DNA from: Promethearchaeota archaeon
GTDB lineage: Archaea; Asgardarchaeota; Lokiarchaeia; Sigyniarchaeales; SOKP01
NCBI GenBank assembly: GCA_013375475.1
Contig: JABXKD010000002.1
Span: 1 to 64,000 of the forward strand
Reading direction: 5' to 3'
DNA length: 64,000 nt
The notes under the pieces are model-generated. The model made no database searches, was not told where the DNA came from, and was given only the letters and a program-made list of their open reading frames with translations. Below are positions 1-64,000 of the stretch, piece by piece. A program made the position numbers and the translations under genes. Positions within the stretch are counted from its first letter, which is position 1; the number at the start of each line of letters is the position of its first letter.

Positions 1-119
1 AAATAGCATATATTCGCTTCAGTTTGGAAAATCCACCTGCCGATAAAATTGATGGACATTCAGATCCCTGGGGTTATATAATGGATAAGCTGATATTTTT
101 AGCCCATTCGGATGATTAG
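1..119 (+). CDS. 3' end of a gene truncated by the window edge (…IAYIRFSLENPPADKIDGHSDPWGYIMDKLIFLAHSDD*)
   Basis: Open frame from position 3 to TAG at 117-119; no recognisable motif. Confidence 0.45.
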   Translation, partial: IAYIRFSLENPPADKIDGHSDPWGYIMDKLIFLAHSDD

Positions 120-315
120 ACTAAAAGTGAATAAAATGAGACTTTACACGAAAAAAAATTATAATACCTTAGTAGGAGGTGTGCTAGCTTTACTCTGCGG
201 TATATTGGTGACGGTATCTGATGACAGAGAATATCAATTGAATTTTGATTCTTTTGGGGTTGTGTTCCGGATTCTATTTTTTTCTCTATTTTTTCTATTA
301 CACTGCTTACTCTGA
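112..315 (+). CDS. Possible small hydrophobic protein or gene remnant; runs through a repeat remnant
   Basis: 67-aa ORF with two hydrophobic stretches; includes repeat fragment 256-273. Confidence 0.3.
   Translation: MIRLKVNKMRLYTKKNYNTLVGGVLALLCGILVTVSDDREYQLNFDSFGVVFRILFFSLFFLLHCLL
256..273 (+). repeat. Dispersed intergenic repeat, 3'-terminal fragment (box C end)
   Basis: GGGGTTGTGTTCCGGATT matches the consensus end GGGAGTGTGTTCCAGATT. Confidence 0.5.
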
Positions 316-410
316 ATAATTATTACTACTTTAACAGTAAAGTAAAAAAATAATTAAAGTAATTAGAAATACTGATTATTGTAAAAAATTAGAAATTTAA
401 ATCAAGTAAG

Positions 411-1028
411 TTAGACTTCCATATTATTGACATAGGTGTTATCCGGTTTATCTTGTATTCTCTTCTGTTTGATAAATGCTGAAAAATTCAAATAAAGAAG
501 CAATCCGAGAGAGATTAGACCGATAAACCATATGGGTGTCCTAGATAATAACATCGAGACTGCTATGAAGGAAAGGCAACACGTAAGCGGGTTCAACACC
601 TGTCCCACTAGTGGATTGCCTTGGGTGGTGTAGTAGTTCTGTTTAAGTTTATCAATTTGAGCGAATTTATTGTCTATAAATGTGCTTCCCCTGGTAAAAA
701 CAATTTTTAGTTTTAAGATGGTGTTATTTAAAAGAGTCAAATTCTCGCATCCTTCTATTACCAGGTGTTTAATGGTACAATTTTCGATGGAAATATTTTG
801 CGCGTTGCGACAGATTAACTTGTCGATTACGAGATTTTTGATCTGGTAATATGACCTGCTTCTGGATATTTTTATAAACAATGGGAGCGTTTCTACTTGG
901 TCAATGACTATTGGGTCAAGACTCGAACCATCTCCCTCCCAATTCATTTCGATTTTTAAGGCATCAATTTTTTTATCTGAGATTTTGATAATTTTAGACT
1001 TATTGTGTGTTAGGAGATTCTGAGCCAA
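411..1028 (-). CDS. Hypothetical membrane protein with short beta-helix-like N-terminal region
   Basis: GDGSSLDPIVID resembles GNGTYSEPYIIED in the NosD-like ORF 10683-12170; periodic I/L-x-I-E-N-C repeats; two C-terminal TM segments. Confidence 0.7.
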   Translation of the reverse strand: MAQNLLTHNKSKIIKISDKKIDALKIEMNWEGDGSSLDPIVIDQVETLPLFIKISRSRSYYQIKNLVIDKLICRNAQNISIENCTIKHLVIEGCENLTLLNNTILKLKIVFTRGSTFIDNKFAQIDKLKQNYYTTQGNPLVGQVLNPLTCCLSFIAVSMLLSRTPIWFIGLISLGLLLYLNFSAFIKQKRIQDKPDNTYVNNMEV

Positions 1029-1101
1029 GATTATTATCCTCTATTAGCTTCATTAGTGGATGAGTTATTAATATTTAGGTAGAAGAGACTATAAAAAAGT
1101 T

Positions 1102-1153
1102 AGTATAGTTTGAGTCGCCCACGATATTTCGAGATTGAAGTTGAGAAGTTGTT
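1102..1153 (+). repeat. Dispersed intergenic repeat, degenerate box B + box C
   Basis: AGTATAGTTTGAGTCGCCCACGATA-TTTCGAGATTGAAGTTGAGAAGTTGTT. Confidence 0.8.
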
Positions 1154-1181
1154 ACTTTAAAGTCTCACATATAGCTCTACT

Positions 1182-1604
1182 TTAGTAATACAACCACTTT
1201 ATGGTTTCTGGAATTAGGACAATGTATAAAAGAAAACTCTCGAGAATCATTTCTATGATGACGATTATAAGAATGACGACTAAGGATTCCTGTGCATTCT
1301 TTTTATATATAATTGAAAAAATCTTAACACCGAGAAAGATATTAATGAAGTATGTTACGATAACAAAAAAAATCTGAAAGAATGAATAAGTAATATCTAT
1401 AGATAAAAAAGATATAAAAAATAAGTCAAGAATGATATTAAAAAGAAATACCATGAGAAGCACTGCAGTTCTCCACAAAAGAATATAGTATAAAGAGATT
1501 CTAAATCGATAGCTCCATCCCTTTTTCCTCTCATACCAATTGACAAGCGTTATACCGATTATTATGATGATGGAATAGCGTAAAAGCTCAATGAATAAGT
1601 CCAT
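1182..1604 (-). CDS. Hypothetical integral membrane protein (~4 TM)
   Basis: 140 aa, strongly hydrophobic; co-oriented 28 bp downstream of 1633-3117. Confidence 0.75.
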   Translation of the reverse strand: MDLFIELLRYSIIIIIGITLVNWYERKKGWSYRFRISLYYILLWRTAVLLMVFLFNIILDLFFISFLSIDITYSFFQIFFVIVTYFINIFLGVKIFSIIYKKNAQESLVVILIIVIIEMILESFLLYIVLIPETIKWLYY

Positions 1605-1632
1605 AATATTCTTTCCTTTTTTCTAACACCAT

Positions 1633-3117
1633 TTAAGAATAATTTTTCTCTTCATTATTTGATTTTATTGAAGGAATTGTTTTTTTTATTGTATATACGA
1701 TCACAAATAAAATAAGGCAATAAAGGGCAGTCATAGTTGGAAAGCTAAATAACATAAATGAGTAAGATGGAGTAGGATATTGTAAAAATGCTTGAGCACT
1801 CATGTTCATTGAAAACAGCTGAAAAATGAAAAAACCAATTAATCCACAACTAGTAGAAAAAAAAATAATTGCATCTGTTTTTGAGAGGTGAAACCCAAAC
1901 CATTTAGTAGTAAACTCCCTCGAATTATCAATAACTTTGACAATCTTATCCAAACGACGGTTTTTTAATATTTTTGCAATAGGATAATAGCAGAAAAGTA
2001 CAAGTAAGATAAATATAACATCAAAGAAATCAAAATCTAGTATTGAAAACCTAAAAAATCCTCCAAATAATAGAACAAAAGATATATACAACCAAGTGAT
2101 AACTACGATATATATTAGTGCTACTGAGAGTAAAATTATAGCCCTATGAGGAGTTAATCTAATTTGAAACCACGATAGCTTATCAGAAGTTTTTGTTCCT
2201 CTAGAGTTTGATTTTTTAAGAAAAAAACTAGAGATCATGAGAGCTAAAAATATACAGAAAAAAATTATGGTTACGATAAAGTCTTCATTTTGGTAAGGAT
2301 TAGGAGCGTTGGGAAATATTCCTAAAAAAGATGCTAATTCATTATTGAATAGTGCGAGGTGACAAAAGATCCTAGCTGAAACGAGAATAATCACTACAAA
2401 AGAAACTATAAAAACGAGAAGACTATAGTTCTTAGAAATCTTTTTTGATTTATCAATGGGTTTGCCTCTTCTAACAATAAATAAACTGTAAAGGCAAAAC
2501 AAAAAAAAGGTTGCCATTATTGCAATTGGAACATTATTTAACAAAATATCGTGCGAAGTTGCCTGATATGGCCCTAGGGGAATCAAACAAAGCGAATCAA
2601 ACAGACCTGAAGAAAAAAAAGGATGTAATATAGATTCAAAAAATAGTTGTACAATGAAGACTATCCCGACTAATGACACACAAAATATAAATAACGACTG
2701 ACCGTGAGATATTTTTAACCCAAAATAGCTTACGATTCTTTCTTGAGGAATGATTTTTTCTTTACCCTCGCGCGTGTTATTTTTGCGCAGTAAAATTTTT
2801 CTTAAAGCATAGATGCTTAGAATCAGAAATATAGTAGATACAATTATCCTTATAAGAATTGGAAAAAAATGGTAGATCAAGTAATTTTCAGGACGATAAG
2901 ATGAATCCAACAAGTACTCAGGAAGTGTATAGAATAGAAAATTAAATAAATTGATGAAAACATCTCCAGCTAAAGTACTAGGGATCATAAAAATCCCTAG
3001 AATGGATAAAATCAAAAATAAGCTGGTATGTGAACGACTTAACTCAAATCTAAATAATTTTAATCCTGAATTATTAAAACCTGACTTTTGTTTTTCTTTA
3101 TCTTCCATATTGATCAT
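1633..3117 (-). CDS. Polytopic membrane protein built from ~5 internal 2-TM repeats
   Basis: Recurring [WYL]F-x-[FLI]-x-[LI]-[ST]-xxx-[SA] motif before hydrophobic hairpins. Confidence 0.8.
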   Translation of the reverse strand: MINMEDKEKQKSGFNNSGLKLFRFELSRSHTSLFLILSILGIFMIPSTLAGDVFINLFNFLFYTLPEYLLDSSYRPENYLIYHFFPILIRIIVSTIFLILSIYALRKILLRKNNTREGKEKIIPQERIVSYFGLKISHGQSLFIFCVSLVGIVFIVQLFFESILHPFFSSGLFDSLCLIPLGPYQATSHDILLNNVPIAIMATFFLFCLYSLFIVRRGKPIDKSKKISKNYSLLVFIVSFVVIILVSARIFCHLALFNNELASFLGIFPNAPNPYQNEDFIVTIIFFCIFLALMISSFFLKKSNSRGTKTSDKLSWFQIRLTPHRAIILLSVALIYIVVITWLYISFVLLFGGFFRFSILDFDFFDVIFILLVLFCYYPIAKILKNRRLDKIVKVIDNSREFTTKWFGFHLSKTDAIIFFSTSCGLIGFFIFQLFSMNMSAQAFLQYPTPSYSFMLFSFPTMTALYCLILFVIVYTIKKTIPSIKSNNEEKNYS

Positions 3118-3151
3118 TCTTTATTTTCTAATGCTAAATTGATTGATTAAT

Positions 3152-3236
3152 TTAAAAAGATTCAGGATTGATTGTTGCTATTTATAACAAATAGTATGTC
3201 TTTTAATACATGAAATTTGTCTAATTACACATAAAT
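3152..3236 (-). promoter_or_regulatory. Duplicated upstream region, copy 1: TATA-like TTTTTAA plus imperfect palindrome TATGTC-N6-TACATG (3195-3212)
   Basis: Aligns nearly without gaps to 4644-4727. Confidence 0.7.
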
Positions 3237-3261
3237 GTCATCCTTCGTAAGGTTCATTTAC

Positions 3262-4563
3262 TTATAATAATGGTTTTTTTGGGCTTTTTTTTATGTAGAG
3301 GAAAGCTGTTGATACATTGATAACGGAAATGATTCCTATTAGTAAAATCATGATAAATAGGTTATATCCCGGGATTATTAATCTAGGATCAGTAAGTATG
3401 TCTCGATCAAATAAATAGATCCGATGTCTCCCTCCAGCTACTATATACCTACCATCAGATGATATATCTAAATTATAATCATAACTTGAGGCAAATGCTC
3501 CATCTAATCTATATCTCCATATTGGTATTGAACTATTTCTATTAAAAAGATAAAGAAAATTATCATAACTTTGTGCTGCAATATAGTCTCCATTATATGA
3601 AATAGCAACTGATGCAATTTCATCTTTTGTCAAGTAAATCCATTCGGGTGTTGGATTTGATCGATTAAATAAGTATACATTATGATCCGCAAAGCCACCT
3701 CCTACGGCAATATAATTTCCGTCTTTAGATACTTTAATAGAACCTACCTCATCAGAAGTGTTATATGTCCATATTGGAACTGAACTGTTTTTGCTAAAAA
3801 GATACACTTTATCACCGCCAGATGCTATATAATTACCGTCTGCAGATATCGATAAAGATACGCTCATATCCCCTGACAAAGTATAATCCCATTCAGGTGA
3901 AATTTTCGAGGTATTAAAAAAAAAAAGCTTTGCAGCATTATCAGTAACTGCCATATATTTACCGTTTGAAGAGAGTGCCACTCTAAGTGCTAAACCTGTT
4001 GTGGGAAATTCTAAAATTGAAGAAAGTTCTGTATTGTTAAAAAGAAAAACTTTATTACGCGTACCACTTGCGGCGGCTGCTAAAGTCCCATCATCAGTAA
4101 TCCCTACATCATAAATCCAACCTCCTGTATAATACAACCAGTGGGGTGTGGAATTTGCATTAGTAAAACTATAAGCCGTTGCTTCGGAGTAACCTCCACC
4201 TACAACAATGTTAGATCCACTTGCTGAAATCGCTACTGAACAGAAACTATTCACAATTGAATAATTCCATAACGGCTTCTTTGCGTTAGAAGTCAAGTTA
4301 TCAAATAAAAACAGCTTCCCATTTTCCGGCAAATTAATATTATACATATTATTCTGGCTGGTAGCTGTTATATAGTGACCATCAGAAGAAATTGCTACCG
4401 CAGAGGGGTATTGGTTTCCCGTTGAGTAGGACCATAGTGGAGTTGTTGAAGGATCTGAATATATAAAAGCAGAACTCTCACTAATTAACAAAGAATTCGC
4501 TAACATGATGAATGCAAATAAAAGTAAAAAATGAACCTTAAGTCGTTTTAAATTCATTTTCAA
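3262..4563 (-). CDS. Secreted WD40/PQQ-like beta-propeller protein with C-terminal Loki-CTERM-like anchor
   Basis: N-terminal signal peptide; repeats 'PxW-x-Y...VAISxDGxYIA..G...vyLF'; C-terminal IPGY + TM + lysine-rich tail. Confidence 0.85.
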   Translation of the reverse strand: MKMNLKRLKVHFLLLFAFIMLANSLLISESSAFIYSDPSTTPLWSYSTGNQYPSAVAISSDGHYITATSQNNMYNINLPENGKLFLFDNLTSNAKKPLWNYSIVNSFCSVAISASGSNIVVGGGYSEATAYSFTNANSTPHWLYYTGGWIYDVGITDDGTLAAAASGTRNKVFLFNNTELSSILEFPTTGLALRVALSSNGKYMAVTDNAAKLFFFNTSKISPEWDYTLSGDMSVSLSISADGNYIASGGDKVYLFSKNSSVPIWTYNTSDEVGSIKVSKDGNYIAVGGGFADHNVYLFNRSNPTPEWIYLTKDEIASVAISYNGDYIAAQSYDNFLYLFNRNSSIPIWRYRLDGAFASSYDYNLDISSDGRYIVAGGRHRIYLFDRDILTDPRLIIPGYNLFIMILLIGIISVINVSTAFLYIKKSPKKPLL

Positions 4564-4643
4564 TATTAAATTAGCTGTATTTTTTTAAAAAATCACTGTA
4601 AGTTTTTTTAAATCTTCAATAATTCCTAATTTATTAATATTCC

Positions 4644-4727
4644 TTAAAAAGATTCAGTATCTATTGTTGTCAAACAAAACAAGATGTATGTCATGTAAGA
4701 CATAAACTTTGTTCAATTAAAATAAAT
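4644..4727 (-). promoter_or_regulatory. Duplicated upstream region, copy 2, with perfect palindrome TATGTC-N6-GACATA (4687-4704)
   Basis: Same 43-bp offset between TTAAAAAGATTCAG and TATGTC as in copy 1. Confidence 0.7.
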
Positions 4728-4793
4728 ATTCTAACTCATAAAAATTAGGTATAGAAGGTTTTAATAATCAATATACTATATTCTGTACTTAGG

Positions 4794-5258
4794 ATGAATT
4801 CTATTACCGATTTATTTGAAAAATATCATTTAGATAGTTTTGAGGAAGCGCTAGAGCTAAGAGGTAATGAAAAAATTACTTTTTTTAATGATCTAAATTC
4901 TCTATTAAGATCAATTTGCAGAATTTTTGATAAATTAACAACAATATTTTCTCTTAGGGGTGGGCAAGTATTGATGAGCTTAGCAAAATTACAGGATTCT
5001 GAAGAGGTTATCTCCAAAACTGATGTATTGAACTGTTTAAATATAGATCGGCGGGAAAAATTGATCCACGCTTTTGATTATTTATTAGAGCAGAATTATA
5101 TTAAGATTAAAAAAAAAACGAGTAAGTTTCATATGGTTAAATTGAATGAACAGGATAACCCCGATTTTACCTTATTACGGGAAATCGTGCAGAAATTTTG
5201 GACCTCACCTCAGGAGGAAAAAGATAAAGCAAAATCATGGAGTGGAATAGAACGATAA
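4794..5258 (+). CDS. Putative winged-helix DNA-binding protein / transcription regulator
   Basis: ISKTDVLNCLNIDRREKLIHAFDYLLEQNYIKIKK...HMVKLN has a wHTH-like pattern; divergent from 3262-4563. Confidence 0.6.
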   Translation: MNSITDLFEKYHLDSFEEALELRGNEKITFFNDLNSLLRSICRIFDKLTTIFSLRGGQVLMSLAKLQDSEEVISKTDVLNCLNIDRREKLIHAFDYLLEQNYIKIKKKTSKFHMVKLNEQDNPDFTLLREIVQKFWTSPQEEKDKAKSWSGIER

Positions 5259-6127
5259 GGCAAAACCGGAAAATTCCAGAGATTAGATTTGAGAACGATG
5301 AAAATGCAAATCAGTTTTTTACATTGATTAAAACGGAATATTTAAAAAATTTATATCAAACCTATTTTTGGTTAATTTTGCTGGTTACGATCTATGTGGT
5401 TTACGAGTTAATAACGACTTCTTTTACTCCTACCATTACAATATTAATTATAGACCAAGTCATCATCTGCGTGCTTCTTTCGTTCTACTTATTAATCTAC
5501 TTCTTCAATTTATCCTATATCAGGTTTACACCTACAATAATAAATTTTCTTGAAAAAGAATTGCGCTTGCTAGATTTTAGGTTTCAAAGGAAATATAAGA
5601 TCAGACCCTCCAACTTTTTATTTGTTTGTTTTACAATTATTGTATTTATTCTCGTTACAATTGGTACTTACCTTTATTCTAACAACGATGTAATATCCCT
5701 CATTATGAGATTACTTATTGTTTATATCTTTACAGGCATTACAATACCGGTACTTCGCGGGAAATTACACGATTTTTTTATTGTAAGCTTGAAAAATTCA
5801 TATTTTGTTCAAATAGAACTAAGGTTTAAATTAATTAAACATAAAGAAGTAGAATCTCAAACGGTTAAAATTTTTATGACCTCAAATAAGTTAGGTTCTA
5901 AAGCAGATCACTCAGGAAATGCGCGTTATAATAGAATAAGTGAAAAAAGATGGCTTCAAAGGAAAAATAACCGAACTTTACCACGTTTTATAACTAGAAA
6001 CTCTCTCTTTTTTCATGAAAATGCCACTTTAATAAACTTCAAGGAACAATTTTTGAATATCGTTTCAGCAATTCGAGAGTGGGATACAACTAAAGGTTCA
6101 GGCTTAGAGTGGAACAGGTTTGTGTGA
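5237..6127 (+). CDS. Hypothetical membrane protein (~4 TM); last ~11 codons and stop come from the dispersed repeat
   Basis: 296-aa ORF; C-terminal GSGLEWNRFV* is encoded by repeat 6093-6127. Confidence 0.75.
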   Translation: MEWNRTIRQNRKIPEIRFENDENANQFFTLIKTEYLKNLYQTYFWLILLVTIYVVYELITTSFTPTITILIIDQVIICVLLSFYLLIYFFNLSYIRFTPTIINFLEKELRLLDFRFQRKYKIRPSNFLFVCFTIIVFILVTIGTYLYSNNDVISLIMRLLIVYIFTGITIPVLRGKLHDFFIVSLKNSYFVQIELRFKLIKHKEVESQTVKIFMTSNKLGSKADHSGNARYNRISEKRWLQRKNNRTLPRFITRNSLFFHENATLINFKEQFLNIVSAIREWDTTKGSGLEWNRFV

Positions 6128-6182
6128 GTAGTTGACGATACGCGTAAGTTTAGTTTCGAAGTTGAGAAGTTGTGTTCCTGAA
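6093..6182 (+). repeat. Dispersed intergenic repeat, full-length copy (boxes A+B+C)
   Basis: AAGGTTCAGGCTTAGAGTGGAACAGGTTTGTGTGAGTAGTTGACGATACGCGTAAGTTTAGTTTCGAAGTTGAGAAGTTGTGTTCCTGAA. Confidence 0.9.
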
Positions 6183-6242
6183 TTAAATTTTTTTTATTCT
6201 ATTTGCAATTCCAAATCGCATAAGGAGATTAAATCTCTCTAT

Positions 6243-6485
6243 CTAAATCCTCCAGTCTACAGATTTTAGAAATATATATAAAAATCCTCCTATCAATCCA
6301 ATTATGGCAGATATTACTATACAAAGGACAGAATTATTTCCTCCTATCGCTGTTACATTCCTCGATTCACATTTAGGGCAATTTCGTAGGTAATCTCCTT
6401 TTTTAGGGCAATTTGCATCTGATCCATGTACTTTTACAGAGAATCTATGATTACAGTCTTTACATCTATATTTGCATTCTGTCAT
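6243..6485 (-). CDS. Small zinc-ribbon protein with C-terminal TM anchor
   Basis: YRCKDCNHRF...CPKCES plus a hydrophobic C-terminal helix; flanked by two full repeats. Confidence 0.75.
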   Translation of the reverse strand: MTECKYRCKDCNHRFSVKVHGSDANCPKKGDYLRNCPKCESRNVTAIGGNNSVLCIVISAIIGLIGGFLYIFLKSVDWRI

Positions 6486-6596
6486 TTTTTCACTTACGAA
6501 TTTTTATTCACTTTAGACTGTATATTGGTTTTAGGATATATAAAGCTATTTCACCTTTTTGGTGGTGAAAATGGGATTTTATGTGTAAAAAGAAGT

Positions 6597-6690
6597 AAGG
6601 TTCAGACTTAGAGTGAATCGGGTTTGTGTTGAGTGGTAGACGATACGAGTTTTGTTTCGAGATTGAAGGGAAGGGGTGGAGTTCCAGATA
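6597..6690 (+). repeat. Dispersed intergenic repeat, full-length copy (boxes A+B+C)
   Basis: AAGGTTCAGACTTAGAGTGAATCGGGTTTGTGTTGAGTGGTAGACGATACGAGTTTTGTTTCGAGATTGAAGGGAAGGGGTGGAGTTCCAGATA. Confidence 0.9.
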
Positions 6691-6820
6691 AATTTTTTTT
6701 ATTTTTAATCCCATTGAATAACGATAGGAAATATTATTATTGTCTGACTTATTCATTTTTTTAATTAATTGCTACCTTAGCAAACCATTCATACATAAAT
6801 ATCGAATTTATTGTGAATAA

Positions 6821-7981
6821 ATGATACAAGAATTAGAAAAAAAGGACTTTCAAAAAGTAGAGTATTTGTTTGGGGAAAGATCTTTTATTAATAGTTTCCG
6901 AAGTCACCTTGAAAGAACTCCTGTTCCAAAACAAGTGTTTGTAGATGATATAAAAAATCCACAAACAGCGGTAATTATCATTATTCCTAGTCTCTTCTTT
7001 GGAGGTCGAGCGGATAACGAGGAGTTCAACAAAGAATTAAGAAAAATGCTTTATGAAGATCTGCTTCTAATTTTCAAAGAAAAACAACTTCTAGAAATTG
7101 ACTGTTATGTTTCTAACAATGCTTGGGAGAAAGCCGTAAAATCTGTTCTCAAAGATCCATTTCTCTATAATCGATACTATTATGAGATTAAAGAACTGAA
7201 GCTGAAGCATTGGAGAAACCTTATTCCTGAAGGTTATAGTATAAAACCAGTCGATCTAACACTATTGGAAAACGATTATTTGAAAAACTTTGACTGGTTG
7301 ATAGAGGAAATAGAAGAAAATTGGTTTCCCCTTGAAGATGGTTTGAAGGAAAATCGAGGATTCTATCTAGTTCGAGAACAAGAAGAAATAGTATGTTGGT
7401 GCACAACCGAATATCTAACGGCTGATAATGAAATTGAGGTTGGCATAGCAACGAGAGAGGAGTATCAAAGAAAAGGTTTTGCTTCAATAATTGGTTCAGC
7501 AACAGCTGAATTTTGCCTAGAAAAGTACAAGTCTGTTGGATCGCATTTTGGTATTACTAATGTTGGTTCTTATAAAACTGCAGAAAAGATTGGGTATGAA
7601 AAGATAAGAGAATACAAGAAAGCAGCAGCTTTCATTAATCAAGTGGATAATTGGGTCGCAAATGGTTTTCAGAAATCACGGAATAAAGATTATGAGGAAT
7701 CCATCAGTTGGTACGAAAAAATTGTCGATGCTGCAAATAAAGAAACTACAGAATATCTAGAATCCTACTATCTTAATGGAGAATTTCCTATTGAACGAGT
7801 ATGTTTCAGAATAAGTACTTTTTTTTCTGCGTTAGGTAATATTCAGAAAGCAGTTGATTATCTAAGAAAGGCGATTGAAATCGGATTTAAAGAAAAAGAG
7901 GAACTTCTTGAATGTAAATTATTGGAACCCCTGCATGGAACAGAAGAATGGAATAAAATGATTCAACTAATGAGAAATTAG
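6821..7981 (+). CDS. GNAT-family N-acetyltransferase with C-terminal TPR-like helices
   Basis: EIEVGIATREEYQRKGFAS acetyl-CoA motif A; SYKTAEKIGY motif B; 'ALGNIQKAVDYLRKAIEIGF' TPR-like end. Confidence 0.85.
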   Translation: MIQELEKKDFQKVEYLFGERSFINSFRSHLERTPVPKQVFVDDIKNPQTAVIIIIPSLFFGGRADNEEFNKELRKMLYEDLLLIFKEKQLLEIDCYVSNNAWEKAVKSVLKDPFLYNRYYYEIKELKLKHWRNLIPEGYSIKPVDLTLLENDYLKNFDWLIEEIEENWFPLEDGLKENRGFYLVREQEEIVCWCTTEYLTADNEIEVGIATREEYQRKGFASIIGSATAEFCLEKYKSVGSHFGITNVGSYKTAEKIGYEKIREYKKAAAFINQVDNWVANGFQKSRNKDYEESISWYEKIVDAANKETTEYLESYYLNGEFPIERVCFRISTFFSALGNIQKAVDYLRKAIEIGFKEKEELLECKLLEPLHGTEEWNKMIQLMRN

Positions 7982-8009
7982 ACATATTCAACTCTTTTTC
8001 ATATTAGTA

Positions 8010-8043
8010 TTCAAGATTTAAGAGTGGGATTGTGTTCCAGATT
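8010..8043 (+). repeat. Dispersed intergenic repeat, box C only
   Basis: TTCAAGATTTAAGAGTGGGATTGTGTTCCAGATT. Confidence 0.8.
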
Positions 8044-8050
8044 TAATTTT

Positions 8051-8149
8051 CTATTTGTTTTTTTCTATTTCGCTAATTAACTTAAATCTTGGGAGTTCAT
8101 ATTGAATGGTCAGCTCACAGTTCGATTCCTTAGAAATTTTCATTAACAT
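8051..8149 (-). CDS. Putative 32-aa peptide MLMKISKESNCELTIQYELPRFKLISEIEKNK
   Basis: Not in the supplied ORF track; preceded by SD-like AAAGGAG. Confidence 0.35.
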   Translation of the reverse strand: MLMKISKESNCELTIQYELPRFKLISEIEKNK

Positions 8150-8231
8150 ATTAAACTCCTTTCAATGCTTTTTATAAAAATATTTATCGAATATCAATCA
8201 AGAATTTGGTTATTTCCATATTTTTAGGAGA

Positions 8232-8408
8232 TTATTGATCATAATCCTCTTCATGGAAAGCGTTTTCATTATCACCGTTTTCCTTATCTTCATCGTCTTT
8301 TGAATTCCACTCATTGTCTTCTTCTTTTGTTTTCTCTTCTTCACGATTCCAACTCCTCTCATTCCATTCATCCGTTTTCATTCTTTTTCTAAACTTAATT
8401 TTTTTCAT
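8232..8408 (-). CDS. Putative 58-aa protein with basic N-terminus and very acidic C-terminus
   Basis: MKKIKFRKRMKTDEWNERSWNREEEKTKEEDNEWNSKDDEDKENGDNENAFHEEDYDQ; SD-like AGGAG upstream; not in the ORF track. Confidence 0.6.
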   Translation of the reverse strand: MKKIKFRKRMKTDEWNERSWNREEEKTKEEDNEWNSKDDEDKENGDNENAFHEEDYDQ

Positions 8409-8527
8409 AATTTAAATCTCCTAACCATTTTTTCTAAAGTACAAATTAAATTTCTTTTAAAATTCTTAGACATAATTATTATACCATATAAAATTTCTAC
8501 ATATTAATTCCGGTAATCTAGGATTGA

Positions 8528-8562
8528 TGTTTCGAAATTGAAGTGTGGAATTGTGTTCCGGG
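8528..8562 (+). repeat. Dispersed intergenic repeat, box C only
   Basis: TGTTTCGAAATTGAAGTGTGGAATTGTGTTCCGGG. Confidence 0.85.
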
Positions 8563-8592
8563 GTTATTACATCACAATTTTTTATCTTTTGT

Positions 8593-8799
8593 CTATGTAA
8601 CGCTGTGTAAATGAAGTGCGAGTAGTATTATACTAACAATGAGAAATAGTATCCCTGGTGCTAGAAAACCGACGATGAATATTAAATCATAACCTGCAGA
8701 GCTGGTATTAACTCCAATTACACCTATAGTTAGTAGCATTATCCCTATAATCAGAAGGGTAATCCCTAGAGTTTTTTTATTAATAGCCATTAAGATCAC
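8593..8799 (-). CDS. Small 2-TM membrane protein
   Basis: 68 aa with two hydrophobic helices; lies between two repeat copies. Confidence 0.7.
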   Translation of the reverse strand: MILMAINKKTLGITLLIIGIMLLTIGVIGVNTSSAGYDLIFIVGFLAPGILFLIVSIILLALHLHSVT

Positions 8800-8875
8800 G
8801 CTTTTTATTAGTTTGATATAAATATGTATTTACTGTGTATATAATGTTTAGCTATTTCAAATACCTACTCAACAA

Positions 8876-8910
8876 GTTCCGAGATTGAAGGGTGGGAGTG
8901 TGATCCGGAG
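8876..8910 (+). repeat. Dispersed intergenic repeat, box C only
   Basis: GTTCCGAGATTGAAGGGTGGGAGTGTGATCCGGAG. Confidence 0.85.
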
Positions 8911-9037
8911 TGTTTACTTCATTATTTTTTAGATTCTTTTTTTGTTGATGATTTTATTTATTTTAACAATCATTACAATAACTTTTTATATTCGACATTC
9001 AATTTATCTAATGTTTCAAAATCTCAAGATTAATATT

Positions 9038-10024
9038 ATGAAATATAGAGTTTTAGGAAAAACAGGATATAAAGTTTCAGAGATATCAATTGGAACATGG
9101 CAATTAGGAGGTAAATGGGGAGAACCATTCGATAAAGCTATAGCTCAAAATACATTATCTACAGCAGTTTCAAATGGAATCAATTTCTTTGATACTGCTG
9201 ATGTGTATAAAGAAGGCCAAAGCGAACAATTTTGTGGTAGTTTTTCAAAATCTGCTAATGAAAAAGTCTATGTTGCAACCAAATGTGGTAGACGATTAAA
9301 TCCTCATAATACTGAAGGATATAACGAGGAAAATATTAGAAAATTTGTTGATGATAGTTTAAAGAATATGGAAATTGAGACAATTGATTTACTTCAACTT
9401 CACTCTGCTCCAACAGCAGTATATTATAGACCAATGGTCTTTGATATTTTAGATTCCTTGAAAGATGAAGGGAAAATTCAAAATTATGGTGTAAGTGTGG
9501 AAAAAGTTGAAGAGGCATTAAAAGCTATTGAATTTCCAAATGTATCTACTGTACAAATTATTTTTAATGTATTTCGACAAAGGCCAAGCGAATTATTATT
9601 TGAGCAAGCTAAAAAGAAAAACATCGGCATTATTGTTCGTGTTCCATTAGCAAGTGGACTACTTACTGGAAAATTCACCAAGGATACTGTATTTAAAGAG
9701 GGAGATCATAGATATTTTAACAGGAATGGAGAAGCATTTGATAAAGGTGAGACATTTGCAGGAGTGGATTATGAAATAGGATTAAAAGCTGTTGAAGAAA
9801 TAAAGAAAGTCTTTGGAAATCCTGAAACTCTTGCTCCTTATGCATTACGTTGGATTTTGATGTTTGATGCTGTTTCTTGTATCATTCCGGGTGCAAGTCG
9901 GGTATCCCATGTTGAATCAAACATTCAAGCTTCAGATTTAGAGCCTTTATCAAATGATCAAATGGTTCAAATTCAAGAAATCTATGAAAAAAATATTAAA
10001 CAGACAGTGCATCATATCTGGTAA
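9038..10024 (+). CDS. Aldo/keto reductase
   Basis: Start corrected to MKYRVLGKTG; GINFFDTADVY, ATKCG, IDLLQLH, PLASGLLTGK, IPGAS motifs. Confidence 0.95.
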   Translation: MKYRVLGKTGYKVSEISIGTWQLGGKWGEPFDKAIAQNTLSTAVSNGINFFDTADVYKEGQSEQFCGSFSKSANEKVYVATKCGRRLNPHNTEGYNEENIRKFVDDSLKNMEIETIDLLQLHSAPTAVYYRPMVFDILDSLKDEGKIQNYGVSVEKVEEALKAIEFPNVSTVQIIFNVFRQRPSELLFEQAKKKNIGIIVRVPLASGLLTGKFTKDTVFKEGDHRYFNRNGEAFDKGETFAGVDYEIGLKAVEEIKKVFGNPETLAPYALRWILMFDAVSCIIPGASRVSHVESNIQASDLEPLSNDQMVQIQEIYEKNIKQTVHHIW

Positions 10025-10116
10025 ATAAAATTTCTTCTTTAATAATATTCGGCCCTTTTTTTCGATTTTCTATTGATAACTTTATAAAAAAAAAATTGAA
10101 AATTATTAGAGTCAAA

Positions 10117-10323
10117 TTATTCTCTAACTATTAAATATATAATACAACCGATACACCCAGACAATAATACGATTAATAACCATACAGCAGCATTCATATC
10201 CCTTTTCTTGGCGTCTTTGTATACCCATACGACCAATCCTATAGCAACAATCCAAAAAATGATAAAAAATATAATTATCCCTATCATTAAGGGTGTTATC
10301 ATTACAGTAGATTGAAAAATCAA
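10117..10323 (-). CDS. Small membrane protein (PLDc-N-terminal-like, WVYKDAKKR…W family)
   Basis: WVYKDAKKRDMNAAVWLLIVLLSGCIGCIIYLIVR. Confidence 0.75.
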   Translation of the reverse strand: MIFQSTVMITPLMIGIIIFFIIFWIVAIGLVVWVYKDAKKRDMNAAVWLLIVLLSGCIGCIIYLIVRE

Positions 10324-10528
10324 TATAATTTCCTCATTTAATATTCAATAAATATTATTCCTCTGAGTAAAAATATCCTAAATTATCTAAAAATTTTTTT
10401 TTTGAATTATTTTTAGGATAATCTAAGAATTTTTGAGACATTCTAACCACTTTTATTGAATTTTACACTTTTGTTAAAAAAAGAATCTTATAAATTTAAA
10501 TATTTCCACATAGGATTACTTAAAAAAA

Positions 10529-10592
10529 GGGTTTGTGTTTAGTGATAGACGATAGTGTTTCGAGATTGCAGGGTGGGAGTGTGTTCCAGATT
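10529..10592 (+). repeat. Dispersed intergenic repeat, boxes B+C
   Basis: GGGTTTGTGTTTAGTGATAGACGATAGTGTTTCGAGATTGCAGGGTGGGAGTGTGTTCCAGATT. Confidence 0.9.
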
Positions 10593-10682
10593 ATATTCAA
10601 TGATTGATTTCAATGAAAATTCTATGGAAAAAATTCTAATCAATTAAATTATGGAGATGTGAAAAAATACAGAAAAAGGTAA

Positions 10683-12170
10683 TTATTCTTGTCCTTTTCT
10701 TTTGCGTCTAATTAGCAGTATAGTTGCTATGCCTATTACTGCTATTCCACTTATAGTTGAAATTATAATAACCAATTCGAGAGGAAATATATCGATACAA
10801 GTATTATTTATGAAGATGTTTCCTTCACAATTTTCTTCTTTAATGCATTTACCATTTTCAATTAAACTATTTCCCGAAATTGTGTTGAAATCACTTGCAA
10901 TTAAATATATTCCGCTTAAACCGTTTTTATTTGCAGTGTTTCCAGTAATTATATTGTTGCTACTATAATGTAAAAACACTCCGCTGAACTGGTTTTTATT
11001 TGCTATGTTATCAGTAATATTGTTATGTTCACTATCATGTAAATATACCCCATATCCTCGATTATTATTAAGAATGTTTCCAGAAATAATATTAGTATCA
11101 CAGATCCAGGAACTGATGCCATCAAAATTATCGGATGCATTGTTTTTTGAAACAGTGTTATAATAACTAAATTCTAAATCGATTCCAGATTCGGAATTGC
11201 CGTCTACAGTATTCTCCCATATGTTGATAATATAGCTTTCACTTAAATAAATCCCATCATTATTATTATGGCTTGCTATATTTCCCGTGATGTTAATATT
11301 AGTGCAAGAAGATAACGTAATTCCTATGGATCCATAAGAAGTATTTAAGTTTTCAAGTGAAGATTCATGACAATCATACAATATAACTTGTCCAGCATTC
11401 GTGAAATTATCTGACCCTAGGTTTATTTTATCGTTATAATAATAAACAGGTTTTCCGTTCACCAGATTTGTAGAATCTGCATTTATACTATTTGATGATA
11501 GGTCTCCATATAAAATCATCCCACAGTCGTTCATTCTATTATTCGAAATTGTGATATTATTACAAATAAATATATCTATCCCATCTCGCCCCCAATACAA
11601 GCTATTATTAACAATAGTATTATTATTACTAAAGTATAAGAATATCCCGCTCTCAATGCTATAAGTTGCGGTATTTTCTGAAATGGTGTTATTATTACTA
11701 TAACTTAATCTTATCCCGATATAGTGAGATGAACAATTATTTTTGATTAATTGGGAATTGTTAATATTATGCAACTTGATTCCCGCATCTGATCCCATTG
11801 GACCCGAATTATAGACAGTACAGTTTTCAATTTTAAAAAAAACATTGGAATTTTCAATCAGGATGCAACTTCCCGAACCTCCACCGTCAATTACTAAGTC
11901 TTCTATAATATAAGGCTCGGAATATGTTCCGTTTCCCGTGCAGATTCCCGCAGTCTTCGCAGCAGTCCAATTATTATCAATATGAATTTTTCCTGAAACT
12001 GTTGAGATTTTCAAATTTTTATCATCTGAATTGGTATCATCGCTGAAATCTGGACTTTTGTTGCTATTATCAGTAGTAAAACTAAGCTTAGTACTAACAA
12101 TTGGGAATAAAGCGAAAATGACTCCTAAAGTTATGAGAATTATTATTTTTGATTTTCGATTTGATTTCAT
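10683..12170 (-). CDS. Membrane-anchored right-handed parallel beta-helix (NosD/pectin-lyase-like) surface protein
   Basis: Signal/TM at N-terminus; many GIxLxxSxNNTIxxN repeats; C-terminal TM + RRKRK. Confidence 0.9.
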   Translation of the reverse strand: MKSNRKSKIIILITLGVIFALFPIVSTKLSFTTDNSNKSPDFSDDTNSDDKNLKISTVSGKIHIDNNWTAAKTAGICTGNGTYSEPYIIEDLVIDGGGSGSCILIENSNVFFKIENCTVYNSGPMGSDAGIKLHNINNSQLIKNNCSSHYIGIRLSYSNNNTISENTATYSIESGIFLYFSNNNTIVNNSLYWGRDGIDIFICNNITISNNRMNDCGMILYGDLSSNSINADSTNLVNGKPVYYYNDKINLGSDNFTNAGQVILYDCHESSLENLNTSYGSIGITLSSCTNINITGNIASHNNNDGIYLSESYIINIWENTVDGNSESGIDLEFSYYNTVSKNNASDNFDGISSWICDTNIISGNILNNNRGYGVYLHDSEHNNITDNIANKNQFSGVFLHYSSNNIITGNTANKNGLSGIYLIASDFNTISGNSLIENGKCIKEENCEGNIFINNTCIDIFPLELVIIISTISGIAVIGIATILLIRRKRKGQE

Positions 12171-12279
12171 TCTGATTTTATTAAAATTTTTAAGAGTATC
12201 GCTAACGAAGTAAGCTAATAAAATATTTAAGAGTAGACTTTTCGTTTTACAAATTTTTTAATTTTCTTATTAAGATTTA

Positions 12280-12320
12280 GGTTTGTGTTGAGTGGCGACG
12301 ATACGATCCTACTCCGAAAT
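12280..12320 (+). repeat. Dispersed intergenic repeat, box B plus degenerate start of box C
   Basis: GGTTTGTGTTGAGTGGCGACGATACGATCCTACTCCGAAAT. Confidence 0.8.
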
Positions 12321-12406
12321 CTTTTAAGATAATTTAGTATTTATAAAATAGGAAAAAAAAAGATACCGTTATTTCTGCTTTAATATTGCATTTATTCAAT
12401 ACAATT

Positions 12407-12904
12407 TTAAGGGAGATATGTTTGAATTAACAATGTACTCTCATCAATCGCATTATTCAGGAAGTTCCCCTGTATGCTTATAGTCGCATTATGAAATCCT
12501 GGTAAAATTGTATCTGTAGCCATTTGAAGTGTAACCGACCCACTCATTTCTTGATGATTACTTGAAAATTCTGTTTCTGGAGAAACAGGACTCGATATTA
12601 CATACCCATCGAGTACAAATTTGAATATAATTGTAGCCACTCCAATTTCGACTAATGTAGCATGAGTATTAAAAAGACCATACACCGATTCTCCTGATTT
12701 TACCGTAAAATTAATTGTAATTGCGTTGATATGAATATCTGTGTAAGTTGGATTTGTGAAATGGACTCCTGAATCATATACAAACCAGGTTTTCTGAATA
12801 CCACTATTTTGTTCCGGAGGGAGAGTTAGAGAAATTACTCCTAACACTAAACCAGATAATCCAATAATAAGGGCAAAGAATACTAATCCCTTTCCTTTTC
12901 CCAC
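12407..12904 (-). CDS. Hypothetical exported beta-rich protein with N-terminal TM
   Basis: GTG start with SD GAGGTGA; N-terminal hydrophobic helix. Confidence 0.75.
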   Translation of the reverse strand: MGKGKGLVFFALIIGLSGLVLGVISLTLPPEQNSGIQKTWFVYDSGVHFTNPTYTDIHINAITINFTVKSGESVYGLFNTHATLVEIGVATIIFKFVLDGYVISSPVSPETEFSSNHQEMSGSVTLQMATDTILPGFHNATISIQGNFLNNAIDESTLLIQTYLP

Positions 12905-13329
12905 AATAGATCACCTCTTTAATTTTGTTTTATTATATTTATTTTTGTATCTTTTTAATTATCTTCCACATCTGATATATTATAAATTTTCTTGTATATC
13001 TGTGGAACAATTTTTCATCAAACTCATTGGTTTAATTATAGGGATTTTTATACATTCTGTATTTGCCAATCTATTTGACACATTAATCCCGTGAAAAAAG
13101 TAAATTGAAATGAATTAGAAAAGGCTAAAAAGAAGTTATTACTATCTTATTAGATTATAAAGATATGTTTTAAATTTAACTAAGTTTTTAATTTTCAATT
13201 CGCACCTTACGAGTTTTATGCGAAGCATATTCCGATTTCTACTTCGAATAACAAGAGCATTTCTTTACGTTTACAGTAAATCGGATTTATAATATTAATT
13301 AGCTTAAAAAATTAAAGAGCAGAATAAAT

Positions 13330-13722
13330 ATGCCTAAAATGAAAAAAAAACAGCAAAAAAAGGGACGGAGGAGTTACACTCCTAATCCAACTCCGACAGT
13401 GTCGAGAGTTAAAATGCCATATAGAAAGAACGGAGAGATGTTTGCGCGGGTTACTGACATTTATGGTCAAGAGCGGATGGGTGTCTATTGTGAGGATGGA
13501 AAACACCGTAATGGAAGAATCCGGGGAAAAATCAAAAAACGAGTGTGGGTAAGAAAAGGAGATTTAGTCATAATTAATCCTTGGGAATTTGAAACGGCAG
13601 TTGATGGTAAACCAGAGAAATGCGAAATCTCTTGGAGATATTTACGACATGAAGTTTCTTATTTAGAACGAAATAGAAGAATTCCTAAATCTTTAGAAAT
13701 TAATAACATTCCTCTCCTCTAA
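13330..13722 (+). CDS. eif1a: Archaeal translation initiation factor 1A
   Basis: GEMFARVTDIYG..CEDGKHRNGRIRGKIKKRVWVRKGDLVII.PW OB-fold signature. Confidence 0.93.
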   Translation: MPKMKKKQQKKGRRSYTPNPTPTVSRVKMPYRKNGEMFARVTDIYGQERMGVYCEDGKHRNGRIRGKIKKRVWVRKGDLVIINPWEFETAVDGKPEKCEISWRYLRHEVSYLERNRRIPKSLEINNIPLL

Positions 13723-13856
13723 AATTTTTTTTTTTCAAGAAATAAAAAAAGATAAGATTCGATAACAATCGCAGAACAAATTCTTACTAATTACTACCTA
13801 CTACTTACTATATATTAAATATTATTATATTTTATTGATTTGTAACAAAAAGAAGT

Positions 13857-14099
13857 CTAATATCGAAAATCTCGAACTTGCGCAGGAGCGGCTTCTGTTA
13901 CTACTACATTACTCGCAGCAGGACCCTTATCACCTTGAGTGATTTCAAATTCTACTTTATCTTCTTCGTTTAGTGTAGCAAATTCATCATTCTCTTTAAC
14001 AATAGCAGTGTGATGAACGAATACATCTCCTTCTTCTTCAGTTGCAATAAATCCATAACCTTTACGGTTATTAAACCATTTAACTGTACCTATAGTCAA
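13857..14099 (-). CDS. cspA: Cold-shock domain protein
   Basis: GTVKWFN..KGYGFI (RNP1), DVFVHH (RNP2), [10 protein letters not shown]. Confidence 0.95.
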
Positions 14100-14260
14100 T
14101 TTTAAAACCAGTTTTCATATAAATTGTTTTTTTTTTATCAGTTCATACTGAACTATTTAAGAAAATTAATGATGATGTAAATAGTTTACTCCCAGAAATT
14201 GTAAATTGACTTATAATTTTTCTATTTATTACCATTCTCCTTTAATGCAAAATTATAATT

Positions 14261-14297
14261 TGTTTCGAGATTAAAGGGTAGGGTTCTGTTCCTGATT
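14261..14297 (+). repeat. Dispersed intergenic repeat, box C only
   Basis: TGTTTCGAGATTAAAGGGTAGGGTTCTGTTCCTGATT. Confidence 0.8.
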
Positions 14298-14485
14298 CTA
14301 GTTTCCCTTTTTTTTGGAGAACTATATAAATAACATTAGGTTAAATTATTCATGCTTTTTTCTGAAGGAGTCACACTTGGTTAATTATTTAAGAATTTTT
14401 GTTTCTAATCTAATACTTAGACTTAATTGTATATTGCTCAATAAATAAATTTTTTATTATTTATTTTACTTCCCCAGTTGATTTC

Positions 14486-14704
14486 TTAAATACCTTTTCT
14501 AGTGATTCCAATTATCGTGTTACATTGAGAACATACACTCACATCTAAAGAGACATCTGCTGTTTTTTGAGAGTGTATATAAATTGGAGATTTTATTCGC
14601 ATTGTCAGAAGGTTATTAGTTCTTAAAAGACCCCTTTCATCTTTTTCGATGTGCATTTCACTCTTGCAGTGAGGGCAAACCATCGAACTAGCAGGTTTAA
14701 ACAT
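14486..14704 (-). CDS. Small zinc-finger protein
   Basis: CPHC…CSQC pairs. Confidence 0.7.
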   Translation of the reverse strand: MFKPASSMVCPHCKSEMHIEKDERGLLRTNNLLTMRIKSPIYIHSQKTADVSLDVSVCSQCNTIIGITRKGI

Positions 14705-14987
14705 ACTTTTTAATCACTTTTTATTACATTTTTGTTGAGAGTTAGAATAAGTGATCCCTAAATATAATAAAAATATACCGTTCATAAAAATTAAATAATT
14801 GGAAACGGTACCTTCTCAGAATGATCAAAAAAAAGATTTAATAAGAAGCTGACATGCTCTAAAGTCTTAAGAACGCTTAAAAAATAAAATTTCTAGGTAA
14901 TATTTTTGATAATTAGATTCTGATACCGAGACTTATTTCTCTCTTATAGATTTTATCAATCTAATCGCTTAAATTGAAAATTAGCAA

Positions 14988-15449
14988 CTATACTTTATGT
15001 CTTAGGTATATTGCTTGTAATCTAAAGGCTTGATAAATATGACCGATTGTGTGATGTATTATGAATCCAAACCAATCTTCGTACGTCATTTCTCTCCCAA
15101 AAGGCGATTCAAACGTTTCTTTAAGATCCTCTTCTGTATATTTAACCCTAACTTCTACATAGGCTTCAATTGCTTTACTAAATAAATCTAATAATTGCTC
15201 GTGTAAAGGTGCGGTGGATTCAGGATCTAACTTAATTGTTATTTCTGTACTACTTGCATTAGGATTATCCATTTTTTTCATCGCCATATATAATGTACTG
15301 ATAGAGTGTATAAATAAATATTGAGCGGTTTTTTCGCGTTTAAATAACGGAGTGTTCATGGATTCCTCAAAATGATTATCCTTTCGCTTTTCAAACAAAC
15401 TTTTAGCGTAATCATATACAAACTTCAGAGATTTGATACTTTCTGGCAT
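14988..15449 (-). CDS. DinB/YfiT-like four-helix protein
   Basis: N-terminal His (LFIH) and HHTIGHIYQ motif. Confidence 0.75.
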   Translation of the reverse strand: MPESIKSLKFVYDYAKSLFEKRKDNHFEESMNTPLFKREKTAQYLFIHSISTLYMAMKKMDNPNASSTEITIKLDPESTAPLHEQLLDLFSKAIEAYVEVRVKYTEEDLKETFESPFGREMTYEDWFGFIIHHTIGHIYQAFRLQAIYLRHKV

Positions 15450-15503
15450 AATTTTTAATATAGGATGTTAAGTAAATAAATTTTTTGGTATAAATGACTA
15501 TTA

Positions 15504-15527
15504 GGTAGTGGGAGTGCGGCCTAGATT
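15504..15527 (+). repeat. Degenerate box C remnant of the dispersed repeat
   Basis: GGTAGTGGGAGTGCGGCCTAGATT vs consensus GGGTGGGAGTGTGTTCCAGATT. Confidence 0.4.
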
Positions 15528-17061
15528 ATTTTTTTCTTTTGTCTATCTCTAGGTCGATGGACACAACAACATTCCTATCAATTTCTGGATTATACTGGCT
15601 CAAACAGGTTATTCCAACTACGTCTCGAGACTCTAGAATTGCTATTAGGTTAGGATCAGTAACAATTGCTACCGCCCGTTGCCCATTGACATGCGTACCA
15701 ACTAGAACTCCTCTTTTTGGTTGCTCTGATCGATCGTAGATAATAGAATATCCGTCAATAGTAAGCGTACCGTTCGCTTGTTCAATTGGTTCAGGTAATG
15801 TTTGTGCTAAAATAGATTCTTGGATTTTGGAATCATCTCGAACACCCCAATCTTCCTTTGGTGGTTTAGATCCATAGATTCCAATTGATTGTTTAGTGTT
15901 ATACCCTCCATTAGCTATAACCATTATTTTCAGTGAAGGATCGGAGCGTATTAATTCAACAGTGTTGATAATTGCATGTAACGAATAATTACTTAAGGGA
16001 GAGCCAAAATATGGAAGACCTCCTGTAACTGTTAAGTCGCGAGGATCACCCTCTTTAATTCCAAGTTCTTTAATAAAGATTTCTACAATTGAAGGAAAAC
16101 AACTATATAAGTCAAATTTATCAATATCACTTAGTTCTAGGCCCGCTTGTTCCAAAGCTATTCGAGAACCCTCTTTTATTGCAGGGGAACTATCAAGTCT
16201 TGGACGACGATAAATCTGGTTTATATTTTTTAAATCTACTCCTCCCATTATATATATCCAATGTTTTTTATCAATATTAAGTGATTTAGCAATGGCTTCA
16301 CTTGTAAGTATAATTGTTCCCGCTTGATCAACAAAATTATTGGCGCACATACGTTTGGTGTAGGGATATACGACACGACGATTTTCAGGATAAGGAGTCG
16401 CAATTTCTTTAGCACTAAGATATTTTTGAGACCAGCTTAAAGGGTTTTTTGAAGCTACCTTAGAAAAGCGTTCCATTAGTTCTCCCATGTATTCATTATG
16501 CTCCTCAATACTGCGACCAGATGAAGCTCTTAGGGCTGTTTCGAATATTGCGTAAGTAAGTGATGGAAAATATAAGCTATATTTCTTATCAATTTCAGTG
16601 ATATCCCAATTCTCCCCATACATATATTTTGGTGGTTTTTTCTTCGGCCAATGTTTAGGACGCAAACCTTTGAATAGCTTATTAATAGAGTAAGCTGCCT
16701 CTCCACCCGTAATAAGGATACAACGGTGCTTTCCAGAAACTATAGCTTTTACAGCTCGATTAACCAACATTTGAGGACTTTGACCACCATCGGGTAAATA
16801 GATTTTTTCTTTAGGCTGGATATTGAGCTTTTTAGCAAGTTCACCAGGAGCGTCTTCGTATGACCAAGAGCTGATATTTACCATATAAATAGCATCAATA
16901 AAATTGATGATCCTTCTAGCATGTGTGCTTTTTATTGCGTCTTGACCAGTTTTGACCATTAAACTGAGTGAATCAAGAGGTTGAGGGGTACCTTTACGTT
17001 GAGTAAACTGTGCAGCTCCGATTATAATTGGAATATATTTTTTCCCCATGATATGTAACAA
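15526..17061 (-). CDS. Thiolase-like protein (acetyl-CoA acetyltransferase, TLP-type)
   Basis: GGQSPQMLVN, ITGGEA, FDLYSCFP, LTVTGGLPYFG, ANGG motifs. Confidence 0.88.
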   Translation of the reverse strand: MLHIMGKKYIPIIIGAAQFTQRKGTPQPLDSLSLMVKTGQDAIKSTHARRIINFIDAIYMVNISSWSYEDAPGELAKKLNIQPKEKIYLPDGGQSPQMLVNRAVKAIVSGKHRCILITGGEAAYSINKLFKGLRPKHWPKKKPPKYMYGENWDITEIDKKYSLYFPSLTYAIFETALRASSGRSIEEHNEYMGELMERFSKVASKNPLSWSQKYLSAKEIATPYPENRRVVYPYTKRMCANNFVDQAGTIILTSEAIAKSLNIDKKHWIYIMGGVDLKNINQIYRRPRLDSSPAIKEGSRIALEQAGLELSDIDKFDLYSCFPSIVEIFIKELGIKEGDPRDLTVTGGLPYFGSPLSNYSLHAIINTVELIRSDPSLKIMVIANGGYNTKQSIGIYGSKPPKEDWGVRDDSKIQESILAQTLPEPIEQANGTLTIDGYSIIYDRSEQPKRGVLVGTHVNGQRAVAIVTDPNLIAILESRDVVGITCLSQYNPEIDRNVVVSIDLEIDKRKK

Positions 17062-17232
17062 TCTTCCTAATGTTAGAGTAAATTTTTTATTTTTATTAAA
17101 AATTGGTTAATTTTGGTCATTTCTCTGAACAAAATAAATTAATGACAAAAATTTAAATATCAAATTAACCGTTTAATTCTTGGCGGATATTTTTATCAAT
17201 CCGTGGCGAATTACATATTGAAGTGAAATCTA

Positions 17233-18198
17233 TTGGACGACTCATTATTATTTCGTGAAGAGGAAGGAGATTCTAAAGAAAAAACCTATAAAATTTTGTT
17301 CACAGGTTTGGATGGAGCAGGTAAAACAAGTATAATTTTAGCTTTACAGAGAGAATTTTCAAAAATTGCGTTAGTTGAACCAACGAGGGGTGCTGAAAGG
17401 GACACTTTTAAATTGTTGGGAAGTGAAATTACCGAATGGGATTTAGGAGGTCAAGAAAGTTATCGTGAATCCTACTTAAAAAACCCCGGCAAATATTTCG
17501 ATGAAACAGAAATTGCCATCTATGTTATTGATGTATTAGATGATTCTCGCTTCAAAGAATCTTTAGGTTATCTATATGAAGTCGTTGATAAATTCAAAGA
17601 ATTGAAAATTGAGCCCCTGATTGGTATTTTCTTTCATAAATACGATCCTAAATTAATTCATACCGTTGAAAAACAAATAAAATCCGAAATACTCGCATTA
17701 AACAAAGATATTGTTCATAAGTTGAATTACGAAAAGCTTCAATTCTTTAGAACATCTATATATAATCCTTATAATATCATGAATGCAATGTCTAAAATGT
17801 TACTTAACTTAATTCCAAAAGCAGAGTTATTACAAAAAACGATTGAAAATTTTGCGAGTAAATTAGATTGCGATGGCTTAATCATTACTGACAAAAATTC
17901 GATTATCTTAGGTTCTCGCTTTAGAGATGATGAGTCTAAAAAGCTTTTGAGTAGCACCATAGCGTATTTTTTAACGCTTAACGATGTTTTTGAAGATATG
18001 GAAGTTGACCAACAAGAAGATCAAATAGTTGTCAAAAAAATGGGAAAATATTTCTTGTTCAAACCGATCACTTTAATAACAACCAAGCTACCCTACTATA
18101 TGCTTGTATTAAAGAGCCACGATCCGTCAGGGATCAATTCACTTAACAAAGATTTTAACGCATTTGCTCATATATTCAACGATCTTGTAAATGGTTAA
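17233..18198 (+). CDS. Arf/Rag-like small GTPase with C-terminal roadblock/longin-like domain
   Basis: G1 GLDGAGKT, G2 PT, G3 WDLGGQ, G4 HKYD, G5 TSIY; C-terminal ~125-aa domain. Confidence 0.9.
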   Translation: MDDSLLFREEEGDSKEKTYKILFTGLDGAGKTSIILALQREFSKIALVEPTRGAERDTFKLLGSEITEWDLGGQESYRESYLKNPGKYFDETEIAIYVIDVLDDSRFKESLGYLYEVVDKFKELKIEPLIGIFFHKYDPKLIHTVEKQIKSEILALNKDIVHKLNYEKLQFFRTSIYNPYNIMNAMSKMLLNLIPKAELLQKTIENFASKLDCDGLIITDKNSIILGSRFRDDESKKLLSSTIAYFLTLNDVFEDMEVDQQEDQIVVKKMGKYFLFKPITLITTKLPYYMLVLKSHDPSGINSLNKDFNAFAHIFNDLVNG

Positions 18199-18449
18199 AT
18201 CTTTTTGTGAAAAGGAAAACAATTAAAACCGTGTAAATACTGTTTAATTCACAAATAATATTCTTTCGTGAGATAATTGGAAGAATTGTATTAATCTTCA
18301 CTTTATAGCTACCTTAAAATTTTAACTTCAAATTAAGTATTGAGAGCATTTAACACTTTGCTTCAAAAATAATAAGAAATAAGAATTAATAAAAAAAATT
18401 AGATTGATATTTTTCCATTCGAAAACTTTTAACGCTCCTTATTTGTAGA

Positions 18450-19481
18450 TTAAATATATCTCTGACTAACGTTCGTTTGAAATATTTGCTCTCTTTGATT
18501 TTGCTGCGTACTCCCTCCTCTTTTTGACACAATATAGAACTGAACTAACGAATCTTCGTGTACAAGAGTATTGCCGCGCCATTTTTTATCCTTCGACTCA
18601 AATTCAACCACGTCGCCAAGACCAATACCTTTCCTTGTTGTGAAATTCAATTTAAGGCTCTGAAACGCCTTGATTAATTGGATATCGCTTAAATCGGAGT
18701 TCTCCTTAACTGGTTTGTCTTTAAATCTTAGCGATTCGATGGCAAACGCTTTGAGGATATCTTTACTCATTGCTGCCCATACATGTGGATTGGCGTAAAA
18801 TTCTATTCCAATAAATTCACCATTGATAAAAGTAGCAATTCCACACTGGTTCTCACTGTTTTTAAACGAGTTTACGATCTTTTCCGTTTCTTCGTCAATG
18901 TTTTCAGTCATTTCTAAATAGCTCTGAGTCGGGGCAATTTTGTTGCTATAATTCATTTCGGTTCTATACGCCTGTATTTCGTTCCATACTGAGCTCTGAC
19001 CAGCAGATGATATGGCTTCGTATGCAACATTAGGATGTAGTCTTGTACTGGAAGACTTGAAACCTTTTCCCTTCCGATAATTCCATCTCGATTGTTCTAC
19101 GCATTTTGCTGGGATCGTGTATTTTTGCTCCATCGCTCCTTTATTGGTACCAGAAATACTTTGCTTCCCTCCTGCTGCTAAAAGGATCGGTTCCCAAATA
19201 GTTCTATCCTGTTTCCCACCGTGAACGGTTACACCAAAAGGGATTAATACTTGTTTATCACTATTATTTATAACTTCTAATTGACTAACCGTATCTGTTT
19301 CATTTATGCTTATTAAGCCGAGTTCTTCAGCTTCTTTAACGCTTATAAATTCTAAGGTTTTACCCTTATAGATTATTGGGATTACAGTCATGTTAGCGTG
19401 AGATTGAGGTTTTCCAAATTCTAAAATTTCTAAAGGATTTTCAAACAACATTTCTACAATTTGAACGCTTTTATTTTTCAT
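18450..19481 (-). CDS. ARPP-1 (DUF6569-like) domain protein
   Basis: NMTVIPI…VSQLEVINNSDKQVLIPFG…GGKQDRT…IPAKCVEQSRW…QSSVW resembles ARPP-1 family motifs. Confidence 0.75.
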   Translation of the reverse strand: MKNKSVQIVEMLFENPLEILEFGKPQSHANMTVIPIIYKGKTLEFISVKEAEELGLISINETDTVSQLEVINNSDKQVLIPFGVTVHGGKQDRTIWEPILLAAGGKQSISGTNKGAMEQKYTIPAKCVEQSRWNYRKGKGFKSSSTRLHPNVAYEAISSAGQSSVWNEIQAYRTEMNYSNKIAPTQSYLEMTENIDEETEKIVNSFKNSENQCGIATFINGEFIGIEFYANPHVWAAMSKDILKAFAIESLRFKDKPVKENSDLSDIQLIKAFQSLKLNFTTRKGIGLGDVVEFESKDKKWRGNTLVHEDSLVQFYIVSKRGGSTQQNQREQIFQTNVSQRYI

Positions 19482-19484
19482 AAT

Positions 19485-19913
19485 TTAATGTCCTCCTTTT
19501 TTCTTATTTTTGCGTTCTTCTTTATGCTCTTTATCTATATTTACTTCTTCGTAAAGAGGTTCTATAAACTGGTTAGCAATATCCTTACCATTTTTTGTAA
19601 GTTCGACACCATAAGAGATTTTTAACTTTCCATTCTCTGTTACTTTATTAACTATCGCACCCTTCAGTTTTGACGCTTCTTCTTCTGAAACTTCCAATTT
19701 CTGTGTTTTGATAATACCACCTCTTTTTAACGCACCTATGTGATAATTAATGTTTTGGCGTTCAACGTCTAATTTATTTGCTAAATCTACAGGTCGTTGA
19801 GAACTTGTAGAAAGCTCCCTAAGTATGTCTACTCTCATTGGGTTTCGAAATACAAGACCCACTTTTTCAAAGATTGGTTTTTTTTTTTCTTTTTTTCCAT
19901 TTTTTTCAGGCAT
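19485..19913 (-). CDS. ArsR-like winged-helix transcription regulator
   Basis: NPMRVDILREL…RPVDLANKLDVERQNINYHIGALKRGGII. Confidence 0.88.
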   Translation of the reverse strand: MPEKNGKKEKKKPIFEKVGLVFRNPMRVDILRELSTSSQRPVDLANKLDVERQNINYHIGALKRGGIIKTQKLEVSEEEASKLKGAIVNKVTENGKLKISYGVELTKNGKDIANQFIEPLYEEVNIDKEHKEERKNKKKGGH

Positions 19914-19929
19914 AAAAAATCACAATACT

Positions 19930-19963
19930 TTTTTTACTGTAAAAAATCTTTTTACTATAAAAA
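19930..19963. promoter_or_regulatory. Tandem palindromic operator candidates upstream of the ArsR-like gene
   Basis: TTTTTTAC-T-GTAAAAAA (19930-19946, perfect) and TTTTTAC-T-ATAAAAA (19949-19963). Confidence 0.5.
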
Positions 19964-20515
19964 TTATTATTACTTTTTCTATTTAAATGTTTGCATAGAA
20001 TCCTTTTTTTTTTACAAAAATTTATCAAAATTAGAGTAGAAGAAGGGTAATTAAGTATCTCATATTAAAACTAAAAACTTAAAAATTTTATTAAATATGG
20101 ATACAAACTATTTTTTGAGCGAAATATTTCGAAGGATTTAAACTTCTGCTAACATTTTTAATGTATTTTTCTGCCTATTTTCTATATTTTCTACATTTTC
20201 GAAGTTACTTCTTTTTAAAAACAGCTTCAAGTATTTGTGCTCGTTTTTCGTTATCTTTAACGATTGCAGAAATCTAGAATGACGATAAATATTCCAATCA
20301 GTACTTTGCATGGTACCATTGAAATGTTAGATCAGGATTATAAAGAAGATGAGTATGAGAGTTTTCTATTAATTCGGGTTATAATAACAAATAAGATAGA
20401 TTTCGAATAATTTAACTTGGTTCATTCTTTTTCTAACGAAACTAGTTAAGTTTTATTAACGCGTTCAGTCAGATTTAATTCATGAGATTTAAATAGAAAA
20501 AAATTACATAAATGC

Positions 20516-21994
20516 ATGTTATTGGTAAATATGGATATAATAGATGTGTTTTTACACCCAAAATCTGTTGCTGTCATTGGAGCTTCGAAAAAGTTCACAA
20601 AAGGCGGATTTCGAATCACTACAAACCTTGTAACTAATAACTACAAAGGAAAGGTTTATCTTGTTAATCCAAACGCAGATGGTAAACTATACGATTTAGA
20701 ATTCAAAAAATCAATTTTAGATATTGAGGGAGATGTCGATATTGCGATATTTTACGTTCCAAATCGATTTATTCCTGACCTATTAAAAGACTGCATAAAA
20801 AAAGGGGTTAAAGGTGCGATTATTGAAGCATCGGGGTTCGAAGAAGTCGGTGACAAAGGATTAGAATTGAAAAAAAAAGTGATTGAAATAACGCAAAATT
20901 TCACTAAAATCAGAGTTGTAGGACCTAATTGTATGGGACTTAGTACTATTGATGGCGATAGCGACAGCGAAGAAAAAGAAGCATTCTTGACCGGATTTGG
21001 CGTTTTTTCTACTTTTAAGAGGGGTAATATTGGAATTATAAGTCAATCCGGAATGTTGAATGGGGGATATCTAATGCATTTAATGACGCAATATCCAAAT
21101 TTAGGATTTAGATATTCTTGTTCTGTTGGAAATAAAACGGATTTGAGCGAAATAGAATTTTTAGAATATATGATAAAGGACGATACTGTGAACGTTATTG
21201 CTATTTATTTAGAATCGTTTAAAGATCCAAGAAAATTTATTGAATTGTGTAAAAAAGCCAAAACTATGCCAAACAAAACTATCCTTTTGTTAAGAGGGGG
21301 AATCACCAGCCAAGGTCAAAAAGCAACTCTTAGTCATACGGGATCTATGGCTGAAAATGCTCGGTTAATAAACGGAATTATTAAGCAATCAGGATCAATT
21401 CAAGTAAATAGTTTTTACGAATTATTTCAGTACGCTCGTTCATTTTCAATGATGTATAAAACTGGAAAAACCTTCCCTAAGAAGGGTAACGTTTCATTTG
21501 TGGCAGGTTCTGGTGGTGCTGGGACGATTACTGCTGATCTTACAATGAAATATGGTTTAACACTTCCAGTTCTAGAAGACCAAACCTATAGTGTCCTTGT
21601 TAATGTTTTTCCCGATTGGATGCCGCCAAATCGATTCGCATTTGTAGATATTTGGCCAGCTATGGAAAAAGCTATGATGAACAATATAAATCCCGGAGAT
21701 GTGTCAAGTCAAGTCTATAAAGCTTTAGTAAGCGATCCTAATATAGAAGGAATCTTTAACATGCAATTTTGCTCAAAACAATTCAAAGGGATGAGCAACA
21801 TTAAGGAAATCATTAAAATTGCTGAAAATTCTCATAAACCATTTTACTTTTGGTTAGTGGGAGATGCGAAGGAAGTCCAGAGAATTTCAAATCAGTTAGG
21901 GAAGCATCAAATTCCTAATTTTCCTAGTTTGGAAGAAATGGTAAAAAATTTCAGCATTTTAGTTCGAGAGTCAAAAAATACAAGTGGTGTTTGA
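20516..21994 (+). CDS. acdA: NDP-forming acyl-CoA synthetase, alpha subunit
   Basis: PKSVAVIGAS CoA-binding, VVGPNCMG, ISQSG, SHTGS phospho-His, GSGGAG. Confidence 0.88.
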   Translation: MLLVNMDIIDVFLHPKSVAVIGASKKFTKGGFRITTNLVTNNYKGKVYLVNPNADGKLYDLEFKKSILDIEGDVDIAIFYVPNRFIPDLLKDCIKKGVKGAIIEASGFEEVGDKGLELKKKVIEITQNFTKIRVVGPNCMGLSTIDGDSDSEEKEAFLTGFGVFSTFKRGNIGIISQSGMLNGGYLMHLMTQYPNLGFRYSCSVGNKTDLSEIEFLEYMIKDDTVNVIAIYLESFKDPRKFIELCKKAKTMPNKTILLLRGGITSQGQKATLSHTGSMAENARLINGIIKQSGSIQVNSFYELFQYARSFSMMYKTGKTFPKKGNVSFVAGSGGAGTITADLTMKYGLTLPVLEDQTYSVLVNVFPDWMPPNRFAFVDIWPAMEKAMMNNINPGDVSSQVYKALVSDPNIEGIFNMQFCSKQFKGMSNIKEIIKIAENSHKPFYFWLVGDAKEVQRISNQLGKHQIPNFPSLEEMVKNFSILVRESKNTSGV

Positions 21995-22086
21995 TTCCTA
22001 AATACGCACTATATTTTTTTCGCTTAAAAAAAAGAATAAAATACTCAACCCTAAAACCTTAAGATTTCAAGACTGAGAATTAAAAT

Positions 22087-22797
22087 CTAAATTTCTACTT
22101 TATATTTTTGTAGTTTCCAAGCTCCGAATCCTTGAATTAAAAAGCAGAGTAAAAAGGAGTATTGAGAGAATTTTTGCATGGAAGCTTGTATTATTAGTCC
22201 GTCTAACGTAATGGATTCTGGTATAGTGATTAAAACTATGGTATAAATAACTACAATAATTAACAGAGCGATATATACAAAACCGTATAAATTTGGGTAA
22301 TCTTTATTGTTTAGAACGGCAATAGTAAAAAAAATTATACCAAGTATACCAGTAATATTAAACAAATTTGAAAAGATCAAATGCGTTCTATCAAAAAGGT
22401 CCCAAGGAGTGAGAATTGTAGCGATCAAAAAGCCACCAGACACTAAACAAATTAAAGCACCTATTTTGGCTATTAAATACTGCCTTTTATCGTTTTTAAA
22501 ATATGACGAGATTACGAAAGCAAAGGGGATAAACGAAAGACTTAATATCAACGCTGTAATTGTAAATATTGTAAAGGAAACAACATTCGAAGCTCCTGAA
22601 AGCGCTATAATACGACCTAAATCACTAAAAAAATTACCCCAAAAATAATATCCTGGACTTAGAGGATCTATCATGGTACCTCCTGCATAAAATACCATAG
22701 CTACAGCTGTTAATACTATATATTGAGCGGGACCGAATATTACAAATAATGAAGCAAACATTTTCCAATTTTTAATTAACTTCAATAAAACCACCAA
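22087..22797 (-). CDS. Integral membrane protein (DUF998-like)
   Basis: GYYFWGNFFSDLG motif and ~6 TM. Confidence 0.7.
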   Translation of the reverse strand: MVVLLKLIKNWKMFASLFVIFGPAQYIVLTAVAMVFYAGGTMIDPLSPGYYFWGNFFSDLGRIIALSGASNVVSFTIFTITALILSLSFIPFAFVISSYFKNDKRQYLIAKIGALICLVSGGFLIATILTPWDLFDRTHLIFSNLFNITGILGIIFFTIAVLNNKDYPNLYGFVYIALLIIVVIYTIVLITIPESITLDGLIIQASMQKFSQYSFLLCFLIQGFGAWKLQKYKVEI

Positions 22798-22930
22798 ATG
22801 GTTAATTCTTATTATATTTTTAAACTAACATTTTTAAAGCTCGAAAATAATTACACCTAACTAAAAAATCTATTTTCTAAAAATCAAAAAAAAGAGTAGA
22901 TTTACAATATTTTAGCTCCTTAGAATGACC

Positions 22931-23752
22931 TTACTTGGCGTATTTTGGTTTGGAGATGAATCCAATAAATATTAATAAATTGACACCTATATCGATTAAT
23001 TCAGCAAAAATGCCCAAAGAAAGATCGGTATTAATTAGGATTGTCCGTATCAAATTCGATATCAGAAAACAAATAAAAGCAATTCCAATTATCAATCCGT
23101 TTGCTTGAACGAGACGCTTATTTTTGTACATGAACAAAAACATGAAAGCAATTGCAATGTAAATTAATATGGTAACGAAGGGAAACACTAGATTAAGAAA
23201 ATCCACTGACGGTGCTAGGATAATAACCAATGTTGTCACCAAAACATAGCCTAGCATAATTCTTAATCGCAACTTGTTAAATTGCTTCTTATTCATCTCT
23301 TTATTTTTATTCATATTAATATATATAAGAATTGCGTCTAAACCAATATACAATATAGGCATTAAATTCACAATTATTACGAAAAACCTGACCTTTGCTA
23401 AAAGTAAGATAAGTTCGGAAGGAAATGCACCGGAGATAAACACTAAATTAAAGAAGAGATCGTAGATTTTTGCACAAGTTAATATTCCAAAAAAGGATCC
23501 AAATAAAAAGTAGGCGTCTGATATGTATATAGCTTCTTGTCTTAACCATTTCCGAAATAGAACGAACGACATAATTCCAAGTATAAAAACTCTTGAGATT
23601 ATTGCGACTACTCCAATCCATAGACCTTCATTGCTAAGAATAATAGTAATTAAATCAGACCAATACAAAGAATATAAAATGCTAAAGACGATCGCTAAAA
23701 CGATAATCACGGTAAAAATGCTATATAGAAACTTTTTCTTTTTACTTTCCAT
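22931..23752 (-). CDS. Hypothetical polytopic membrane protein (~7-8 TM)
   Basis: Hydrophobicity pattern. Confidence 0.75.
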   Translation of the reverse strand: MESKKKKFLYSIFTVIIVLAIVFSILYSLYWSDLITIILSNEGLWIGVVAIISRVFILGIMSFVLFRKWLRQEAIYISDAYFLFGSFFGILTCAKIYDLFFNLVFISGAFPSELILLLAKVRFFVIIVNLMPILYIGLDAILIYINMNKNKEMNKKQFNKLRLRIMLGYVLVTTLVIILAPSVDFLNLVFPFVTILIYIAIAFMFLFMYKNKRLVQANGLIIGIAFICFLISNLIRTILINTDLSLGIFAELIDIGVNLLIFIGFISKPKYAK

Positions 23753-23948
23753 TTTTTACAACCTTTTGACTTTAGACAAGATAATTCTATTTTAATATGA
23801 TGTTAAAATATCTTATCTGTTCTAAACATTATTTTGTAAAATTCTTTTAAAAACCCTCTTTTTTTTTCTTTTAACTTAATTTTAAGAAGAAGAATTTCCA
23901 TTATTTTAGAAATAATATAGCAATATAAAAATAATTTTATAGTTTTTT

Positions 23949-25322
23949 ATGGTTTACTTTAAGATAAATGGATTAGGATATAATTGCGGGTATAACGAGA
24001 ATAAGTGTCCAAACGAGAAGGAATCTTGTATAGAATGTATTAAAGCGCGGTTAAAGGAATTAGGGTTCGAATTCGACTCAACGATAGAGATAATTAAAGT
24101 AGATTCTATTGAAAAGCAGCTGAAATTGGAAAGAGAAACGATATGGCGGAAATTCTTAGATGTATTAAATATTAAGCACATAATTGTAATGGATAAAGGA
24201 TCAGGTCTAACCCTCTTAAACTATGCAGTCTCAGGAGTCGATATTGACGCTAATTTGTTGACTGGCTTTATTCAAGCTAACATTACATTTTCCGAATCGG
24301 GAGAAGTGTCGGATCAATATCTTATACCTTCATTTGAATACAATTATTATGAATTTCAATACAAAAGCTTTAACATTCTACTCAAGGATGGAGATTATGT
24401 AAGAGTATGCTTAATACTAGATCACAAAGCTTCTAATAAACTGAAAAGTCATACTTTTCGATTTGTAGAAGGGTTTGAACACTCTTTCGAAAATGAGCTT
24501 ATTATCTTTCAAGATACTGGTGGTATTGAAACTAATAATATGATTAATGCTATTGTTGAATCTTTTAATATTAGTCTTATGTTTCCAATGACTTTAGAGC
24601 ATTCAATTCCTCCCTATGAATTAGAAAAAGTTAAAAGAAGCGTAATACAGAAAGCAATCTATAATCTCGCAAATGAAATGCTTGCGGTGAAGCCCTTCTT
24701 TTTCATTTATAATATGCTTAAACGTCTTAAGAAAATCGTTAATATCGAAGACGAAGTCGTTATTTATGAAATTCACCAGCTATTGGAAAGACGCGTATTC
24801 AAACCTACATCAATAGAAGCTATGGCAAATAATATAGAATCAGTCCAAGAGGCCGATCAAAAAAAAGAGATGAAAACAAGCTCAATATCTTCAATTATTA
24901 TGAGTGATACAGATATCGATGAGTTAAAAGATCGATTAGAATTTATGGATGAGTATACAGCACATAAGTTAATTAAGGAAATAATGCGAAAAGCAAAAGC
25001 AGCGGAAAGGGATTCAACTTATCAGATTCCCATAAACGAGTACAATAAAGCCCTTTACATAGCACAAGATTTTAAATTCAAAGACGAAGTTAATAAGCTT
25101 TCTCGAAAAATTTTCGATCTAGAACATAAATTCAAAAACATAGAATTAGATTTCAATATTGAAAAAGCAGAAAATGCTGAGAAATACGGAGATTTTATTA
25201 ATAGTATTAATTATTTCCAAAAAGCTTTAGAAATTCTTGATGGTTTTAAAGTATATAATATAATTGATCCTAGGATAAAGAAATTCAAGAAAAAAATATT
25301 GAAGCTTAGGGATGAAATTTAA
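23949..25322 (+). CDS. Longin-like domain protein with Cys-rich N-terminus and C-terminal TPR/MIT-like helices
   Basis: IKHIIVMDKGSGLTLL…IDANLLTGFIQANITF…LKDGDYVRVCLIL longin-like pattern; AENAEKYGDFINSINYFQKALE. Confidence 0.7.
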   Translation: MVYFKINGLGYNCGYNENKCPNEKESCIECIKARLKELGFEFDSTIEIIKVDSIEKQLKLERETIWRKFLDVLNIKHIIVMDKGSGLTLLNYAVSGVDIDANLLTGFIQANITFSESGEVSDQYLIPSFEYNYYEFQYKSFNILLKDGDYVRVCLILDHKASNKLKSHTFRFVEGFEHSFENELIIFQDTGGIETNNMINAIVESFNISLMFPMTLEHSIPPYELEKVKRSVIQKAIYNLANEMLAVKPFFFIYNMLKRLKKIVNIEDEVVIYEIHQLLERRVFKPTSIEAMANNIESVQEADQKKEMKTSSISSIIMSDTDIDELKDRLEFMDEYTAHKLIKEIMRKAKAAERDSTYQIPINEYNKALYIAQDFKFKDEVNKLSRKIFDLEHKFKNIELDFNIEKAENAEKYGDFINSINYFQKALEILDGFKVYNIIDPRIKKFKKKILKLRDEI

Positions 25323-25454
25323 TCCTATATTATTGACACTTCTGTATAAACAGAAGAAGAAATATATTGTAAAAACTTTTTTACGTGTTAACATTACACA
25401 AATTAACTTTAAATAGAATTTTTATAATCTTTATCTGCAAAGATAATAATAATT

Positions 25455-25964
25455 ATGAAAAAAACAATAAAAGTCATAGTTTCTGGAGATGGTGGAGTAG
25501 GAAAAACCTCCTTTTTGAATCGTCTCGTTAACGACAGTTTTGACGATTATAGCGCATTAACAAAAGGCGTTGACTTTTATTCAAAAAGCATTTTTGTTAA
25601 TGGAACTGAATTTAATTTCATAATGTGGGACTTTGCTGGGCAAGATCGATTCAAAACACTGTTAAATGATTTTGTTGAAGGCTCTCTCGCCGCCTTTATT
25701 CTTTTTGATTTATCGAGAATTAATACCATAGAAAATGTGCATGATTGGATAATTACTCTAAAAACATTTGGACATATTCCTATTATCTTGATAGGGACTA
25801 AAAATGATTTAATTTCTCCTCCTGAATCTCAGCTTATCGATAATTATATCTCTGAAATTAAGCAAGAGTATGATAATGTAATGTCGTACATAAAAATATC
25901 TTCGAAGACTGGGGAAAATATTAGAAACGCATTCAAATTTTTAATAGGAAATCTGATTCTTTAA
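25455..25964 (+). CDS. Rab-like small GTPase
   Basis: GDGGVGKT, TKGVDF, WDFAGQDRF, TKND, SSKTG. Confidence 0.92.
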   Translation: MKKTIKVIVSGDGGVGKTSFLNRLVNDSFDDYSALTKGVDFYSKSIFVNGTEFNFIMWDFAGQDRFKTLLNDFVEGSLAAFILFDLSRINTIENVHDWIITLKTFGHIPIILIGTKNDLISPPESQLIDNYISEIKQEYDNVMSYIKISSKTGENIRNAFKFLIGNLIL

Positions 25965-25988
25965 CTTAATCTGTTAATTAAAGAATTT

Positions 25989-27023
25989 TTAAACTTTCTC
26001 AATCCATCCAAATTCGTCATCGATCTCTAAACGTTGAATTCCTGTCAGGAGTTCGTATAGTTTTCGTGTAAATTCTCCTGGTTCTCCTTCACTAAACAGC
26101 CTTCTTTTATCGTCTAGTACGACAGATTTAATAGGAGTGACAACAGCAGCAGTTCCGGAACAAAAAGCTTCGGTACAGGAATCCTCAAACAGTTCCTTGT
26201 AAGATATGTCTCTTTCTTCCGTTTTCATTCCTATTTTCTTTGAAGCTAAGTCTAGTATTGATTTTCGAGTAATGCCCGGTAAAATTGTGCCCGCAGTTTT
26301 TGGAGTTACTAGCGTTCCATTAATCACCGCAAAGAAGTTAGCTGTTCCGACCTCGTCTATAAATTCGGAATGCACTGCGTCTAGAAAAATAACTTGAGCA
26401 AATCCCCTTTCCTTCGTCTCCTTCGCAGGTAACATAGACCCTGCGTAATTACAACAAGTTTTAGCCGCTCCAGTTCCCCCAGGGGCAGCTCTTGTATATT
26501 TTTTAGTAATTTCTAAATCGATACCTGTAAAACCTTCTGGAAAATAGGGTCCTACTGGAACCGCGAATATTATTATTTTGTATTCTTTCGCAGGTTTTAC
26601 TCCAACTATAGGGCCTGTTCCAATCATTAAAGGTCGAATATAAAGCGCTCCACCACTATCGTACGGTGGTATGTAATCCTCGTTAGCTTTCACTACGTCC
26701 TTTACGGCAGAAACAAAACTATCTGTATGATAAATTGGCATTAACAATCTTTCTGCACTATCGTTGAATCTTTTTGCGTTTTCTTTAGGTCGAAAAAGTA
26801 CAATTTCTCCGTTCTTAGCCCTTAAAGCTTTCATCCCCTCGAAAATTCCCTGACCATAGTTTAATACACAAGCCGCTGGTGAAATTTCAAAATTGCCGAA
26901 AGGTACTAATTTTCCTTTTTCCCATTTTCCATCTTCGTAATTTGAGACAAACATTTCTTTTGTTTCTATAAACTCGAAACCTAGAGAATAGTAATCTATA
27001 TCTTTAGCATCCATAAATATCAA
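25989..27023 (-). CDS. ilvE: Branched-chain amino acid aminotransferase
   Basis: LNYGQGIFEGMKA, LYIRP, AKTCCNY (PLP Lys), ILPGITR. Confidence 0.95.
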   Translation of the reverse strand: MIFMDAKDIDYYSLGFEFIETKEMFVSNYEDGKWEKGKLVPFGNFEISPAACVLNYGQGIFEGMKALRAKNGEIVLFRPKENAKRFNDSAERLLMPIYHTDSFVSAVKDVVKANEDYIPPYDSGGALYIRPLMIGTGPIVGVKPAKEYKIIIFAVPVGPYFPEGFTGIDLEITKKYTRAAPGGTGAAKTCCNYAGSMLPAKETKERGFAQVIFLDAVHSEFIDEVGTANFFAVINGTLVTPKTAGTILPGITRKSILDLASKKIGMKTEERDISYKELFEDSCTEAFCSGTAAVVTPIKSVVLDDKRRLFSEGEPGEFTRKLYELLTGIQRLEIDDEFGWIEKV

Positions 27024-27195
27024 TTCCTTGTTTATTATATCAGATTTATTTAATGAAGAGTATACTAAAAAATTTTATTGATAAAAATCAGTATATCAAC
27101 AGTCTTTAGAAAATCAATAAAAATAAATAAAAAAAACAAGATTTATAAATTAATTTGAGAAAATGTCTAAAGGTAAAAGTTAACACTCAAGAGCT

Positions 27196-28140
27196 ATGAC
27201 CGAAAATCCTCGAATATCAAACGAATTTAAAATAGTTATTGCAGGATTAGATAACGCAGGAAAAACAAGCGCTTTAATAGCGTTAAGACAAAAATATAAT
27301 TTCTATGAACGAGTAAAAAATTTAAAACCCACCATCAAAATAGATTACAGCTCCTTCAAGTTCCTTAAAACCTTCCGTATTAATCTCTGGGACATGGGAG
27401 GGCAAAAAAAATTTAGAAAAATTTACATTAATAATCCTATTTATTTTGAAGATACCGATTATATTTATTATCTCATAGATATGCAAGATGAAATCAAATT
27501 TGAGGAAACCATAGAATATCTTCACGAATTACTTGAAATCTATAGAACTTTGAGTTATTCTAATGAAGTAATAATATGTTTTAACAAATTTGATCCCCAG
27601 TTTAAAAGTAGTGTAGAATTTTTAGATCGAGCGAATATGATTAAAAATTTGATTATATCGCAAAATAAGGATATTAAATTTGAATTTTATAATACATCAT
27701 ATTACGACATCTCATCAATTTCGCAAGCTTTTTCTCATTCGTTAAATAGCTTATTAAATTTAGACGATGTAGATGACGGATTAAATAAGTTAGTAAAAAA
27801 TTTTAATTGTAGATATGCAATTTTATACACAGATTCGGGTATAATTATATCTGACCATTACATAGACACGATGGATATAAGAGAGTTTGAGGAGAAAATA
27901 AGTCGTAAGATTAGCGAAAACCTCGAATTTTTTCAGAGGTTAAAGGATGAGAACGTTAATATAGATGATAGATTAGCTTTTTCAAACGATAAAGCTGATT
28001 ATGTAAAAAAATTTTCAATCTTATCTGAGAATAAAGATAATACCTTCTACATTGGAGTGAGTACGACATTAAGTAAGATTAATGAAATTAAGACTGAATT
28101 AGAAAAATTAAGAAATGTTTTACAAATGAGTTTTACTTAA
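27196..28140 (+). CDS. Arf/Rag-like small GTPase with C-terminal roadblock/longin-like domain
   Basis: GLDNAGKT, PT, WDMGGQ, NKFD, TSYY; C-terminal 'YAILYTDSGIIISD'. Confidence 0.9.
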   Translation: MTENPRISNEFKIVIAGLDNAGKTSALIALRQKYNFYERVKNLKPTIKIDYSSFKFLKTFRINLWDMGGQKKFRKIYINNPIYFEDTDYIYYLIDMQDEIKFEETIEYLHELLEIYRTLSYSNEVIICFNKFDPQFKSSVEFLDRANMIKNLIISQNKDIKFEFYNTSYYDISSISQAFSHSLNSLLNLDDVDDGLNKLVKNFNCRYAILYTDSGIIISDHYIDTMDIREFEEKISRKISENLEFFQRLKDENVNIDDRLAFSNDKADYVKKFSILSENKDNTFYIGVSTTLSKINEIKTELEKLRNVLQMSFT

Positions 28141-28233
28141 ACTTACATACTTCCTCTCGATATCGATTTCTTTAACACCTTTTATTTTTCCCATAAACAA
28201 AATATTTTTCTAAAATATAACGCTACTTTACAT

Positions 28234-29109
28234 ATGGCGCTTCAAAAAATGACGGCTAAGAAAATCATCGAGAAAAAAAAGCAGGGAGAAAAAATTGTTA
28301 CCATAACCTCGTACGATTATTCATTTGCTAAAATTGTAGATGATTGCGGGATAGATTTAATTCTCGTCGGCGATTCCCTTTCCATGGTAGTTCTTGGATA
28401 TAAAAATACGTTATCAGTTACGATAGACGAAATGATTCACCACACTAAAGCAGTAGTTAGAGGGGTGTCGAATTCTATGGTCGTTGGCGATATGCCCTTT
28501 TTATCTTACAAAATCGGGATCAAGGAGGCAGTAAAAAATGCGGGAAGGTTTATTCAAGAAGGTGGCGCGGAAGCTGTCAAAGTTGAGGGCGGAGCTAAAA
28601 TATGTCCGACGATAAAAGCTATGATCGATGCAGATATACTAGTGATGGGCCACATAGGACTAACACCTCAGGCAGTATATAGATTTGGTGGGTTCTTAGT
28701 ACAAGGAAAAACCGTAGAGGCCGCCAAAAAGTTAATAATTGACGCTAAAAAATTAGAAAAAACAGGTGTATTTTCAATCGTGCTTGAGAGCGTACCCTGG
28801 CAAATTGCAAAATTAATAACAAAGTCGTTAGACATTCCTACCATTGGTATTGGTGCTGGTCCGTATTGCGACGGGCAAATATTAGTTATAAATGATATGT
28901 TGGGGCTATTCACAGATTTTAAACCGAAATTTCTCAAGTATTTTGGGAATATTGGTACTTCCGTTCGAGAGGCTATAAATAACTATAAAAGCGAGGTAGA
29001 AGGAGGAGTATATCCCGATGCTGAACACTCCTACGAATTTCCAACAGAAGACTTGAATGAGATTGAAAGTTGGTTTGAAAGTGTTGAAATTGAAAAGGAA
29101 CTAAAGTAA
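28234..29109 (+). CDS. panB: 3-methyl-2-oxobutanoate hydroxymethyltransferase
   Basis: [37 protein letters not shown]. Confidence 0.97.
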
Positions 29110-29377
29110 CTCCAATGGTAGCATAATCAAACAACCAAATATAATGAATGAAAAGTTGTGTAAGATTTTTTAATGATTTTTATTTTTATACAAGTGATTA
29201 TGCCCTCGAAATATATTCAAAATACCTTTTCATTAGGCAAAAAGAATTTGGAAAATAAGATGTAAATTATCCAAAAGTATAATTAAATAAATTTTTATTA
29301 ATAATAATAACATAAGAACTTTGTTTGATGTTTTGTTCTTAAAAATTAAGACCGAATAAATTAATGGAAGATTCAAA

Positions 29378-31135
29378 ATGGCTGATGATTACGATTACCT
29401 TTTTAAATCTATTGTTGTAGGTGATGGGGGTGTTGGTAAAACAGCTCTTACACTCCGTTTTTCAAAAGGATTCTTTACAGAAGATTATAAAATGACAATT
29501 GGGGTAGATTTTCACGTAAAAACAATTTCAATAGATACTTCTGAAGGGGCCATTAAGTGTAAACTCCAACTCTGGGATACAGGTGGTCAAGAGCGATTTA
29601 GTTCGATAAGACCGATGTACTATAGGGGATCGTTAGGGACAATACTTGTTTTCGATCTCACAAATTCCGCGAGTTTTGAACATTTACCACAATGGATAGA
29701 GGAAGTTAGAGCAAACATAAAAACTGAGATTCCGGTGGTGCTCGTTGGAAATAAAAGCGATCTACTCAACCAGAGAGCCGTTTCAGCCGAGGAAATTGGT
29801 AGATTTACAAACGATTTTAACTTGTATTATATGGAAACTTCAGCTAAAACCGGTAATGGAGTAGGTGATTGTTTTTATATTCTTGCGTGTTTAATGATAG
29901 GACAAGGTGTTCCTGAGCAATTGGTTGCAAACAAAACTGTTTATGCTCCAGGACAAGTACTTGAAGAAAAGGGTAAAATACCCTCAAAAGAGTTGCCTTC
30001 TAGCAAACCCCAAGATGAATATATCGCCCCGCCTGTTCCAGAACCCGCTCAATTCTTAAACGAACAACCTGAAATCGAATATGAGGCTCCGCCAGTCCCC
30101 GAACCGAAATTGACTAAACTAGTGGAACTTCCTTCTTTTTTTGAATCTGAAAAGGAAATTGAATACGAAGCTCCACCTGTTCCCGAACCAAAACCTGAAA
30201 CGGAACCGCAATTCATTCCCGATATCTCAATTCCTGAACTAACCGAAATTGAATTTAAAACTCCAGATGAAATTTTGATCAAAGAAACGATAAAATCCGA
30301 ACTTGAATCCTTAACCAGCGACGATACGGTCTATAAACCAAAAACAATTCCTTTTACTAACGCTCCAGAACCTGCACCACCTCCCAAGGAGTTTCAAAGC
30401 CCTCCCTCGGAAAGACCAAAAGAAAGCACTCCAATTCATACTCCATTTCGCGTAATTAAAAGGGAAGAACCTACGAAACCTCAACCTACATCAATAACAT
30501 TTGAACCTAGCCCCAAACCACAACCAGACTCTATAAATAGATCACCACTTTTTCAAACCCAAACACCTCCAGGATCTACTTCTGATTCGCTTATCGATTA
30601 TATGCCTCAAACAATTATATCAAAAAAGGAGAAGAAAAAGAAAGTTAAGGAACAAAAGAAGCAAGATAAAGAAAAAGCAAAGATTGAGAAGGAAAAAAAA
30701 ATATCTGAAGAACGGGAGAAACAAGAGAATTTAATTAAAGCTATGAAAAAATCGAAAAAAGAAAAACAAACTGAACCTAAAAAAACCAAACCGTCATCAC
30801 CCCCTACTGTTAGCGAACCCAAAGTTGGGATGGATTCCTTATTTCAAACTCTTAGCCAAAGAACTGAAGTAGAATCTCAGGATCAGAGCGTTCCTTTTAT
30901 GTATTTTACAGGAGAAAGGAAAACTAAGGAAGAGGGGGCGTCTAAATTAAGAATAATTCCTAATGTAGCGGATGTTGAAGCCGATTCTAATTCTTTTACA
31001 GCGTTTACGTCTGCTCAACAAGTAGAAGAAGAAAAACCAAAAAGTAAATCCAAAGATCTTTTAATTTGTGAACAATGTGGATCTATTTTATCCTCTGATT
31101 ATGCATTTTGTAATAAATGCGGAAATAAATTATAA
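29378..31135 (+). CDS. Rab-like GTPase with long Pro-rich/charged tail and C-terminal zinc ribbon
   Basis: YDYLFK..VVGDGGVGKT, TIGVDF, WDTGGQERF, NKSD, ETSAK; 3x EY[IE]APPVPEP; CEQC…CNKC. Confidence 0.92.
   Translation: MADDYDYLFKSIVVGDGGVGKTALTLRFSKGFFTEDYKMTIGVDFHVKTISIDTSEGAIKCKLQLWDTGGQERFSSIRPMYYRGSLGTILVFDLTNSASFEHLPQWIEEVRANIKTEIPVVLVGNKSDLLNQRAVSAEEIGRFTNDFNLYYMETSAKTGNGVGDCFYILACLMIGQGVPEQLVANKTVYAPGQVLEEKGKIPSKELPSSKPQDEYIAPPVPEPAQFLNEQPEIEYEAPPVPEPKLTKLVELPSFFESEKEIEYEAPPVPEPKPETEPQFIPDISIPELTEIEFKTPDEILIKETIKSELESLTSDDTVYKPKTIPFTNAPEPAPPPKEFQSPPSERPKESTPIHTPFRVIKREEPTKPQPTSITFEPSPKPQPDSINRSPLFQTQTPPGSTSDSLIDYMPQTIISKKEKKKKVKEQKKQDKEKAKIEKEKKISEEREKQENLIKAMKKSKKEKQTEPKKTKPSSPPTVSEPKVGMDSLFQTLSQRTEVESQDQSVPFMYFTGERKTKEEGASKLRIIPNVADVEADSNSFTAFTSAQQVEEEKPKSKSKDLLICEQCGSILSSDYAFCNKCGNKL
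30013..30190 (+). repeat. Three intragenic repeats encoding EY[IE]APPVPEP
   Basis: Copies near 30013-30046, 30071-30106 and 30155-30190 with synonymous divergence. Confidence 0.85.
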
Positions 31136-31174
31136 TTTTTAAACAATGAAATAGATCTTTTTTATTTGAATCTT

Positions 31175-31903
31175 CTAAAGATTTTTACCACAGATGGGGC
31201 AAGTGCTCCACAGTTTTTTGATCTTTGAATTACAATATGGACATATTTTTAAATCTGGATCTATTTGAGTTTGAAGCTTTCCAAAAATAGTTAAATTATC
31301 CTCTTCACGATAGGTTTTTGGTTGTGGTGGGGGTTGAATCGAAGGTTCGCTTAAATTATTGTTAGGTTCTAGCATCGAGTTATTTGTCAAATCTGGTGGC
31401 TCGTTATATTCGCTCTTTACCGTATCTTGTTGTGAAAATCGTCGATCTCCTTCTGATTCTTCTATAGGAATGCCAACTTCATAATGGAAATAATTTCCCT
31501 CGTTATTTTCAATTACAACCTCACCATGAGCTAGTAATACTTCAATGTAATAGATAATAATAGAACCCATTGGAACTTCAGCTATTTCTGCTATAAAATA
31601 ATCTAATTCGTGTTCCATTTGCAATCGATACCACGATTTTCCACGATCAGCACTAAATATGAGCAGAACCCTTTCTAAGATATTGTTGAAATCATCTTCT
31701 GTTATTTTAACAACAATTTTAATAGTTTTTTTTAGTATACCCTTTTGCCCTAAAGCTTCTTCTGCTTTAGTAGCATCCCACGCTGTTCCGCATTTAGGGC
31801 AATTCGTAAACCAATTTGGGTATTCGAACATGCAGTTAGTGCAGTTTTTCGTAAAATAGCGGGTGGTTTTTATTCCAAATGTTTTTTTTTTATCTTTTCC
31901 CAT
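31175..31903 (-). CDS. Protein with N- and C-terminal zinc ribbons, central beta domain and Pro-rich linker
   Basis: CTNC…CPKC and CPYC…CPIC. Confidence 0.8.
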   Translation of the reverse strand: MGKDKKKTFGIKTTRYFTKNCTNCMFEYPNWFTNCPKCGTAWDATKAEEALGQKGILKKTIKIVVKITEDDFNNILERVLLIFSADRGKSWYRLQMEHELDYFIAEIAEVPMGSIIIYYIEVLLAHGEVVIENNEGNYFHYEVGIPIEESEGDRRFSQQDTVKSEYNEPPDLTNNSMLEPNNNLSEPSIQPPPQPKTYREEDNLTIFGKLQTQIDPDLKICPYCNSKIKKLWSTCPICGKNL

Positions 31904-32020
31904 TCTCCAATCAGTTCTAAAGAGGAATTTTACCCTAATAATCTTATATAAAATATTAAATTACTTTCCGACTAATAAATATATTTCAGACGGATATATA
32001 AAAAACTAAATTCTTACTTA

Positions 32021-33196
32021 TTATAATTTTAGTTTTTTTACAATTTTTTCTAAATCAATAGCAAAATTAGATAAATGGTCTCTCTTTACATGAGGCATTA
32101 TCACAACTCTAATTAAATTAAAATCTAGGAATTTCCCTAACATCCAATTATTATTACGTAATGTTTTTTCGAGTTCACATATACTATCTCCATTTTCCGT
32201 GGTGATCCCAACCACATTCATAACGGGATCCGCAGCTAATTTTACACCGCGAATTTCAGAGATCCTTTGTGCTAAATATTTAGTTTTATCCATACATTTC
32301 GAAACAATCTCATTAAAACCTTTAATTCCTAAATACTTTAATACTACCCAAAAGGCTATGATTGAAGCTCCTGGTCTAGTCCCAACAATATGAAAGTGTT
32401 TAAATGATCCTCCCGCTAAATATGGAATTTCAAAACCTGTTTTCTGTAATATTGAAGAGTCTTTAACAAAATAACCACCAGAAGGAATTATTCCTAAACC
32501 CATTTTATGAGGATCAGCAGTAATTGAATCTACAGAGTTTATCGAAAAATCCCATGGAGGAACCTGATAACCTAACCTTTTAAGAAAAGGCAAAACAAAA
32601 CCTCCGAATGCGGCATCAATGTGAAAAAAAATATCTTTACCTTCAACAATTGTACCTATATCTTCAATTGGGTCAATTAAACCTAATGAAGTTGTGCCCG
32701 CAACTCCAACAATAGCACAAGTATTTTTATTAATTAATGTTTCAAGATGATTTAAATCAACTTCGTAATTCTCTAATAATTTTACCTTTCTCAGTCTAAG
32801 GTTTAACAAATCAGCTGCTTTATCAAAAGAAATATGAGCAGAAATTGGAACTACAACTTCCGGATTTTTAATATCAGATCGCAAATTTCTGGCAATCCTC
32901 ATAGCTATCAAATTTGCTTCAGACCCGCCAGTAGTAAATGTTCCTATAATGTTTTTATTTCCAAATAAATCCCCAATTTCAGAGATTAGTTCATCCTCCA
33001 ATGCAGCAGTACCTGGGAATAACCCGGGATCTCCTAAATTCTTAGAAATATATTTAAGATAGATTTCTTTAGCAAAATCTAATGGCTCTGTGCACATTGA
33101 TCCCAAAATTGAGCCTGAATCGTAGGAAAAATCTTTCTCAAGCTTTTTTTCCAACAAATGAAGTATATCTCGTTTCTCTAGACCGTCTTCTTCCAT
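32021..33196 (-). CDS. mfnA: Tyrosine/aspartate 1-decarboxylase (group II PLP decarboxylase)
   Basis: ILGSMCT, NLGDPGLFPG, TTGGSEAN, HIDAAFGG, TADPHKMG. Confidence 0.92.
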   Translation of the reverse strand: MEEDGLEKRDILHLLEKKLEKDFSYDSGSILGSMCTEPLDFAKEIYLKYISKNLGDPGLFPGTAALEDELISEIGDLFGNKNIIGTFTTGGSEANLIAMRIARNLRSDIKNPEVVVPISAHISFDKAADLLNLRLRKVKLLENYEVDLNHLETLINKNTCAIVGVAGTTSLGLIDPIEDIGTIVEGKDIFFHIDAAFGGFVLPFLKRLGYQVPPWDFSINSVDSITADPHKMGLGIIPSGGYFVKDSSILQKTGFEIPYLAGGSFKHFHIVGTRPGASIIAFWVVLKYLGIKGFNEIVSKCMDKTKYLAQRISEIRGVKLAADPVMNVVGITTENGDSICELEKTLRNNNWMLGKFLDFNLIRVVIMPHVKRDHLSNFAIDLEKIVKKLKL

Positions 33197-33327
33197 TTTT
33201 GAAAGTGAATACTTAATTATTGTTATAGTTTCCTATAATTCTAAAAAAGATAAAGCTTAAAAAAATAAAAGTTTTACAAATCAGATTTGTATAAGTAGTA
33301 TTCTAATAAAAATGGTAAAATTGATGC

Positions 33328-33645
33328 TTAAACAAATCTTTTTGAATCTCTTTTAGTATATTTTTCAATTACAAGGTTTAATTCGTTGTTCAAGTCAATT
33401 TCATAATAATTTGCGATGCAAAGGATGGCAAAAATTACATCTGCGAGCTCTTCGCCTATTCCTGTTGAACTATCGTTAGGCTTTTTTGGTTTAATTCCCT
33501 CCAGGAAATTTAACTCCTTAGCTAATTCACCTACTTCTTCCACTAATGCACTAAACATAGAAAGAGGAGGCCAGTAACCACCATGATTTATAATCCATTT
33601 ATCAATTTTTTTTTGAAACTCTTTGAGCGATAAATCTTCTTCCAT
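33328..33645 (-). CDS. MazG-like nucleotide pyrophosphohydrolase
   Basis: LVEEVGELAKE…GEELADV. Confidence 0.9.
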   Translation of the reverse strand: MEEDLSLKEFQKKIDKWIINHGGYWPPLSMFSALVEEVGELAKELNFLEGIKPKKPNDSSTGIGEELADVIFAILCIANYYEIDLNNELNLVIEKYTKRDSKRFV

Positions 33646-33683
33646 AAATAAAGTAAGACACTGGTATATTTATTATCAGTGAA

Positions 33684-36600
33684 TTAGGAAAATAAATTAT
33701 ATCTTTTTCTAGATTCCCATTCTGCTTTCTTACCGGAATTGTATCTATTTACTTCACTGTAATACCCGGTAATTCTTGAATACACCTTAACATCTCCAGA
33801 GTAACATTGAGGACAAATAAAATTTCCACCTCGAAACATCTTCCTACAATGAGGACAATAAGTAAAATCGGTCGTATAAGCAAAATAAGCGGTATTAGTA
33901 TTGAGACAAATATTCTTAGTCAGTTCCCATAACCCATTAATATCTGGATTTTGCTCACCAAGCCAGATATGCGTTATTACTCCTCCTTCAACAACGGGGT
34001 GATAATCTCCTTGCTTTTTAATTCTTTCAGATAAAGTAATGTCAGCATCATATCTAAAATGACTAGAATTTGTGTAGTAGGCAGAGTTACCGGATGATTG
34101 TGGAATTGCTTTTTTGGGGAAATGTTTTAAATCTAGCCTTGCTAACCGGTTACTTGTCGATTCTGCAGGTTGCTCCCAAAGTGAATACGAAATTCCGTCT
34201 CTTTCGGTCATCGAATTACACTTTGCTACCATATATTCTAACACTTTTTTACCAAAATTGTATGCAGTGTCGTGTTCGTGCAATTCATACCCAATCAGAC
34301 TTTTTAAGGCTTCGTTTAAACCAGTAAAACCAATAGAGAGATTCTGATCTTTTAGGTTAAAAATTGGCTCTCCGTCTATTTTACCGCTACATAAGGGTAG
34401 ATGACCCGATCTTAAGCGTTTTTCCATTAATTTCCATTTTTTTAGTAGCACTCTTGCAGAGAGCTCCATATTCTTATCTAAAATCCTAAAGTAATCGTCT
34501 TCGTTAGCAGACATGTACGCATACCTAGGTAAATTAAGACTGACGCTTTGAAGCGAACCAATTGAGACGTAATTTTCCCAGGCATTGGCGATTTTCCTCT
34601 TTTCGGGGTCTAATTCACATCTGCTTATAATCTGATTGCCACTTAAAAATTTACGGCAACATTGACTATGAATTTCGTCGGGCATCCATTCTGGGCACAT
34701 ATTGAGAAAATATGGAGTGCCCATCTTAGCAACTTCTTCCATTAATTTAATGTAAGACGGTTCGAACTCTTTGAGCCACTCTTTTTTAATCTTTATTTCG
34801 TGTTTTGGGAATGCAAATAACTTTCCATCGTAGTCTCCATGGATATAAACATCAGTTAGAGCGTCAAAAAGCTTTAAACACTCGTCTTTATAATCACCAT
34901 ATTTACCAATAATTTTACCGTGGGGACCAATAGCCTTAATGGATAACAAACCTTCAGGTATTGTAGGAGTACAAGAAATTGAAGTGAAGGGTACTTGCCC
35001 TCCTCTCGCTGCAAAAATCTGGTTTGTTTCGTATATTAAACATTGCATAGATTGTTCGATTTCTCTGGCGGAAAGTCCTTTAGCATAAGGAGCGAGGAAC
35101 GATGTTATGTAATCGTAACCTTGACCTCCACTAAATTCACCTTGTATTGTCCCTAACCATTTGGCTAGATGAGTTACAGCAACCCGTAAACTCCCAGCTG
35201 GACCAGACCTACTGCAATGTGCCCAACTATTTACCGGGGGAAGTCCATGCTCGAGAATCATACGAGGATCCCACTCTTGACAATTATGAATGAGGATGGA
35301 ATTTGCATAAAATGTATGATTGGGCCAGTCTCCATTACCCACTAAAGTGAAATCATATAGATATGGATGAGTAGGTTGTATTTTTTTAATATTAGTAACA
35401 ACATCGTATGGTTTTCTTTCAGAAAATTTAGGTGAATGGGTTTTAAGATATGAATTTAGTTTTTGCTGCTTTTTTACCTGGAAAAATTCAACTAACTTTG
35501 AGAATTTAAGAATATTATCGCCACCAAATATTTTTAGTCTATACATCATACCCTCGCCCTTATATCCCTTAATATCATACTCATAATTCTCTTCTTTAAT
35601 ATAATGATAAATAGAGTGCGTCGCAAATATAAAACTCAAGTAATCTATAAGTGATTTTGATTTTGAAGTATAAGTTATATCGCAATCAGATCTTTTCGGT
35701 CTATAGATTATATGTCCATCTCCACTATAAAGGGCAGATAATAATGGTTTTAATTTCTCATCAGACAAATTCAAAAAAAAGTTATTAACCTGTTTTTTGT
35801 GGCTAAGGGGTTTAATCCCAAAAACATACCTGAATAAGAGATAAATCATTTTACCTCCAAAGTATAATTGAGGAGCTTTATTCTCAATTAAAGTATGTGT
35901 GATATATGTATCAAAACTGTCTCTAATAGACTGCTCCATATCCTCAAGTATAAAAGGATCTTTACTGGTTAATACAAGATTATAACTCAGATTATCTTCT
36001 ATATTATAAATTCCCTCAGATAAAAAGTATCCAATCAGTCTTAAGATTGGTTCTTTAATATTTAATATTGCTGGAATTGAGAGAGAAGAACCAACAACAC
36101 CAATTTCTAAATTAGAATATGGAACATTGTATATTTCAATTATTTTTATTGCCTCCAGAATAGGAAGACTGCCCCGTTCCCAACTTCTTGGATAACTTAG
36201 GACTTCTGCTTTACAGAAAACATCGTCCCAAGACAGTGAGTTCCTCTCTTTCTCTGCAATTAAGAAATTCCTTAGATTTTTTACATAAACATTCTTTAAC
36301 AAATCTGATGGACATTTTTTAATCAATTCTTCAATGATATTTAATTCATAATGATCTCCTTTTATTACACTATTATTTAAAATCATCAAAGAATCACCTA
36401 TGCAAAGGTTCTTAGCAGGTATTTCTTTTGGAAATAAATCATTAAAAGTCATTATGCGATGGTCATCGCTAAGGAGAATTTCTTTTCCACTTTTGGTTGT
36501 TATTTTATTAATATAATCATCTGATGGTCTTCTTGAAACAAATTTCAGTTTTTTTATTCCAGTAGGTGTATATAATGAGAGAGATTTTCTTGATAAATCA

Positions 36601-37244
36601 ATCAATTCTTGATTTTTATCGAAAAACTCATCAAAATCTTTTGCTTTATTTAGTGATAAATTTTTCCCATCATATACCGGTATTTTGGTACTACCATCTA
36701 CGCAAAACGGTCTTAAATCAAAATATCTTAGCATATGTACATGAATGTCTCCATATAAATGAGCATGCGCTTCTTCTGAGTCTAAAATCCTTAAGAGAGC
36801 GTATTCATCAGAAATCCTATTTGCAGCCCAATGATGGATGCTTTCTGGGTTTAAATCTTGATTGGCGTTTTCGTTAACGCCTTTCTCCAATATCGCTTCA
36901 TAATCCATTAATGGCATACCTATTCTTGTATATAGTTTACGCTCGTCTTCGTAGTGTTCTTCTGATAATATTGAGCAAACTATTTCCCTAATATGTGGTC
37001 CAGAAAGAAAACTAATATTGGAAGATATAATTCTTCTCACAACAAGCTCAGTAATTTTGCCAGCAGATTTTAAATCTAATCCCGTTTCTTTAACGATGCT
37101 TTCTTTTATTTTATCTAGCTCAAAGGGTACAACATCGCCTTCCGTCCGTGAAACACTTGGAAGTAAATTTTTTAAAAACCCACTTTCTAACATTTTTTTT
37201 CCTTTAATTGTTTCAAACTTTGGAGTTAAAACCATATTAATCAT
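33684..37244 (-). CDS. nrdD: Anaerobic (class III) ribonucleoside-triphosphate reductase with N-terminal ATP cone and an intein
   Basis: ATP cone, NENAN, QCCR finger loop, EQPAES, YYTNSSH, C-terminal Zn site and glycyl-radical SRITGYY. Confidence 0.95.
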   Translation of the reverse strand: MINMVLTPKFETIKGKKMLESGFLKNLLPSVSRTEGDVVPFELDKIKESIVKETGLDLKSAGKITELVVRRIISSNISFLSGPHIREIVCSILSEEHYEDERKLYTRIGMPLMDYEAILEKGVNENANQDLNPESIHHWAANRISDEYALLRILDSEEAHAHLYGDIHVHMLRYFDLRPFCVDGSTKIPVYDGKNLSLNKAKDFDEFFDKNQELIDLSRKSLSLYTPTGIKKLKFVSRRPSDDYINKITTKSGKEILLSDDHRIMTFNDLFPKEIPAKNLCIGDSLMILNNSVIKGDHYELNIIEELIKKCPSDLLKNVYVKNLRNFLIAEKERNSLSWDDVFCKAEVLSYPRSWERGSLPILEAIKIIEIYNVPYSNLEIGVVGSSLSIPAILNIKEPILRLIGYFLSEGIYNIEDNLSYNLVLTSKDPFILEDMEQSIRDSFDTYITHTLIENKAPQLYFGGKMIYLLFRYVFGIKPLSHKKQVNNFFLNLSDEKLKPLLSALYSGDGHIIYRPKRSDCDITYTSKSKSLIDYLSFIFATHSIYHYIKEENYEYDIKGYKGEGMMYRLKIFGGDNILKFSKLVEFFQVKKQQKLNSYLKTHSPKFSERKPYDVVTNIKKIQPTHPYLYDFTLVGNGDWPNHTFYANSILIHNCQEWDPRMILEHGLPPVNSWAHCSRSGPAGSLRVAVTHLAKWLGTIQGEFSGGQGYDYITSFLAPYAKGLSAREIEQSMQCLIYETNQIFAARGGQVPFTSISCTPTIPEGLLSIKAIGPHGKIIGKYGDYKDECLKLFDALTDVYIHGDYDGKLFAFPKHEIKIKKEWLKEFEPSYIKLMEEVAKMGTPYFLNMCPEWMPDEIHSQCCRKFLSGNQIISRCELDPEKRKIANAWENYVSIGSLQSVSLNLPRYAYMSANEDDYFRILDKNMELSARVLLKKWKLMEKRLRSGHLPLCSGKIDGEPIFNLKDQNLSIGFTGLNEALKSLIGYELHEHDTAYNFGKKVLEYMVAKCNSMTERDGISYSLWEQPAESTSNRLARLDLKHFPKKAIPQSSGNSAYYTNSSHFRYDADITLSERIKKQGDYHPVVEGGVITHIWLGEQNPDINGLWELTKNICLNTNTAYFAYTTDFTYCPHCRKMFRGGNFICPQCYSGDVKVYSRITGYYSEVNRYNSGKKAEWESRKRYNLFS
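35283..36704 (-). mobile_element. Intein (474 aa) with LAGLIDADG homing endonuclease in nrdD
   Basis: Junctions RPF|CVDGSTKI … ILIHN|CQEW; block B SDDHRI; LAGLIDADG-like LIGYFLSEG and LLSALYSGDG. Confidence 0.93.
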
Positions 37245-37651
37245 TTTATTAATTTAATTTGCAATTCCTATCGAAGTGATAACAGTATATAACTTGTATG
37301 AAAATTAAAAATTTATGTCGTTTTTATTAACCTAAGTAATAGCTTTAATTGTTATATATTCTCGTTAATACTTTGCCTCTTTTGATATAAAAATGTATTT
37401 TTTTTTCCAATTTAAACTTATTCTATTAACCTTCTATTCATAATCTAATAAACCAGTTTAGAAATCCACAGAAAATTCCATAGTTTCACCTAAAAGTCCA
37501 GTCGTATTACCTATATCCTCGTTATTTTACTAGCAAACTTAAAATTGTCGTCTTTACTGGTTTTGTAATTTTCAAACGATTAATGTAAAATTTAAAAATT
37601 ATCAACTACGAGAATATTTAAATAAAAAACAGATGAAATCAACTTATATAA

Positions 37652-37990
37652 ATGCTTGAAATTAAAAAAAATCCCGTAAATAAAAGCTCTGTCAATTCTA
37701 TAGAAACTTTGCCAGGAATTTATCGAAAAACTCTAATTTTTAATGAGAACATGATGTTATGCCATTTTATCCTCAATAAAAATTCTGAAGTCCCCCTTCA
37801 TTCGCATAAGGAACATCAAATCGGATATGTAATTAAAGGAAAATTACAATTTTTTACCGATAATGAAGAATTTTTGGCTAAAAAGGGAGATAGTTATGTT
37901 TTTGAATCAAACGAAAAACATGGGGCAAAAATATTGGAGGATTCAGAGGTTATAGACGTGTTTAATCCTCCAAGAGAAGATTATAAATAA
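37652..37990 (+). CDS. Cupin-domain protein
   Basis: PLHSHKEHQIGYVIKG … GDSYVFESNEKHG. Confidence 0.9.
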   Translation: MLEIKKNPVNKSSVNSIETLPGIYRKTLIFNENMMLCHFILNKNSEVPLHSHKEHQIGYVIKGKLQFFTDNEEFLAKKGDSYVFESNEKHGAKILEDSEVIDVFNPPREDYK

Positions 37991-38024
37991 ATCTGCGCAG
38001 TTACAAAAGGAAAATAAAAAGTAA

Positions 38025-38378
38025 TTACCATTGATAAGCGGCAACAACAAAAACTGCAATCATACAAAAAATAAATTGACCTAAAAGCCAATCTATAAAC
38101 AATTTCCTTTTTTGATCTCTGTTTTTCTTAACGCGAGTTGCTAAGGCAAAGCTAATTGCTGCATTAGTGCCAGTGAAAATTATTAATGTAAATGTTGATG
38201 CATTTAATGTTAGTTCAATCAAGTCGAGTATCATGTCAAAAATAAAAAACGCGCTTATTAAAGCTAATAAAGCAATTAAAAACATCCAACCTGAAAAATT
38301 GATAACTTTCTCAAATACTATTTCTTCTTGGGATAATCCTCCCGGCGACCGAGTGGGCTTTTTCTTTACTTTTGACAT
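38025..38378 (-). CDS. Hypothetical 3-TM membrane protein
   Basis: Hydrophobicity; co-oriented with nac/pan. Confidence 0.75.
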   Translation of the reverse strand: MSKVKKKPTRSPGGLSQEEIVFEKVINFSGWMFLIALLALISAFFIFDMILDLIELTLNASTFTLIIFTGTNAAISFALATRVKKNRDQKRKLFIDWLLGQFIFCMIAVFVVAAYQW

Positions 38379-38461
38379 ATCTTTCTACCGTACTAATTAT
38401 AAAAAATTGAATGGTCAATGATTCTTAATTCTTATTTTTTCTACAAATACAATTCAAGATA

Positions 38462-38953
38462 TCAAGGTTTATTTTTTAAAAATAAAATGGCTTTAGCAAT
38501 ATCTCCTTCACTATCAATCAACGCAGCATTCGCTTCTTCTTTATCTACATTCGCTTGAGCTGCCACTAACATTATATCATTTTCAGTAATAACCGTTTTA
38601 GCTTCAGATTCTACTATAGCGTCCTCTCGTTCTCCTACTTCCCTATCCCCTATTTGAACCTCCCCTACAGAATATTCTTCTGCATCCCCTATTATTTGAT
38701 AAATCTCTTGTCCCATTTGTTTCATTAAAACGACTTCGGGTTGATCGATTACAAGAGTATTTTCAGGACCTTCTATTATTACTCGCGTAGCGTTAATTGG
38801 TTCCATATCAATTCCTTGCTGTTGCATTCGACGGCGCATCTGTCTTGAAGCAATTTGTTGTCCTTCTCTCTTCTTTGTTGCTTGTGGTCGCGTTGGTTTA
38901 CTTTTTTCCTTTTTTTGCATTTCCTTTGGTAATTTAACCATTTTTTTCAACAA
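38462..38953 (-). CDS. nac: Nascent polypeptide-associated complex protein
   Basis: RQMRRRMQQQGIDMEPINATRVII…YQIIG; C-terminal UBA 'DIMLVAAQANVDKEEA…GDIAKAI'. Confidence 0.92.
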   Translation of the reverse strand: MLKKMVKLPKEMQKKEKSKPTRPQATKKREGQQIASRQMRRRMQQQGIDMEPINATRVIIEGPENTLVIDQPEVVLMKQMGQEIYQIIGDAEEYSVGEVQIGDREVGEREDAIVESEAKTVITENDIMLVAAQANVDKEEANAALIDSEGDIAKAILFLKNKP

Positions 38954-38991
38954 CTCTAAACTATATATATATTATAGTTATCTATTAATTT

Positions 38992-39483
38992 TTATAATTT
39001 TGATTTAGCTGTACCTTTTCGAACTTTAATCGCAATTCCAGTTTTAAAACTTCGAACATAAGGGACTGGGATCAATAATTTTCCAATTGCTAAAATTTCG
39101 TTTTCTTGATTAACAACAATAATCTCGTCGGAGGGTCTTAAACTATCATCTATGTCTATAACATGTTTACAAAAGACATTACGCCCTTTTCTAATGAATT
39201 CTGATATTTCATTCATTACTATCGCTCTTAATTTTAGCGGTGGAATGCTTTTAATTATTTTAACAGCGGAAAATAAACTCAATGTAAAAAATCCATTAGT
39301 TGGTCTTAAATTTAGGATTAGCTTGTCTTTGTCATACACATGTTTAATTTTACCAGTGTTTTTAGAAAATTCAAAATTAATTTCATTTTCATTTTCAAAC
39401 AGAATATCAGTTATCGACTGACCAAATTGGTAATCAGATATAGCCCTTACTTTTCTTAAAGCAAAAAGCAGTTTAGTTTCCAT
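38992..39483 (-). CDS. PUA-domain RNA-binding protein (archaeosine TGT C-terminal-like)
   Basis: ISDYQFG, SKNTGKIKHV, GRNVFCKHV…DEIIVV…AIKVRKG. Confidence 0.85.
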   Translation of the reverse strand: METKLLFALRKVRAISDYQFGQSITDILFENENEINFEFSKNTGKIKHVYDKDKLILNLRPTNGFFTLSLFSAVKIIKSIPPLKLRAIVMNEISEFIRKGRNVFCKHVIDIDDSLRPSDEIIVVNQENEILAIGKLLIPVPYVRSFKTGIAIKVRKGTAKSKL

Positions 39484-39545
39484 ATTAATTTGATTTCTGT
39501 ATCAATTAATAATAAAATAAAGGTAAAATTTCGTAAAAATGATGG

Positions 39546-40760
39546 TTAGGAATACATCCGTGATTGAATAGCCTTATCTTTCATTTTATTCATTACTTTA
39601 TTGACAGCTTTGATAAAATCATCTTTAACTATTTGCTCCGCATCTTTTCTTATTGCAAACATTCCAGCTTCAGTACATATGGCTTTAATATCTGCTCCAG
39701 TAGCACCCTCAGTTAACTCAACTAGTTTTTTAAAATTAACATCTCCTTCAATGGTTAAAGATTTGCTGTGGATTTTAAAGATCGATAATCTTGCTTCTTC
39801 ATCAGGGATTGGAAAGTCTATCATTCTGTCAAACCTACCAGGCCTTAGCAAAGCAGGATCTAAAATATCAATTCGATTAGTCGCACCAATTATTTTTACG
39901 TCTCCCCTTTGTTCAAATCCATCTAATTCGCTTAATAATTGCATTAAAGTCCTTTGAACTTCTCTATCTCCTGATGTTGCGATTTTTAATCTTTGAGACC
40001 CAATTGCGTCTAATTCATCAATAAATAAGATAGTAGGGGCTTTTTGTTTTGCCAAATTGAATATTTCTCGCACTAATCGAGCACCTTCTCCTATAAACTT
40101 TTGAACCAACTCTGAACCGATTATTCTTATAAATGTAGCTTCGGTTTCATGCGCAACTGCTTTCGCTACTAGCGTTTTACCCGTACCTGGAGGGCCATAA
40201 AGTAAAACACCTTTAGGAGGATCAATTCCAATTTTTTTAAACAACTCTGGTTTTAACAAAGGTAGTTCCACAGTTTCTCTCACCTCTAGTATTTGGTCAT
40301 TTAATCCGCCTACATCCTCGTAAGAGATATCTGGAATTCCATCTATGACTTCCATTCCTTTAACAAATGGATCTAATTTAGTTGGTAGAATTTCCATTAT
40401 TGCAAAAGTTCTTTGATTTAGAGCGACTCGCATTCCTGGAGTCAAGTTTTCATTCTTGACTTTTCTGCTGGGGTTAACAACAAAACTAGGTCCAGTGGAG
40501 CTTTTTACTATAACTTTTCCCGTATCTTCTAGCATATCAATTACAGTTGCCGAAACTAATGGAGGTTCTCTTAATCTATCGATTTCATTTCTTAAACTGT
40601 TTAATTCTTGCTCTAATCTTAAACGTTCAGCATCTAGTAGCTGCTTTTCTGTTTCTAGATTTCTTAGTCTTTTTTCTAAATGCCTTGTATAAGTGATTAA
40701 ATATTCTTCATCTTTAGTTTCTTCCTGTTTCTTCCTTTCTTTTCCTTTAATCGTAGTCAA
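39546..40760 (-). CDS. pan: Proteasome-activating nucleotidase
   Basis: Coiled coil + OB; [34 protein letters not shown]; C-terminal HbYX (MYS). Confidence 0.96.
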
Positions 40761-41002
40761 GTATTAAATTCCCCAACTTTTACTTATTTCAATATTAAGA
40801 TACTAAATTAATTTAATAATAACAATTTATTCATTTAAACTTAAGGTAATACGCTAATATCAGAAAGCAGTGTAGTTTTAAAAAATTTTTGGATTATATT
40901 TTATAACGAGTTGTAGCTAAAAACCAAAAATTATAAGAGTTCTATATCCCGATCTTATTCATAGTGCTTTTCCTTTGAAAATTTTGAGTGTAATGTTATT
41001 TT

Positions 41003-41539
41003 ATGTCGAAAAAATTAACAGATGAATATGAGAAGGAATGTCCCATATGTGGTGGAAAAATATGGGGGAGAGGAGAAAAAGTCTTAATAGAAGGGGCAAA
41101 AATCGTTGTTTGTCAAAGTTGTGCCCAATTTGGAGTTAAAATCAAATTAAAGACTAAAATTGCACCTAGTAACAAAGGATTATATCCTAAACCTAAATCG
41201 TCCGTGACAAAAGTAGTCCGGCCTAGAGAAATCGAAGAGAGCGTAGAAATTGTCAGTGATTATGTCACAAAAATAAGAAAAGCTCGTAATTCTCGCGGAC
41301 TGAACCAAGATCAATTTGCTCAAAAACTAAACGAAAAACCTTCACTTTTAAGAAGAATTGAAGCTGGGAAAGTTGAGCCTACAATAAAGTTAGCGAAAAA
41401 AATAGAAGATGTCTACAATATTAAACTTCTTAAACAAGTCGACGAAATTGAACCAACTGCTAAACAAAGTCAGTATATGAAAAAAGCTAACGGTTCTTCT
41501 TTAGGTGATATCGCCTATGTTAAAAAGAAAAAGAAATAA
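41003..41539 (+). CDS. mbf1: Archaeal multiprotein bridging factor 1 (Zn ribbon + HTH)
   Basis: CPICG…CQSCAQFG; IRKARNSRGLNQDQFAQKLNEK; SLGD. Confidence 0.92.
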   Translation: MSKKLTDEYEKECPICGGKIWGRGEKVLIEGAKIVVCQSCAQFGVKIKLKTKIAPSNKGLYPKPKSSVTKVVRPREIEESVEIVSDYVTKIRKARNSRGLNQDQFAQKLNEKPSLLRRIEAGKVEPTIKLAKKIEDVYNIKLLKQVDEIEPTAKQSQYMKKANGSSLGDIAYVKKKKK

Positions 41540-41653
41540 ACACTAATAGAATTAAGAGATTTGCAAAAATATTACGTCAGATCGTAGTAACCCATAAAAT
41601 TAGACACTAAATTTTTTTTAGAACGAATCTCTTAGCCGAAATATGAGATGTAA

Positions 41654-42244
41654 TTAAACTATTGTATCTATAGATAAATCTATATTTTCGATTAGAACTA
41701 TTTTTTCCATTAGAAAATGAATTAAATCCTTATTTTCTTGAGCCTCTAATGGACCTCCACAATCAGGGCATCTGAAATTTAATTCAAACCCTCTATCAAA
41801 ATTGAATTGGTTATTTGAATCTTTACAATCTTTACAAACAAAGAAGTAGTTATTTTCCTCGAATTTTAATCTATCTCTTAGCTTATTCTCCATTACTCTC
41901 CTTTTTTCTAGTAAAATTTCTTCAAACAAGTCAAATTCATGCCACCAATAATATATAAACCAGCCTGTAGATTTATCACGAATTCTTCTAAATTGAGCTA
42001 ATTTTCCACTATATAACTTATATAAAGTCTTTCGTACGGTATTTAATTTTAAGAATTCTCCATCATTTTCTTCAAAACTTATGTCCGGGTTTTCGCCTTT
42101 AAAGCGGTCTTTAATATTTTCAGTAATACCCTCATCAGTTATATCATCTTCTTCTGAATTCAATAATTCATTTCCAACTTCTATAGCTATATCGCCACCT
42201 AATATATATAAAAAAGACTTTAATAGAGGGTTTAATTCCTTCAT
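41654..42244 (-). CDS. tfe: Transcription factor E, alpha subunit
   Basis: LNTVRKTLYKLY…RDKSTGWFIYYW; Zn ribbon C..C…FRCPDCG. Confidence 0.92.
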   Translation of the reverse strand: MKELNPLLKSFLYILGGDIAIEVGNELLNSEEDDITDEGITENIKDRFKGENPDISFEENDGEFLKLNTVRKTLYKLYSGKLAQFRRIRDKSTGWFIYYWWHEFDLFEEILLEKRRVMENKLRDRLKFEENNYFFVCKDCKDSNNQFNFDRGFELNFRCPDCGGPLEAQENKDLIHFLMEKIVLIENIDLSIDTIV

Positions 42245-42346
42245 AATCCTTGATCTTCTTATTCTCTTCTATTCGTTGTCCAAGTAAAACATTCATTAAA
42301 ATTAAATTTTTTGAATTTCAATTTATTAGAATTTGTGTGCTTAATA

Positions 42347-43129
42347 TTAAACTACAATTGAGTATTGCTTTTCTATTAATTCACCGTTAATGTCAATTGA
42401 TCGAAACATTTTTCCTTTTCGTATAGCCATGATTCTTAATAAACGAGAATCCTTAATATTTGTAGGAATCTCAATCTCTTTTATTTTATAATTATTAAAT
42501 ACGGTAAAGGTCTTCCAATTTGCAGGGATATCAGATATAAAATCAGGAATAGTTAAATCTAGCACCATCTTTAGATTAGCATCTGTATTACTAAGTACAC
42601 CAGTACAAAATTGAATTCTTTTGCTCACATCGTCGTCTTCAACTTTTTTTTTGGATGGTTGTGGTATGTTTTTTTTGGTCGTAACCTTACAATTGGGATT
42701 AATCACGAAAGACAACAGCAGATAGCTGTTTTCTCTAAATAATTCTAGGGCTTGAAGTAACAGGCTTTTATTGATTTGGTCCACTATTTCAGCTTTGTAA
42801 TTTTGCGTTTTACCTGTAGATTTTTTCAAATCCCAGTTTAAACCTAGATTTGATATCGTATCTTTTAAATCTCTTCCAGTAATCAATTTTCCTTTAATTT
42901 CAATATCAGCTTGAGCATTTGATAAGGATTTCACAACAAGCTCTAAGATTAAATCTTCGTATTCATGAGTTCCTTTAAGTGTTATTTTTCCACTTGTTTT
43001 AGTAATTTTTAAAGCAGGACCGATAAAATCTCCTTTAGAATATCTGTAGAAATGTCTATGGATTCTCATGTGTTCTTTAGCAGGATCGTCTAATTTTGGC
43101 GTTTCGATTAACTTAGTTATAAAATGCAT
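42347..43129 (-). CDS. Hypothetical protein
   Basis: 260-aa ORF co-oriented with tfe; no motif recognised. Confidence 0.7.
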   Translation of the reverse strand: MHFITKLIETPKLDDPAKEHMRIHRHFYRYSKGDFIGPALKITKTSGKITLKGTHEYEDLILELVVKSLSNAQADIEIKGKLITGRDLKDTISNLGLNWDLKKSTGKTQNYKAEIVDQINKSLLLQALELFRENSYLLLSFVINPNCKVTTKKNIPQPSKKKVEDDDVSKRIQFCTGVLSNTDANLKMVLDLTIPDFISDIPANWKTFTVFNNYKIKEIEIPTNIKDSRLLRIMAIRKGKMFRSIDINGELIEKQYSIVV

Positions 43130-43223
43130 TTTAACTCGTAATATTATTTCTCTAATAATATAAATCTAAATAATGATATTATAAATAGAACATAACTTTA
43201 AATTTTAATTTAAGCAATAAATT

Positions 43224-44111
43224 GTGAACAAAATTAAAACAAAAGATAGTATAATTTCAAAGATCATCGCCTACTTAGAGGATAGTTTTAAAGAGAGCAT
43301 CATTAGTGTGTTCGGTATAGGAAGCTGTTTCGATATAACACTTCCATCTGATTGGAAAATCACTGATATTGATGTAATTGTTATAGTTAACTCCTTCGAT
43401 AAAATCCCTAAACTCGAATGGACAGAAGTTCGACACGAAACTAAAAATGTCGATAATTTTAATGTTTGGTTAGGATATAATACATTACAAGGATTAAAAG
43501 AAAAGGAGCTGTTTATCCACCAATCATTTGCTAATTATGAGTGGAGTATTTTAGACTTGAAATTTCAAGAAAACTCCCAACTCCTATATGGTAAAGACAT
43601 AAGAAATCAGCTTCCTAAGATTTCTGAACTTAAGTATGATTTCGACGATATTTTCGTGAGAAGCCTTTACCATCTAGATAAAAGCCTAAAAGAAAGTAAA
43701 TCTCCCCAAAAAATTTTAGATTCCATGAGAGAATTTACTAAGGCTGTGTTCAAATTCGGATTCTATTTTTGTAAATATTTCGATAAAAGCTATTATTTAA
43801 CTTCTGTTCTTAATATATCAAATCATATAGAATATTTACATATTGAAGATAAAATAAAAAAAAATATACTGCATTTTATGAGGGAATCTATAAATTTTAG
43901 GAGAACTAATAAGTTTTCTATTGAATTTAAGATTCTAATAAAAAACTTTATCTTTTTTATTTTTTCTTTACTTAGAAACGGATATCTTCATAGAAAATTA
44001 GAATTTCAAGAATTCGTTAATTTTCTTGAAAAAAAGTTCAATGGTTTACCATACCTCATAAAATACCTAAAAACCGCAAAAAAGATCTACGATTCTTCAA
44101 AATTTCTATGA
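43224..44111 (+). CDS. Pol-beta-superfamily nucleotidyltransferase with helical C-terminal domain
   Basis: VFGIGS…TDIDVIVIV (hG[GS]…DxD). Confidence 0.75.
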   Translation: MNKIKTKDSIISKIIAYLEDSFKESIISVFGIGSCFDITLPSDWKITDIDVIVIVNSFDKIPKLEWTEVRHETKNVDNFNVWLGYNTLQGLKEKELFIHQSFANYEWSILDLKFQENSQLLYGKDIRNQLPKISELKYDFDDIFVRSLYHLDKSLKESKSPQKILDSMREFTKAVFKFGFYFCKYFDKSYYLTSVLNISNHIEYLHIEDKIKKNILHFMRESINFRRTNKFSIEFKILIKNFIFFIFSLLRNGYLHRKLEFQEFVNFLEKKFNGLPYLIKYLKTAKKIYDSSKFL

Positions 44112-44221
44112 AAATTATTAACAATTTTATCCCATGGCGACATATATGAAATCAGATTAATAAAGTTAAAAAAAAATAAAAGATAAGATATTACTTAAAC
44201 CATAAAAACAAGTTACGATTA

Positions 44222-44452
44222 TTGATGTTATTTTTATATCTGCAGATCGATGATTTTCAAGTTCCCTCAATAACTATTTGGGTCTTAGCGTGGATTTTTC
44301 TTTTCATAGGATTCTTTTCTTTGGCTATTTTAATCGTTTATACGAGATATGGAAGAGAATTATCAATAAAACTCTCGATTATATCAATTAGCATTGCTGC
44401 AATTTTATTAGGGTTTGCGTTTCACTTCTTCCTTATTACATTTGGGATTTAA
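44222..44452 (+). CDS. Small 2-TM membrane protein
   Basis: Hydrophobicity. Confidence 0.65.
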   Translation: MMLFLYLQIDDFQVPSITIWVLAWIFLFIGFFSLAILIVYTRYGRELSIKLSIISISIAAILLGFAFHFFLITFGI

Positions 44453-44656
44453 TAAAACTCGTAAAAAATTTTACTCAAACTATGGGTAAAATCGGATTTC
44501 ATTTTCTCCTCTCTTATATTATTGACACTTTTTACCGTTCTCCTAATTTCCAATAAATTCAATAAAAAATATGAAAAATATTTATAAAAGAGGGAGAATA
44601 TGTCTTTCTTAATTTAAATATAAACTTACTTAATATATCTAACTGGAGCAATAAAA

Positions 44657-45076
44657 ATGTTATTTCAACTAGACCCTACTATAGAGTTTATTCTATGGTT
44701 AATTTTAGCAACTGTACTTGTCGCATTGATACTATACATTGCGGTTTTACTTATAGCATCGAAAACTAAAGCTTCTGATAAAAAGTTTGTTATCATCATC
44801 TTAGCCCTGATCTTTGTTTTGATATTACCAATAATCTTGGGCGCCGTGAATTCAGTGCTCTCAGTCGTCGGTGACCTTGTTGCTTTTAGTGGTTCAAACC
44901 ACTTAACTCAGTTAACACCAATCATAGGATTTCTATTAATTTTAGTATTAGCCAAATTTTTCATCAGTATTCCGTGGGATCAGGCAGTATGGATAGCCTT
45001 ATTGACCCTATTTTTCCTGTTCCTTCTCTATACTATGATACCAGAGTTGTATAACTTCTTGGGATTTGGAATTTAA
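44657..45076 (+). CDS. Hypothetical 4-TM membrane protein
   Basis: Hydrophobicity; SD GGAG; followed by a poly-T tract. Confidence 0.75.
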   Translation: MLFQLDPTIEFILWLILATVLVALILYIAVLLIASKTKASDKKFVIIILALIFVLILPIILGAVNSVLSVVGDLVAFSGSNHLTQLTPIIGFLLILVLAKFFISIPWDQAVWIALLTLFFLFLLYTMIPELYNFLGFGI

Positions 45077-45161
45077 AATTTCTTTTTTTTTTTACTTCAC
45101 AAATGTAATCTAAGCTCGTTTTTTTAACCAATAAAAAAGAACGTAAAAAAGAGAAATTAAC

Positions 45162-48100
45162 TTATATTTTTTCTTTTAATTTAAGTCTCGGAGCTAATCC
45201 AAGAGACATCATTTCTTGCAATAAAAGTTTAAAGGCATAAGAACATACTACTTTAGATATCACAGTGCTTTCTCCACATACAGGGCAGTATCTCTTATCT
45301 CTGTTGCGATCGTACACAGCTAAAAGCCCACATTTTTCACAAACTAAAATCACTGTTCGATCAGACTCATCGAGTAGTCTCTCCTTTAATAATAGTGCCG
45401 ATCCATGGCCAACTAAGCAATCTCTTTCCATCTCACCAAAACGTAATCCCCCTTCTCTTGCTCTACCTTCTGTAGGTTGTCTCGTTAAGATTTGAACGGG
45501 TCCTCTCGCTCGAGCATGAAGCTTATCTGCAACGAGATGATGTAATTTTTGATAATAAATAGGTGCGCAATAAATCCCGGCTTCGTATTTTTTACCGGTA
45601 ATACCGTTATACATAACCTCTCTGCCATTAAATTCAAAGCCTGCTTCTACTAATTGCTCTTGAAGTTTCGTGATATCTTTCCACTCGAACGCCGTAGCGT
45701 CGCCCAACTTCCCCGTTGTGCAAGCGATTTTACCGCTAATGCCCTCAAATAATTGTCCTAAAGTCATTCTCGATGGCATAGCATGAGGATTTACGATAAT
45801 ATCTGGAACTACTCCATTTGAAGTGAAGGGCATGTCTTCTGCGGGTTGGACGAGACCAAGTACTCCCTTCTGACCATGCCTGGAAGAAAATTTATCTCCC
45901 AACTCTGGAATTCGTAAATCTCTAACTTTAATCTTAACTAATTTATTTCCATCCACAGTCTCAGATATGATTACTGTGTCCACAATCCCTTTTTCATTGT
46001 GACGCATATTTTTTGAGGTTTCCCGTCTATTTGGTTGCATCAATTCAAATTCTTCGTAAGATTTAATAAATCGTGGGGGAGATGTACGACCAATAAGAAC
46101 ATCACCGCCGTTAACAGCCGTTTCGGGTTCGATAATTCCATCTTCTTCAGAAAGTAACCTATAAGATTCAGCAGATTTGAATCCTCTTACTCCTCTCTCT
46201 GGAATCTCGAATTTGTCTAATTCTCCTCCTGGATATTTCCTCTCTTCAGCATCGTAAGTTCTAAAGAAGTGAGAACGTGCTAATCCGCGTTCTATTGACG
46301 CTTTGTTTATAATAATCGCATCTTCAATATTATATCCTTCATAACTCATCATTCCTACTATGAAATTTTGACCCGCTGGCCGACGATTAATACCAATGAT
46401 TTCCATTGGGCTTGTTTTCACTAAAGCTTGTTGAGGGTAATGAAGGGTATGACCGCGGGTATCGAGTCTTAAATGCATGTTTGCAGCAAACAGACCTAGT
46501 GCTTGCTTTACCATTCCTGCTTCGTAAGTATTTCTTGGAGACTGATTATGCTCAGGAAATGGAATAATGGAAGCGCAAATGCCAAGAATTGCTGCCGGTG
46601 AAATTTCTAAATGAGTATGTTCAGGGGTAATTTCTTCTTCGAACATCGCAATAAATGCGTTTTCTTCTTCTTCAGCGTCTAAATACTCTATAACACCTTT
46701 CTGAATCAAATCAGACCAAGTATACTTACCTTGCTTTAATTTCTCTATATCCTCATTTGTGGTAAGAATTTGGCTATTTTTTATTATAAATAGTGGTCTA
46801 GTTGCTCTTCCAGCATCGCAATTTATCTGAATTTCTCTTGAATCGTGATAATAACCAATATTAACGTGCTGACCAATCTCACCCTTCCGCCTTTTCTCTC
46901 GAAGTTGATTCGTGAAAGGATTGTATTTTTGATGAATGCCAACTAATTTACCATTAAGAAATATGTTTACTTTTTCCCCCTTTATGTTTTTCACTTCGTT
47001 AATAGGAATTACTCCGAGATCGATTAAAATATTCTCGATAACTCTCTCGTCTGTACCTACTGAGATAATAGAAGCCAATCCTAAATTTTTAACTAAACCA
47101 CAATTTGGTCCTTCTGGGGTTTCTGCAGGACAGATCTTCCCCCACTGGGTAGGATGTAAATCTCTTGCTTCAAAATGAGGTTGACTTCTACTTAATGGAG
47201 ATATAACTCTTCTTAAATGACTTAATGTTGCCACATGGTTAGTTCTGTTTAATAATTGACTAACTCCTGCTTTTCCACCAACCCAATTACCCGTTGCTAA
47301 AGCGTGCCTTATTCTTTCAGTTATTACATCTGCTCTCACAGCAGTTTTAATATTAGGTGCTCTTCCTCGAACGGCGGTACGTTCTAACTGATATTTTATG
47401 TCTTTTACAAGATTTAAAAACGCTACTCTGAAAAGTGATGTAAATAATTCACCAGCTAATTTCAATCTTTTGTTAGCGTAATGATCCTTATCATCTGGCT
47501 CACGAAACCCTAAAGCAAGTTCCATAACCTTCTGAGCCATTTGTCCTAAATAATAAGCTTTTTTAATGCGGTCTTCCTCCGCATTTCCAACATGAGGTAA
47601 TAGGTATCGATCTAAAACTTGAAGCGCTCTTCTAATACGATAGTCTTTTGTTTGTCCTATTGCTACTCTTTTTCCTATATAGTCTAAAGAGTTTTGTTGA
47701 GATTTCTCAGGATCTTTTAAAACTTGGATTTCAGAAGCAACATCTATGACGGGGATTAATTCTTTTTGAATATCATCATTTTCGGAGATGGCTTCAAAGA
47801 TTTCTCTATCAGAGTGTAATCCCAAGGCACGCATCAAGATTGCTAATGGTATTTTACCAGGAACTGAAGGAAAAGAAACTCTTAGGTTTCCATCTTTTTT
47901 TCTTTCTATTGTTACTGGTGCTCGAAAACCACTTCTTGTTGAAAACACTTTTGCTTGGTGCGTTGCACTGGAACTTCGGCTAGCTTCTTCAGCTAGAATT
48001 CTATTAGGTGCTAAATCTTCTTGCGTTACTAGTACCCGTTCTGTTCCATTAATAATAAAATATCCACCAGGATCGAGTGGGTCTTCCCCTCTATTAATTA

Positions 48101-48533
48101 ATTCTTGTTCAGATAAACTTTCCAAAGGACAACGGCAACTTTTTAGCATAATTGGTATTTTACCAATATAGATGTCAAGGATTTCTTCCTCCTCTTCCCT
48201 TTGAGTTCGTTCATCAATAGTTATAGGGGTCATTTCTAAGGTAATATCGGCTGCGTAGCTTAACTCCCTTATCCTAGCTTCAATAGGTGTAATTTCCATT
48301 GTAGCACCATCTGCTTCTCTAACTTTTGGAACCCCAACTTTAATTTTACCAAAATTGATTTTAAATCCGGGAATATCCGGTATTACTTCATTCGATTCAT
48401 CAACTATGCTTTGCATCTCTTCTTCTATAAAATTATTATAAGAATCGAGATGTTGGCGTACTAAACCTTTTTCGTCAAATAAGCTTTTTAACACAACCCA
48501 TTTACTACTATTAGATAATTTTTCAGAACTCAA
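45162..48533 (-). CDS. rpoB: DNA-directed RNA polymerase subunit B (unsplit Rpo2)
   Basis: GGYFIINGTERV, ETPEGPNCGL, GYNIEDA, GDKFSSRHGQKG, GLRFGEMERD. Confidence 0.98.
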   Translation of the reverse strand: MSSEKLSNSSKWVVLKSLFDEKGLVRQHLDSYNNFIEEEMQSIVDESNEVIPDIPGFKINFGKIKVGVPKVREADGATMEITPIEARIRELSYAADITLEMTPITIDERTQREEEEEILDIYIGKIPIMLKSCRCPLESLSEQELINRGEDPLDPGGYFIINGTERVLVTQEDLAPNRILAEEASRSSSATHQAKVFSTRSGFRAPVTIERKKDGNLRVSFPSVPGKIPLAILMRALGLHSDREIFEAISENDDIQKELIPVIDVASEIQVLKDPEKSQQNSLDYIGKRVAIGQTKDYRIRRALQVLDRYLLPHVGNAEEDRIKKAYYLGQMAQKVMELALGFREPDDKDHYANKRLKLAGELFTSLFRVAFLNLVKDIKYQLERTAVRGRAPNIKTAVRADVITERIRHALATGNWVGGKAGVSQLLNRTNHVATLSHLRRVISPLSRSQPHFEARDLHPTQWGKICPAETPEGPNCGLVKNLGLASIISVGTDERVIENILIDLGVIPINEVKNIKGEKVNIFLNGKLVGIHQKYNPFTNQLREKRRKGEIGQHVNIGYYHDSREIQINCDAGRATRPLFIIKNSQILTTNEDIEKLKQGKYTWSDLIQKGVIEYLDAEEEENAFIAMFEEEITPEHTHLEISPAAILGICASIIPFPEHNQSPRNTYEAGMVKQALGLFAANMHLRLDTRGHTLHYPQQALVKTSPMEIIGINRRPAGQNFIVGMMSYEGYNIEDAIIINKASIERGLARSHFFRTYDAEERKYPGGELDKFEIPERGVRGFKSAESYRLLSEEDGIIEPETAVNGGDVLIGRTSPPRFIKSYEEFELMQPNRRETSKNMRHNEKGIVDTVIISETVDGNKLVKIKVRDLRIPELGDKFSSRHGQKGVLGLVQPAEDMPFTSNGVVPDIIVNPHAMPSRMTLGQLFEGISGKIACTTGKLGDATAFEWKDITKLQEQLVEAGFEFNGREVMYNGITGKKYEAGIYCAPIYYQKLHHLVADKLHARARGPVQILTRQPTEGRAREGGLRFGEMERDCLVGHGSALLLKERLLDESDRTVILVCEKCGLLAVYDRNRDKRYCPVCGESTVISKVVCSYAFKLLLQEMMSLGLAPRLKLKEKI

Positions 48534-48578
48534 TTTTAATTAACCTATTGGAATATTATTTTTAATAAAAGAGATTTA

Positions 48579-48836
48579 CTAAACTTTTTCTTTTTTGATA
48601 TAGCGATAATAATCTATATTTTTTACAGTCGTATGGGATTCCCGAACAATTTTTACAATATCTCCCTCTTTTGCACCAATTGCTATCGACACCGGGTCCT
48701 TTTCATCCATTTGAGGTAAGTCAGAAATATTTATCTGATATTTCTCTAATAAATTTTGTGATTCTTCTTTTGTCAGAAGGTAATGTTTAGGGACTAGTTC
48801 ATGAAGTAGCACATCTATTTTCCTTTTCTTAGTCAA
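48579..48836 (-). CDS. rpoH: RNA polymerase subunit H (Rpo5)
   Basis: HELVPKH…LPQM…DPV…GDIVKIVRES. Confidence 0.95.
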   Translation of the reverse strand: MTKKRKIDVLLHELVPKHYLLTKEESQNLLEKYQINISDLPQMDEKDPVSIAIGAKEGDIVKIVRESHTTVKNIDYYRYIKKEKV

Positions 48837-48973
48837 AAAAAAATCCTCTTTCCTCGCTAATTATTGCATGAAATATTCGATTTCTAAAAAAATTTACCCT
48901 TTTTACTCATAATCTCTTTTATTATTCTAGTTGGAAAATTGATAATAAATACAATTCTAACACTTGAGAAAAT

Positions 48974-49612
48974 CTAGAATGATGTCAAACAGAAAATCCA
49001 GTATCCAGATCTCTTAAAAGTTACCTCAATTATTTCAAACAACTCTGAAAGATGCTTTTTCAAATAGATATGTATATATTCTGCTCCCATTTTTTTTTTT
49101 ATAACGAATTGAAATAAACCCTTGGAGTTTAAATATCTAGGTATGTCCTCACACAAAGTGAGAAATTCTCGTCTACCACTACGTAAGGGGGGATTCATAT
49201 ATATCCCATCAAATTTAACGCTCTTAGCTTCAAAGGGTTTAAAATAACTTCCCTCCAAAACTATAACTTTGCCTGATCTCTCTGACAAATTATATTTAAT
49301 GTTTTCCCTAACACACCAGAGCGCTCTTTTATTAATATCGGTTAAATATATGGTACTTTGGGGCGTTAAATATGCTAGTACAATCCCAATCGGGCCATAT
49401 CCGCATCCCAGATCAAGTAATACGCACTTTTCTTCTGGAATTTTCATGTGTTCTATAAAAACTTTAGTTCCCAAATCTAGTTTTTTGAACGAGAATACTC
49501 CTGTAATCGTTTTAAAGAGATATAAGTGGTGTTTCAGACTTTCTGAAACGGAATGTACTTTAACTCTTACATCAGGAAATTGTGTTGAGTAGTGTTGATT
49601 CTTTTTATCCAT
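48974..49612 (-). CDS. Class I SAM-dependent methyltransferase (RsmC/MTS-like)
   Basis: GVFS..LDLGT, LDLGCGYG, NPP. Confidence 0.9.
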   Translation of the reverse strand: MDKKNQHYSTQFPDVRVKVHSVSESLKHHLYLFKTITGVFSFKKLDLGTKVFIEHMKIPEEKCVLLDLGCGYGPIGIVLAYLTPQSTIYLTDINKRALWCVRENIKYNLSERSGKVIVLEGSYFKPFEAKSVKFDGIYMNPPLRSGRREFLTLCEDIPRYLNSKGLFQFVIKKKMGAEYIHIYLKKHLSELFEIIEVTFKRSGYWIFCLTSF

Positions 49613-49629
49613 ATCTACTGAGCTGATTC

Positions 49630-50655
49630 TTAATTATTTTTGATTTCATTCCATCTTGGATATACTCCCCGTTCCATAAACACCTTATTTGTTTTTGCTA
49701 CAATACCCGACTTCGCTTTGTAAATCTTCATTGCATCCAAACTTGCTACGCCAAATCCAATTAATTCTTTCTTGAGAGACATATATACAATCTGTAGTTC
49801 TGGTTTAATTCTTGCATCAATATAACAAACTCCAGCAGCAGCTAAATCAGCACCATGGCATAATGCATCAACGGCAGTGTCTCTCACATAAATTTTTGGC
49901 AAATGGGAAACAATCTTTTCCATAGGTGAGATAATTTTTCTTAAATAGAACTCTTCACCCTCATCCTTGTATAAAGAATATGAGTCTTTTAGATTTTGAA
50001 GGCTTATTAAACTCTCATCTTCTTTAAAATGCCCAACTCTAGTTCTCCTTAGTTCCAACATATGGGCTCCAGAACATAAGGCTTCTCCTATGTCAAAACA
50101 TAACTTTCGAATGTAGGTTCCTGCTTCGCACCCAACTTTAAATAACACATGATTGCTATTAACTTCAAGCACGCTCGCATAATATACTTCCCTTATTCTT
50201 AATTTTCTTACTACTGACGATTTTATGGGAGGAGTCTGATAAATTTTGCCTGTAAATATCTTAAATACTTTCTCTATTTTTTTTGGCATCACAGGTTCGT
50301 GCAAATACATAACTCCAACATATTCTTTACCTGCATTTAATAATGCTGACAAAACCCGAGTAGCTTTGCCAAGAGCGCAAGGCAAGATTCCTGTTACTTT
50401 TGGATCTAATGTTCCTCCGTGCCCAGCGTTATCAATATCTAAAATTTTACGCGCCCATGAGACTACTTCGTGACTCGTTGGACCACTAGGTTTGTCTAAG
50501 TTTATAACTCCATACTTTAATAGATCTTTAATATCTCTATTATTAGGATCGCATCCATAACTTACATTTGCTGTATCTTGAGACTTCACTAACAATTGCT
50601 CTGATTCGTCAGAGGGTAATTTAAATTCTAAATCGGGCATGAAACTTAACTTCAA
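49630..50655 (-). CDS. cbf5: RNA-guided pseudouridine synthase Cbf5 (TruB family + PUA)
   Basis: INLDKPSGPTSHEV, GHGGTLDPKVTG, CEAGTYIR. Confidence 0.96.
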   Translation of the reverse strand: MKLSFMPDLEFKLPSDESEQLLVKSQDTANVSYGCDPNNRDIKDLLKYGVINLDKPSGPTSHEVVSWARKILDIDNAGHGGTLDPKVTGILPCALGKATRVLSALLNAGKEYVGVMYLHEPVMPKKIEKVFKIFTGKIYQTPPIKSSVVRKLRIREVYYASVLEVNSNHVLFKVGCEAGTYIRKLCFDIGEALCSGAHMLELRRTRVGHFKEDESLISLQNLKDSYSLYKDEGEEFYLRKIISPMEKIVSHLPKIYVRDTAVDALCHGADLAAAGVCYIDARIKPELQIVYMSLKKELIGFGVASLDAMKIYKAKSGIVAKTNKVFMERGVYPRWNEIKNN

Positions 50656-50777
50656 AAGAGTATTATTATAATTATTAATTTTCAGCGAAATTAATTTTTA
50701 TCGTTATGATATTTTAGAAAAAATTGAAATATCCTTTAAGCTCTAAACTCAAAACCTATACCAATTATTGAAAAATA

Positions 50778-50881
50778 CGGGCCATGTGGGAATTTCGCAT
50801 CAATTCTAAACGATTGAGTGTATCGAACCCACGACCTTCAGGTTAAAAGCCTGCTGCGCTACCTGCCTGCGCTAATGGCCC
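50778..50881 (-). tRNA. tRNA-Lys(UUU) with 30-nt non-canonical intron in the T-loop (position 59/60; intron 50792-50821)
   Basis: Acceptor GGGCCAT/ATGGCCC; anticodon loop CT-TTT-AA; T-stem GTGGG/CCCAC interrupted by BHB (TTCG/CGAA helix, ATA and ATT bulges). Confidence 0.9.
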
Positions 50882-51029
50882 TTACTAAAAAATTTTATTA
50901 AGATCAAATGTTTTTTTCTGTGAAAATGATACTTAAGTAAAATTGTAATAGATCAAATCTAGAATAATTTATAACTTTTTCTGTGATTATGTATGTTCTA
51001 CATACATAGAGTGATTTCCTTGAATCAAA

Positions 51030-52046
51030 TTATCTGAAATGTTCATATCCTTGATTTTTTAGTTCAATCCTTTTACCTTCTTTTAAATAATAGATTTTTT
51101 CCTCAGGAATAACTTTTCCAACTTTAAATAATTTCCCACCTTTAGAAGAAACTAACTTTTGAGCGACTTCAAAGTTTTTTCTATCAATTGTAAAAAGATG
51201 AATAAATTCTTCTCCCGCGCTAAAGACTAATTTTTCAAGCGAAATTGGGAAATCTTTGGAATATCGTAAAGCGTCTGGATGGATTAAACTTTCATCGAAT
51301 TCGATTTCAAAACCCAAATCAGATATTGACAACATTAAATCTTTCAAAGATTTCGATAAGCCATCTGAAGAATCAATACTACCCGTAGCTAATTCGTTGT
51401 CGGCCAGAATAATTCCCTCTATTCCTATTTCGTTTGGTTCTAACACACTTTTTATTGCTCTCTCATATTCAGAAAAATCTTCTAATCGCCCTTTCTTGTT
51501 TAAAATTATATCAAACCCTACACCTGTTAAACCAAATTTATTGTTTATTGTTACTATATTACCTGGTTTTACACCTTTTCGGTAAATTATTTTATTAGGC
51601 TTCTTAAAACCAAAAACTGTTGGATTAATGATAAGATCATGTGTAGAATTAATATCTCCACCAATGTAATTTAAATTCCATGCTTTAGAGTAATCAACGA
51701 TGCCCTCCATTAACCTAGTAAAATCTAGGACTTTTAATTCTTCCGGGAGCCCTAAAGAAACAATAATCCCTTCAGGTTTTACACCCTTAACGACGAGATC
51801 ACTAATATTCATGAGAACAGATTTTCGTCCCATCTGATAAAAATTCATTTGGATAGGGGCGTCCGTTGTGGCATTAAACATATCCGAGTTAAGAACTAAA
51901 TCTTCCATATCTTTCCTAGTTTCAATTTTAAAAAAAAAGGAATCGTCTCTAACTAATTCTTTACCCGTCTTTTTTAGAATTATATCTTCTATTATGTGGA
52001 TTAGTTTTACTTCTCCGATTGCACTAACGATATCGTTTTCATTCAT
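51030..52046 (-). CDS. thiL: Thiamine-monophosphate kinase
   Basis: GEVKLI, DDS, MNISDL, IGGD, IDSSDGL, GEEF. Confidence 0.88.
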   Translation of the reverse strand: MNENDIVSAIGEVKLIHIIEDIILKKTGKELVRDDSFFFKIETRKDMEDLVLNSDMFNATTDAPIQMNFYQMGRKSVLMNISDLVVKGVKPEGIIVSLGLPEELKVLDFTRLMEGIVDYSKAWNLNYIGGDINSTHDLIINPTVFGFKKPNKIIYRKGVKPGNIVTINNKFGLTGVGFDIILNKKGRLEDFSEYERAIKSVLEPNEIGIEGIILADNELATGSIDSSDGLSKSLKDLMLSISDLGFEIEFDESLIHPDALRYSKDFPISLEKLVFSAGEEFIHLFTIDRKNFEVAQKLVSSKGGKLFKVGKVIPEEKIYYLKEGKRIELKNQGYEHFR

Positions 52047-52097
52047 TAGAAAATTTTATAATTTTTTAAAATTTATATTTATAATATTCATTTACTA

Positions 52098-52191
52098 GCC
52101 TTTGTGGCTTAGTCGTAGAGCAACTGATTCGTAAAATTAATTGATTCGAATCATCAGTAGATCGGGGGTTCAACTCCCCCCAAAGGCTCCA
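52098..52191 (+). tRNA. tRNA-Thr(CGU) with 19-nt canonical 37/38 intron (52134-52152) and encoded CCA
   Basis: GCCTTTG/CAAAGGC acceptor; ACTGA/TCAGT anticodon stem; BHB TTCG/CGAA; T-arm GGGGG-TTCAACT-CCCCC. Confidence 0.92.
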
Positions 52192-52192
52192 T

Positions 52193-53209
52193 TTATATAT
52201 CTTGCGTTTCTATATACCTTTTAATAATTTGTAGAGCAAGCATTTTGAAAGCGTCATTTATGTTCTCTCCCGTCTTAGCAGATGTTTCAATATATATTAA
52301 CTGTAATTTCTCTGCTAGTGATTCCCCCTCTTTGCTTGAAACAACTCTATCTTCTGTTAAATCTATCTTATTCCCTACCAATATAAGTGCGATATTAGGA
52401 GAACTTTTTTTAATCTCGATATACCAATTTTTATCTATACTTTCAAAACTAACTCGATTAGTTACGTCATAGACCAAAATTCCTGCTTCTGCATTTGCTA
52501 AATATGACTGTCTTACCAGTTTGAACTGAGCTTGACCTGCCAAATCCCAAATTACAAACCTAACAGTGCTATCGAGCTCTTCAAAAGAACATTCCTTTTT
52601 CATTATTGAAGTCCCTATTGTAGATTTATAGTCTTTAGCAAAAACATTCTCTACATATCGATGTACCATACTTGTTTTACCAACAGCTCCGTCTCCTCCA
52701 AGAATTAATTTAAAAGCGTATTCCTTAGATTTAATTTTAACTTTTTGAACTTTATCTACTTTTCGCTGGATTTGGTTCCCACCGGGTTCTGAAATTAATT
52801 TAGGAATAACAGGGCTCACAGTTCTTCCATCCATTATACGCGCAATCTTCTCAGCTGCTAAATACGCGTAAGGGAAAACCGCGTCTACTCCTGATAAAGA
52901 ATTTAAAACTGTAACTAGAACAGCTTCTGGTCCAGATTCACAGAATATGAATCTATATTCTTCAGTATCAAATGTACCCGTTCCAAACGATCCTGAACTA
53001 AATTCTTCCGTGATTCTAGTTAATACCGGTTCAACTAAAGCACTTACACCCCCAATGATTTCTTCATCAAGCGATTTTTCTGAAGCCCCTACTAAAGAAT
53101 CCATGATCAAACCGTCTCTATTTACAACAAGCACTGCAACTAAATCTTCACCCAAGCTCTGTTTATACCATTGGAGTAAAGCCATCAACTTTTTTGTATC
53201 AACCGACAT
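52193..53209 (-). CDS. Roadblock/LC7 domain fused to a Rab-like small GTPase
   Basis: N-terminal 'VAVLVVNRDGLIMDS' roadblock; GDGAVGKT, WDLAGQ, NKID, ETSAK. Confidence 0.92.
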   Translation of the reverse strand: MSVDTKKLMALLQWYKQSLGEDLVAVLVVNRDGLIMDSLVGASEKSLDEEIIGGVSALVEPVLTRITEEFSSGSFGTGTFDTEEYRFIFCESGPEAVLVTVLNSLSGVDAVFPYAYLAAEKIARIMDGRTVSPVIPKLISEPGGNQIQRKVDKVQKVKIKSKEYAFKLILGGDGAVGKTSMVHRYVENVFAKDYKSTIGTSIMKKECSFEELDSTVRFVIWDLAGQAQFKLVRQSYLANAEAGILVYDVTNRVSFESIDKNWYIEIKKSSPNIALILVGNKIDLTEDRVVSSKEGESLAEKLQLIYIETSAKTGENINDAFKMLALQIIKRYIETQDI

Positions 53210-53472
53210 TCCTTCTCATCTTCGTTTTTCTTGTTAAATCAAAATCTAAACAAACCAATTATATAATTATTTAAAACTTATGAATAAAAATTTTGTTAAA
53301 TAAATACCATTATGAAACTCGCAAATATCTTCTAATAAAGTCAGTGTCTACTCCTTTCACTATTTTCTAATCAAAGAAAATAAAAAAAAAATTTTTTAAT
53401 GGTTCTATTCTTTAATGCTATTAAGTTCAAGAAAATTGATAAAAAACTATCCGCTTTTTATTTAGAATTTTT

Positions 53473-53557
53473 GCAGGAGTTGCCAAGCCTGGTCAACGGT
53501 GCTAGACCGAGGCTCTAGTCTCATAGGAGTTCGAGGGTTCGAATCCCTCCTCCTGCA
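53473..53557 (+). tRNA. tRNA-Leu(GAG), long variable arm, C at position 33
   Basis: GCAGGAG/CTCCTGC acceptor; CTAGA-CCGAGGC-TCTAG anticodon arm; GAGGG-TTCGAAT-CCCTC. Confidence 0.92.
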
Positions 53558-53634
53558 TTTTTTATTTTGTCTGTAATTTGCTTTAAGACTAAATAGTATC
53601 AGAGATATAAAAAATAAAACAATATATTAAAAAG

Positions 53635-54861
53635 TTGACATGTATTGAGAAAGTTATGAACACTATTTTAAGCTTAAATATAAATCAAATTGATACCTCA
53701 ATAAATCACGTTAAGGCTTTGGCTTTTTCTCGTTCACCTTCTTCCACGGGAGAAACTAAAGCAGCTTTGTATATCAAAAGTGAGATGAATAACGAGAATA
53801 TAAAATGTAATATGGACTATTTCGCCTTTACTGGAGCTAAAAGGATATTTATGAGGCTTACTTATATTATTTTATTTACTTATCTGATAGTATTTCGTTT
53901 GTTATTAGTTATTGTTGCTTATTTTGCAGTCAAATATGTTTTTCCACGCCTGCGAAATTACTCGTTAGTAGGAAGGGAGGAATCAAAAAATGTAGTTGCA
54001 AAAATTAAATCAGTTAAAAAACAGAAGAAAAAACCAGTTATAATATTAAGCGCCCATTACGATACTTTTTCCGCAAACTTTCCGTATGGCATACAAAAAG
54101 TTTTCTTTTTTTTCTTCAGAATTATTATTATTCCCTATGTCATATTCGCCATACTTATCGCAAACATCGCTTTTTTCCTTAATAGTACAGAAGAGACAAC
54201 TCAATTGATGGTTACTTTTACGCTAATTGAATTTGCTATGACAACAATCATCTTTTTACTTATATACGATAATAACCGTTCTAAGGGGTCTATTGATAAC
54301 GCTAGTGGAGTTGCCATTTTAATTGAACTGGCAAAATTAATTAAAAGGAATCCCCTTGAAAATTACGATGTAATAATATTATGGAGTAGCGCTGAAGAAT
54401 GGGGTTTAAAAGGATCGAAAGCTTATTGTAAGAGTAACCGCGCTTACTTAAGAAAAAAGTATGATTTAAATAGTTCTTTCAATATAAATGTAGATATGGT
54501 GGGATCTTATATAGGACTTGAAACAAAAAGTTCATTGCATTTAAGACGTCGGAAAGCTCCGTTTGACTTAAATAAAAAACTTGAAGAAACCGCAAATGAA
54601 TTGAATATTCCAATAACTGTGTATGATAGAGTTTTAGGATCTAAAGCAGATCACAAAAGTTTCCGATCTTTAGCTAGAAGAACTAAATCATCATTTCAAG
54701 TGGCATACTTTCATTCCGCAAATGATTCTAAATTCATTCATTCCTTTAAAGATACTCCCGATAAATGCAACCCTGAAAATTTGAACGGTTGTATAGAAAT
54801 CTGTTATACATCAATAAGATCCATTGATTCATTATATTCTTCTTCAAAAGAAGTTAGATAA
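53635..54861 (+). CDS. Membrane-embedded M28-family peptidase
   Basis: ILSAHYDT, GSIDNASG, SAEEWGLKGS, NVDMVG, ADH, IHS..DT. Confidence 0.88.
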   Translation: MTCIEKVMNTILSLNINQIDTSINHVKALAFSRSPSSTGETKAALYIKSEMNNENIKCNMDYFAFTGAKRIFMRLTYIILFTYLIVFRLLLVIVAYFAVKYVFPRLRNYSLVGREESKNVVAKIKSVKKQKKKPVIILSAHYDTFSANFPYGIQKVFFFFFRIIIIPYVIFAILIANIAFFLNSTEETTQLMVTFTLIEFAMTTIIFLLIYDNNRSKGSIDNASGVAILIELAKLIKRNPLENYDVIILWSSAEEWGLKGSKAYCKSNRAYLRKKYDLNSSFNINVDMVGSYIGLETKSSLHLRRRKAPFDLNKKLEETANELNIPITVYDRVLGSKADHKSFRSLARRTKSSFQVAYFHSANDSKFIHSFKDTPDKCNPENLNGCIEICYTSIRSIDSLYSSSKEVR

Positions 54862-57800
54862 TTTCTGTTGCTTTATCTTAGGATTATTAGTAAGACTTTC
54901 GACATATTCTTCTGTTAATTCCATTCTTTGAATTGTATATTCATCTAAATTAAAAGATTTGCATAGTTTCAAAGCTTTAGGGATATATTTTCCGATACCT
55001 CCTCGATTGACTGTCAAAATTACTTTATTACCACATTTTGGACACTTTCCCGCATTTGAAAGTGGTGGACGTGAGAATTTTTCATTACATTTTACACATC
55101 TAAAAGTCTGCATAGCAAATTTTCTTAAATTTCCTAAGATATCAGGGTTGAAATGAGTAGATAAAATCTTTTCAGCAACCTTTTTCTCGTTCACAGCTTT
55201 AATAATTTTTGCAAGGTGCAATTGAGCGTCGATTTTTTCTTCCATTGTAATATAAGTTTTATATGCTGTAGTAATAGGACCTTCGTTAATATTTTTGGTA
55301 GGGATGTTAAAACCAAGATTTATGTATTGATCGATCGTTCCTAATCGTTTTTTTACTAAATTCATTTTATCTTCTATTTCTATGGGCATAACATAGTTCA
55401 GAGTTGCCTCATAAAACTCTAACGGGTATTTATAAAGAGTATCTATATTATGAGCTTCGCTATCTATTTCGTTTGGATCTAATACAGAAGATATTACGAG
55501 GGTAGCGTCCATTCTTCCACCGATTTTACTTGGTAAATAATATCTAGAGAAATTTAGTAGAGGATCTAAAAGAAGCATTACACCATCTTCATCTCCGTCG
55601 CAATTTCTGCGTTTTGCTGCGTGCCAAAATGGATGTGCATATATAGATCTCGCGTGGGTAAAACCAATTATTCTTCCTACAATTCCAGCACTGGTGTGAG
55701 GTGCTAGGCCTACGACTAGATGACCTACAAGATCTTCTCTCGTTCTAACTTGGTAAAACTTATCCATTTTATAAAAATGCTCAAGTTCGTCGTCAATAAA
55801 TTTAGCTACCCTCACGAAATAGTCAGCGCAATCATCTGACAATAGGACATCTTGCACTTGAAGTTCTAGTATCTGATCAGGATTGGTTAAAATGTTATTT
55901 TTAAAATCTTTTTCATATCCTAATTCTATTAATCTTTTTACTGGTGTCTTGATTTCTTTCGGTTTGAAATGAGTTAATGGGATATCAGTAGCATCATAAC
56001 GGATTTCAGCAGTTTTATAGACCATTAATCCATTTTTAGCTCTCAATATTCCCTTAACTATTGGTTCTGGAACTTTAAATTTATTAGTTAAACCAAGAAT
56101 CCCCTTAAATTTACTTGGCAAAGCTAGATTTAGCGAACTTGACATAGATTGTGTATAATTTTTTATGTTAAAGGAAGCTTCTTTAGAAAAATTAAGCAAT
56201 CCCCCGCACTGGTGACATTTTTCTTCGTTTTTAGGATAATATTTATTGCATTTAAGACATATCTTTTGAAATTCTGTATGCGTTCCACAATTAGGACATA
56301 AGTTAAAAGGAGTAATGGTGTCACATTTAGGACATTTCTTTCTACAAATGTCAATTTTTACTTTTTCAAGTTCTACCGCTTTCTCTACTAATCTTGTATT
56401 TCCCACCTTGTCACTAAGTGGAAATAAACTCTGAACGCCTTTCATGCTTTTTCTTTCGGATTTCTCAGGTCGGCCCATTCGAGTTCCCATGAAGATTGGA
56501 GCTTTATTCCTAATTTCTACAGGAGAAAACGCAGAAAAAAGTGTAAAGACATCATCATCTTTAGTTAGATCATGATCTTTTTTATTTTTCAAATCAAATA
56601 TAACTACAAAAATTTCTGTTGTAGGAACATCTAATAATATTTTAGCATCATTAATCGTATGAGAAACAAATGCTTTTTCTAAAATATCCTTAAGTTCTTT
56701 AGTATTTTTTAAACTGATTCTGTTGCTATTCTCGTTATAATTGGAAATCAAAGCTTTTCTTAGAATTAATAATTCTTCCCCTGAGATATTTCCCCAAAAG
56801 TCAATATATTTTGGATGAAGGGGTATATTGTATTTTTTCGCTATATCTAAAGCTTCTATTGTAGAAGGAATATTATTAAAGGGATCTTTTATATATTTAA
56901 CCAGCTCTGCGCTAGGATTTTGTAGACTATGTATCGCTTCCTCTAATTCTAGAGCCCACCATTCTTCTACGTAGCCCGAAGGAACTAATTTATGATTATT
57001 TTCAGAAAATTCACCAAATCCAAAAAGAATATCGCCCAAAAATAGAATTTTTTCTATGTTCTGAAAACATTCTTTTGCCATTTTCATATTTGAAATTTGC
57101 ATTACAGCCCCATTTTTCAACTTTACAATAGGGGGTTCTATTGAACTAACCGGACAGATACTAGCGCTTTTTCCTGGTCTTTCAATTCTTAATTGCGTTC
57201 CAATCGCAATAAAATCATCTAATAACGTCATTGTTATAGGGTTCATACCTGCCGCAGCTAATCCAGTGTTTCGGGATCTTCCATATCGAATTCTATGCCC
57301 ACCAATTTCAGAAGGGTGACTAAATACAGGTCTACCTGCGATAACATCAGAAACATATTTTGAATTAGGAGGAATAACAACCTTACTGTTTTTATCCATG
57401 GTATCAATATTAACTTTCTTTTCACCTTTCTGTGAGATGTCTTTTAATTTCGCTAACCAATCCCAGCCTTCCAAGTTCATGCTTTTTGCAATTTTTAAAA
57501 GTTTTGGAGCTTTGAGAAGAATACCGTCGTTTAGGACTAAGCAAGCACCTCCCCTTATCTTATTTGTTTCGATTCTCGGAAGTTTCCTAAAAGCTGAAAC
57601 TTCTTCATCTTCGGTGGAATCTCCGTTTATTTCCACGGGTAAATGCTCAACAGCAAATCTTATCTCATCATTAGAGGAAGGATATTGTAAATGTACTCGT
57701 CTGTCGTAAAGTTTTACTTCTTCTACGTACCTCCCGATTTCACCTTCAGTTGCTTCATACTTTGGTATATTTGACTTTTTCCTAACATAATCCGCTATTA

Positions 57801-58290
57801 ACACACATAAAGCGGCCGTCGTCCCTCCTGCAGCTCTAATAGGTCCCGCAAAATACAATGACAGATATTTATTGTGGTGGCGATCCTCTCGTATTAAAAT
57901 TTTGGAAATGCCTTCAAGTGGAGCGCTAACAACACCCATCGTTTTTATGGCAAGCCCAACTCGTATTGCTCTCTCAACTCTCTCTTCAAGGGAGTCAATA
58001 TTTCCAATTTTCTGTCCAAGTATGTCAGAAACTACTTGAAATACTATTTCATCTTCAGATTTACCTAAATTTTTTAACCTTCTTATTAATTTAGCTACTC
58101 CTAAAGGGCCCACGAGTTTTTCAACCCTTCCCGCCAAATCTTTAGCTTGAGGAGATTCTACGAAGATTTCAGGATCCAATCCTTTTTGCCGAGCATTTTC
58201 AGCAATTTCGTAACACTCATCTACATCTTTTTGCAAGTTAGAAAAATATTCCTCTGTTTCTTTGCTCATTTCTACCATAATACAGCTCAC
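54844..58290 (-). CDS. polC: DNA polymerase D large subunit (DP2)
   Basis: YFAGPIRAAGGT, LAPHTSAG, AKRRNCDGDED, C-terminal Zn finger and PIP-like QQKLSNFF; no intein. Confidence 0.97.
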   Translation of the reverse strand: MSCIMVEMSKETEEYFSNLQKDVDECYEIAENARQKGLDPEIFVESPQAKDLAGRVEKLVGPLGVAKLIRRLKNLGKSEDEIVFQVVSDILGQKIGNIDSLEERVERAIRVGLAIKTMGVVSAPLEGISKILIREDRHHNKYLSLYFAGPIRAAGGTTAALCVLIADYVRKKSNIPKYEATEGEIGRYVEEVKLYDRRVHLQYPSSNDEIRFAVEHLPVEINGDSTEDEEVSAFRKLPRIETNKIRGGACLVLNDGILLKAPKLLKIAKSMNLEGWDWLAKLKDISQKGEKKVNIDTMDKNSKVVIPPNSKYVSDVIAGRPVFSHPSEIGGHRIRYGRSRNTGLAAAGMNPITMTLLDDFIAIGTQLRIERPGKSASICPVSSIEPPIVKLKNGAVMQISNMKMAKECFQNIEKILFLGDILFGFGEFSENNHKLVPSGYVEEWWALELEEAIHSLQNPSAELVKYIKDPFNNIPSTIEALDIAKKYNIPLHPKYIDFWGNISGEELLILRKALISNYNENSNRISLKNTKELKDILEKAFVSHTINDAKILLDVPTTEIFVVIFDLKNKKDHDLTKDDDVFTLFSAFSPVEIRNKAPIFMGTRMGRPEKSERKSMKGVQSLFPLSDKVGNTRLVEKAVELEKVKIDICRKKCPKCDTITPFNLCPNCGTHTEFQKICLKCNKYYPKNEEKCHQCGGLLNFSKEASFNIKNYTQSMSSSLNLALPSKFKGILGLTNKFKVPEPIVKGILRAKNGLMVYKTAEIRYDATDIPLTHFKPKEIKTPVKRLIELGYEKDFKNNILTNPDQILELQVQDVLLSDDCADYFVRVAKFIDDELEHFYKMDKFYQVRTREDLVGHLVVGLAPHTSAGIVGRIIGFTHARSIYAHPFWHAAKRRNCDGDEDGVMLLLDPLLNFSRYYLPSKIGGRMDATLVISSVLDPNEIDSEAHNIDTLYKYPLEFYEATLNYVMPIEIEDKMNLVKKRLGTIDQYINLGFNIPTKNINEGPITTAYKTYITMEEKIDAQLHLAKIIKAVNEKKVAEKILSTHFNPDILGNLRKFAMQTFRCVKCNEKFSRPPLSNAGKCPKCGNKVILTVNRGGIGKYIPKALKLCKSFNLDEYTIQRMELTEEYVESLTNNPKIKQQKLSNFF

Positions 58291-58546
58291 TTTATCGTTA
58301 CTAAAATACAGTCTATACAGAAAACTAGATACATAAAATTAAATTCTTACTTCGAAAATAAAATATTTTATTAATAGGTTAGTTGAACAGTATTATAAGA
58401 ACTTGGGGAGATTTACAGTTTATAATGAAAGTATGAGAATTGATACACCCTCCTAATACTTAAAAAAATTTGTTTGTTCTTTAATAATAAACAATTTAAT
58501 TGTATCATTTCATAAATATAATAATTCTATTCTGGATAAGAGTGAT

Positions 58547-60310
58547 TTGAAGACCAAGATATCTGAGCAGAAACATGTAATTCTAAAAAAATTAGTTAAT
58601 TCTGGTATTAACATTAGCCCCAAAATGTTAGAGTGTGTGTTAAATCTCGACAATCCGATGAAAAATGTAAACATCCTTATTAAGGAAACTAGCTTTATTC
58701 CTTCATTTAAAAGCCATTTAACGGAAACCGTTGTTAATGAAATATCAAATGAAGAATTACAAAAAGCTTTAAAGCGAGCGTTAACTAAACATCTTTCTCT
58801 GCCTTTGAAAGAAGAAGCTCAAAATAAAATCAATGTTAGCCAAAATGAATCAATTGCAGAAAATTTCAAACAAGAATTTGCTCCAATGAAATTGGGACAA
58901 ATTGTCAATCCTTCCCTACCTGAAAAAATAAAGCATGCTATTCCTAAATCCTCGCCAGTAATAAAAAAACCATCGGAAAAAAAAAAAAAAAAAAATCACG
59001 AATCGACGGTATCAGCTTTTGCGTTTAAGCCTGTTGCAAAGGATTATGATTTTCAAATTGAGATTTTAAGTGATCCTACCGGAAGATTATATACAAACGG
59101 GGGATATGATGATTTTTACGAATTAACACTCGATAAATACAATAAACTCAGAAATCTCATGAGAAAAAGACCCGAAGCAAGCGCAGCAACGAATATTAAT
59201 AATATTTTTAGATTATCAAATAGTGCTGAAATCTCTACAGTAGGTTTAGTAGAAAATGTGCATCAAACAAAAAAAGGGAATTTTTTACTAACTTTAGAGG
59301 ATTTAACTGGAAAAATTAGCGTTTTAATTCAAAATAACTCTGATAATTTGGAATACATCAACATTATTGAGAGAACTTTTAACGATCAAATGCTTTTTGT
59401 CAAGGGTTCATATAACCCTGGTGAAGATGGAAGAAAAGGGATAATTTTTGCCAATTATATTACAAAAATCGATATTCCAACTGATTTTGAACCAAATTTA
59501 TCTCCTGATCCTTTGTCTATTGCATTAATCTCTGACACCCACATCGGTAGTAAAGAATTTGAGGAATATTTATTTAAAAGGTTTCTAACATTTTTGAACG
59601 GGAAGAGTAGTAATAAGATCTTAAGAGATAATGCTGCAAAAATAAAATATCTCGTCATTAATGGTGATTTAATTGATGGTATAGGTATTTATCCAAACCA
59701 AAAAGAAGATTTAATCATATCAGACATATTTAAACAGTTCAAAAAAGCTTCAGAACTATTATCAGAAATTCCCGATTACATTAAGGTGTTTTATGTATCT
59801 GGCAACCACGAACCCGTTAGAAACGCAATACCCCGACCAGCGGTACCCAAAAAATATTGTGAAGAATTAACAAATTTAGGAATTAAATGTTTGGGTAATC
59901 CTTCTCTTATCAAAACACACAATGTTAATACACTGATATACCATGGAGAAAGTATGCATGACATAAATAGATTAATTCATGATTTAGATATTAACAAACC
60001 TATTGAGACCATGAAAGAATTTCTTATTTGTAGACACCTTGCTCCAGTTTTTGGTGAAAAGACACAAATAGCTCCTATAAATAACGATCTACTTGTGTTA
60101 GATAAGATTCCAGATATTCTTCATACCGGACATATTCACATTAATGGAATGGGAAAATATCGGAACGTGACACTAGTTAATTCTGGATGTTTTCAAGCTC
60201 AAACTGATTTTATGAGAAGTTTTGGAATAATCCCTACTCCGGGTATTGTACCGATAATAGAACTTGACTCATTGAACTATTTCCAGTTAGACTTTAAGAA
60301 AATCGATTAA
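58547..60310 (+). CDS. polB: DNA polymerase D small subunit (DP1, 3'-5' exonuclease)
   Basis: OB fold LEDLTG; ISDTHIGS, GDLIDGIGIYP, GNHE, RHLAP, HTGHIH, NSGCFQ. Confidence 0.96.
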   Translation: MKTKISEQKHVILKKLVNSGINISPKMLECVLNLDNPMKNVNILIKETSFIPSFKSHLTETVVNEISNEELQKALKRALTKHLSLPLKEEAQNKINVSQNESIAENFKQEFAPMKLGQIVNPSLPEKIKHAIPKSSPVIKKPSEKKKKKNHESTVSAFAFKPVAKDYDFQIEILSDPTGRLYTNGGYDDFYELTLDKYNKLRNLMRKRPEASAATNINNIFRLSNSAEISTVGLVENVHQTKKGNFLLTLEDLTGKISVLIQNNSDNLEYINIIERTFNDQMLFVKGSYNPGEDGRKGIIFANYITKIDIPTDFEPNLSPDPLSIALISDTHIGSKEFEEYLFKRFLTFLNGKSSNKILRDNAAKIKYLVINGDLIDGIGIYPNQKEDLIISDIFKQFKKASELLSEIPDYIKVFYVSGNHEPVRNAIPRPAVPKKYCEELTNLGIKCLGNPSLIKTHNVNTLIYHGESMHDINRLIHDLDINKPIETMKEFLICRHLAPVFGEKTQIAPINNDLLVLDKIPDILHTGHIHINGMGKYRNVTLVNSGCFQAQTDFMRSFGIIPTPGIVPIIELDSLNYFQLDFKKID

Positions 60311-60381
60311 ATTTATCAAATTAACTAAATAATAGGTGTATTTAAATAAATTTCTCAATCCCGCGCAATAATAATTCTGAA

Positions 60382-61029
60382 ATGATTCTTTATATCTGGA
60401 AAATTATTGAACTTCCATATATATCTACAAGTGATTTAGCCTATAAAATATCTTTCGAACTATTTCTATTCTCCCCTAACGATGCAAAGAAATTCATTAA
60501 GAAGGCAATTCACAACGGTTTCCTAATAGTAGGCGATAATAACAAACTTAGCCTGTCAGATGATTTAGCTCTTGAGTTAAAGAATTGGCATAAAAAAAGA
60601 AGAGTAGAAATTTCAAAAAAAGTCAATAAAACTAAGAGTATAACACAATATTCAGATAAATTTAAAAAAAATGATTCGAATAAGTTCAATATATTATTAA
60701 AAGCTTTTTTAGATACAGGTACTATCAATAGAGCCGTGCTAGTCTCAGATAGTGCTATCACACTCCGTACAATTGAATCTCAAGGTAAAATTATTAAAGC
60801 TGAAGTTCAAGGTTCTCGAAAAATTCCCTATCTTATTGAAATCTCTACTAGTGAAAAGGTTTTAAAACACGATTGTCACGATTTTAAAACCAAAAGAGTT
60901 CAAAATAAAAAATTCTGTAAACACTTAGCCAAATTATTTCTACTACTTAAAGAAAGGGATGAAAAAGGAGCAACTACTCTTCTTGAAAATATAGCTAAAG
61001 ATATTAATAAATGGGAGTTTTTAATCTAA
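60382..61029 (+). CDS. DUF2240-like N-terminal domain plus SWIM zinc finger
   Basis: ISFELFLFSPNDAKKFI…; VQGSRKIPY…HDCHDF…FCKH. Confidence 0.7.
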   Translation: MILYIWKIIELPYISTSDLAYKISFELFLFSPNDAKKFIKKAIHNGFLIVGDNNKLSLSDDLALELKNWHKKRRVEISKKVNKTKSITQYSDKFKKNDSNKFNILLKAFLDTGTINRAVLVSDSAITLRTIESQGKIIKAEVQGSRKIPYLIEISTSEKVLKHDCHDFKTKRVQNKKFCKHLAKLFLLLKERDEKGATTLLENIAKDINKWEFLI

Positions 61030-62345
61030 ATTAATTTTTTAAAAACGATATTCTTAATCTTAACCTTATCGGTTTGGAGTATTATGGGTTTATAATCTAA
61101 CAATTTATGGTCTTTTATTTTTTTAATTTGGGATAATACTCGTTCTACTACCCCAAGTTCGATATCAAGTGTTATGATTTTTGTTCGCCCGTAATGCCCC
61201 ATTGACCTCGTATTTGCAATAATTATTCCCGATAAAGTTAGTTCGTTAATATAATCGCTAATTCTTCTACGCGATAATTGTTTCAAGCCCGGAATTTTGC
61301 TAGATAGTTCTGAGTGAACTTCGTATATGTCTCCCGATGTGATTACATGTCCTTTGGTAAATCTAGATAATACGTAAATTGCTGTCAGAGTTAATTGGGT
61401 TTGAAGAGGCATTGAAAAGATATATTCAACAATGTGGTCTTTATCTATATCTTTTTGAGCTTTTTCTACATGATTTTCAGTAATTTTCTTACTTTGATTT
61501 CTTTCCGCAATCTCTCCTGCTTTTCTTAATAATTGAAGAGCTCTTCTTGCATCGCCGTGTTCTTTGGCAGCAAAACCTGCACACAACTTCACCACGCCAT
61601 TATCGATGACATCCTCAATAAATGCTATCTCAGCTCTTTGCTTGAGTATTTCTGCCAATTGATTTGCGTTATAAGGATGGAAAACGATAGGCTCCTCTTC
61701 TTCTAAATTAGAACTAACTCTCGAATCTAGGCACTCCATAAATTTCAACTTATTAGATATTCCGATAACACTTGTTCTACATAAGTCTAAATTTTCATTG
61801 AGCCTTGTTAAATTATAGAGGATTTCATTTCCTCCTTTCTTCTCTATTAAAATATCGATTTCATCTAATACAAGAAAACAAATGCTGTTTTTGATAAATT
61901 GATCCAAAAGTCCAAGTAATTTCTTCAGTATAACATCTTTGGGCAAACCAGTTGCGGGAATTTTCTCTTTTCCAACGATTGTATTATAAATATGAGCCAA
62001 AATTCGGTATGGGGTCGATACTACTGTGCAATTGATGTATACCCACCAAGGTGGATTGTTAGTACAGTGTTGAGCTAGTTTTTGAGAAATGTATCTTACA
62101 GTTGCTGTTTTCCCAGTGCCTGTCATCCCGTAGCATAAGAGATTAGGTGGTACATCTCCTTTTAAAGCACACGCTGTTATGCCTGCAATTTTTTCTATCT
62201 CGGAGTTTCGGTGTGGTAGTTCGTTAGGAATAAATGATGGTTCGAGTGCTTCCCTATTTTTAAAAAGTTTTGGACCCGCTAAATAGGTTTGATAAAATTT
62301 ATCAATGTTAAAAGAATACATGCCTTTATCATTTTGATTCGTCAA
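61026..62345 (-). CDS. cdc6: Orc1/Cdc6 replication initiator
   Basis: LPHR, YGMTGTGKT, LVLDEID, GDARRAL, C-terminal wHTH with GRT. Confidence 0.95.
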   Translation of the reverse strand: MTNQNDKGMYSFNIDKFYQTYLAGPKLFKNREALEPSFIPNELPHRNSEIEKIAGITACALKGDVPPNLLCYGMTGTGKTATVRYISQKLAQHCTNNPPWWVYINCTVVSTPYRILAHIYNTIVGKEKIPATGLPKDVILKKLLGLLDQFIKNSICFLVLDEIDILIEKKGGNEILYNLTRLNENLDLCRTSVIGISNKLKFMECLDSRVSSNLEEEEPIVFHPYNANQLAEILKQRAEIAFIEDVIDNGVVKLCAGFAAKEHGDARRALQLLRKAGEIAERNQSKKITENHVEKAQKDIDKDHIVEYIFSMPLQTQLTLTAIYVLSRFTKGHVITSGDIYEVHSELSSKIPGLKQLSRRRISDYINELTLSGIIIANTRSMGHYGRTKIITLDIELGVVERVLSQIKKIKDHKLLDYKPIILQTDKVKIKNIVFKKLI

Positions 62346-62368
62346 CGCTTAATCCCACCATATTCATT

Positions 62369-62384
62369 GTTTCCACTCGAAATG
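62369..62384 (+). promoter_or_regulatory. mini-ORB-like Orc1/Cdc6 binding box upstream of cdc6
   Basis: GTTTCCACTCGAAATG resembles the ORB core TTCCAnTGGAAA; single copy seen. Confidence 0.5.
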
Positions 62385-62656
62385 ATCACTAGAATAATAT
62401 TTCGATTCCGCAATATTTAAACTTGATTATTAATCGAAAAACTAAAGATAATTTGTTAAAGCTTTAATATGTTATTCTCAACTTATCAGATTAGCTACTA
62501 TTAGATCGATAGTTTATAATATTATTGTCGGAGCTTTAAAAGATAATTATTTAGGAAGCAATATTATTAAGGGTTTAGTAGAACTAATTATATTTGCAAA
62601 AACTTAATTTCAATCTAAAATTTACCAATCTAATTTTTATAATAATAGGAACTATT

Positions 62657-63430
62657 ATGTCAACGCATAATAAAAATGGAGATATTAATAGAAAAGATGT
62701 AAGACTTGCGATATTTTTGACGATATTTTTCATAAGTCTGCTCTTTTTTAACTTTCTGGTTATTTCTATCGTATTTAGCTGGGCTGATTGGTTAGCAACC
62801 CTTATTTTTAGTGTACTTTTTATCGTTCCCGCGTATTTTTCAAACGCAGGAATGGTTATTGTCGGAGGTGGTAAACCTATAGATGGGGGGAAGTTTTGGC
62901 GTGATGGACGCAGAATATTAGGAGGTCATAAAACCATTTCGGGATTTGTTAAAGGACCATTATATATTGGTATTCCATTGAGTTGCGGTTTATTTTTATT
63001 GTTTTTATTGTTATGGCCTGCTATACAACAGATTCCAATAGAAGGAGCTTCAACTGGAGTATATGTATTATACTCTGAGATATTTTATTATGAATATTTT
63101 TTTATAGGTGGACCAATTCCGATTGGAATGCTAATGATAGTGTTTAGAATTATATTTTGCTCATACGGTGCCGCGTTTGGAGATTTAGCAGGTTCATTTC
63201 TTAAAAGAAGATTTAACATTAAAAGTGGAGATCCCTTTTGGGTTGTAGATCAATTAGATTTTGCTGTAGGCGCTATTATTTTTGCTATAATTCCTGCTAT
63301 CTTTTTTCCAGCATTATATTTGATCCCTGATATTAATATTATAATATTCCTCCTAATCCTGACTCCCTCTGTTAGTCTTATTGCTAACACTATTGCTTAT
63401 CTCGTCAACTTGAAAGAAGTTCCCTGGTAG
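62657..63430 (+). CDS. carS: CDP-archaeol synthase
   Basis: PAYFSNAG…GGGKPIDGGK..DGRRILG.HKT; GDLAGSFLKRR; DQLDF; start moved to ATG 62657. Confidence 0.92.
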   Translation: MSTHNKNGDINRKDVRLAIFLTIFFISLLFFNFLVISIVFSWADWLATLIFSVLFIVPAYFSNAGMVIVGGGKPIDGGKFWRDGRRILGGHKTISGFVKGPLYIGIPLSCGLFLLFLLLWPAIQQIPIEGASTGVYVLYSEIFYYEYFFIGGPIPIGMLMIVFRIIFCSYGAAFGDLAGSFLKRRFNIKSGDPFWVVDQLDFAVGAIIFAIIPAIFFPALYLIPDINIIIFLLILTPSVSLIANTIAYLVNLKEVPW

Positions 63431-63435
63431 GTTTT

Positions 63436-63951
63436 TCACAAACTTACAACTTCACACTTAATTTTTACTTGAAATCCCTGGTAATCTGAGAATTTAACAT
63501 AACTTTCGAAGATGAAATTTATAGCTTTTATATAATCACCATTAATACCTACTGCGATTCCTCTTTCTTCGAAGGAGAGAAACCCTACAATAATTATAAT
63601 CTGCCCAGTGTTAAAATTTCTTTCTATCCTTATTCTGTGAATATATAGATCAGGGAAAAAACCAAAAACTAAATTAATTAAAACACTTTCTTCCCGAACA
63701 AACACAATTCTCCTATTTTGAAATTTTTTTCTTAGATATGGTAATTTAGATTTCGCTTCAAAATACCTTCCATTATCAAGAAAGAAAAACACAATATCTT
63801 TAACAATAATAACATTTTTCGGAAAAATTTTAGTAGAATCATAGAAGAAGTGAAAGAGTAAGAGTTCTTTATTCGAGAATTTCTTCCTTACGGATAATTT
63901 CTGATAAAAAAGCAAATCATCAATAAATGAATTATGAGTCGTACTCAACAT
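63436..63951 (-). CDS. Divergent NusA-like KH-domain protein
   Basis: EERGIAVGINGDYIKAIN KH GxxG-like motif; layout resembles archaeal NusA. Confidence 0.6.
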   Translation of the reverse strand: MLSTTHNSFIDDLLFYQKLSVRKKFSNKELLLFHFFYDSTKIFPKNVIIVKDIVFFFLDNGRYFEAKSKLPYLRKKFQNRRIVFVREESVLINLVFGFFPDLYIHRIRIERNFNTGQIIIIVGFLSFEERGIAVGINGDYIKAINFIFESYVKFSDYQGFQVKIKCEVVSL

Positions 63952-64000
63952 ATAATTAAGAATTCAGACCTATTATTTTAAACTCCTAAGAAATTTAAAT

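Follow-up and report, generated by a model that had tools for sequence, protein, structure and literature searches.

The first ~17 kb of the window, that is, of the whole 64,000-nucleotide stretch of archaeal DNA analysed here, constitute a variable island inserted between the 23S rRNA gene and a conserved core, and the repeat that punctuates this island is made up of partial, 5'-truncated duplicates of the sequence flanking the 23S rRNA gene on its 3' side. The modules between the copies comprise one or two genes, have promoters of their own and occur in both orientations, and most of them are bounded by a copy of the 23S trailer. A gene-module array in which the trailer copies recombine with one another is probably the best overall explanation. 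The features are given below, where A, B and C denote the modules of the repeat itself.

255..275, +: copy of the shortest class, final ~20 nt of module C (TGGGGTTGTGTTCCGGATT), then a T-run; weak profile match
276..15493, both strands: gene modules between copies (ORFs, Pfam, translations, DNA matches to other arrays)
411-1028, -: beta-helix membrane protein
1098..1161, +: degenerate module B and variant module C (GAAGTTGAGAAGTTG), 3' end eroded; nhmmer E 1.7e-5 genome-wide
1182-3117, -: membrane proteins
3262-4563, -: WD40 protein
4794-6127, +: two ORFs without Pfam match, the second of which (5237-6127) resembles a multi-pass membrane protein
6072..6202, +: full trailer copy, modules A+B+C (variant C) and T-run; long profile E 1.8e-19, model positions 138-260
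6243-6485, -: Zn-ribbon protein
6597..6710, +: full trailer copy (A+B+C) and T-run; long profile E 1.6e-18, model positions 154-263
6821-7981, +: GNAT-TPR protein
8000..8044, +: module C only and T-run; nhmmer E 8.8e-6
8044..8146, +: conserved ~100-nt stretch after short copies, at 5 loci of 4 genomes; blastn 69-73% identity, alignment
8232-8408, -: 58-aa acidic peptide
8515..8571, +: module C only and T-run; nhmmer E 2.1e-6
8593-8799, -: 2-TM peptide
8848..8933, +: module C only, degenerate hairpin and T-run; nhmmer E 4.4e-8
8942-10024, +: aldo-keto reductase
10117-10323, -: 68-aa membrane peptide
10525..10594, +: modules B+C, no T-run after; nhmmer E 3.4e-12, T-run check
10683-12170, -: NosD-like beta-helix protein
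12277..12321, +: module B only; E 0.012, blastn 93% over 27 nt to the 6597 copy
12407-12904, -: 165-aa protein
13330-13722, +: eIF-1A
13857-14099, -: cold-shock protein
14254..14317, +: module C only and T-run; nhmmer E 2.7e-7
14486-14704, -: Zn-finger protein
14988-15449, -: DinB_2 protein
15494..15529, +: degenerate short copy, abuts the stop of minus-strand gene 15526-17061; E 0.07
17227..64000, no strand: conserved core; tblastn synteny with G012:C101 and G016:C70

The initial annotation had treated the repeat as an unrecognised sequence, a view that the full-length forms found in relatives overturn, since they identify it as the 3' end of the 23S gene plus its trailer. In two contigs of the same genus (G020:C34 and G009:C558) the full-length form lies directly 3' of the 23S gene, as determined by alignment and the long profile, with the genes located by RF02540 at 45014-48345 and 2705-6046, respectively. 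This form is the 3' strand of a ~160-nt leader/trailer processing stem of pre-23S, followed by a T-run that ends the 23S transcript. Pairing of leader and trailer yields -91 to -112 kcal/mol in three genomes, compared with -43 to -57 ± 6 when the trailers are shuffled. In archaea, pre-rRNA is described as forming processing stems that contain a bulge-helix-bulge motif (excerpts of PMC7038931 and PMC8339473), and the native source of the copies is the 3' strand of such a helix around the 23S; extra genomic trailer copies acting as module boundaries, in contrast, fall outside the description in those excerpts. Across all loci examined, 110 of 121 copies reach the 3' end of the model while their 5' starts are spread over positions 1-215, the longest copies taking in the last ~170 nt of the 23S gene, and all 27 multi-copy sequences carry their copies on a single strand. 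Five or more consecutive T are present within 30 nt after 24 of the 28 copies that reach the 3' end (background 13%). Rfam 15 gave only three tRNAs at gathering score over the window and assigned no family to the repeat; at E ≤ 1, positions 1-17,000 yielded a sole chance-level match (Flavo-1, E 0.85), and the trailer 3' of the 23S gene of three relatives also matched no Rfam family. The comparison with known RNA families that the initial annotation had called for was thus negative at the repeat. Given that the repeat is the 23S 3' end and trailer, the array is anchored on the 23S gene.

About eleven G/T-rich copies had been reported, all on the plus strand, and printing the sequence confirmed the motif on that strand at all 11 positions. 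The profile set comprises 8 strong and 3 weak copies, all on the plus strand between 255 and 15,529. An nhmmer profile built from the copies and run against the whole G000 assembly, to which the window belongs (3,920,170 bases, 288 contigs), gave 8 matches with E-values from 3e-12 to 2e-5, all of them on the plus strand of the window contig (C211) in one 14-kb stretch (1098-1152, 6113-6184, 6616-6688, 8000-8044, 8515-8564, 8848-8912, 10526-10594 and 14254-14299). After one iteration the same 8 were kept and 9 further matches appeared elsewhere in the assembly, all with E > 1, so that the genome-wide scan suggested earlier places the strong copies in a single-strand cluster and none elsewhere in 3.9 Mb. 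The weak copies at 12277-12321 (E 0.012), 15494-15529 (E 0.07) and 255-275 (E 0.83 and 0.096 in two profile searches) lie on the same strand and belong to short classes, made of module B alone or of one half of module C. The half-C class also occurs in other genomes, and that of 255..275 is found in G008, G020 and G056; a minus-strand gene (411-1028) comes after this copy. A 25-mer of module B gave 2 matches at ≤3 mismatches, against 0 in 100 shuffles. No copies were detected by the profile searches beyond 15.6 kb, in agreement with the claim that the core past ~16 kb is free of them.

The three-part consensus proposed for the repeat describes the two full copies (6093 and 6597) but not the rest, which are 5'-truncated; the exception is 12277-12321, which retains the middle module only and lacks the 3' part. 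The window copies are 20-95 nt long and 65-92% identical, which makes them a poor substrate for homologous recombination. Their spacing of 347-5,000 nt, with genes in between, is not CRISPR-like, as had been noted, and a CRISPR array (~60-80 bp period, identical repeats) was rejected. MITEs, IS ends and REP or BOX elements were likewise discarded, given that the strong copies occupy one 14-kb stretch on one strand and that no inverted ends are seen in the alignments. Comparison of ORF and copy coordinates places a minus-strand stop codon near 9 of the 11 copies, at 0 to ~190 nt, consistent with the proximity to such stops described before. Among individual copies, the module C variant of 1098..1161 is shared with G008 and G020, and the first 35 nt of 6072..6202 overlap the stop of ORF 5237-6127. 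The contig of sequencing run X5 that matches copy 6597..6710 extends leftward into 23S 3'-end sequence, with the loose end TCGAAAGAGGAGCTCG before 6598. The conserved stretch at 8044..8146 may be the 3' end of a minus-strand ORF.

The position of the island was established by comparison with relatives. In G016 the 23S gene is followed by a single trailer, a 1.2-kb gap and the homologue of 18450-19481, from which point contig C70 is collinear with the window on to 58 kb by tblastn synteny. Since core genes start there 1.2 kb after a lone trailer, the corresponding region of the window is an island that was inserted 3' of the 23S gene. In G012 collinearity starts at 17.2 kb (its contig C101 matches the core from its own 33.9 kb on, tblastn synteny), and this genome carries a different variable stretch of at least 34 kb, with copies out to 17.5 kb. 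Between conserved flanks there is, therefore, a nearly empty site in G016 (1.2 kb from trailer to core) and different content in G012 and G000. The left flank of the 23S gene (PanE, DUF72) is also conserved, and in G000 contig C12 stops within PanE. In G008, G009, G020, G056 and G038 an intact 23S gene immediately adjoins the island. The archaeal 23S gene is absent from the G000 assembly and the window contig begins inside the array; because of this we infer the adjacency from the relatives, according to which the G000 23S gene should lie just left of position 1. A 23S match on C263 of G000 was rejected as the host gene, being a plastid-like contaminant.

Similar arrays extend well beyond this genome. 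Copies are present in 39 of the 80 metagenome contigs listed, with all 18 multi-copy contigs carrying them on a single strand, and G012 has 18 profile matches. The closed genome G038, from another family, holds three extra 5'-truncated copies of its own, unrelated trailer on the same strand, 4.7-23 kb downstream of its 23S gene. The same layout built on an unrelated trailer suggests that the cause may lie in the rRNA 3' flank rather than in one motif. The cargo across arrays includes TIR, PRTase-CE, Fic, NUDIX and LRR proteins as well as small GTPases.

The initial proposal that the copies delimit gene modules is supported, as modules recur elsewhere with other neighbours and with their boundaries at copies. 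A NUDIX module is ~90% identical in four loci with unrelated neighbours; the homologous stretch begins just past the left copy and runs up to ...GTGTTCCGGA in a copy that has module C only, a point 105-107 nt past the gene start. Among copies of this module the few bases that separate ...CCGGA from the module body vary, so the crossover point is not fixed by the data. A DUF4184 module is flanked by copies in four loci, and the class of its right-hand copy differs between them, implying that each module carries its own copy in some cases only. The window module 12353-13109 matches G056:C18 at 88%, where a copy follows it, and G012 places side by side two modules that lie 5.6 kb apart in the window. 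Junctions without a copy are found at ~13110 in the window and at 29944/29967 in G012. The modules measure 0.4-4 kb (median ~1 kb) and hold 1-2 genes. In agreement with the reported presence of cargo in both orientations, 33 ORFs are co-oriented with the repeat and 21 opposite in 33 inter-copy segments; in the window most genes are opposed to the repeat direction.

Population differences were read from contigs of other sequencing runs, and this comparison of related DNA, which had also been proposed, revealed that the contigs differ in whole modules, the breakpoints falling at the 3' end of copies. Two distinct module sets share 8909 as their left breakpoint, which is joined to 12319 in X7 (side 138), a right breakpoint within copy 12277..12321, and to 13143 in X5 (side 146) and X2 (side 39). 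The copy at 14257-14297 is missing from an X7 contig (joint 14244 to 14440, 21 other letters between, side 79), and a further X7 joint, 15146 to 15512, ends inside copy 15494..15529. No circular module or exact excision product was seen among these contigs, where rare forms cannot show.

According to the recombination reading, a module would leave or enter the array along with one trailer copy at its distal end, through recombination between trailer copies, the exchange taking place at or immediately behind the conserved end ...GGGAGTGTGTTCCGGA and its T-tract. The native trailer would act as the primary attachment site and the copies as cassette-borne sites; each insertion beside an existing copy would add one module and one copy, which would produce co-oriented, 3'-anchored and 5'-variable copies. 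What counts against the recombination step is that no candidate enzyme was found among 288 array and flanking ORFs (taken from the window, from 10 other genome assemblies and from 38 metagenome contigs, and covering recognisable families in ORFs of at least 60-80 aa), where integrase, resolvase, transposase and reverse transcriptase families all scored zero. The earlier placement of any recombinase outside the window agrees with the lack of PF00589 among the 20 window ORFs and of any recombinase Pfam match; PF00589 is equally absent from the relatives' arrays. G000 encodes a single tyrosine recombinase (PF00589), an Xer-like protein on contig C55 with an XerC/D-type SAM-like N-terminal domain, and neither a resolvase nor RVT_1. 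Because an integrase is never present in the arrays, host functions, either homologous recombination between copies or the single Xer-like recombinase, are slightly favoured over a dedicated recombinase.

The initial annotation had placed a dedicated, undescribed recombinase outside the window, a suggestion that the 288 ORFs and the lone Xer-like enzyme of G000 do not bear out. In its general form, an enzyme encoded elsewhere (of an unknown family, or a co-opted Xer-like protein) would recognise the conserved end of the trailer and move the modules, as IntI does with attC and Xer with dif-flanked modules, and would differ from the best explanation in the enzyme only. This alternative is possible but doubtful. 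It would account for the high conservation of module C across species between unalignable flanks, the shared start position of at least 12 module-C-only copies in 5 genomes, the retention of ~20-nt short copies, the recurrent breakpoint at 8909 and exchange between copies too short and diverged for easy homologous recombination; but no candidate gene lies in or beside any array, only the XerC/D-type enzyme is available in G000, the core reads as devoid of a dif-like palindrome, and the G038 architecture with its unrelated trailer is not easily explained by a sequence-specific enzyme. The same lack of integrase remnants in the 288 ORFs makes it improbable that the copies are inactive scars of integrase-bearing elements (proviruses, plasmids) serially integrated at the 23S 3' end and then decayed. 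Attachment sites at RNA-gene 3' ends show just this combination of a fixed 3' end and a 5' boundary that varies, by analogy with tRNA genes (excerpts of PMC4898812), and defence-like and accessory genes (TIR, PRTase-CE, Fic, NUDIX) abound in the cargo. Nevertheless, the modules are small, IMG/VR viral contigs gave only chance-length matches to two repeat seeds (16 and 17 nt), and recent movement of small units is indicated by one small module that is ~90% identical between different arrays and has copies at the same junctions in each.

Two further readings concern the transcript end. If the copies were kept as spare rRNA terminators or insulators against read-through from the very strong 23S promoter into the genes behind it, with the duplication mechanism incidental, this would fit the retention of the 3' end with its T-run (24/28 copies), the convergent downstream genes at 9 of the 11 window copies and the conserved sequence of module C. 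However, a T-run by itself terminates archaeal transcription, so conservation of the 30 nt before it would not be needed; ORF orientation is mixed in other arrays, and both the origin of the duplicates and the module boundaries at copies are left unexplained. We consider this role unlikely, and it is compatible with recombination between copies rather than exclusive of it. Retro-copying, in which 3' fragments of pre-23S would be reverse-transcribed from the terminator end and inserted with LINE-like 5' truncation, would explain the common 3' end at the transcript end and the variable truncation, but it is already disfavoured and appears very improbable: RVT_1 is absent from G000 and no reverse transcriptase occurs in the arrays, the copies are confined to the region 3' of the 23S, where they share a strand and separate modules (8/8 strong matches in 14 kb), and the modules travel along with them.

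Among known systems, the array is integron-like in its logic, yet it is not an integron. Integrons have been reported in Archaea (excerpts of PMC9668308). The resemblance lies in an array of small cassettes with a repeated site, seemingly one per cassette, a fixed primary site at one end and accessory cargo. The delimitation of modules proposed earlier stands; the mixed orientation and the lack of an integrase beside the array depart from integrons. IntI lies beside integron arrays and none lies beside the trailer array; attC is conserved in structure, whereas the trailer site is conserved in sequence; and the primary site here belongs to the rRNA transcription unit. For three copies, folding of either strand is no more stable than that of shuffles (z 0.02 to +1.42; minus strand -1.6 to -5.5 kcal/mol), which, together with the Rfam result, supports the assignment as a non-attC site. 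The mixed ORF orientation, with genes under their own promoters, sets the modules apart from the promoterless cassettes of integrons.

The closest known kind is the additive flexible genomic island at tRNA or tmRNA genes, as in Alteromonas (excerpts of PMC4898812). These excerpts describe a stable-RNA gene at one edge, cassettes that differ in number and order from strain to strain and from species to species, a direct repeat of part of the RNA gene 3' end downstream of inserted cassettes, and the same cassettes in different genomes regardless of phylogeny. Co-oriented direct repeats that are partial copies of the 23S 3' end are present here as well; an integrase, to be expected in at least some such islands, is found in 0 of 288 ORFs. 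The trailer array differs in its anchor, the 23S 3' end and trailer, in its many copies per island (11 in the window, 18 profile matches in G012), in its tiny modules, in having no integrase in any array, and in its archaeal host. Xer-dependent modules, such as IMEX elements at dif and the pdif modules of Acinetobacter plasmids, are also small, lack their own recombinase, are bounded by copies of a host recombination site and are moved by a host enzyme. Nonetheless, dif-like sites are 28-bp imperfect palindromes whose orientation alternates in pdif arrays, whereas the trailer site is asymmetric, always direct and rRNA-derived.

Cassette-adding islands are thus known at tRNA and tmRNA genes via integrases, and here a 23S trailer anchor is combined with integron-sized modules and no integrase in the arrays examined. 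As a tentative extension, the last ~20-45 nt of the processing-stem trailer plus terminator could be a portable recombination site, 1-2-gene modules with a copy being exchanged between cells and species by a recombinase of no known family or by host termination, processing or repair functions at the rRNA terminator; some archaea of this order, whose gene content has an Asgard/Lokiarchaeia-like look, would then hold a gene-capture platform on the end of the pre-23S unit, an integron analogue of independent origin. As the rRNA gene breaks assemblies, arrays end up at contig ends and this flexible gene pool is under-sampled in metagenome-assembled genomes, and the repeat can serve as a PCR handle with which to recover cassettes from sediment. 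Provided that modules do move through exchange between trailer copies, this would be a simple route of gene flow in a lineage central to questions on the origin of eukaryotes.

The motif that the initial annotation had listed at eleven places in the window, all on the + strand, is present at each of them. Searching the whole assembly under study (G000; 3,920,170 bases in 288 contigs) with a profile built from these copies gave eight strong matches (E 3e-12 to 2e-5), all on the + strand of the window's contig, C211, between 1098 and 14299; the genome-wide scan proposed earlier thus places every strong match in the window, on one strand, and nowhere else. A second profile iteration over the assembly yielded only matches with E above 1 on other contigs. 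The three weak copies (255-275, 12277-12321 and 15494-15529; E 0.012 to 0.83) share the strand of the strong ones and belong to short classes, retaining half of module C or module B only, where A, B and C denote the successive parts of the repeat from 5' to 3'; the half-C class is also present in other genomes.

Copies of the repeat in the window, by class
6093 and 6597, + strand: A+B+C copies (two)
10529, + strand: B+C copy (one)
1102, + strand: degenerate B+C copy (one)
8010, 8528, 8876 and 14261, + strand: C-only copies (four)
12280, + strand: B-only copy (one)
256 and 15504, + strand: copies of about 20 nt (two)

The motif has no Rfam family, and on both strands its folding is no more stable than that of shuffled sequence (z 0.02 to +1.42). 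It is thus not a known RNA family, nor is it an attC-like hairpin, the latter in agreement with the initial annotation. A protein-coding origin, suggested by the resemblance of the 5' part to a conserved C-terminus (...GSGLE*), was rejected given that the frames vary among copies and show no consistent ORF.

Using a 94-nt copy as query, matches were found in 6 of 41 relatives; other species of the genus also carry the motif in clusters of uniform orientation. Alignment of the longest copies revealed that in two relatives, G020 (contig C34) and G009 (contig C558), the repeat is continuous on its upstream side with the end of the 23S rRNA gene, whose sarcin-ricin loop and terminal helices can be identified. 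The Rfam model RF02540 delimits the gene in three genomes.

23S rRNA genes (RF02540) followed by the full-length repeat
G020:C34:45014-48345: 23S rRNA gene
G009:C558:2705-6046: 23S rRNA gene
G008:C3:65805-69172: 23S rRNA gene

In all three, the full-length repeat begins at most 15 nt from the end of the model, and the repeat, described before as unrecognised, is therefore in its full-length form the sequence directly 3' of the 23S gene, its trailer. Modules A, B and C as far as GTGTTCC pair with about 160 nt upstream of the gene, and the leader-trailer duplex reaches -91 to -112 kcal/mol in three genomes, compared with -43 to -57 ± 6 for shuffled trailers. On the basis of this complementarity and duplex energy, the motif is the 3' strand of a very long pre-23S processing stem. 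It is followed by an optional small hairpin (GGAGT-N4-ACTCC) and then a T-run, with five or more T within 30 nt in 24 of the 28 copies that reach the 3' end (background 13%). T-runs are the usual archaeal termination signal. A scan for bacterial-type terminators, which says nothing on archaeal T-run terminators, gave 4 sites where 7.3 were expected and none at the copies.

The 23S genes of the genus (G020, G009 and G008) span 3,330-3,370 nt, about 350 nt more than the 2,987 positions of the model, implying large expansion segments. The 16S and 23S genes are not linked: in G008, where one contig carries both, the 16S gene is 49 kb upstream. At window 8044-8146, a stretch of about 100 nt located 3' of a short copy is 69-73% conserved, its counterparts likewise following short copies in G056:C81, G056:C18, G020:C89 and G008:C3; a similar C-terminal peptide (…TIQY…) is encoded on the minus strand in two of the five loci, and the stretch may be a remnant of the trailer's ancestral convergent neighbour.

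To describe the copies across genomes we used a long profile of 288 positions, which runs from ~170 nt before the end of the 23S gene through the trailer to the T-run. It gave 121 copies, drawn from 38 metagenome contigs, parts of 10 further assemblies and the window (L096, a duplicate of L089, was left out). The 3' end of the model is reached by 110 of the 121 copies and their 5' starts are scattered over positions 1-215, the commonest class being module C only, with 31 copies starting at positions 196-215. All 27 multi-copy sequences (94 copies in total) carry their copies on a single strand.

The 23S end or the trailer was matched in 28 of 42 genomes of the genus, and extra partial copies occur in G049:C276 (seven, on one strand) and also in G056, G053, G012 and G008; in G032, where the 23S gene is present twice, there are none. 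A single-contig genome of the same order and another family, G038, has a trailer unrelated in sequence to that of the genus. This trailer recurs in three additional copies, each 5'-truncated and ending at the same T-run, which follow the 23S gene at distances of 4.7, 19.7 and 23.2 kb and share its strand. Behind the 16S gene of G038 and of G008 there is no such array, just a small number of short, dispersed matches. On viral contigs, the 8 loci obtained with a 16-nt seed and the 21 obtained with a 17-nt seed match no further than the seed itself and were rejected as chance.

In G000, an isolated 50-nt fragment (C155:144-193) consists of the final ~35 nt of the 23S gene and module A. A distance of 143 nt separates it from the start of the contig, and it lies upstream of a minus-strand gene's stop codon; C155 shows no synteny with the other islands and no Rfam family. 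Comparable isolated pieces of the 23S end, lacking a trailer, are found in G008:C26, G057:C1, G056:C15, G010:C59, G005:C91 and G051:C141, and in the closed G038 genome at 4,111,015, about 300 kb from its 23S gene.

The archaeal 23S gene is absent from the G000 assembly, where RF02540 finds a single match (C263:4025-7400; 1829 bits, compared with about 2550 in relatives); next to it come a 5S-like gene and a small membrane ORF of plastid type. The contig seems to be a contaminant of algal plastid or bacterial origin, consistent with the assembly's contamination figure of 6.4%. The left flank of the 23S gene (PanE, DUF72) is conserved among relatives; in G000, PanE is truncated at the very end of contig C12 and C211 starts inside the array. 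The position of the arrays at contig ends in G000, G012 and G008 would fit an assembly break at the rRNA gene. On the right, collinearity with G012:C101 begins at 17.2 kb of the window (33.9 kb in G012), and collinearity with G016:C70 at 18.4 kb. In G016 one trailer follows the 23S gene and the homologue of window 18450-19481 starts 1.2 kb beyond, a spacing that implies a nearly empty site, and the site holds different insertions of 17 kb or more in G000 and 34 kb or more in G012. Judging from this gene order, the variable region appears to be an island behind the 23S gene. Paralogues of a Rag/Gtr1-Arf-like small GTPase are located at the island/core boundary (window 17233-18198; two copies in G012:C101, 25145-26119 and 33888-34853).

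When window 1-17,500 is compared at the DNA level with arrays of other genomes, module-sized matches recur in different contexts, which supports the earlier proposal that the copies delimit gene cassettes. Window 12353-13109 matches G056:C18 (88%), where a copy comes after it; 13112-13763, with eIF-1A, matches G012 (84%), where a copy comes before it; 8201-8510 matches G015; and 8576-8852 and 14484-14782, 5.6 kb apart here, are neighbours in G012. A metagenome scan with an 18-nt pattern found at least 114 loci. Among the 80 listed, 39 have profile-supported copies (74 in all) and the other 41, without profile match, were taken as chance pattern matches; all 18 multi-copy contigs among the listed loci have their copies on one strand. 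The 33 inter-copy segments measure 377-3944 nt (median ~1 kb) and contain mostly one or two ORFs, 33 co-oriented with the repeat and 21 opposite. The recurrent gene families include NUDIX, PNPOx, DUF4184, Ras/Roc GTPases, TIR, NosD-type beta-helix, GNAT, eIF-1A and 4HBT, with Rag/Arf/Roc GTPases in both cargo and flanks; these GTPases and the long 23S gene suggest an Asgard, Lokiarchaeia-like lineage. The NUDIX module has ~90% DNA identity in four loci (three metagenome contigs and G008): the homology starts in the T-tract right after the left copy and stops at ...GTGTTCCGGA of a C-only copy 105-107 nt beyond the start of the gene, and outside both ends the sequences are unrelated, the left copies being of differing classes. 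DUF4184 modules have copies on both sides in four loci, with right-hand copies of differing class.

Several cargo genes deserve mention in their own right. eIF-1A lies between trailer copies in three independent sequences (window 13330-14099, with an adjoining cold-shock gene; G012:C101:16336-16758; metagenome locus L090:1614-2006), implying that a translation factor behaves like a cassette here. Ras/Roc GTPases recur as modules in metagenome contigs L089, L148, L150 and L119. Defence-type genes include a DprA/SLOG-like gene adjoining a PRTase-like gene in the G008 island (G008:C3:76538-78637; L010:6538-8637), PRTase-CE, Fic/DOC and LRR proteins in that of G038 (G038:C1:96927-99143; L049:10927-13143), and TIR-domain proteins in at least seven arrays. 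Two adjacent minus-strand genes, for a 494-aa membrane protein and a WD40 protein, each have immediately 5' of their start one copy of a 76-nt direct repeat (window 3152-3227 and 4644-4719, 75% identical), which could be a shared promoter or 5' leader.

Logan contigs from four runs of four studies were placed on window 1-20,000, considering long-sided joints only; joints with sides under 30 letters and uncovered parts were left out, as were the backward joints 12288->8875 and 6629->6162, which may simply be other repeat copies. In one run (X7), 8772-8909 is linked to 12319-12780 via 244 other letters, 14245-14439, including the copy at 14257-14297, is swapped for 21 letters (side 79), and 15147-15511 is absent from the contig (side 117). 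In another (X5, side 146; also X2, side 39), 8764-8909 is linked to 13143-13386 via 83 letters. Breakpoint 8909 is the A of ...CCGGA closing the copy at 8873-8911, and 12319 is the end of the copy at 12277-12321. A further X2 joint, counted as weak as its side length is not shown, leads from 13098 through 37 letters to a copy start; the same 37 letters come after the same module in G056:C18. The joints at 8909 and 12319 (X7, X5, X2) show populations that differ at the copies, in line with the gain or loss of genes at the repeat put forward earlier.

A recombinase was sought by scanning 289 ORFs against Pfam with E-value cut-offs of 1e-2 to 1e-5, which short or very divergent proteins would escape.

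ORFs scanned against Pfam
Window: 20
G008: 28 of 29 picked
Seven other assemblies: 89
Flanking ORFs: 17
G038 island and the G000 Xer-like gene: 23 + 1
Metagenome contigs: 111 of 137 (omitted: 7 of L096, whose content equals L089, and 19 of about 80-103 aa)

Besides the Xer-like gene on contig C55, none of the 288 ORFs belongs to an integrase, resolvase, transposase or reverse transcriptase family. In the whole G000 assembly PF00589 is represented by a single gene, which is XerC/D-like and carries a SAM-like N-terminal domain, and PF00239 and PF00078 by none. Two candidates in the window were rejected: ORF 5237-6127, of a size fitting an integrase, translates into a multi-pass membrane protein without Pfam match, and ORF 411-1028, which adjoins trailer copies in four genomes, has beta-helix-like repeats and a C-terminal membrane anchor.

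At attachment sites in tRNA-gene 3' ends, the incoming DNA supplies the stretch of the gene that lies 3' of the crossover. The variable 5' boundary and fixed 3' end of the trailer copies follow the same logic, and our best reading from this likeness is that a module with its copy would recombine with resident trailer copies; any resident copy would serve, the native trailer being the first such site. Recombination might be carried out by host functions, in line with the lack of an integrase and with the same layout in G038 despite its unrelated trailer, or by a dedicated recombinase, suggested by the strong conservation of module C between species while its flanks are unalignable, by the common 5' start of at least 12 C-only copies in five genomes, and by copies that are short and only 65-92% alike within one array. 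The few nucleotides after ...CCGGA differ even among copies of one module, which blurs the crossover point.

The array is not a dispersed repeat, a MITE or a CRISPR array. In the open literature searched, as far as its text was available (including PMC8813620, PMC3119063, PMC5704250 and one bioRxiv preprint), we found neither trailer-copy arrays nor the archaeal 23S 3' end as an integration hotspot. In working logic the array resembles both an integron and an additive tRNA island. The integron-like, non-attC array of the initial annotation holds as to how it works, but fails the defining tests of an integron, having no IntI alongside, no attC hairpin and mixed gene orientation. The 'additive' islands of Alteromonas retain partial tRNA repeats downstream of their cassettes (PMC4898812). 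The array fits this kind of island, although here the integrase is absent, the anchor is the 23S trailer and the modules that it carries are integron-sized.
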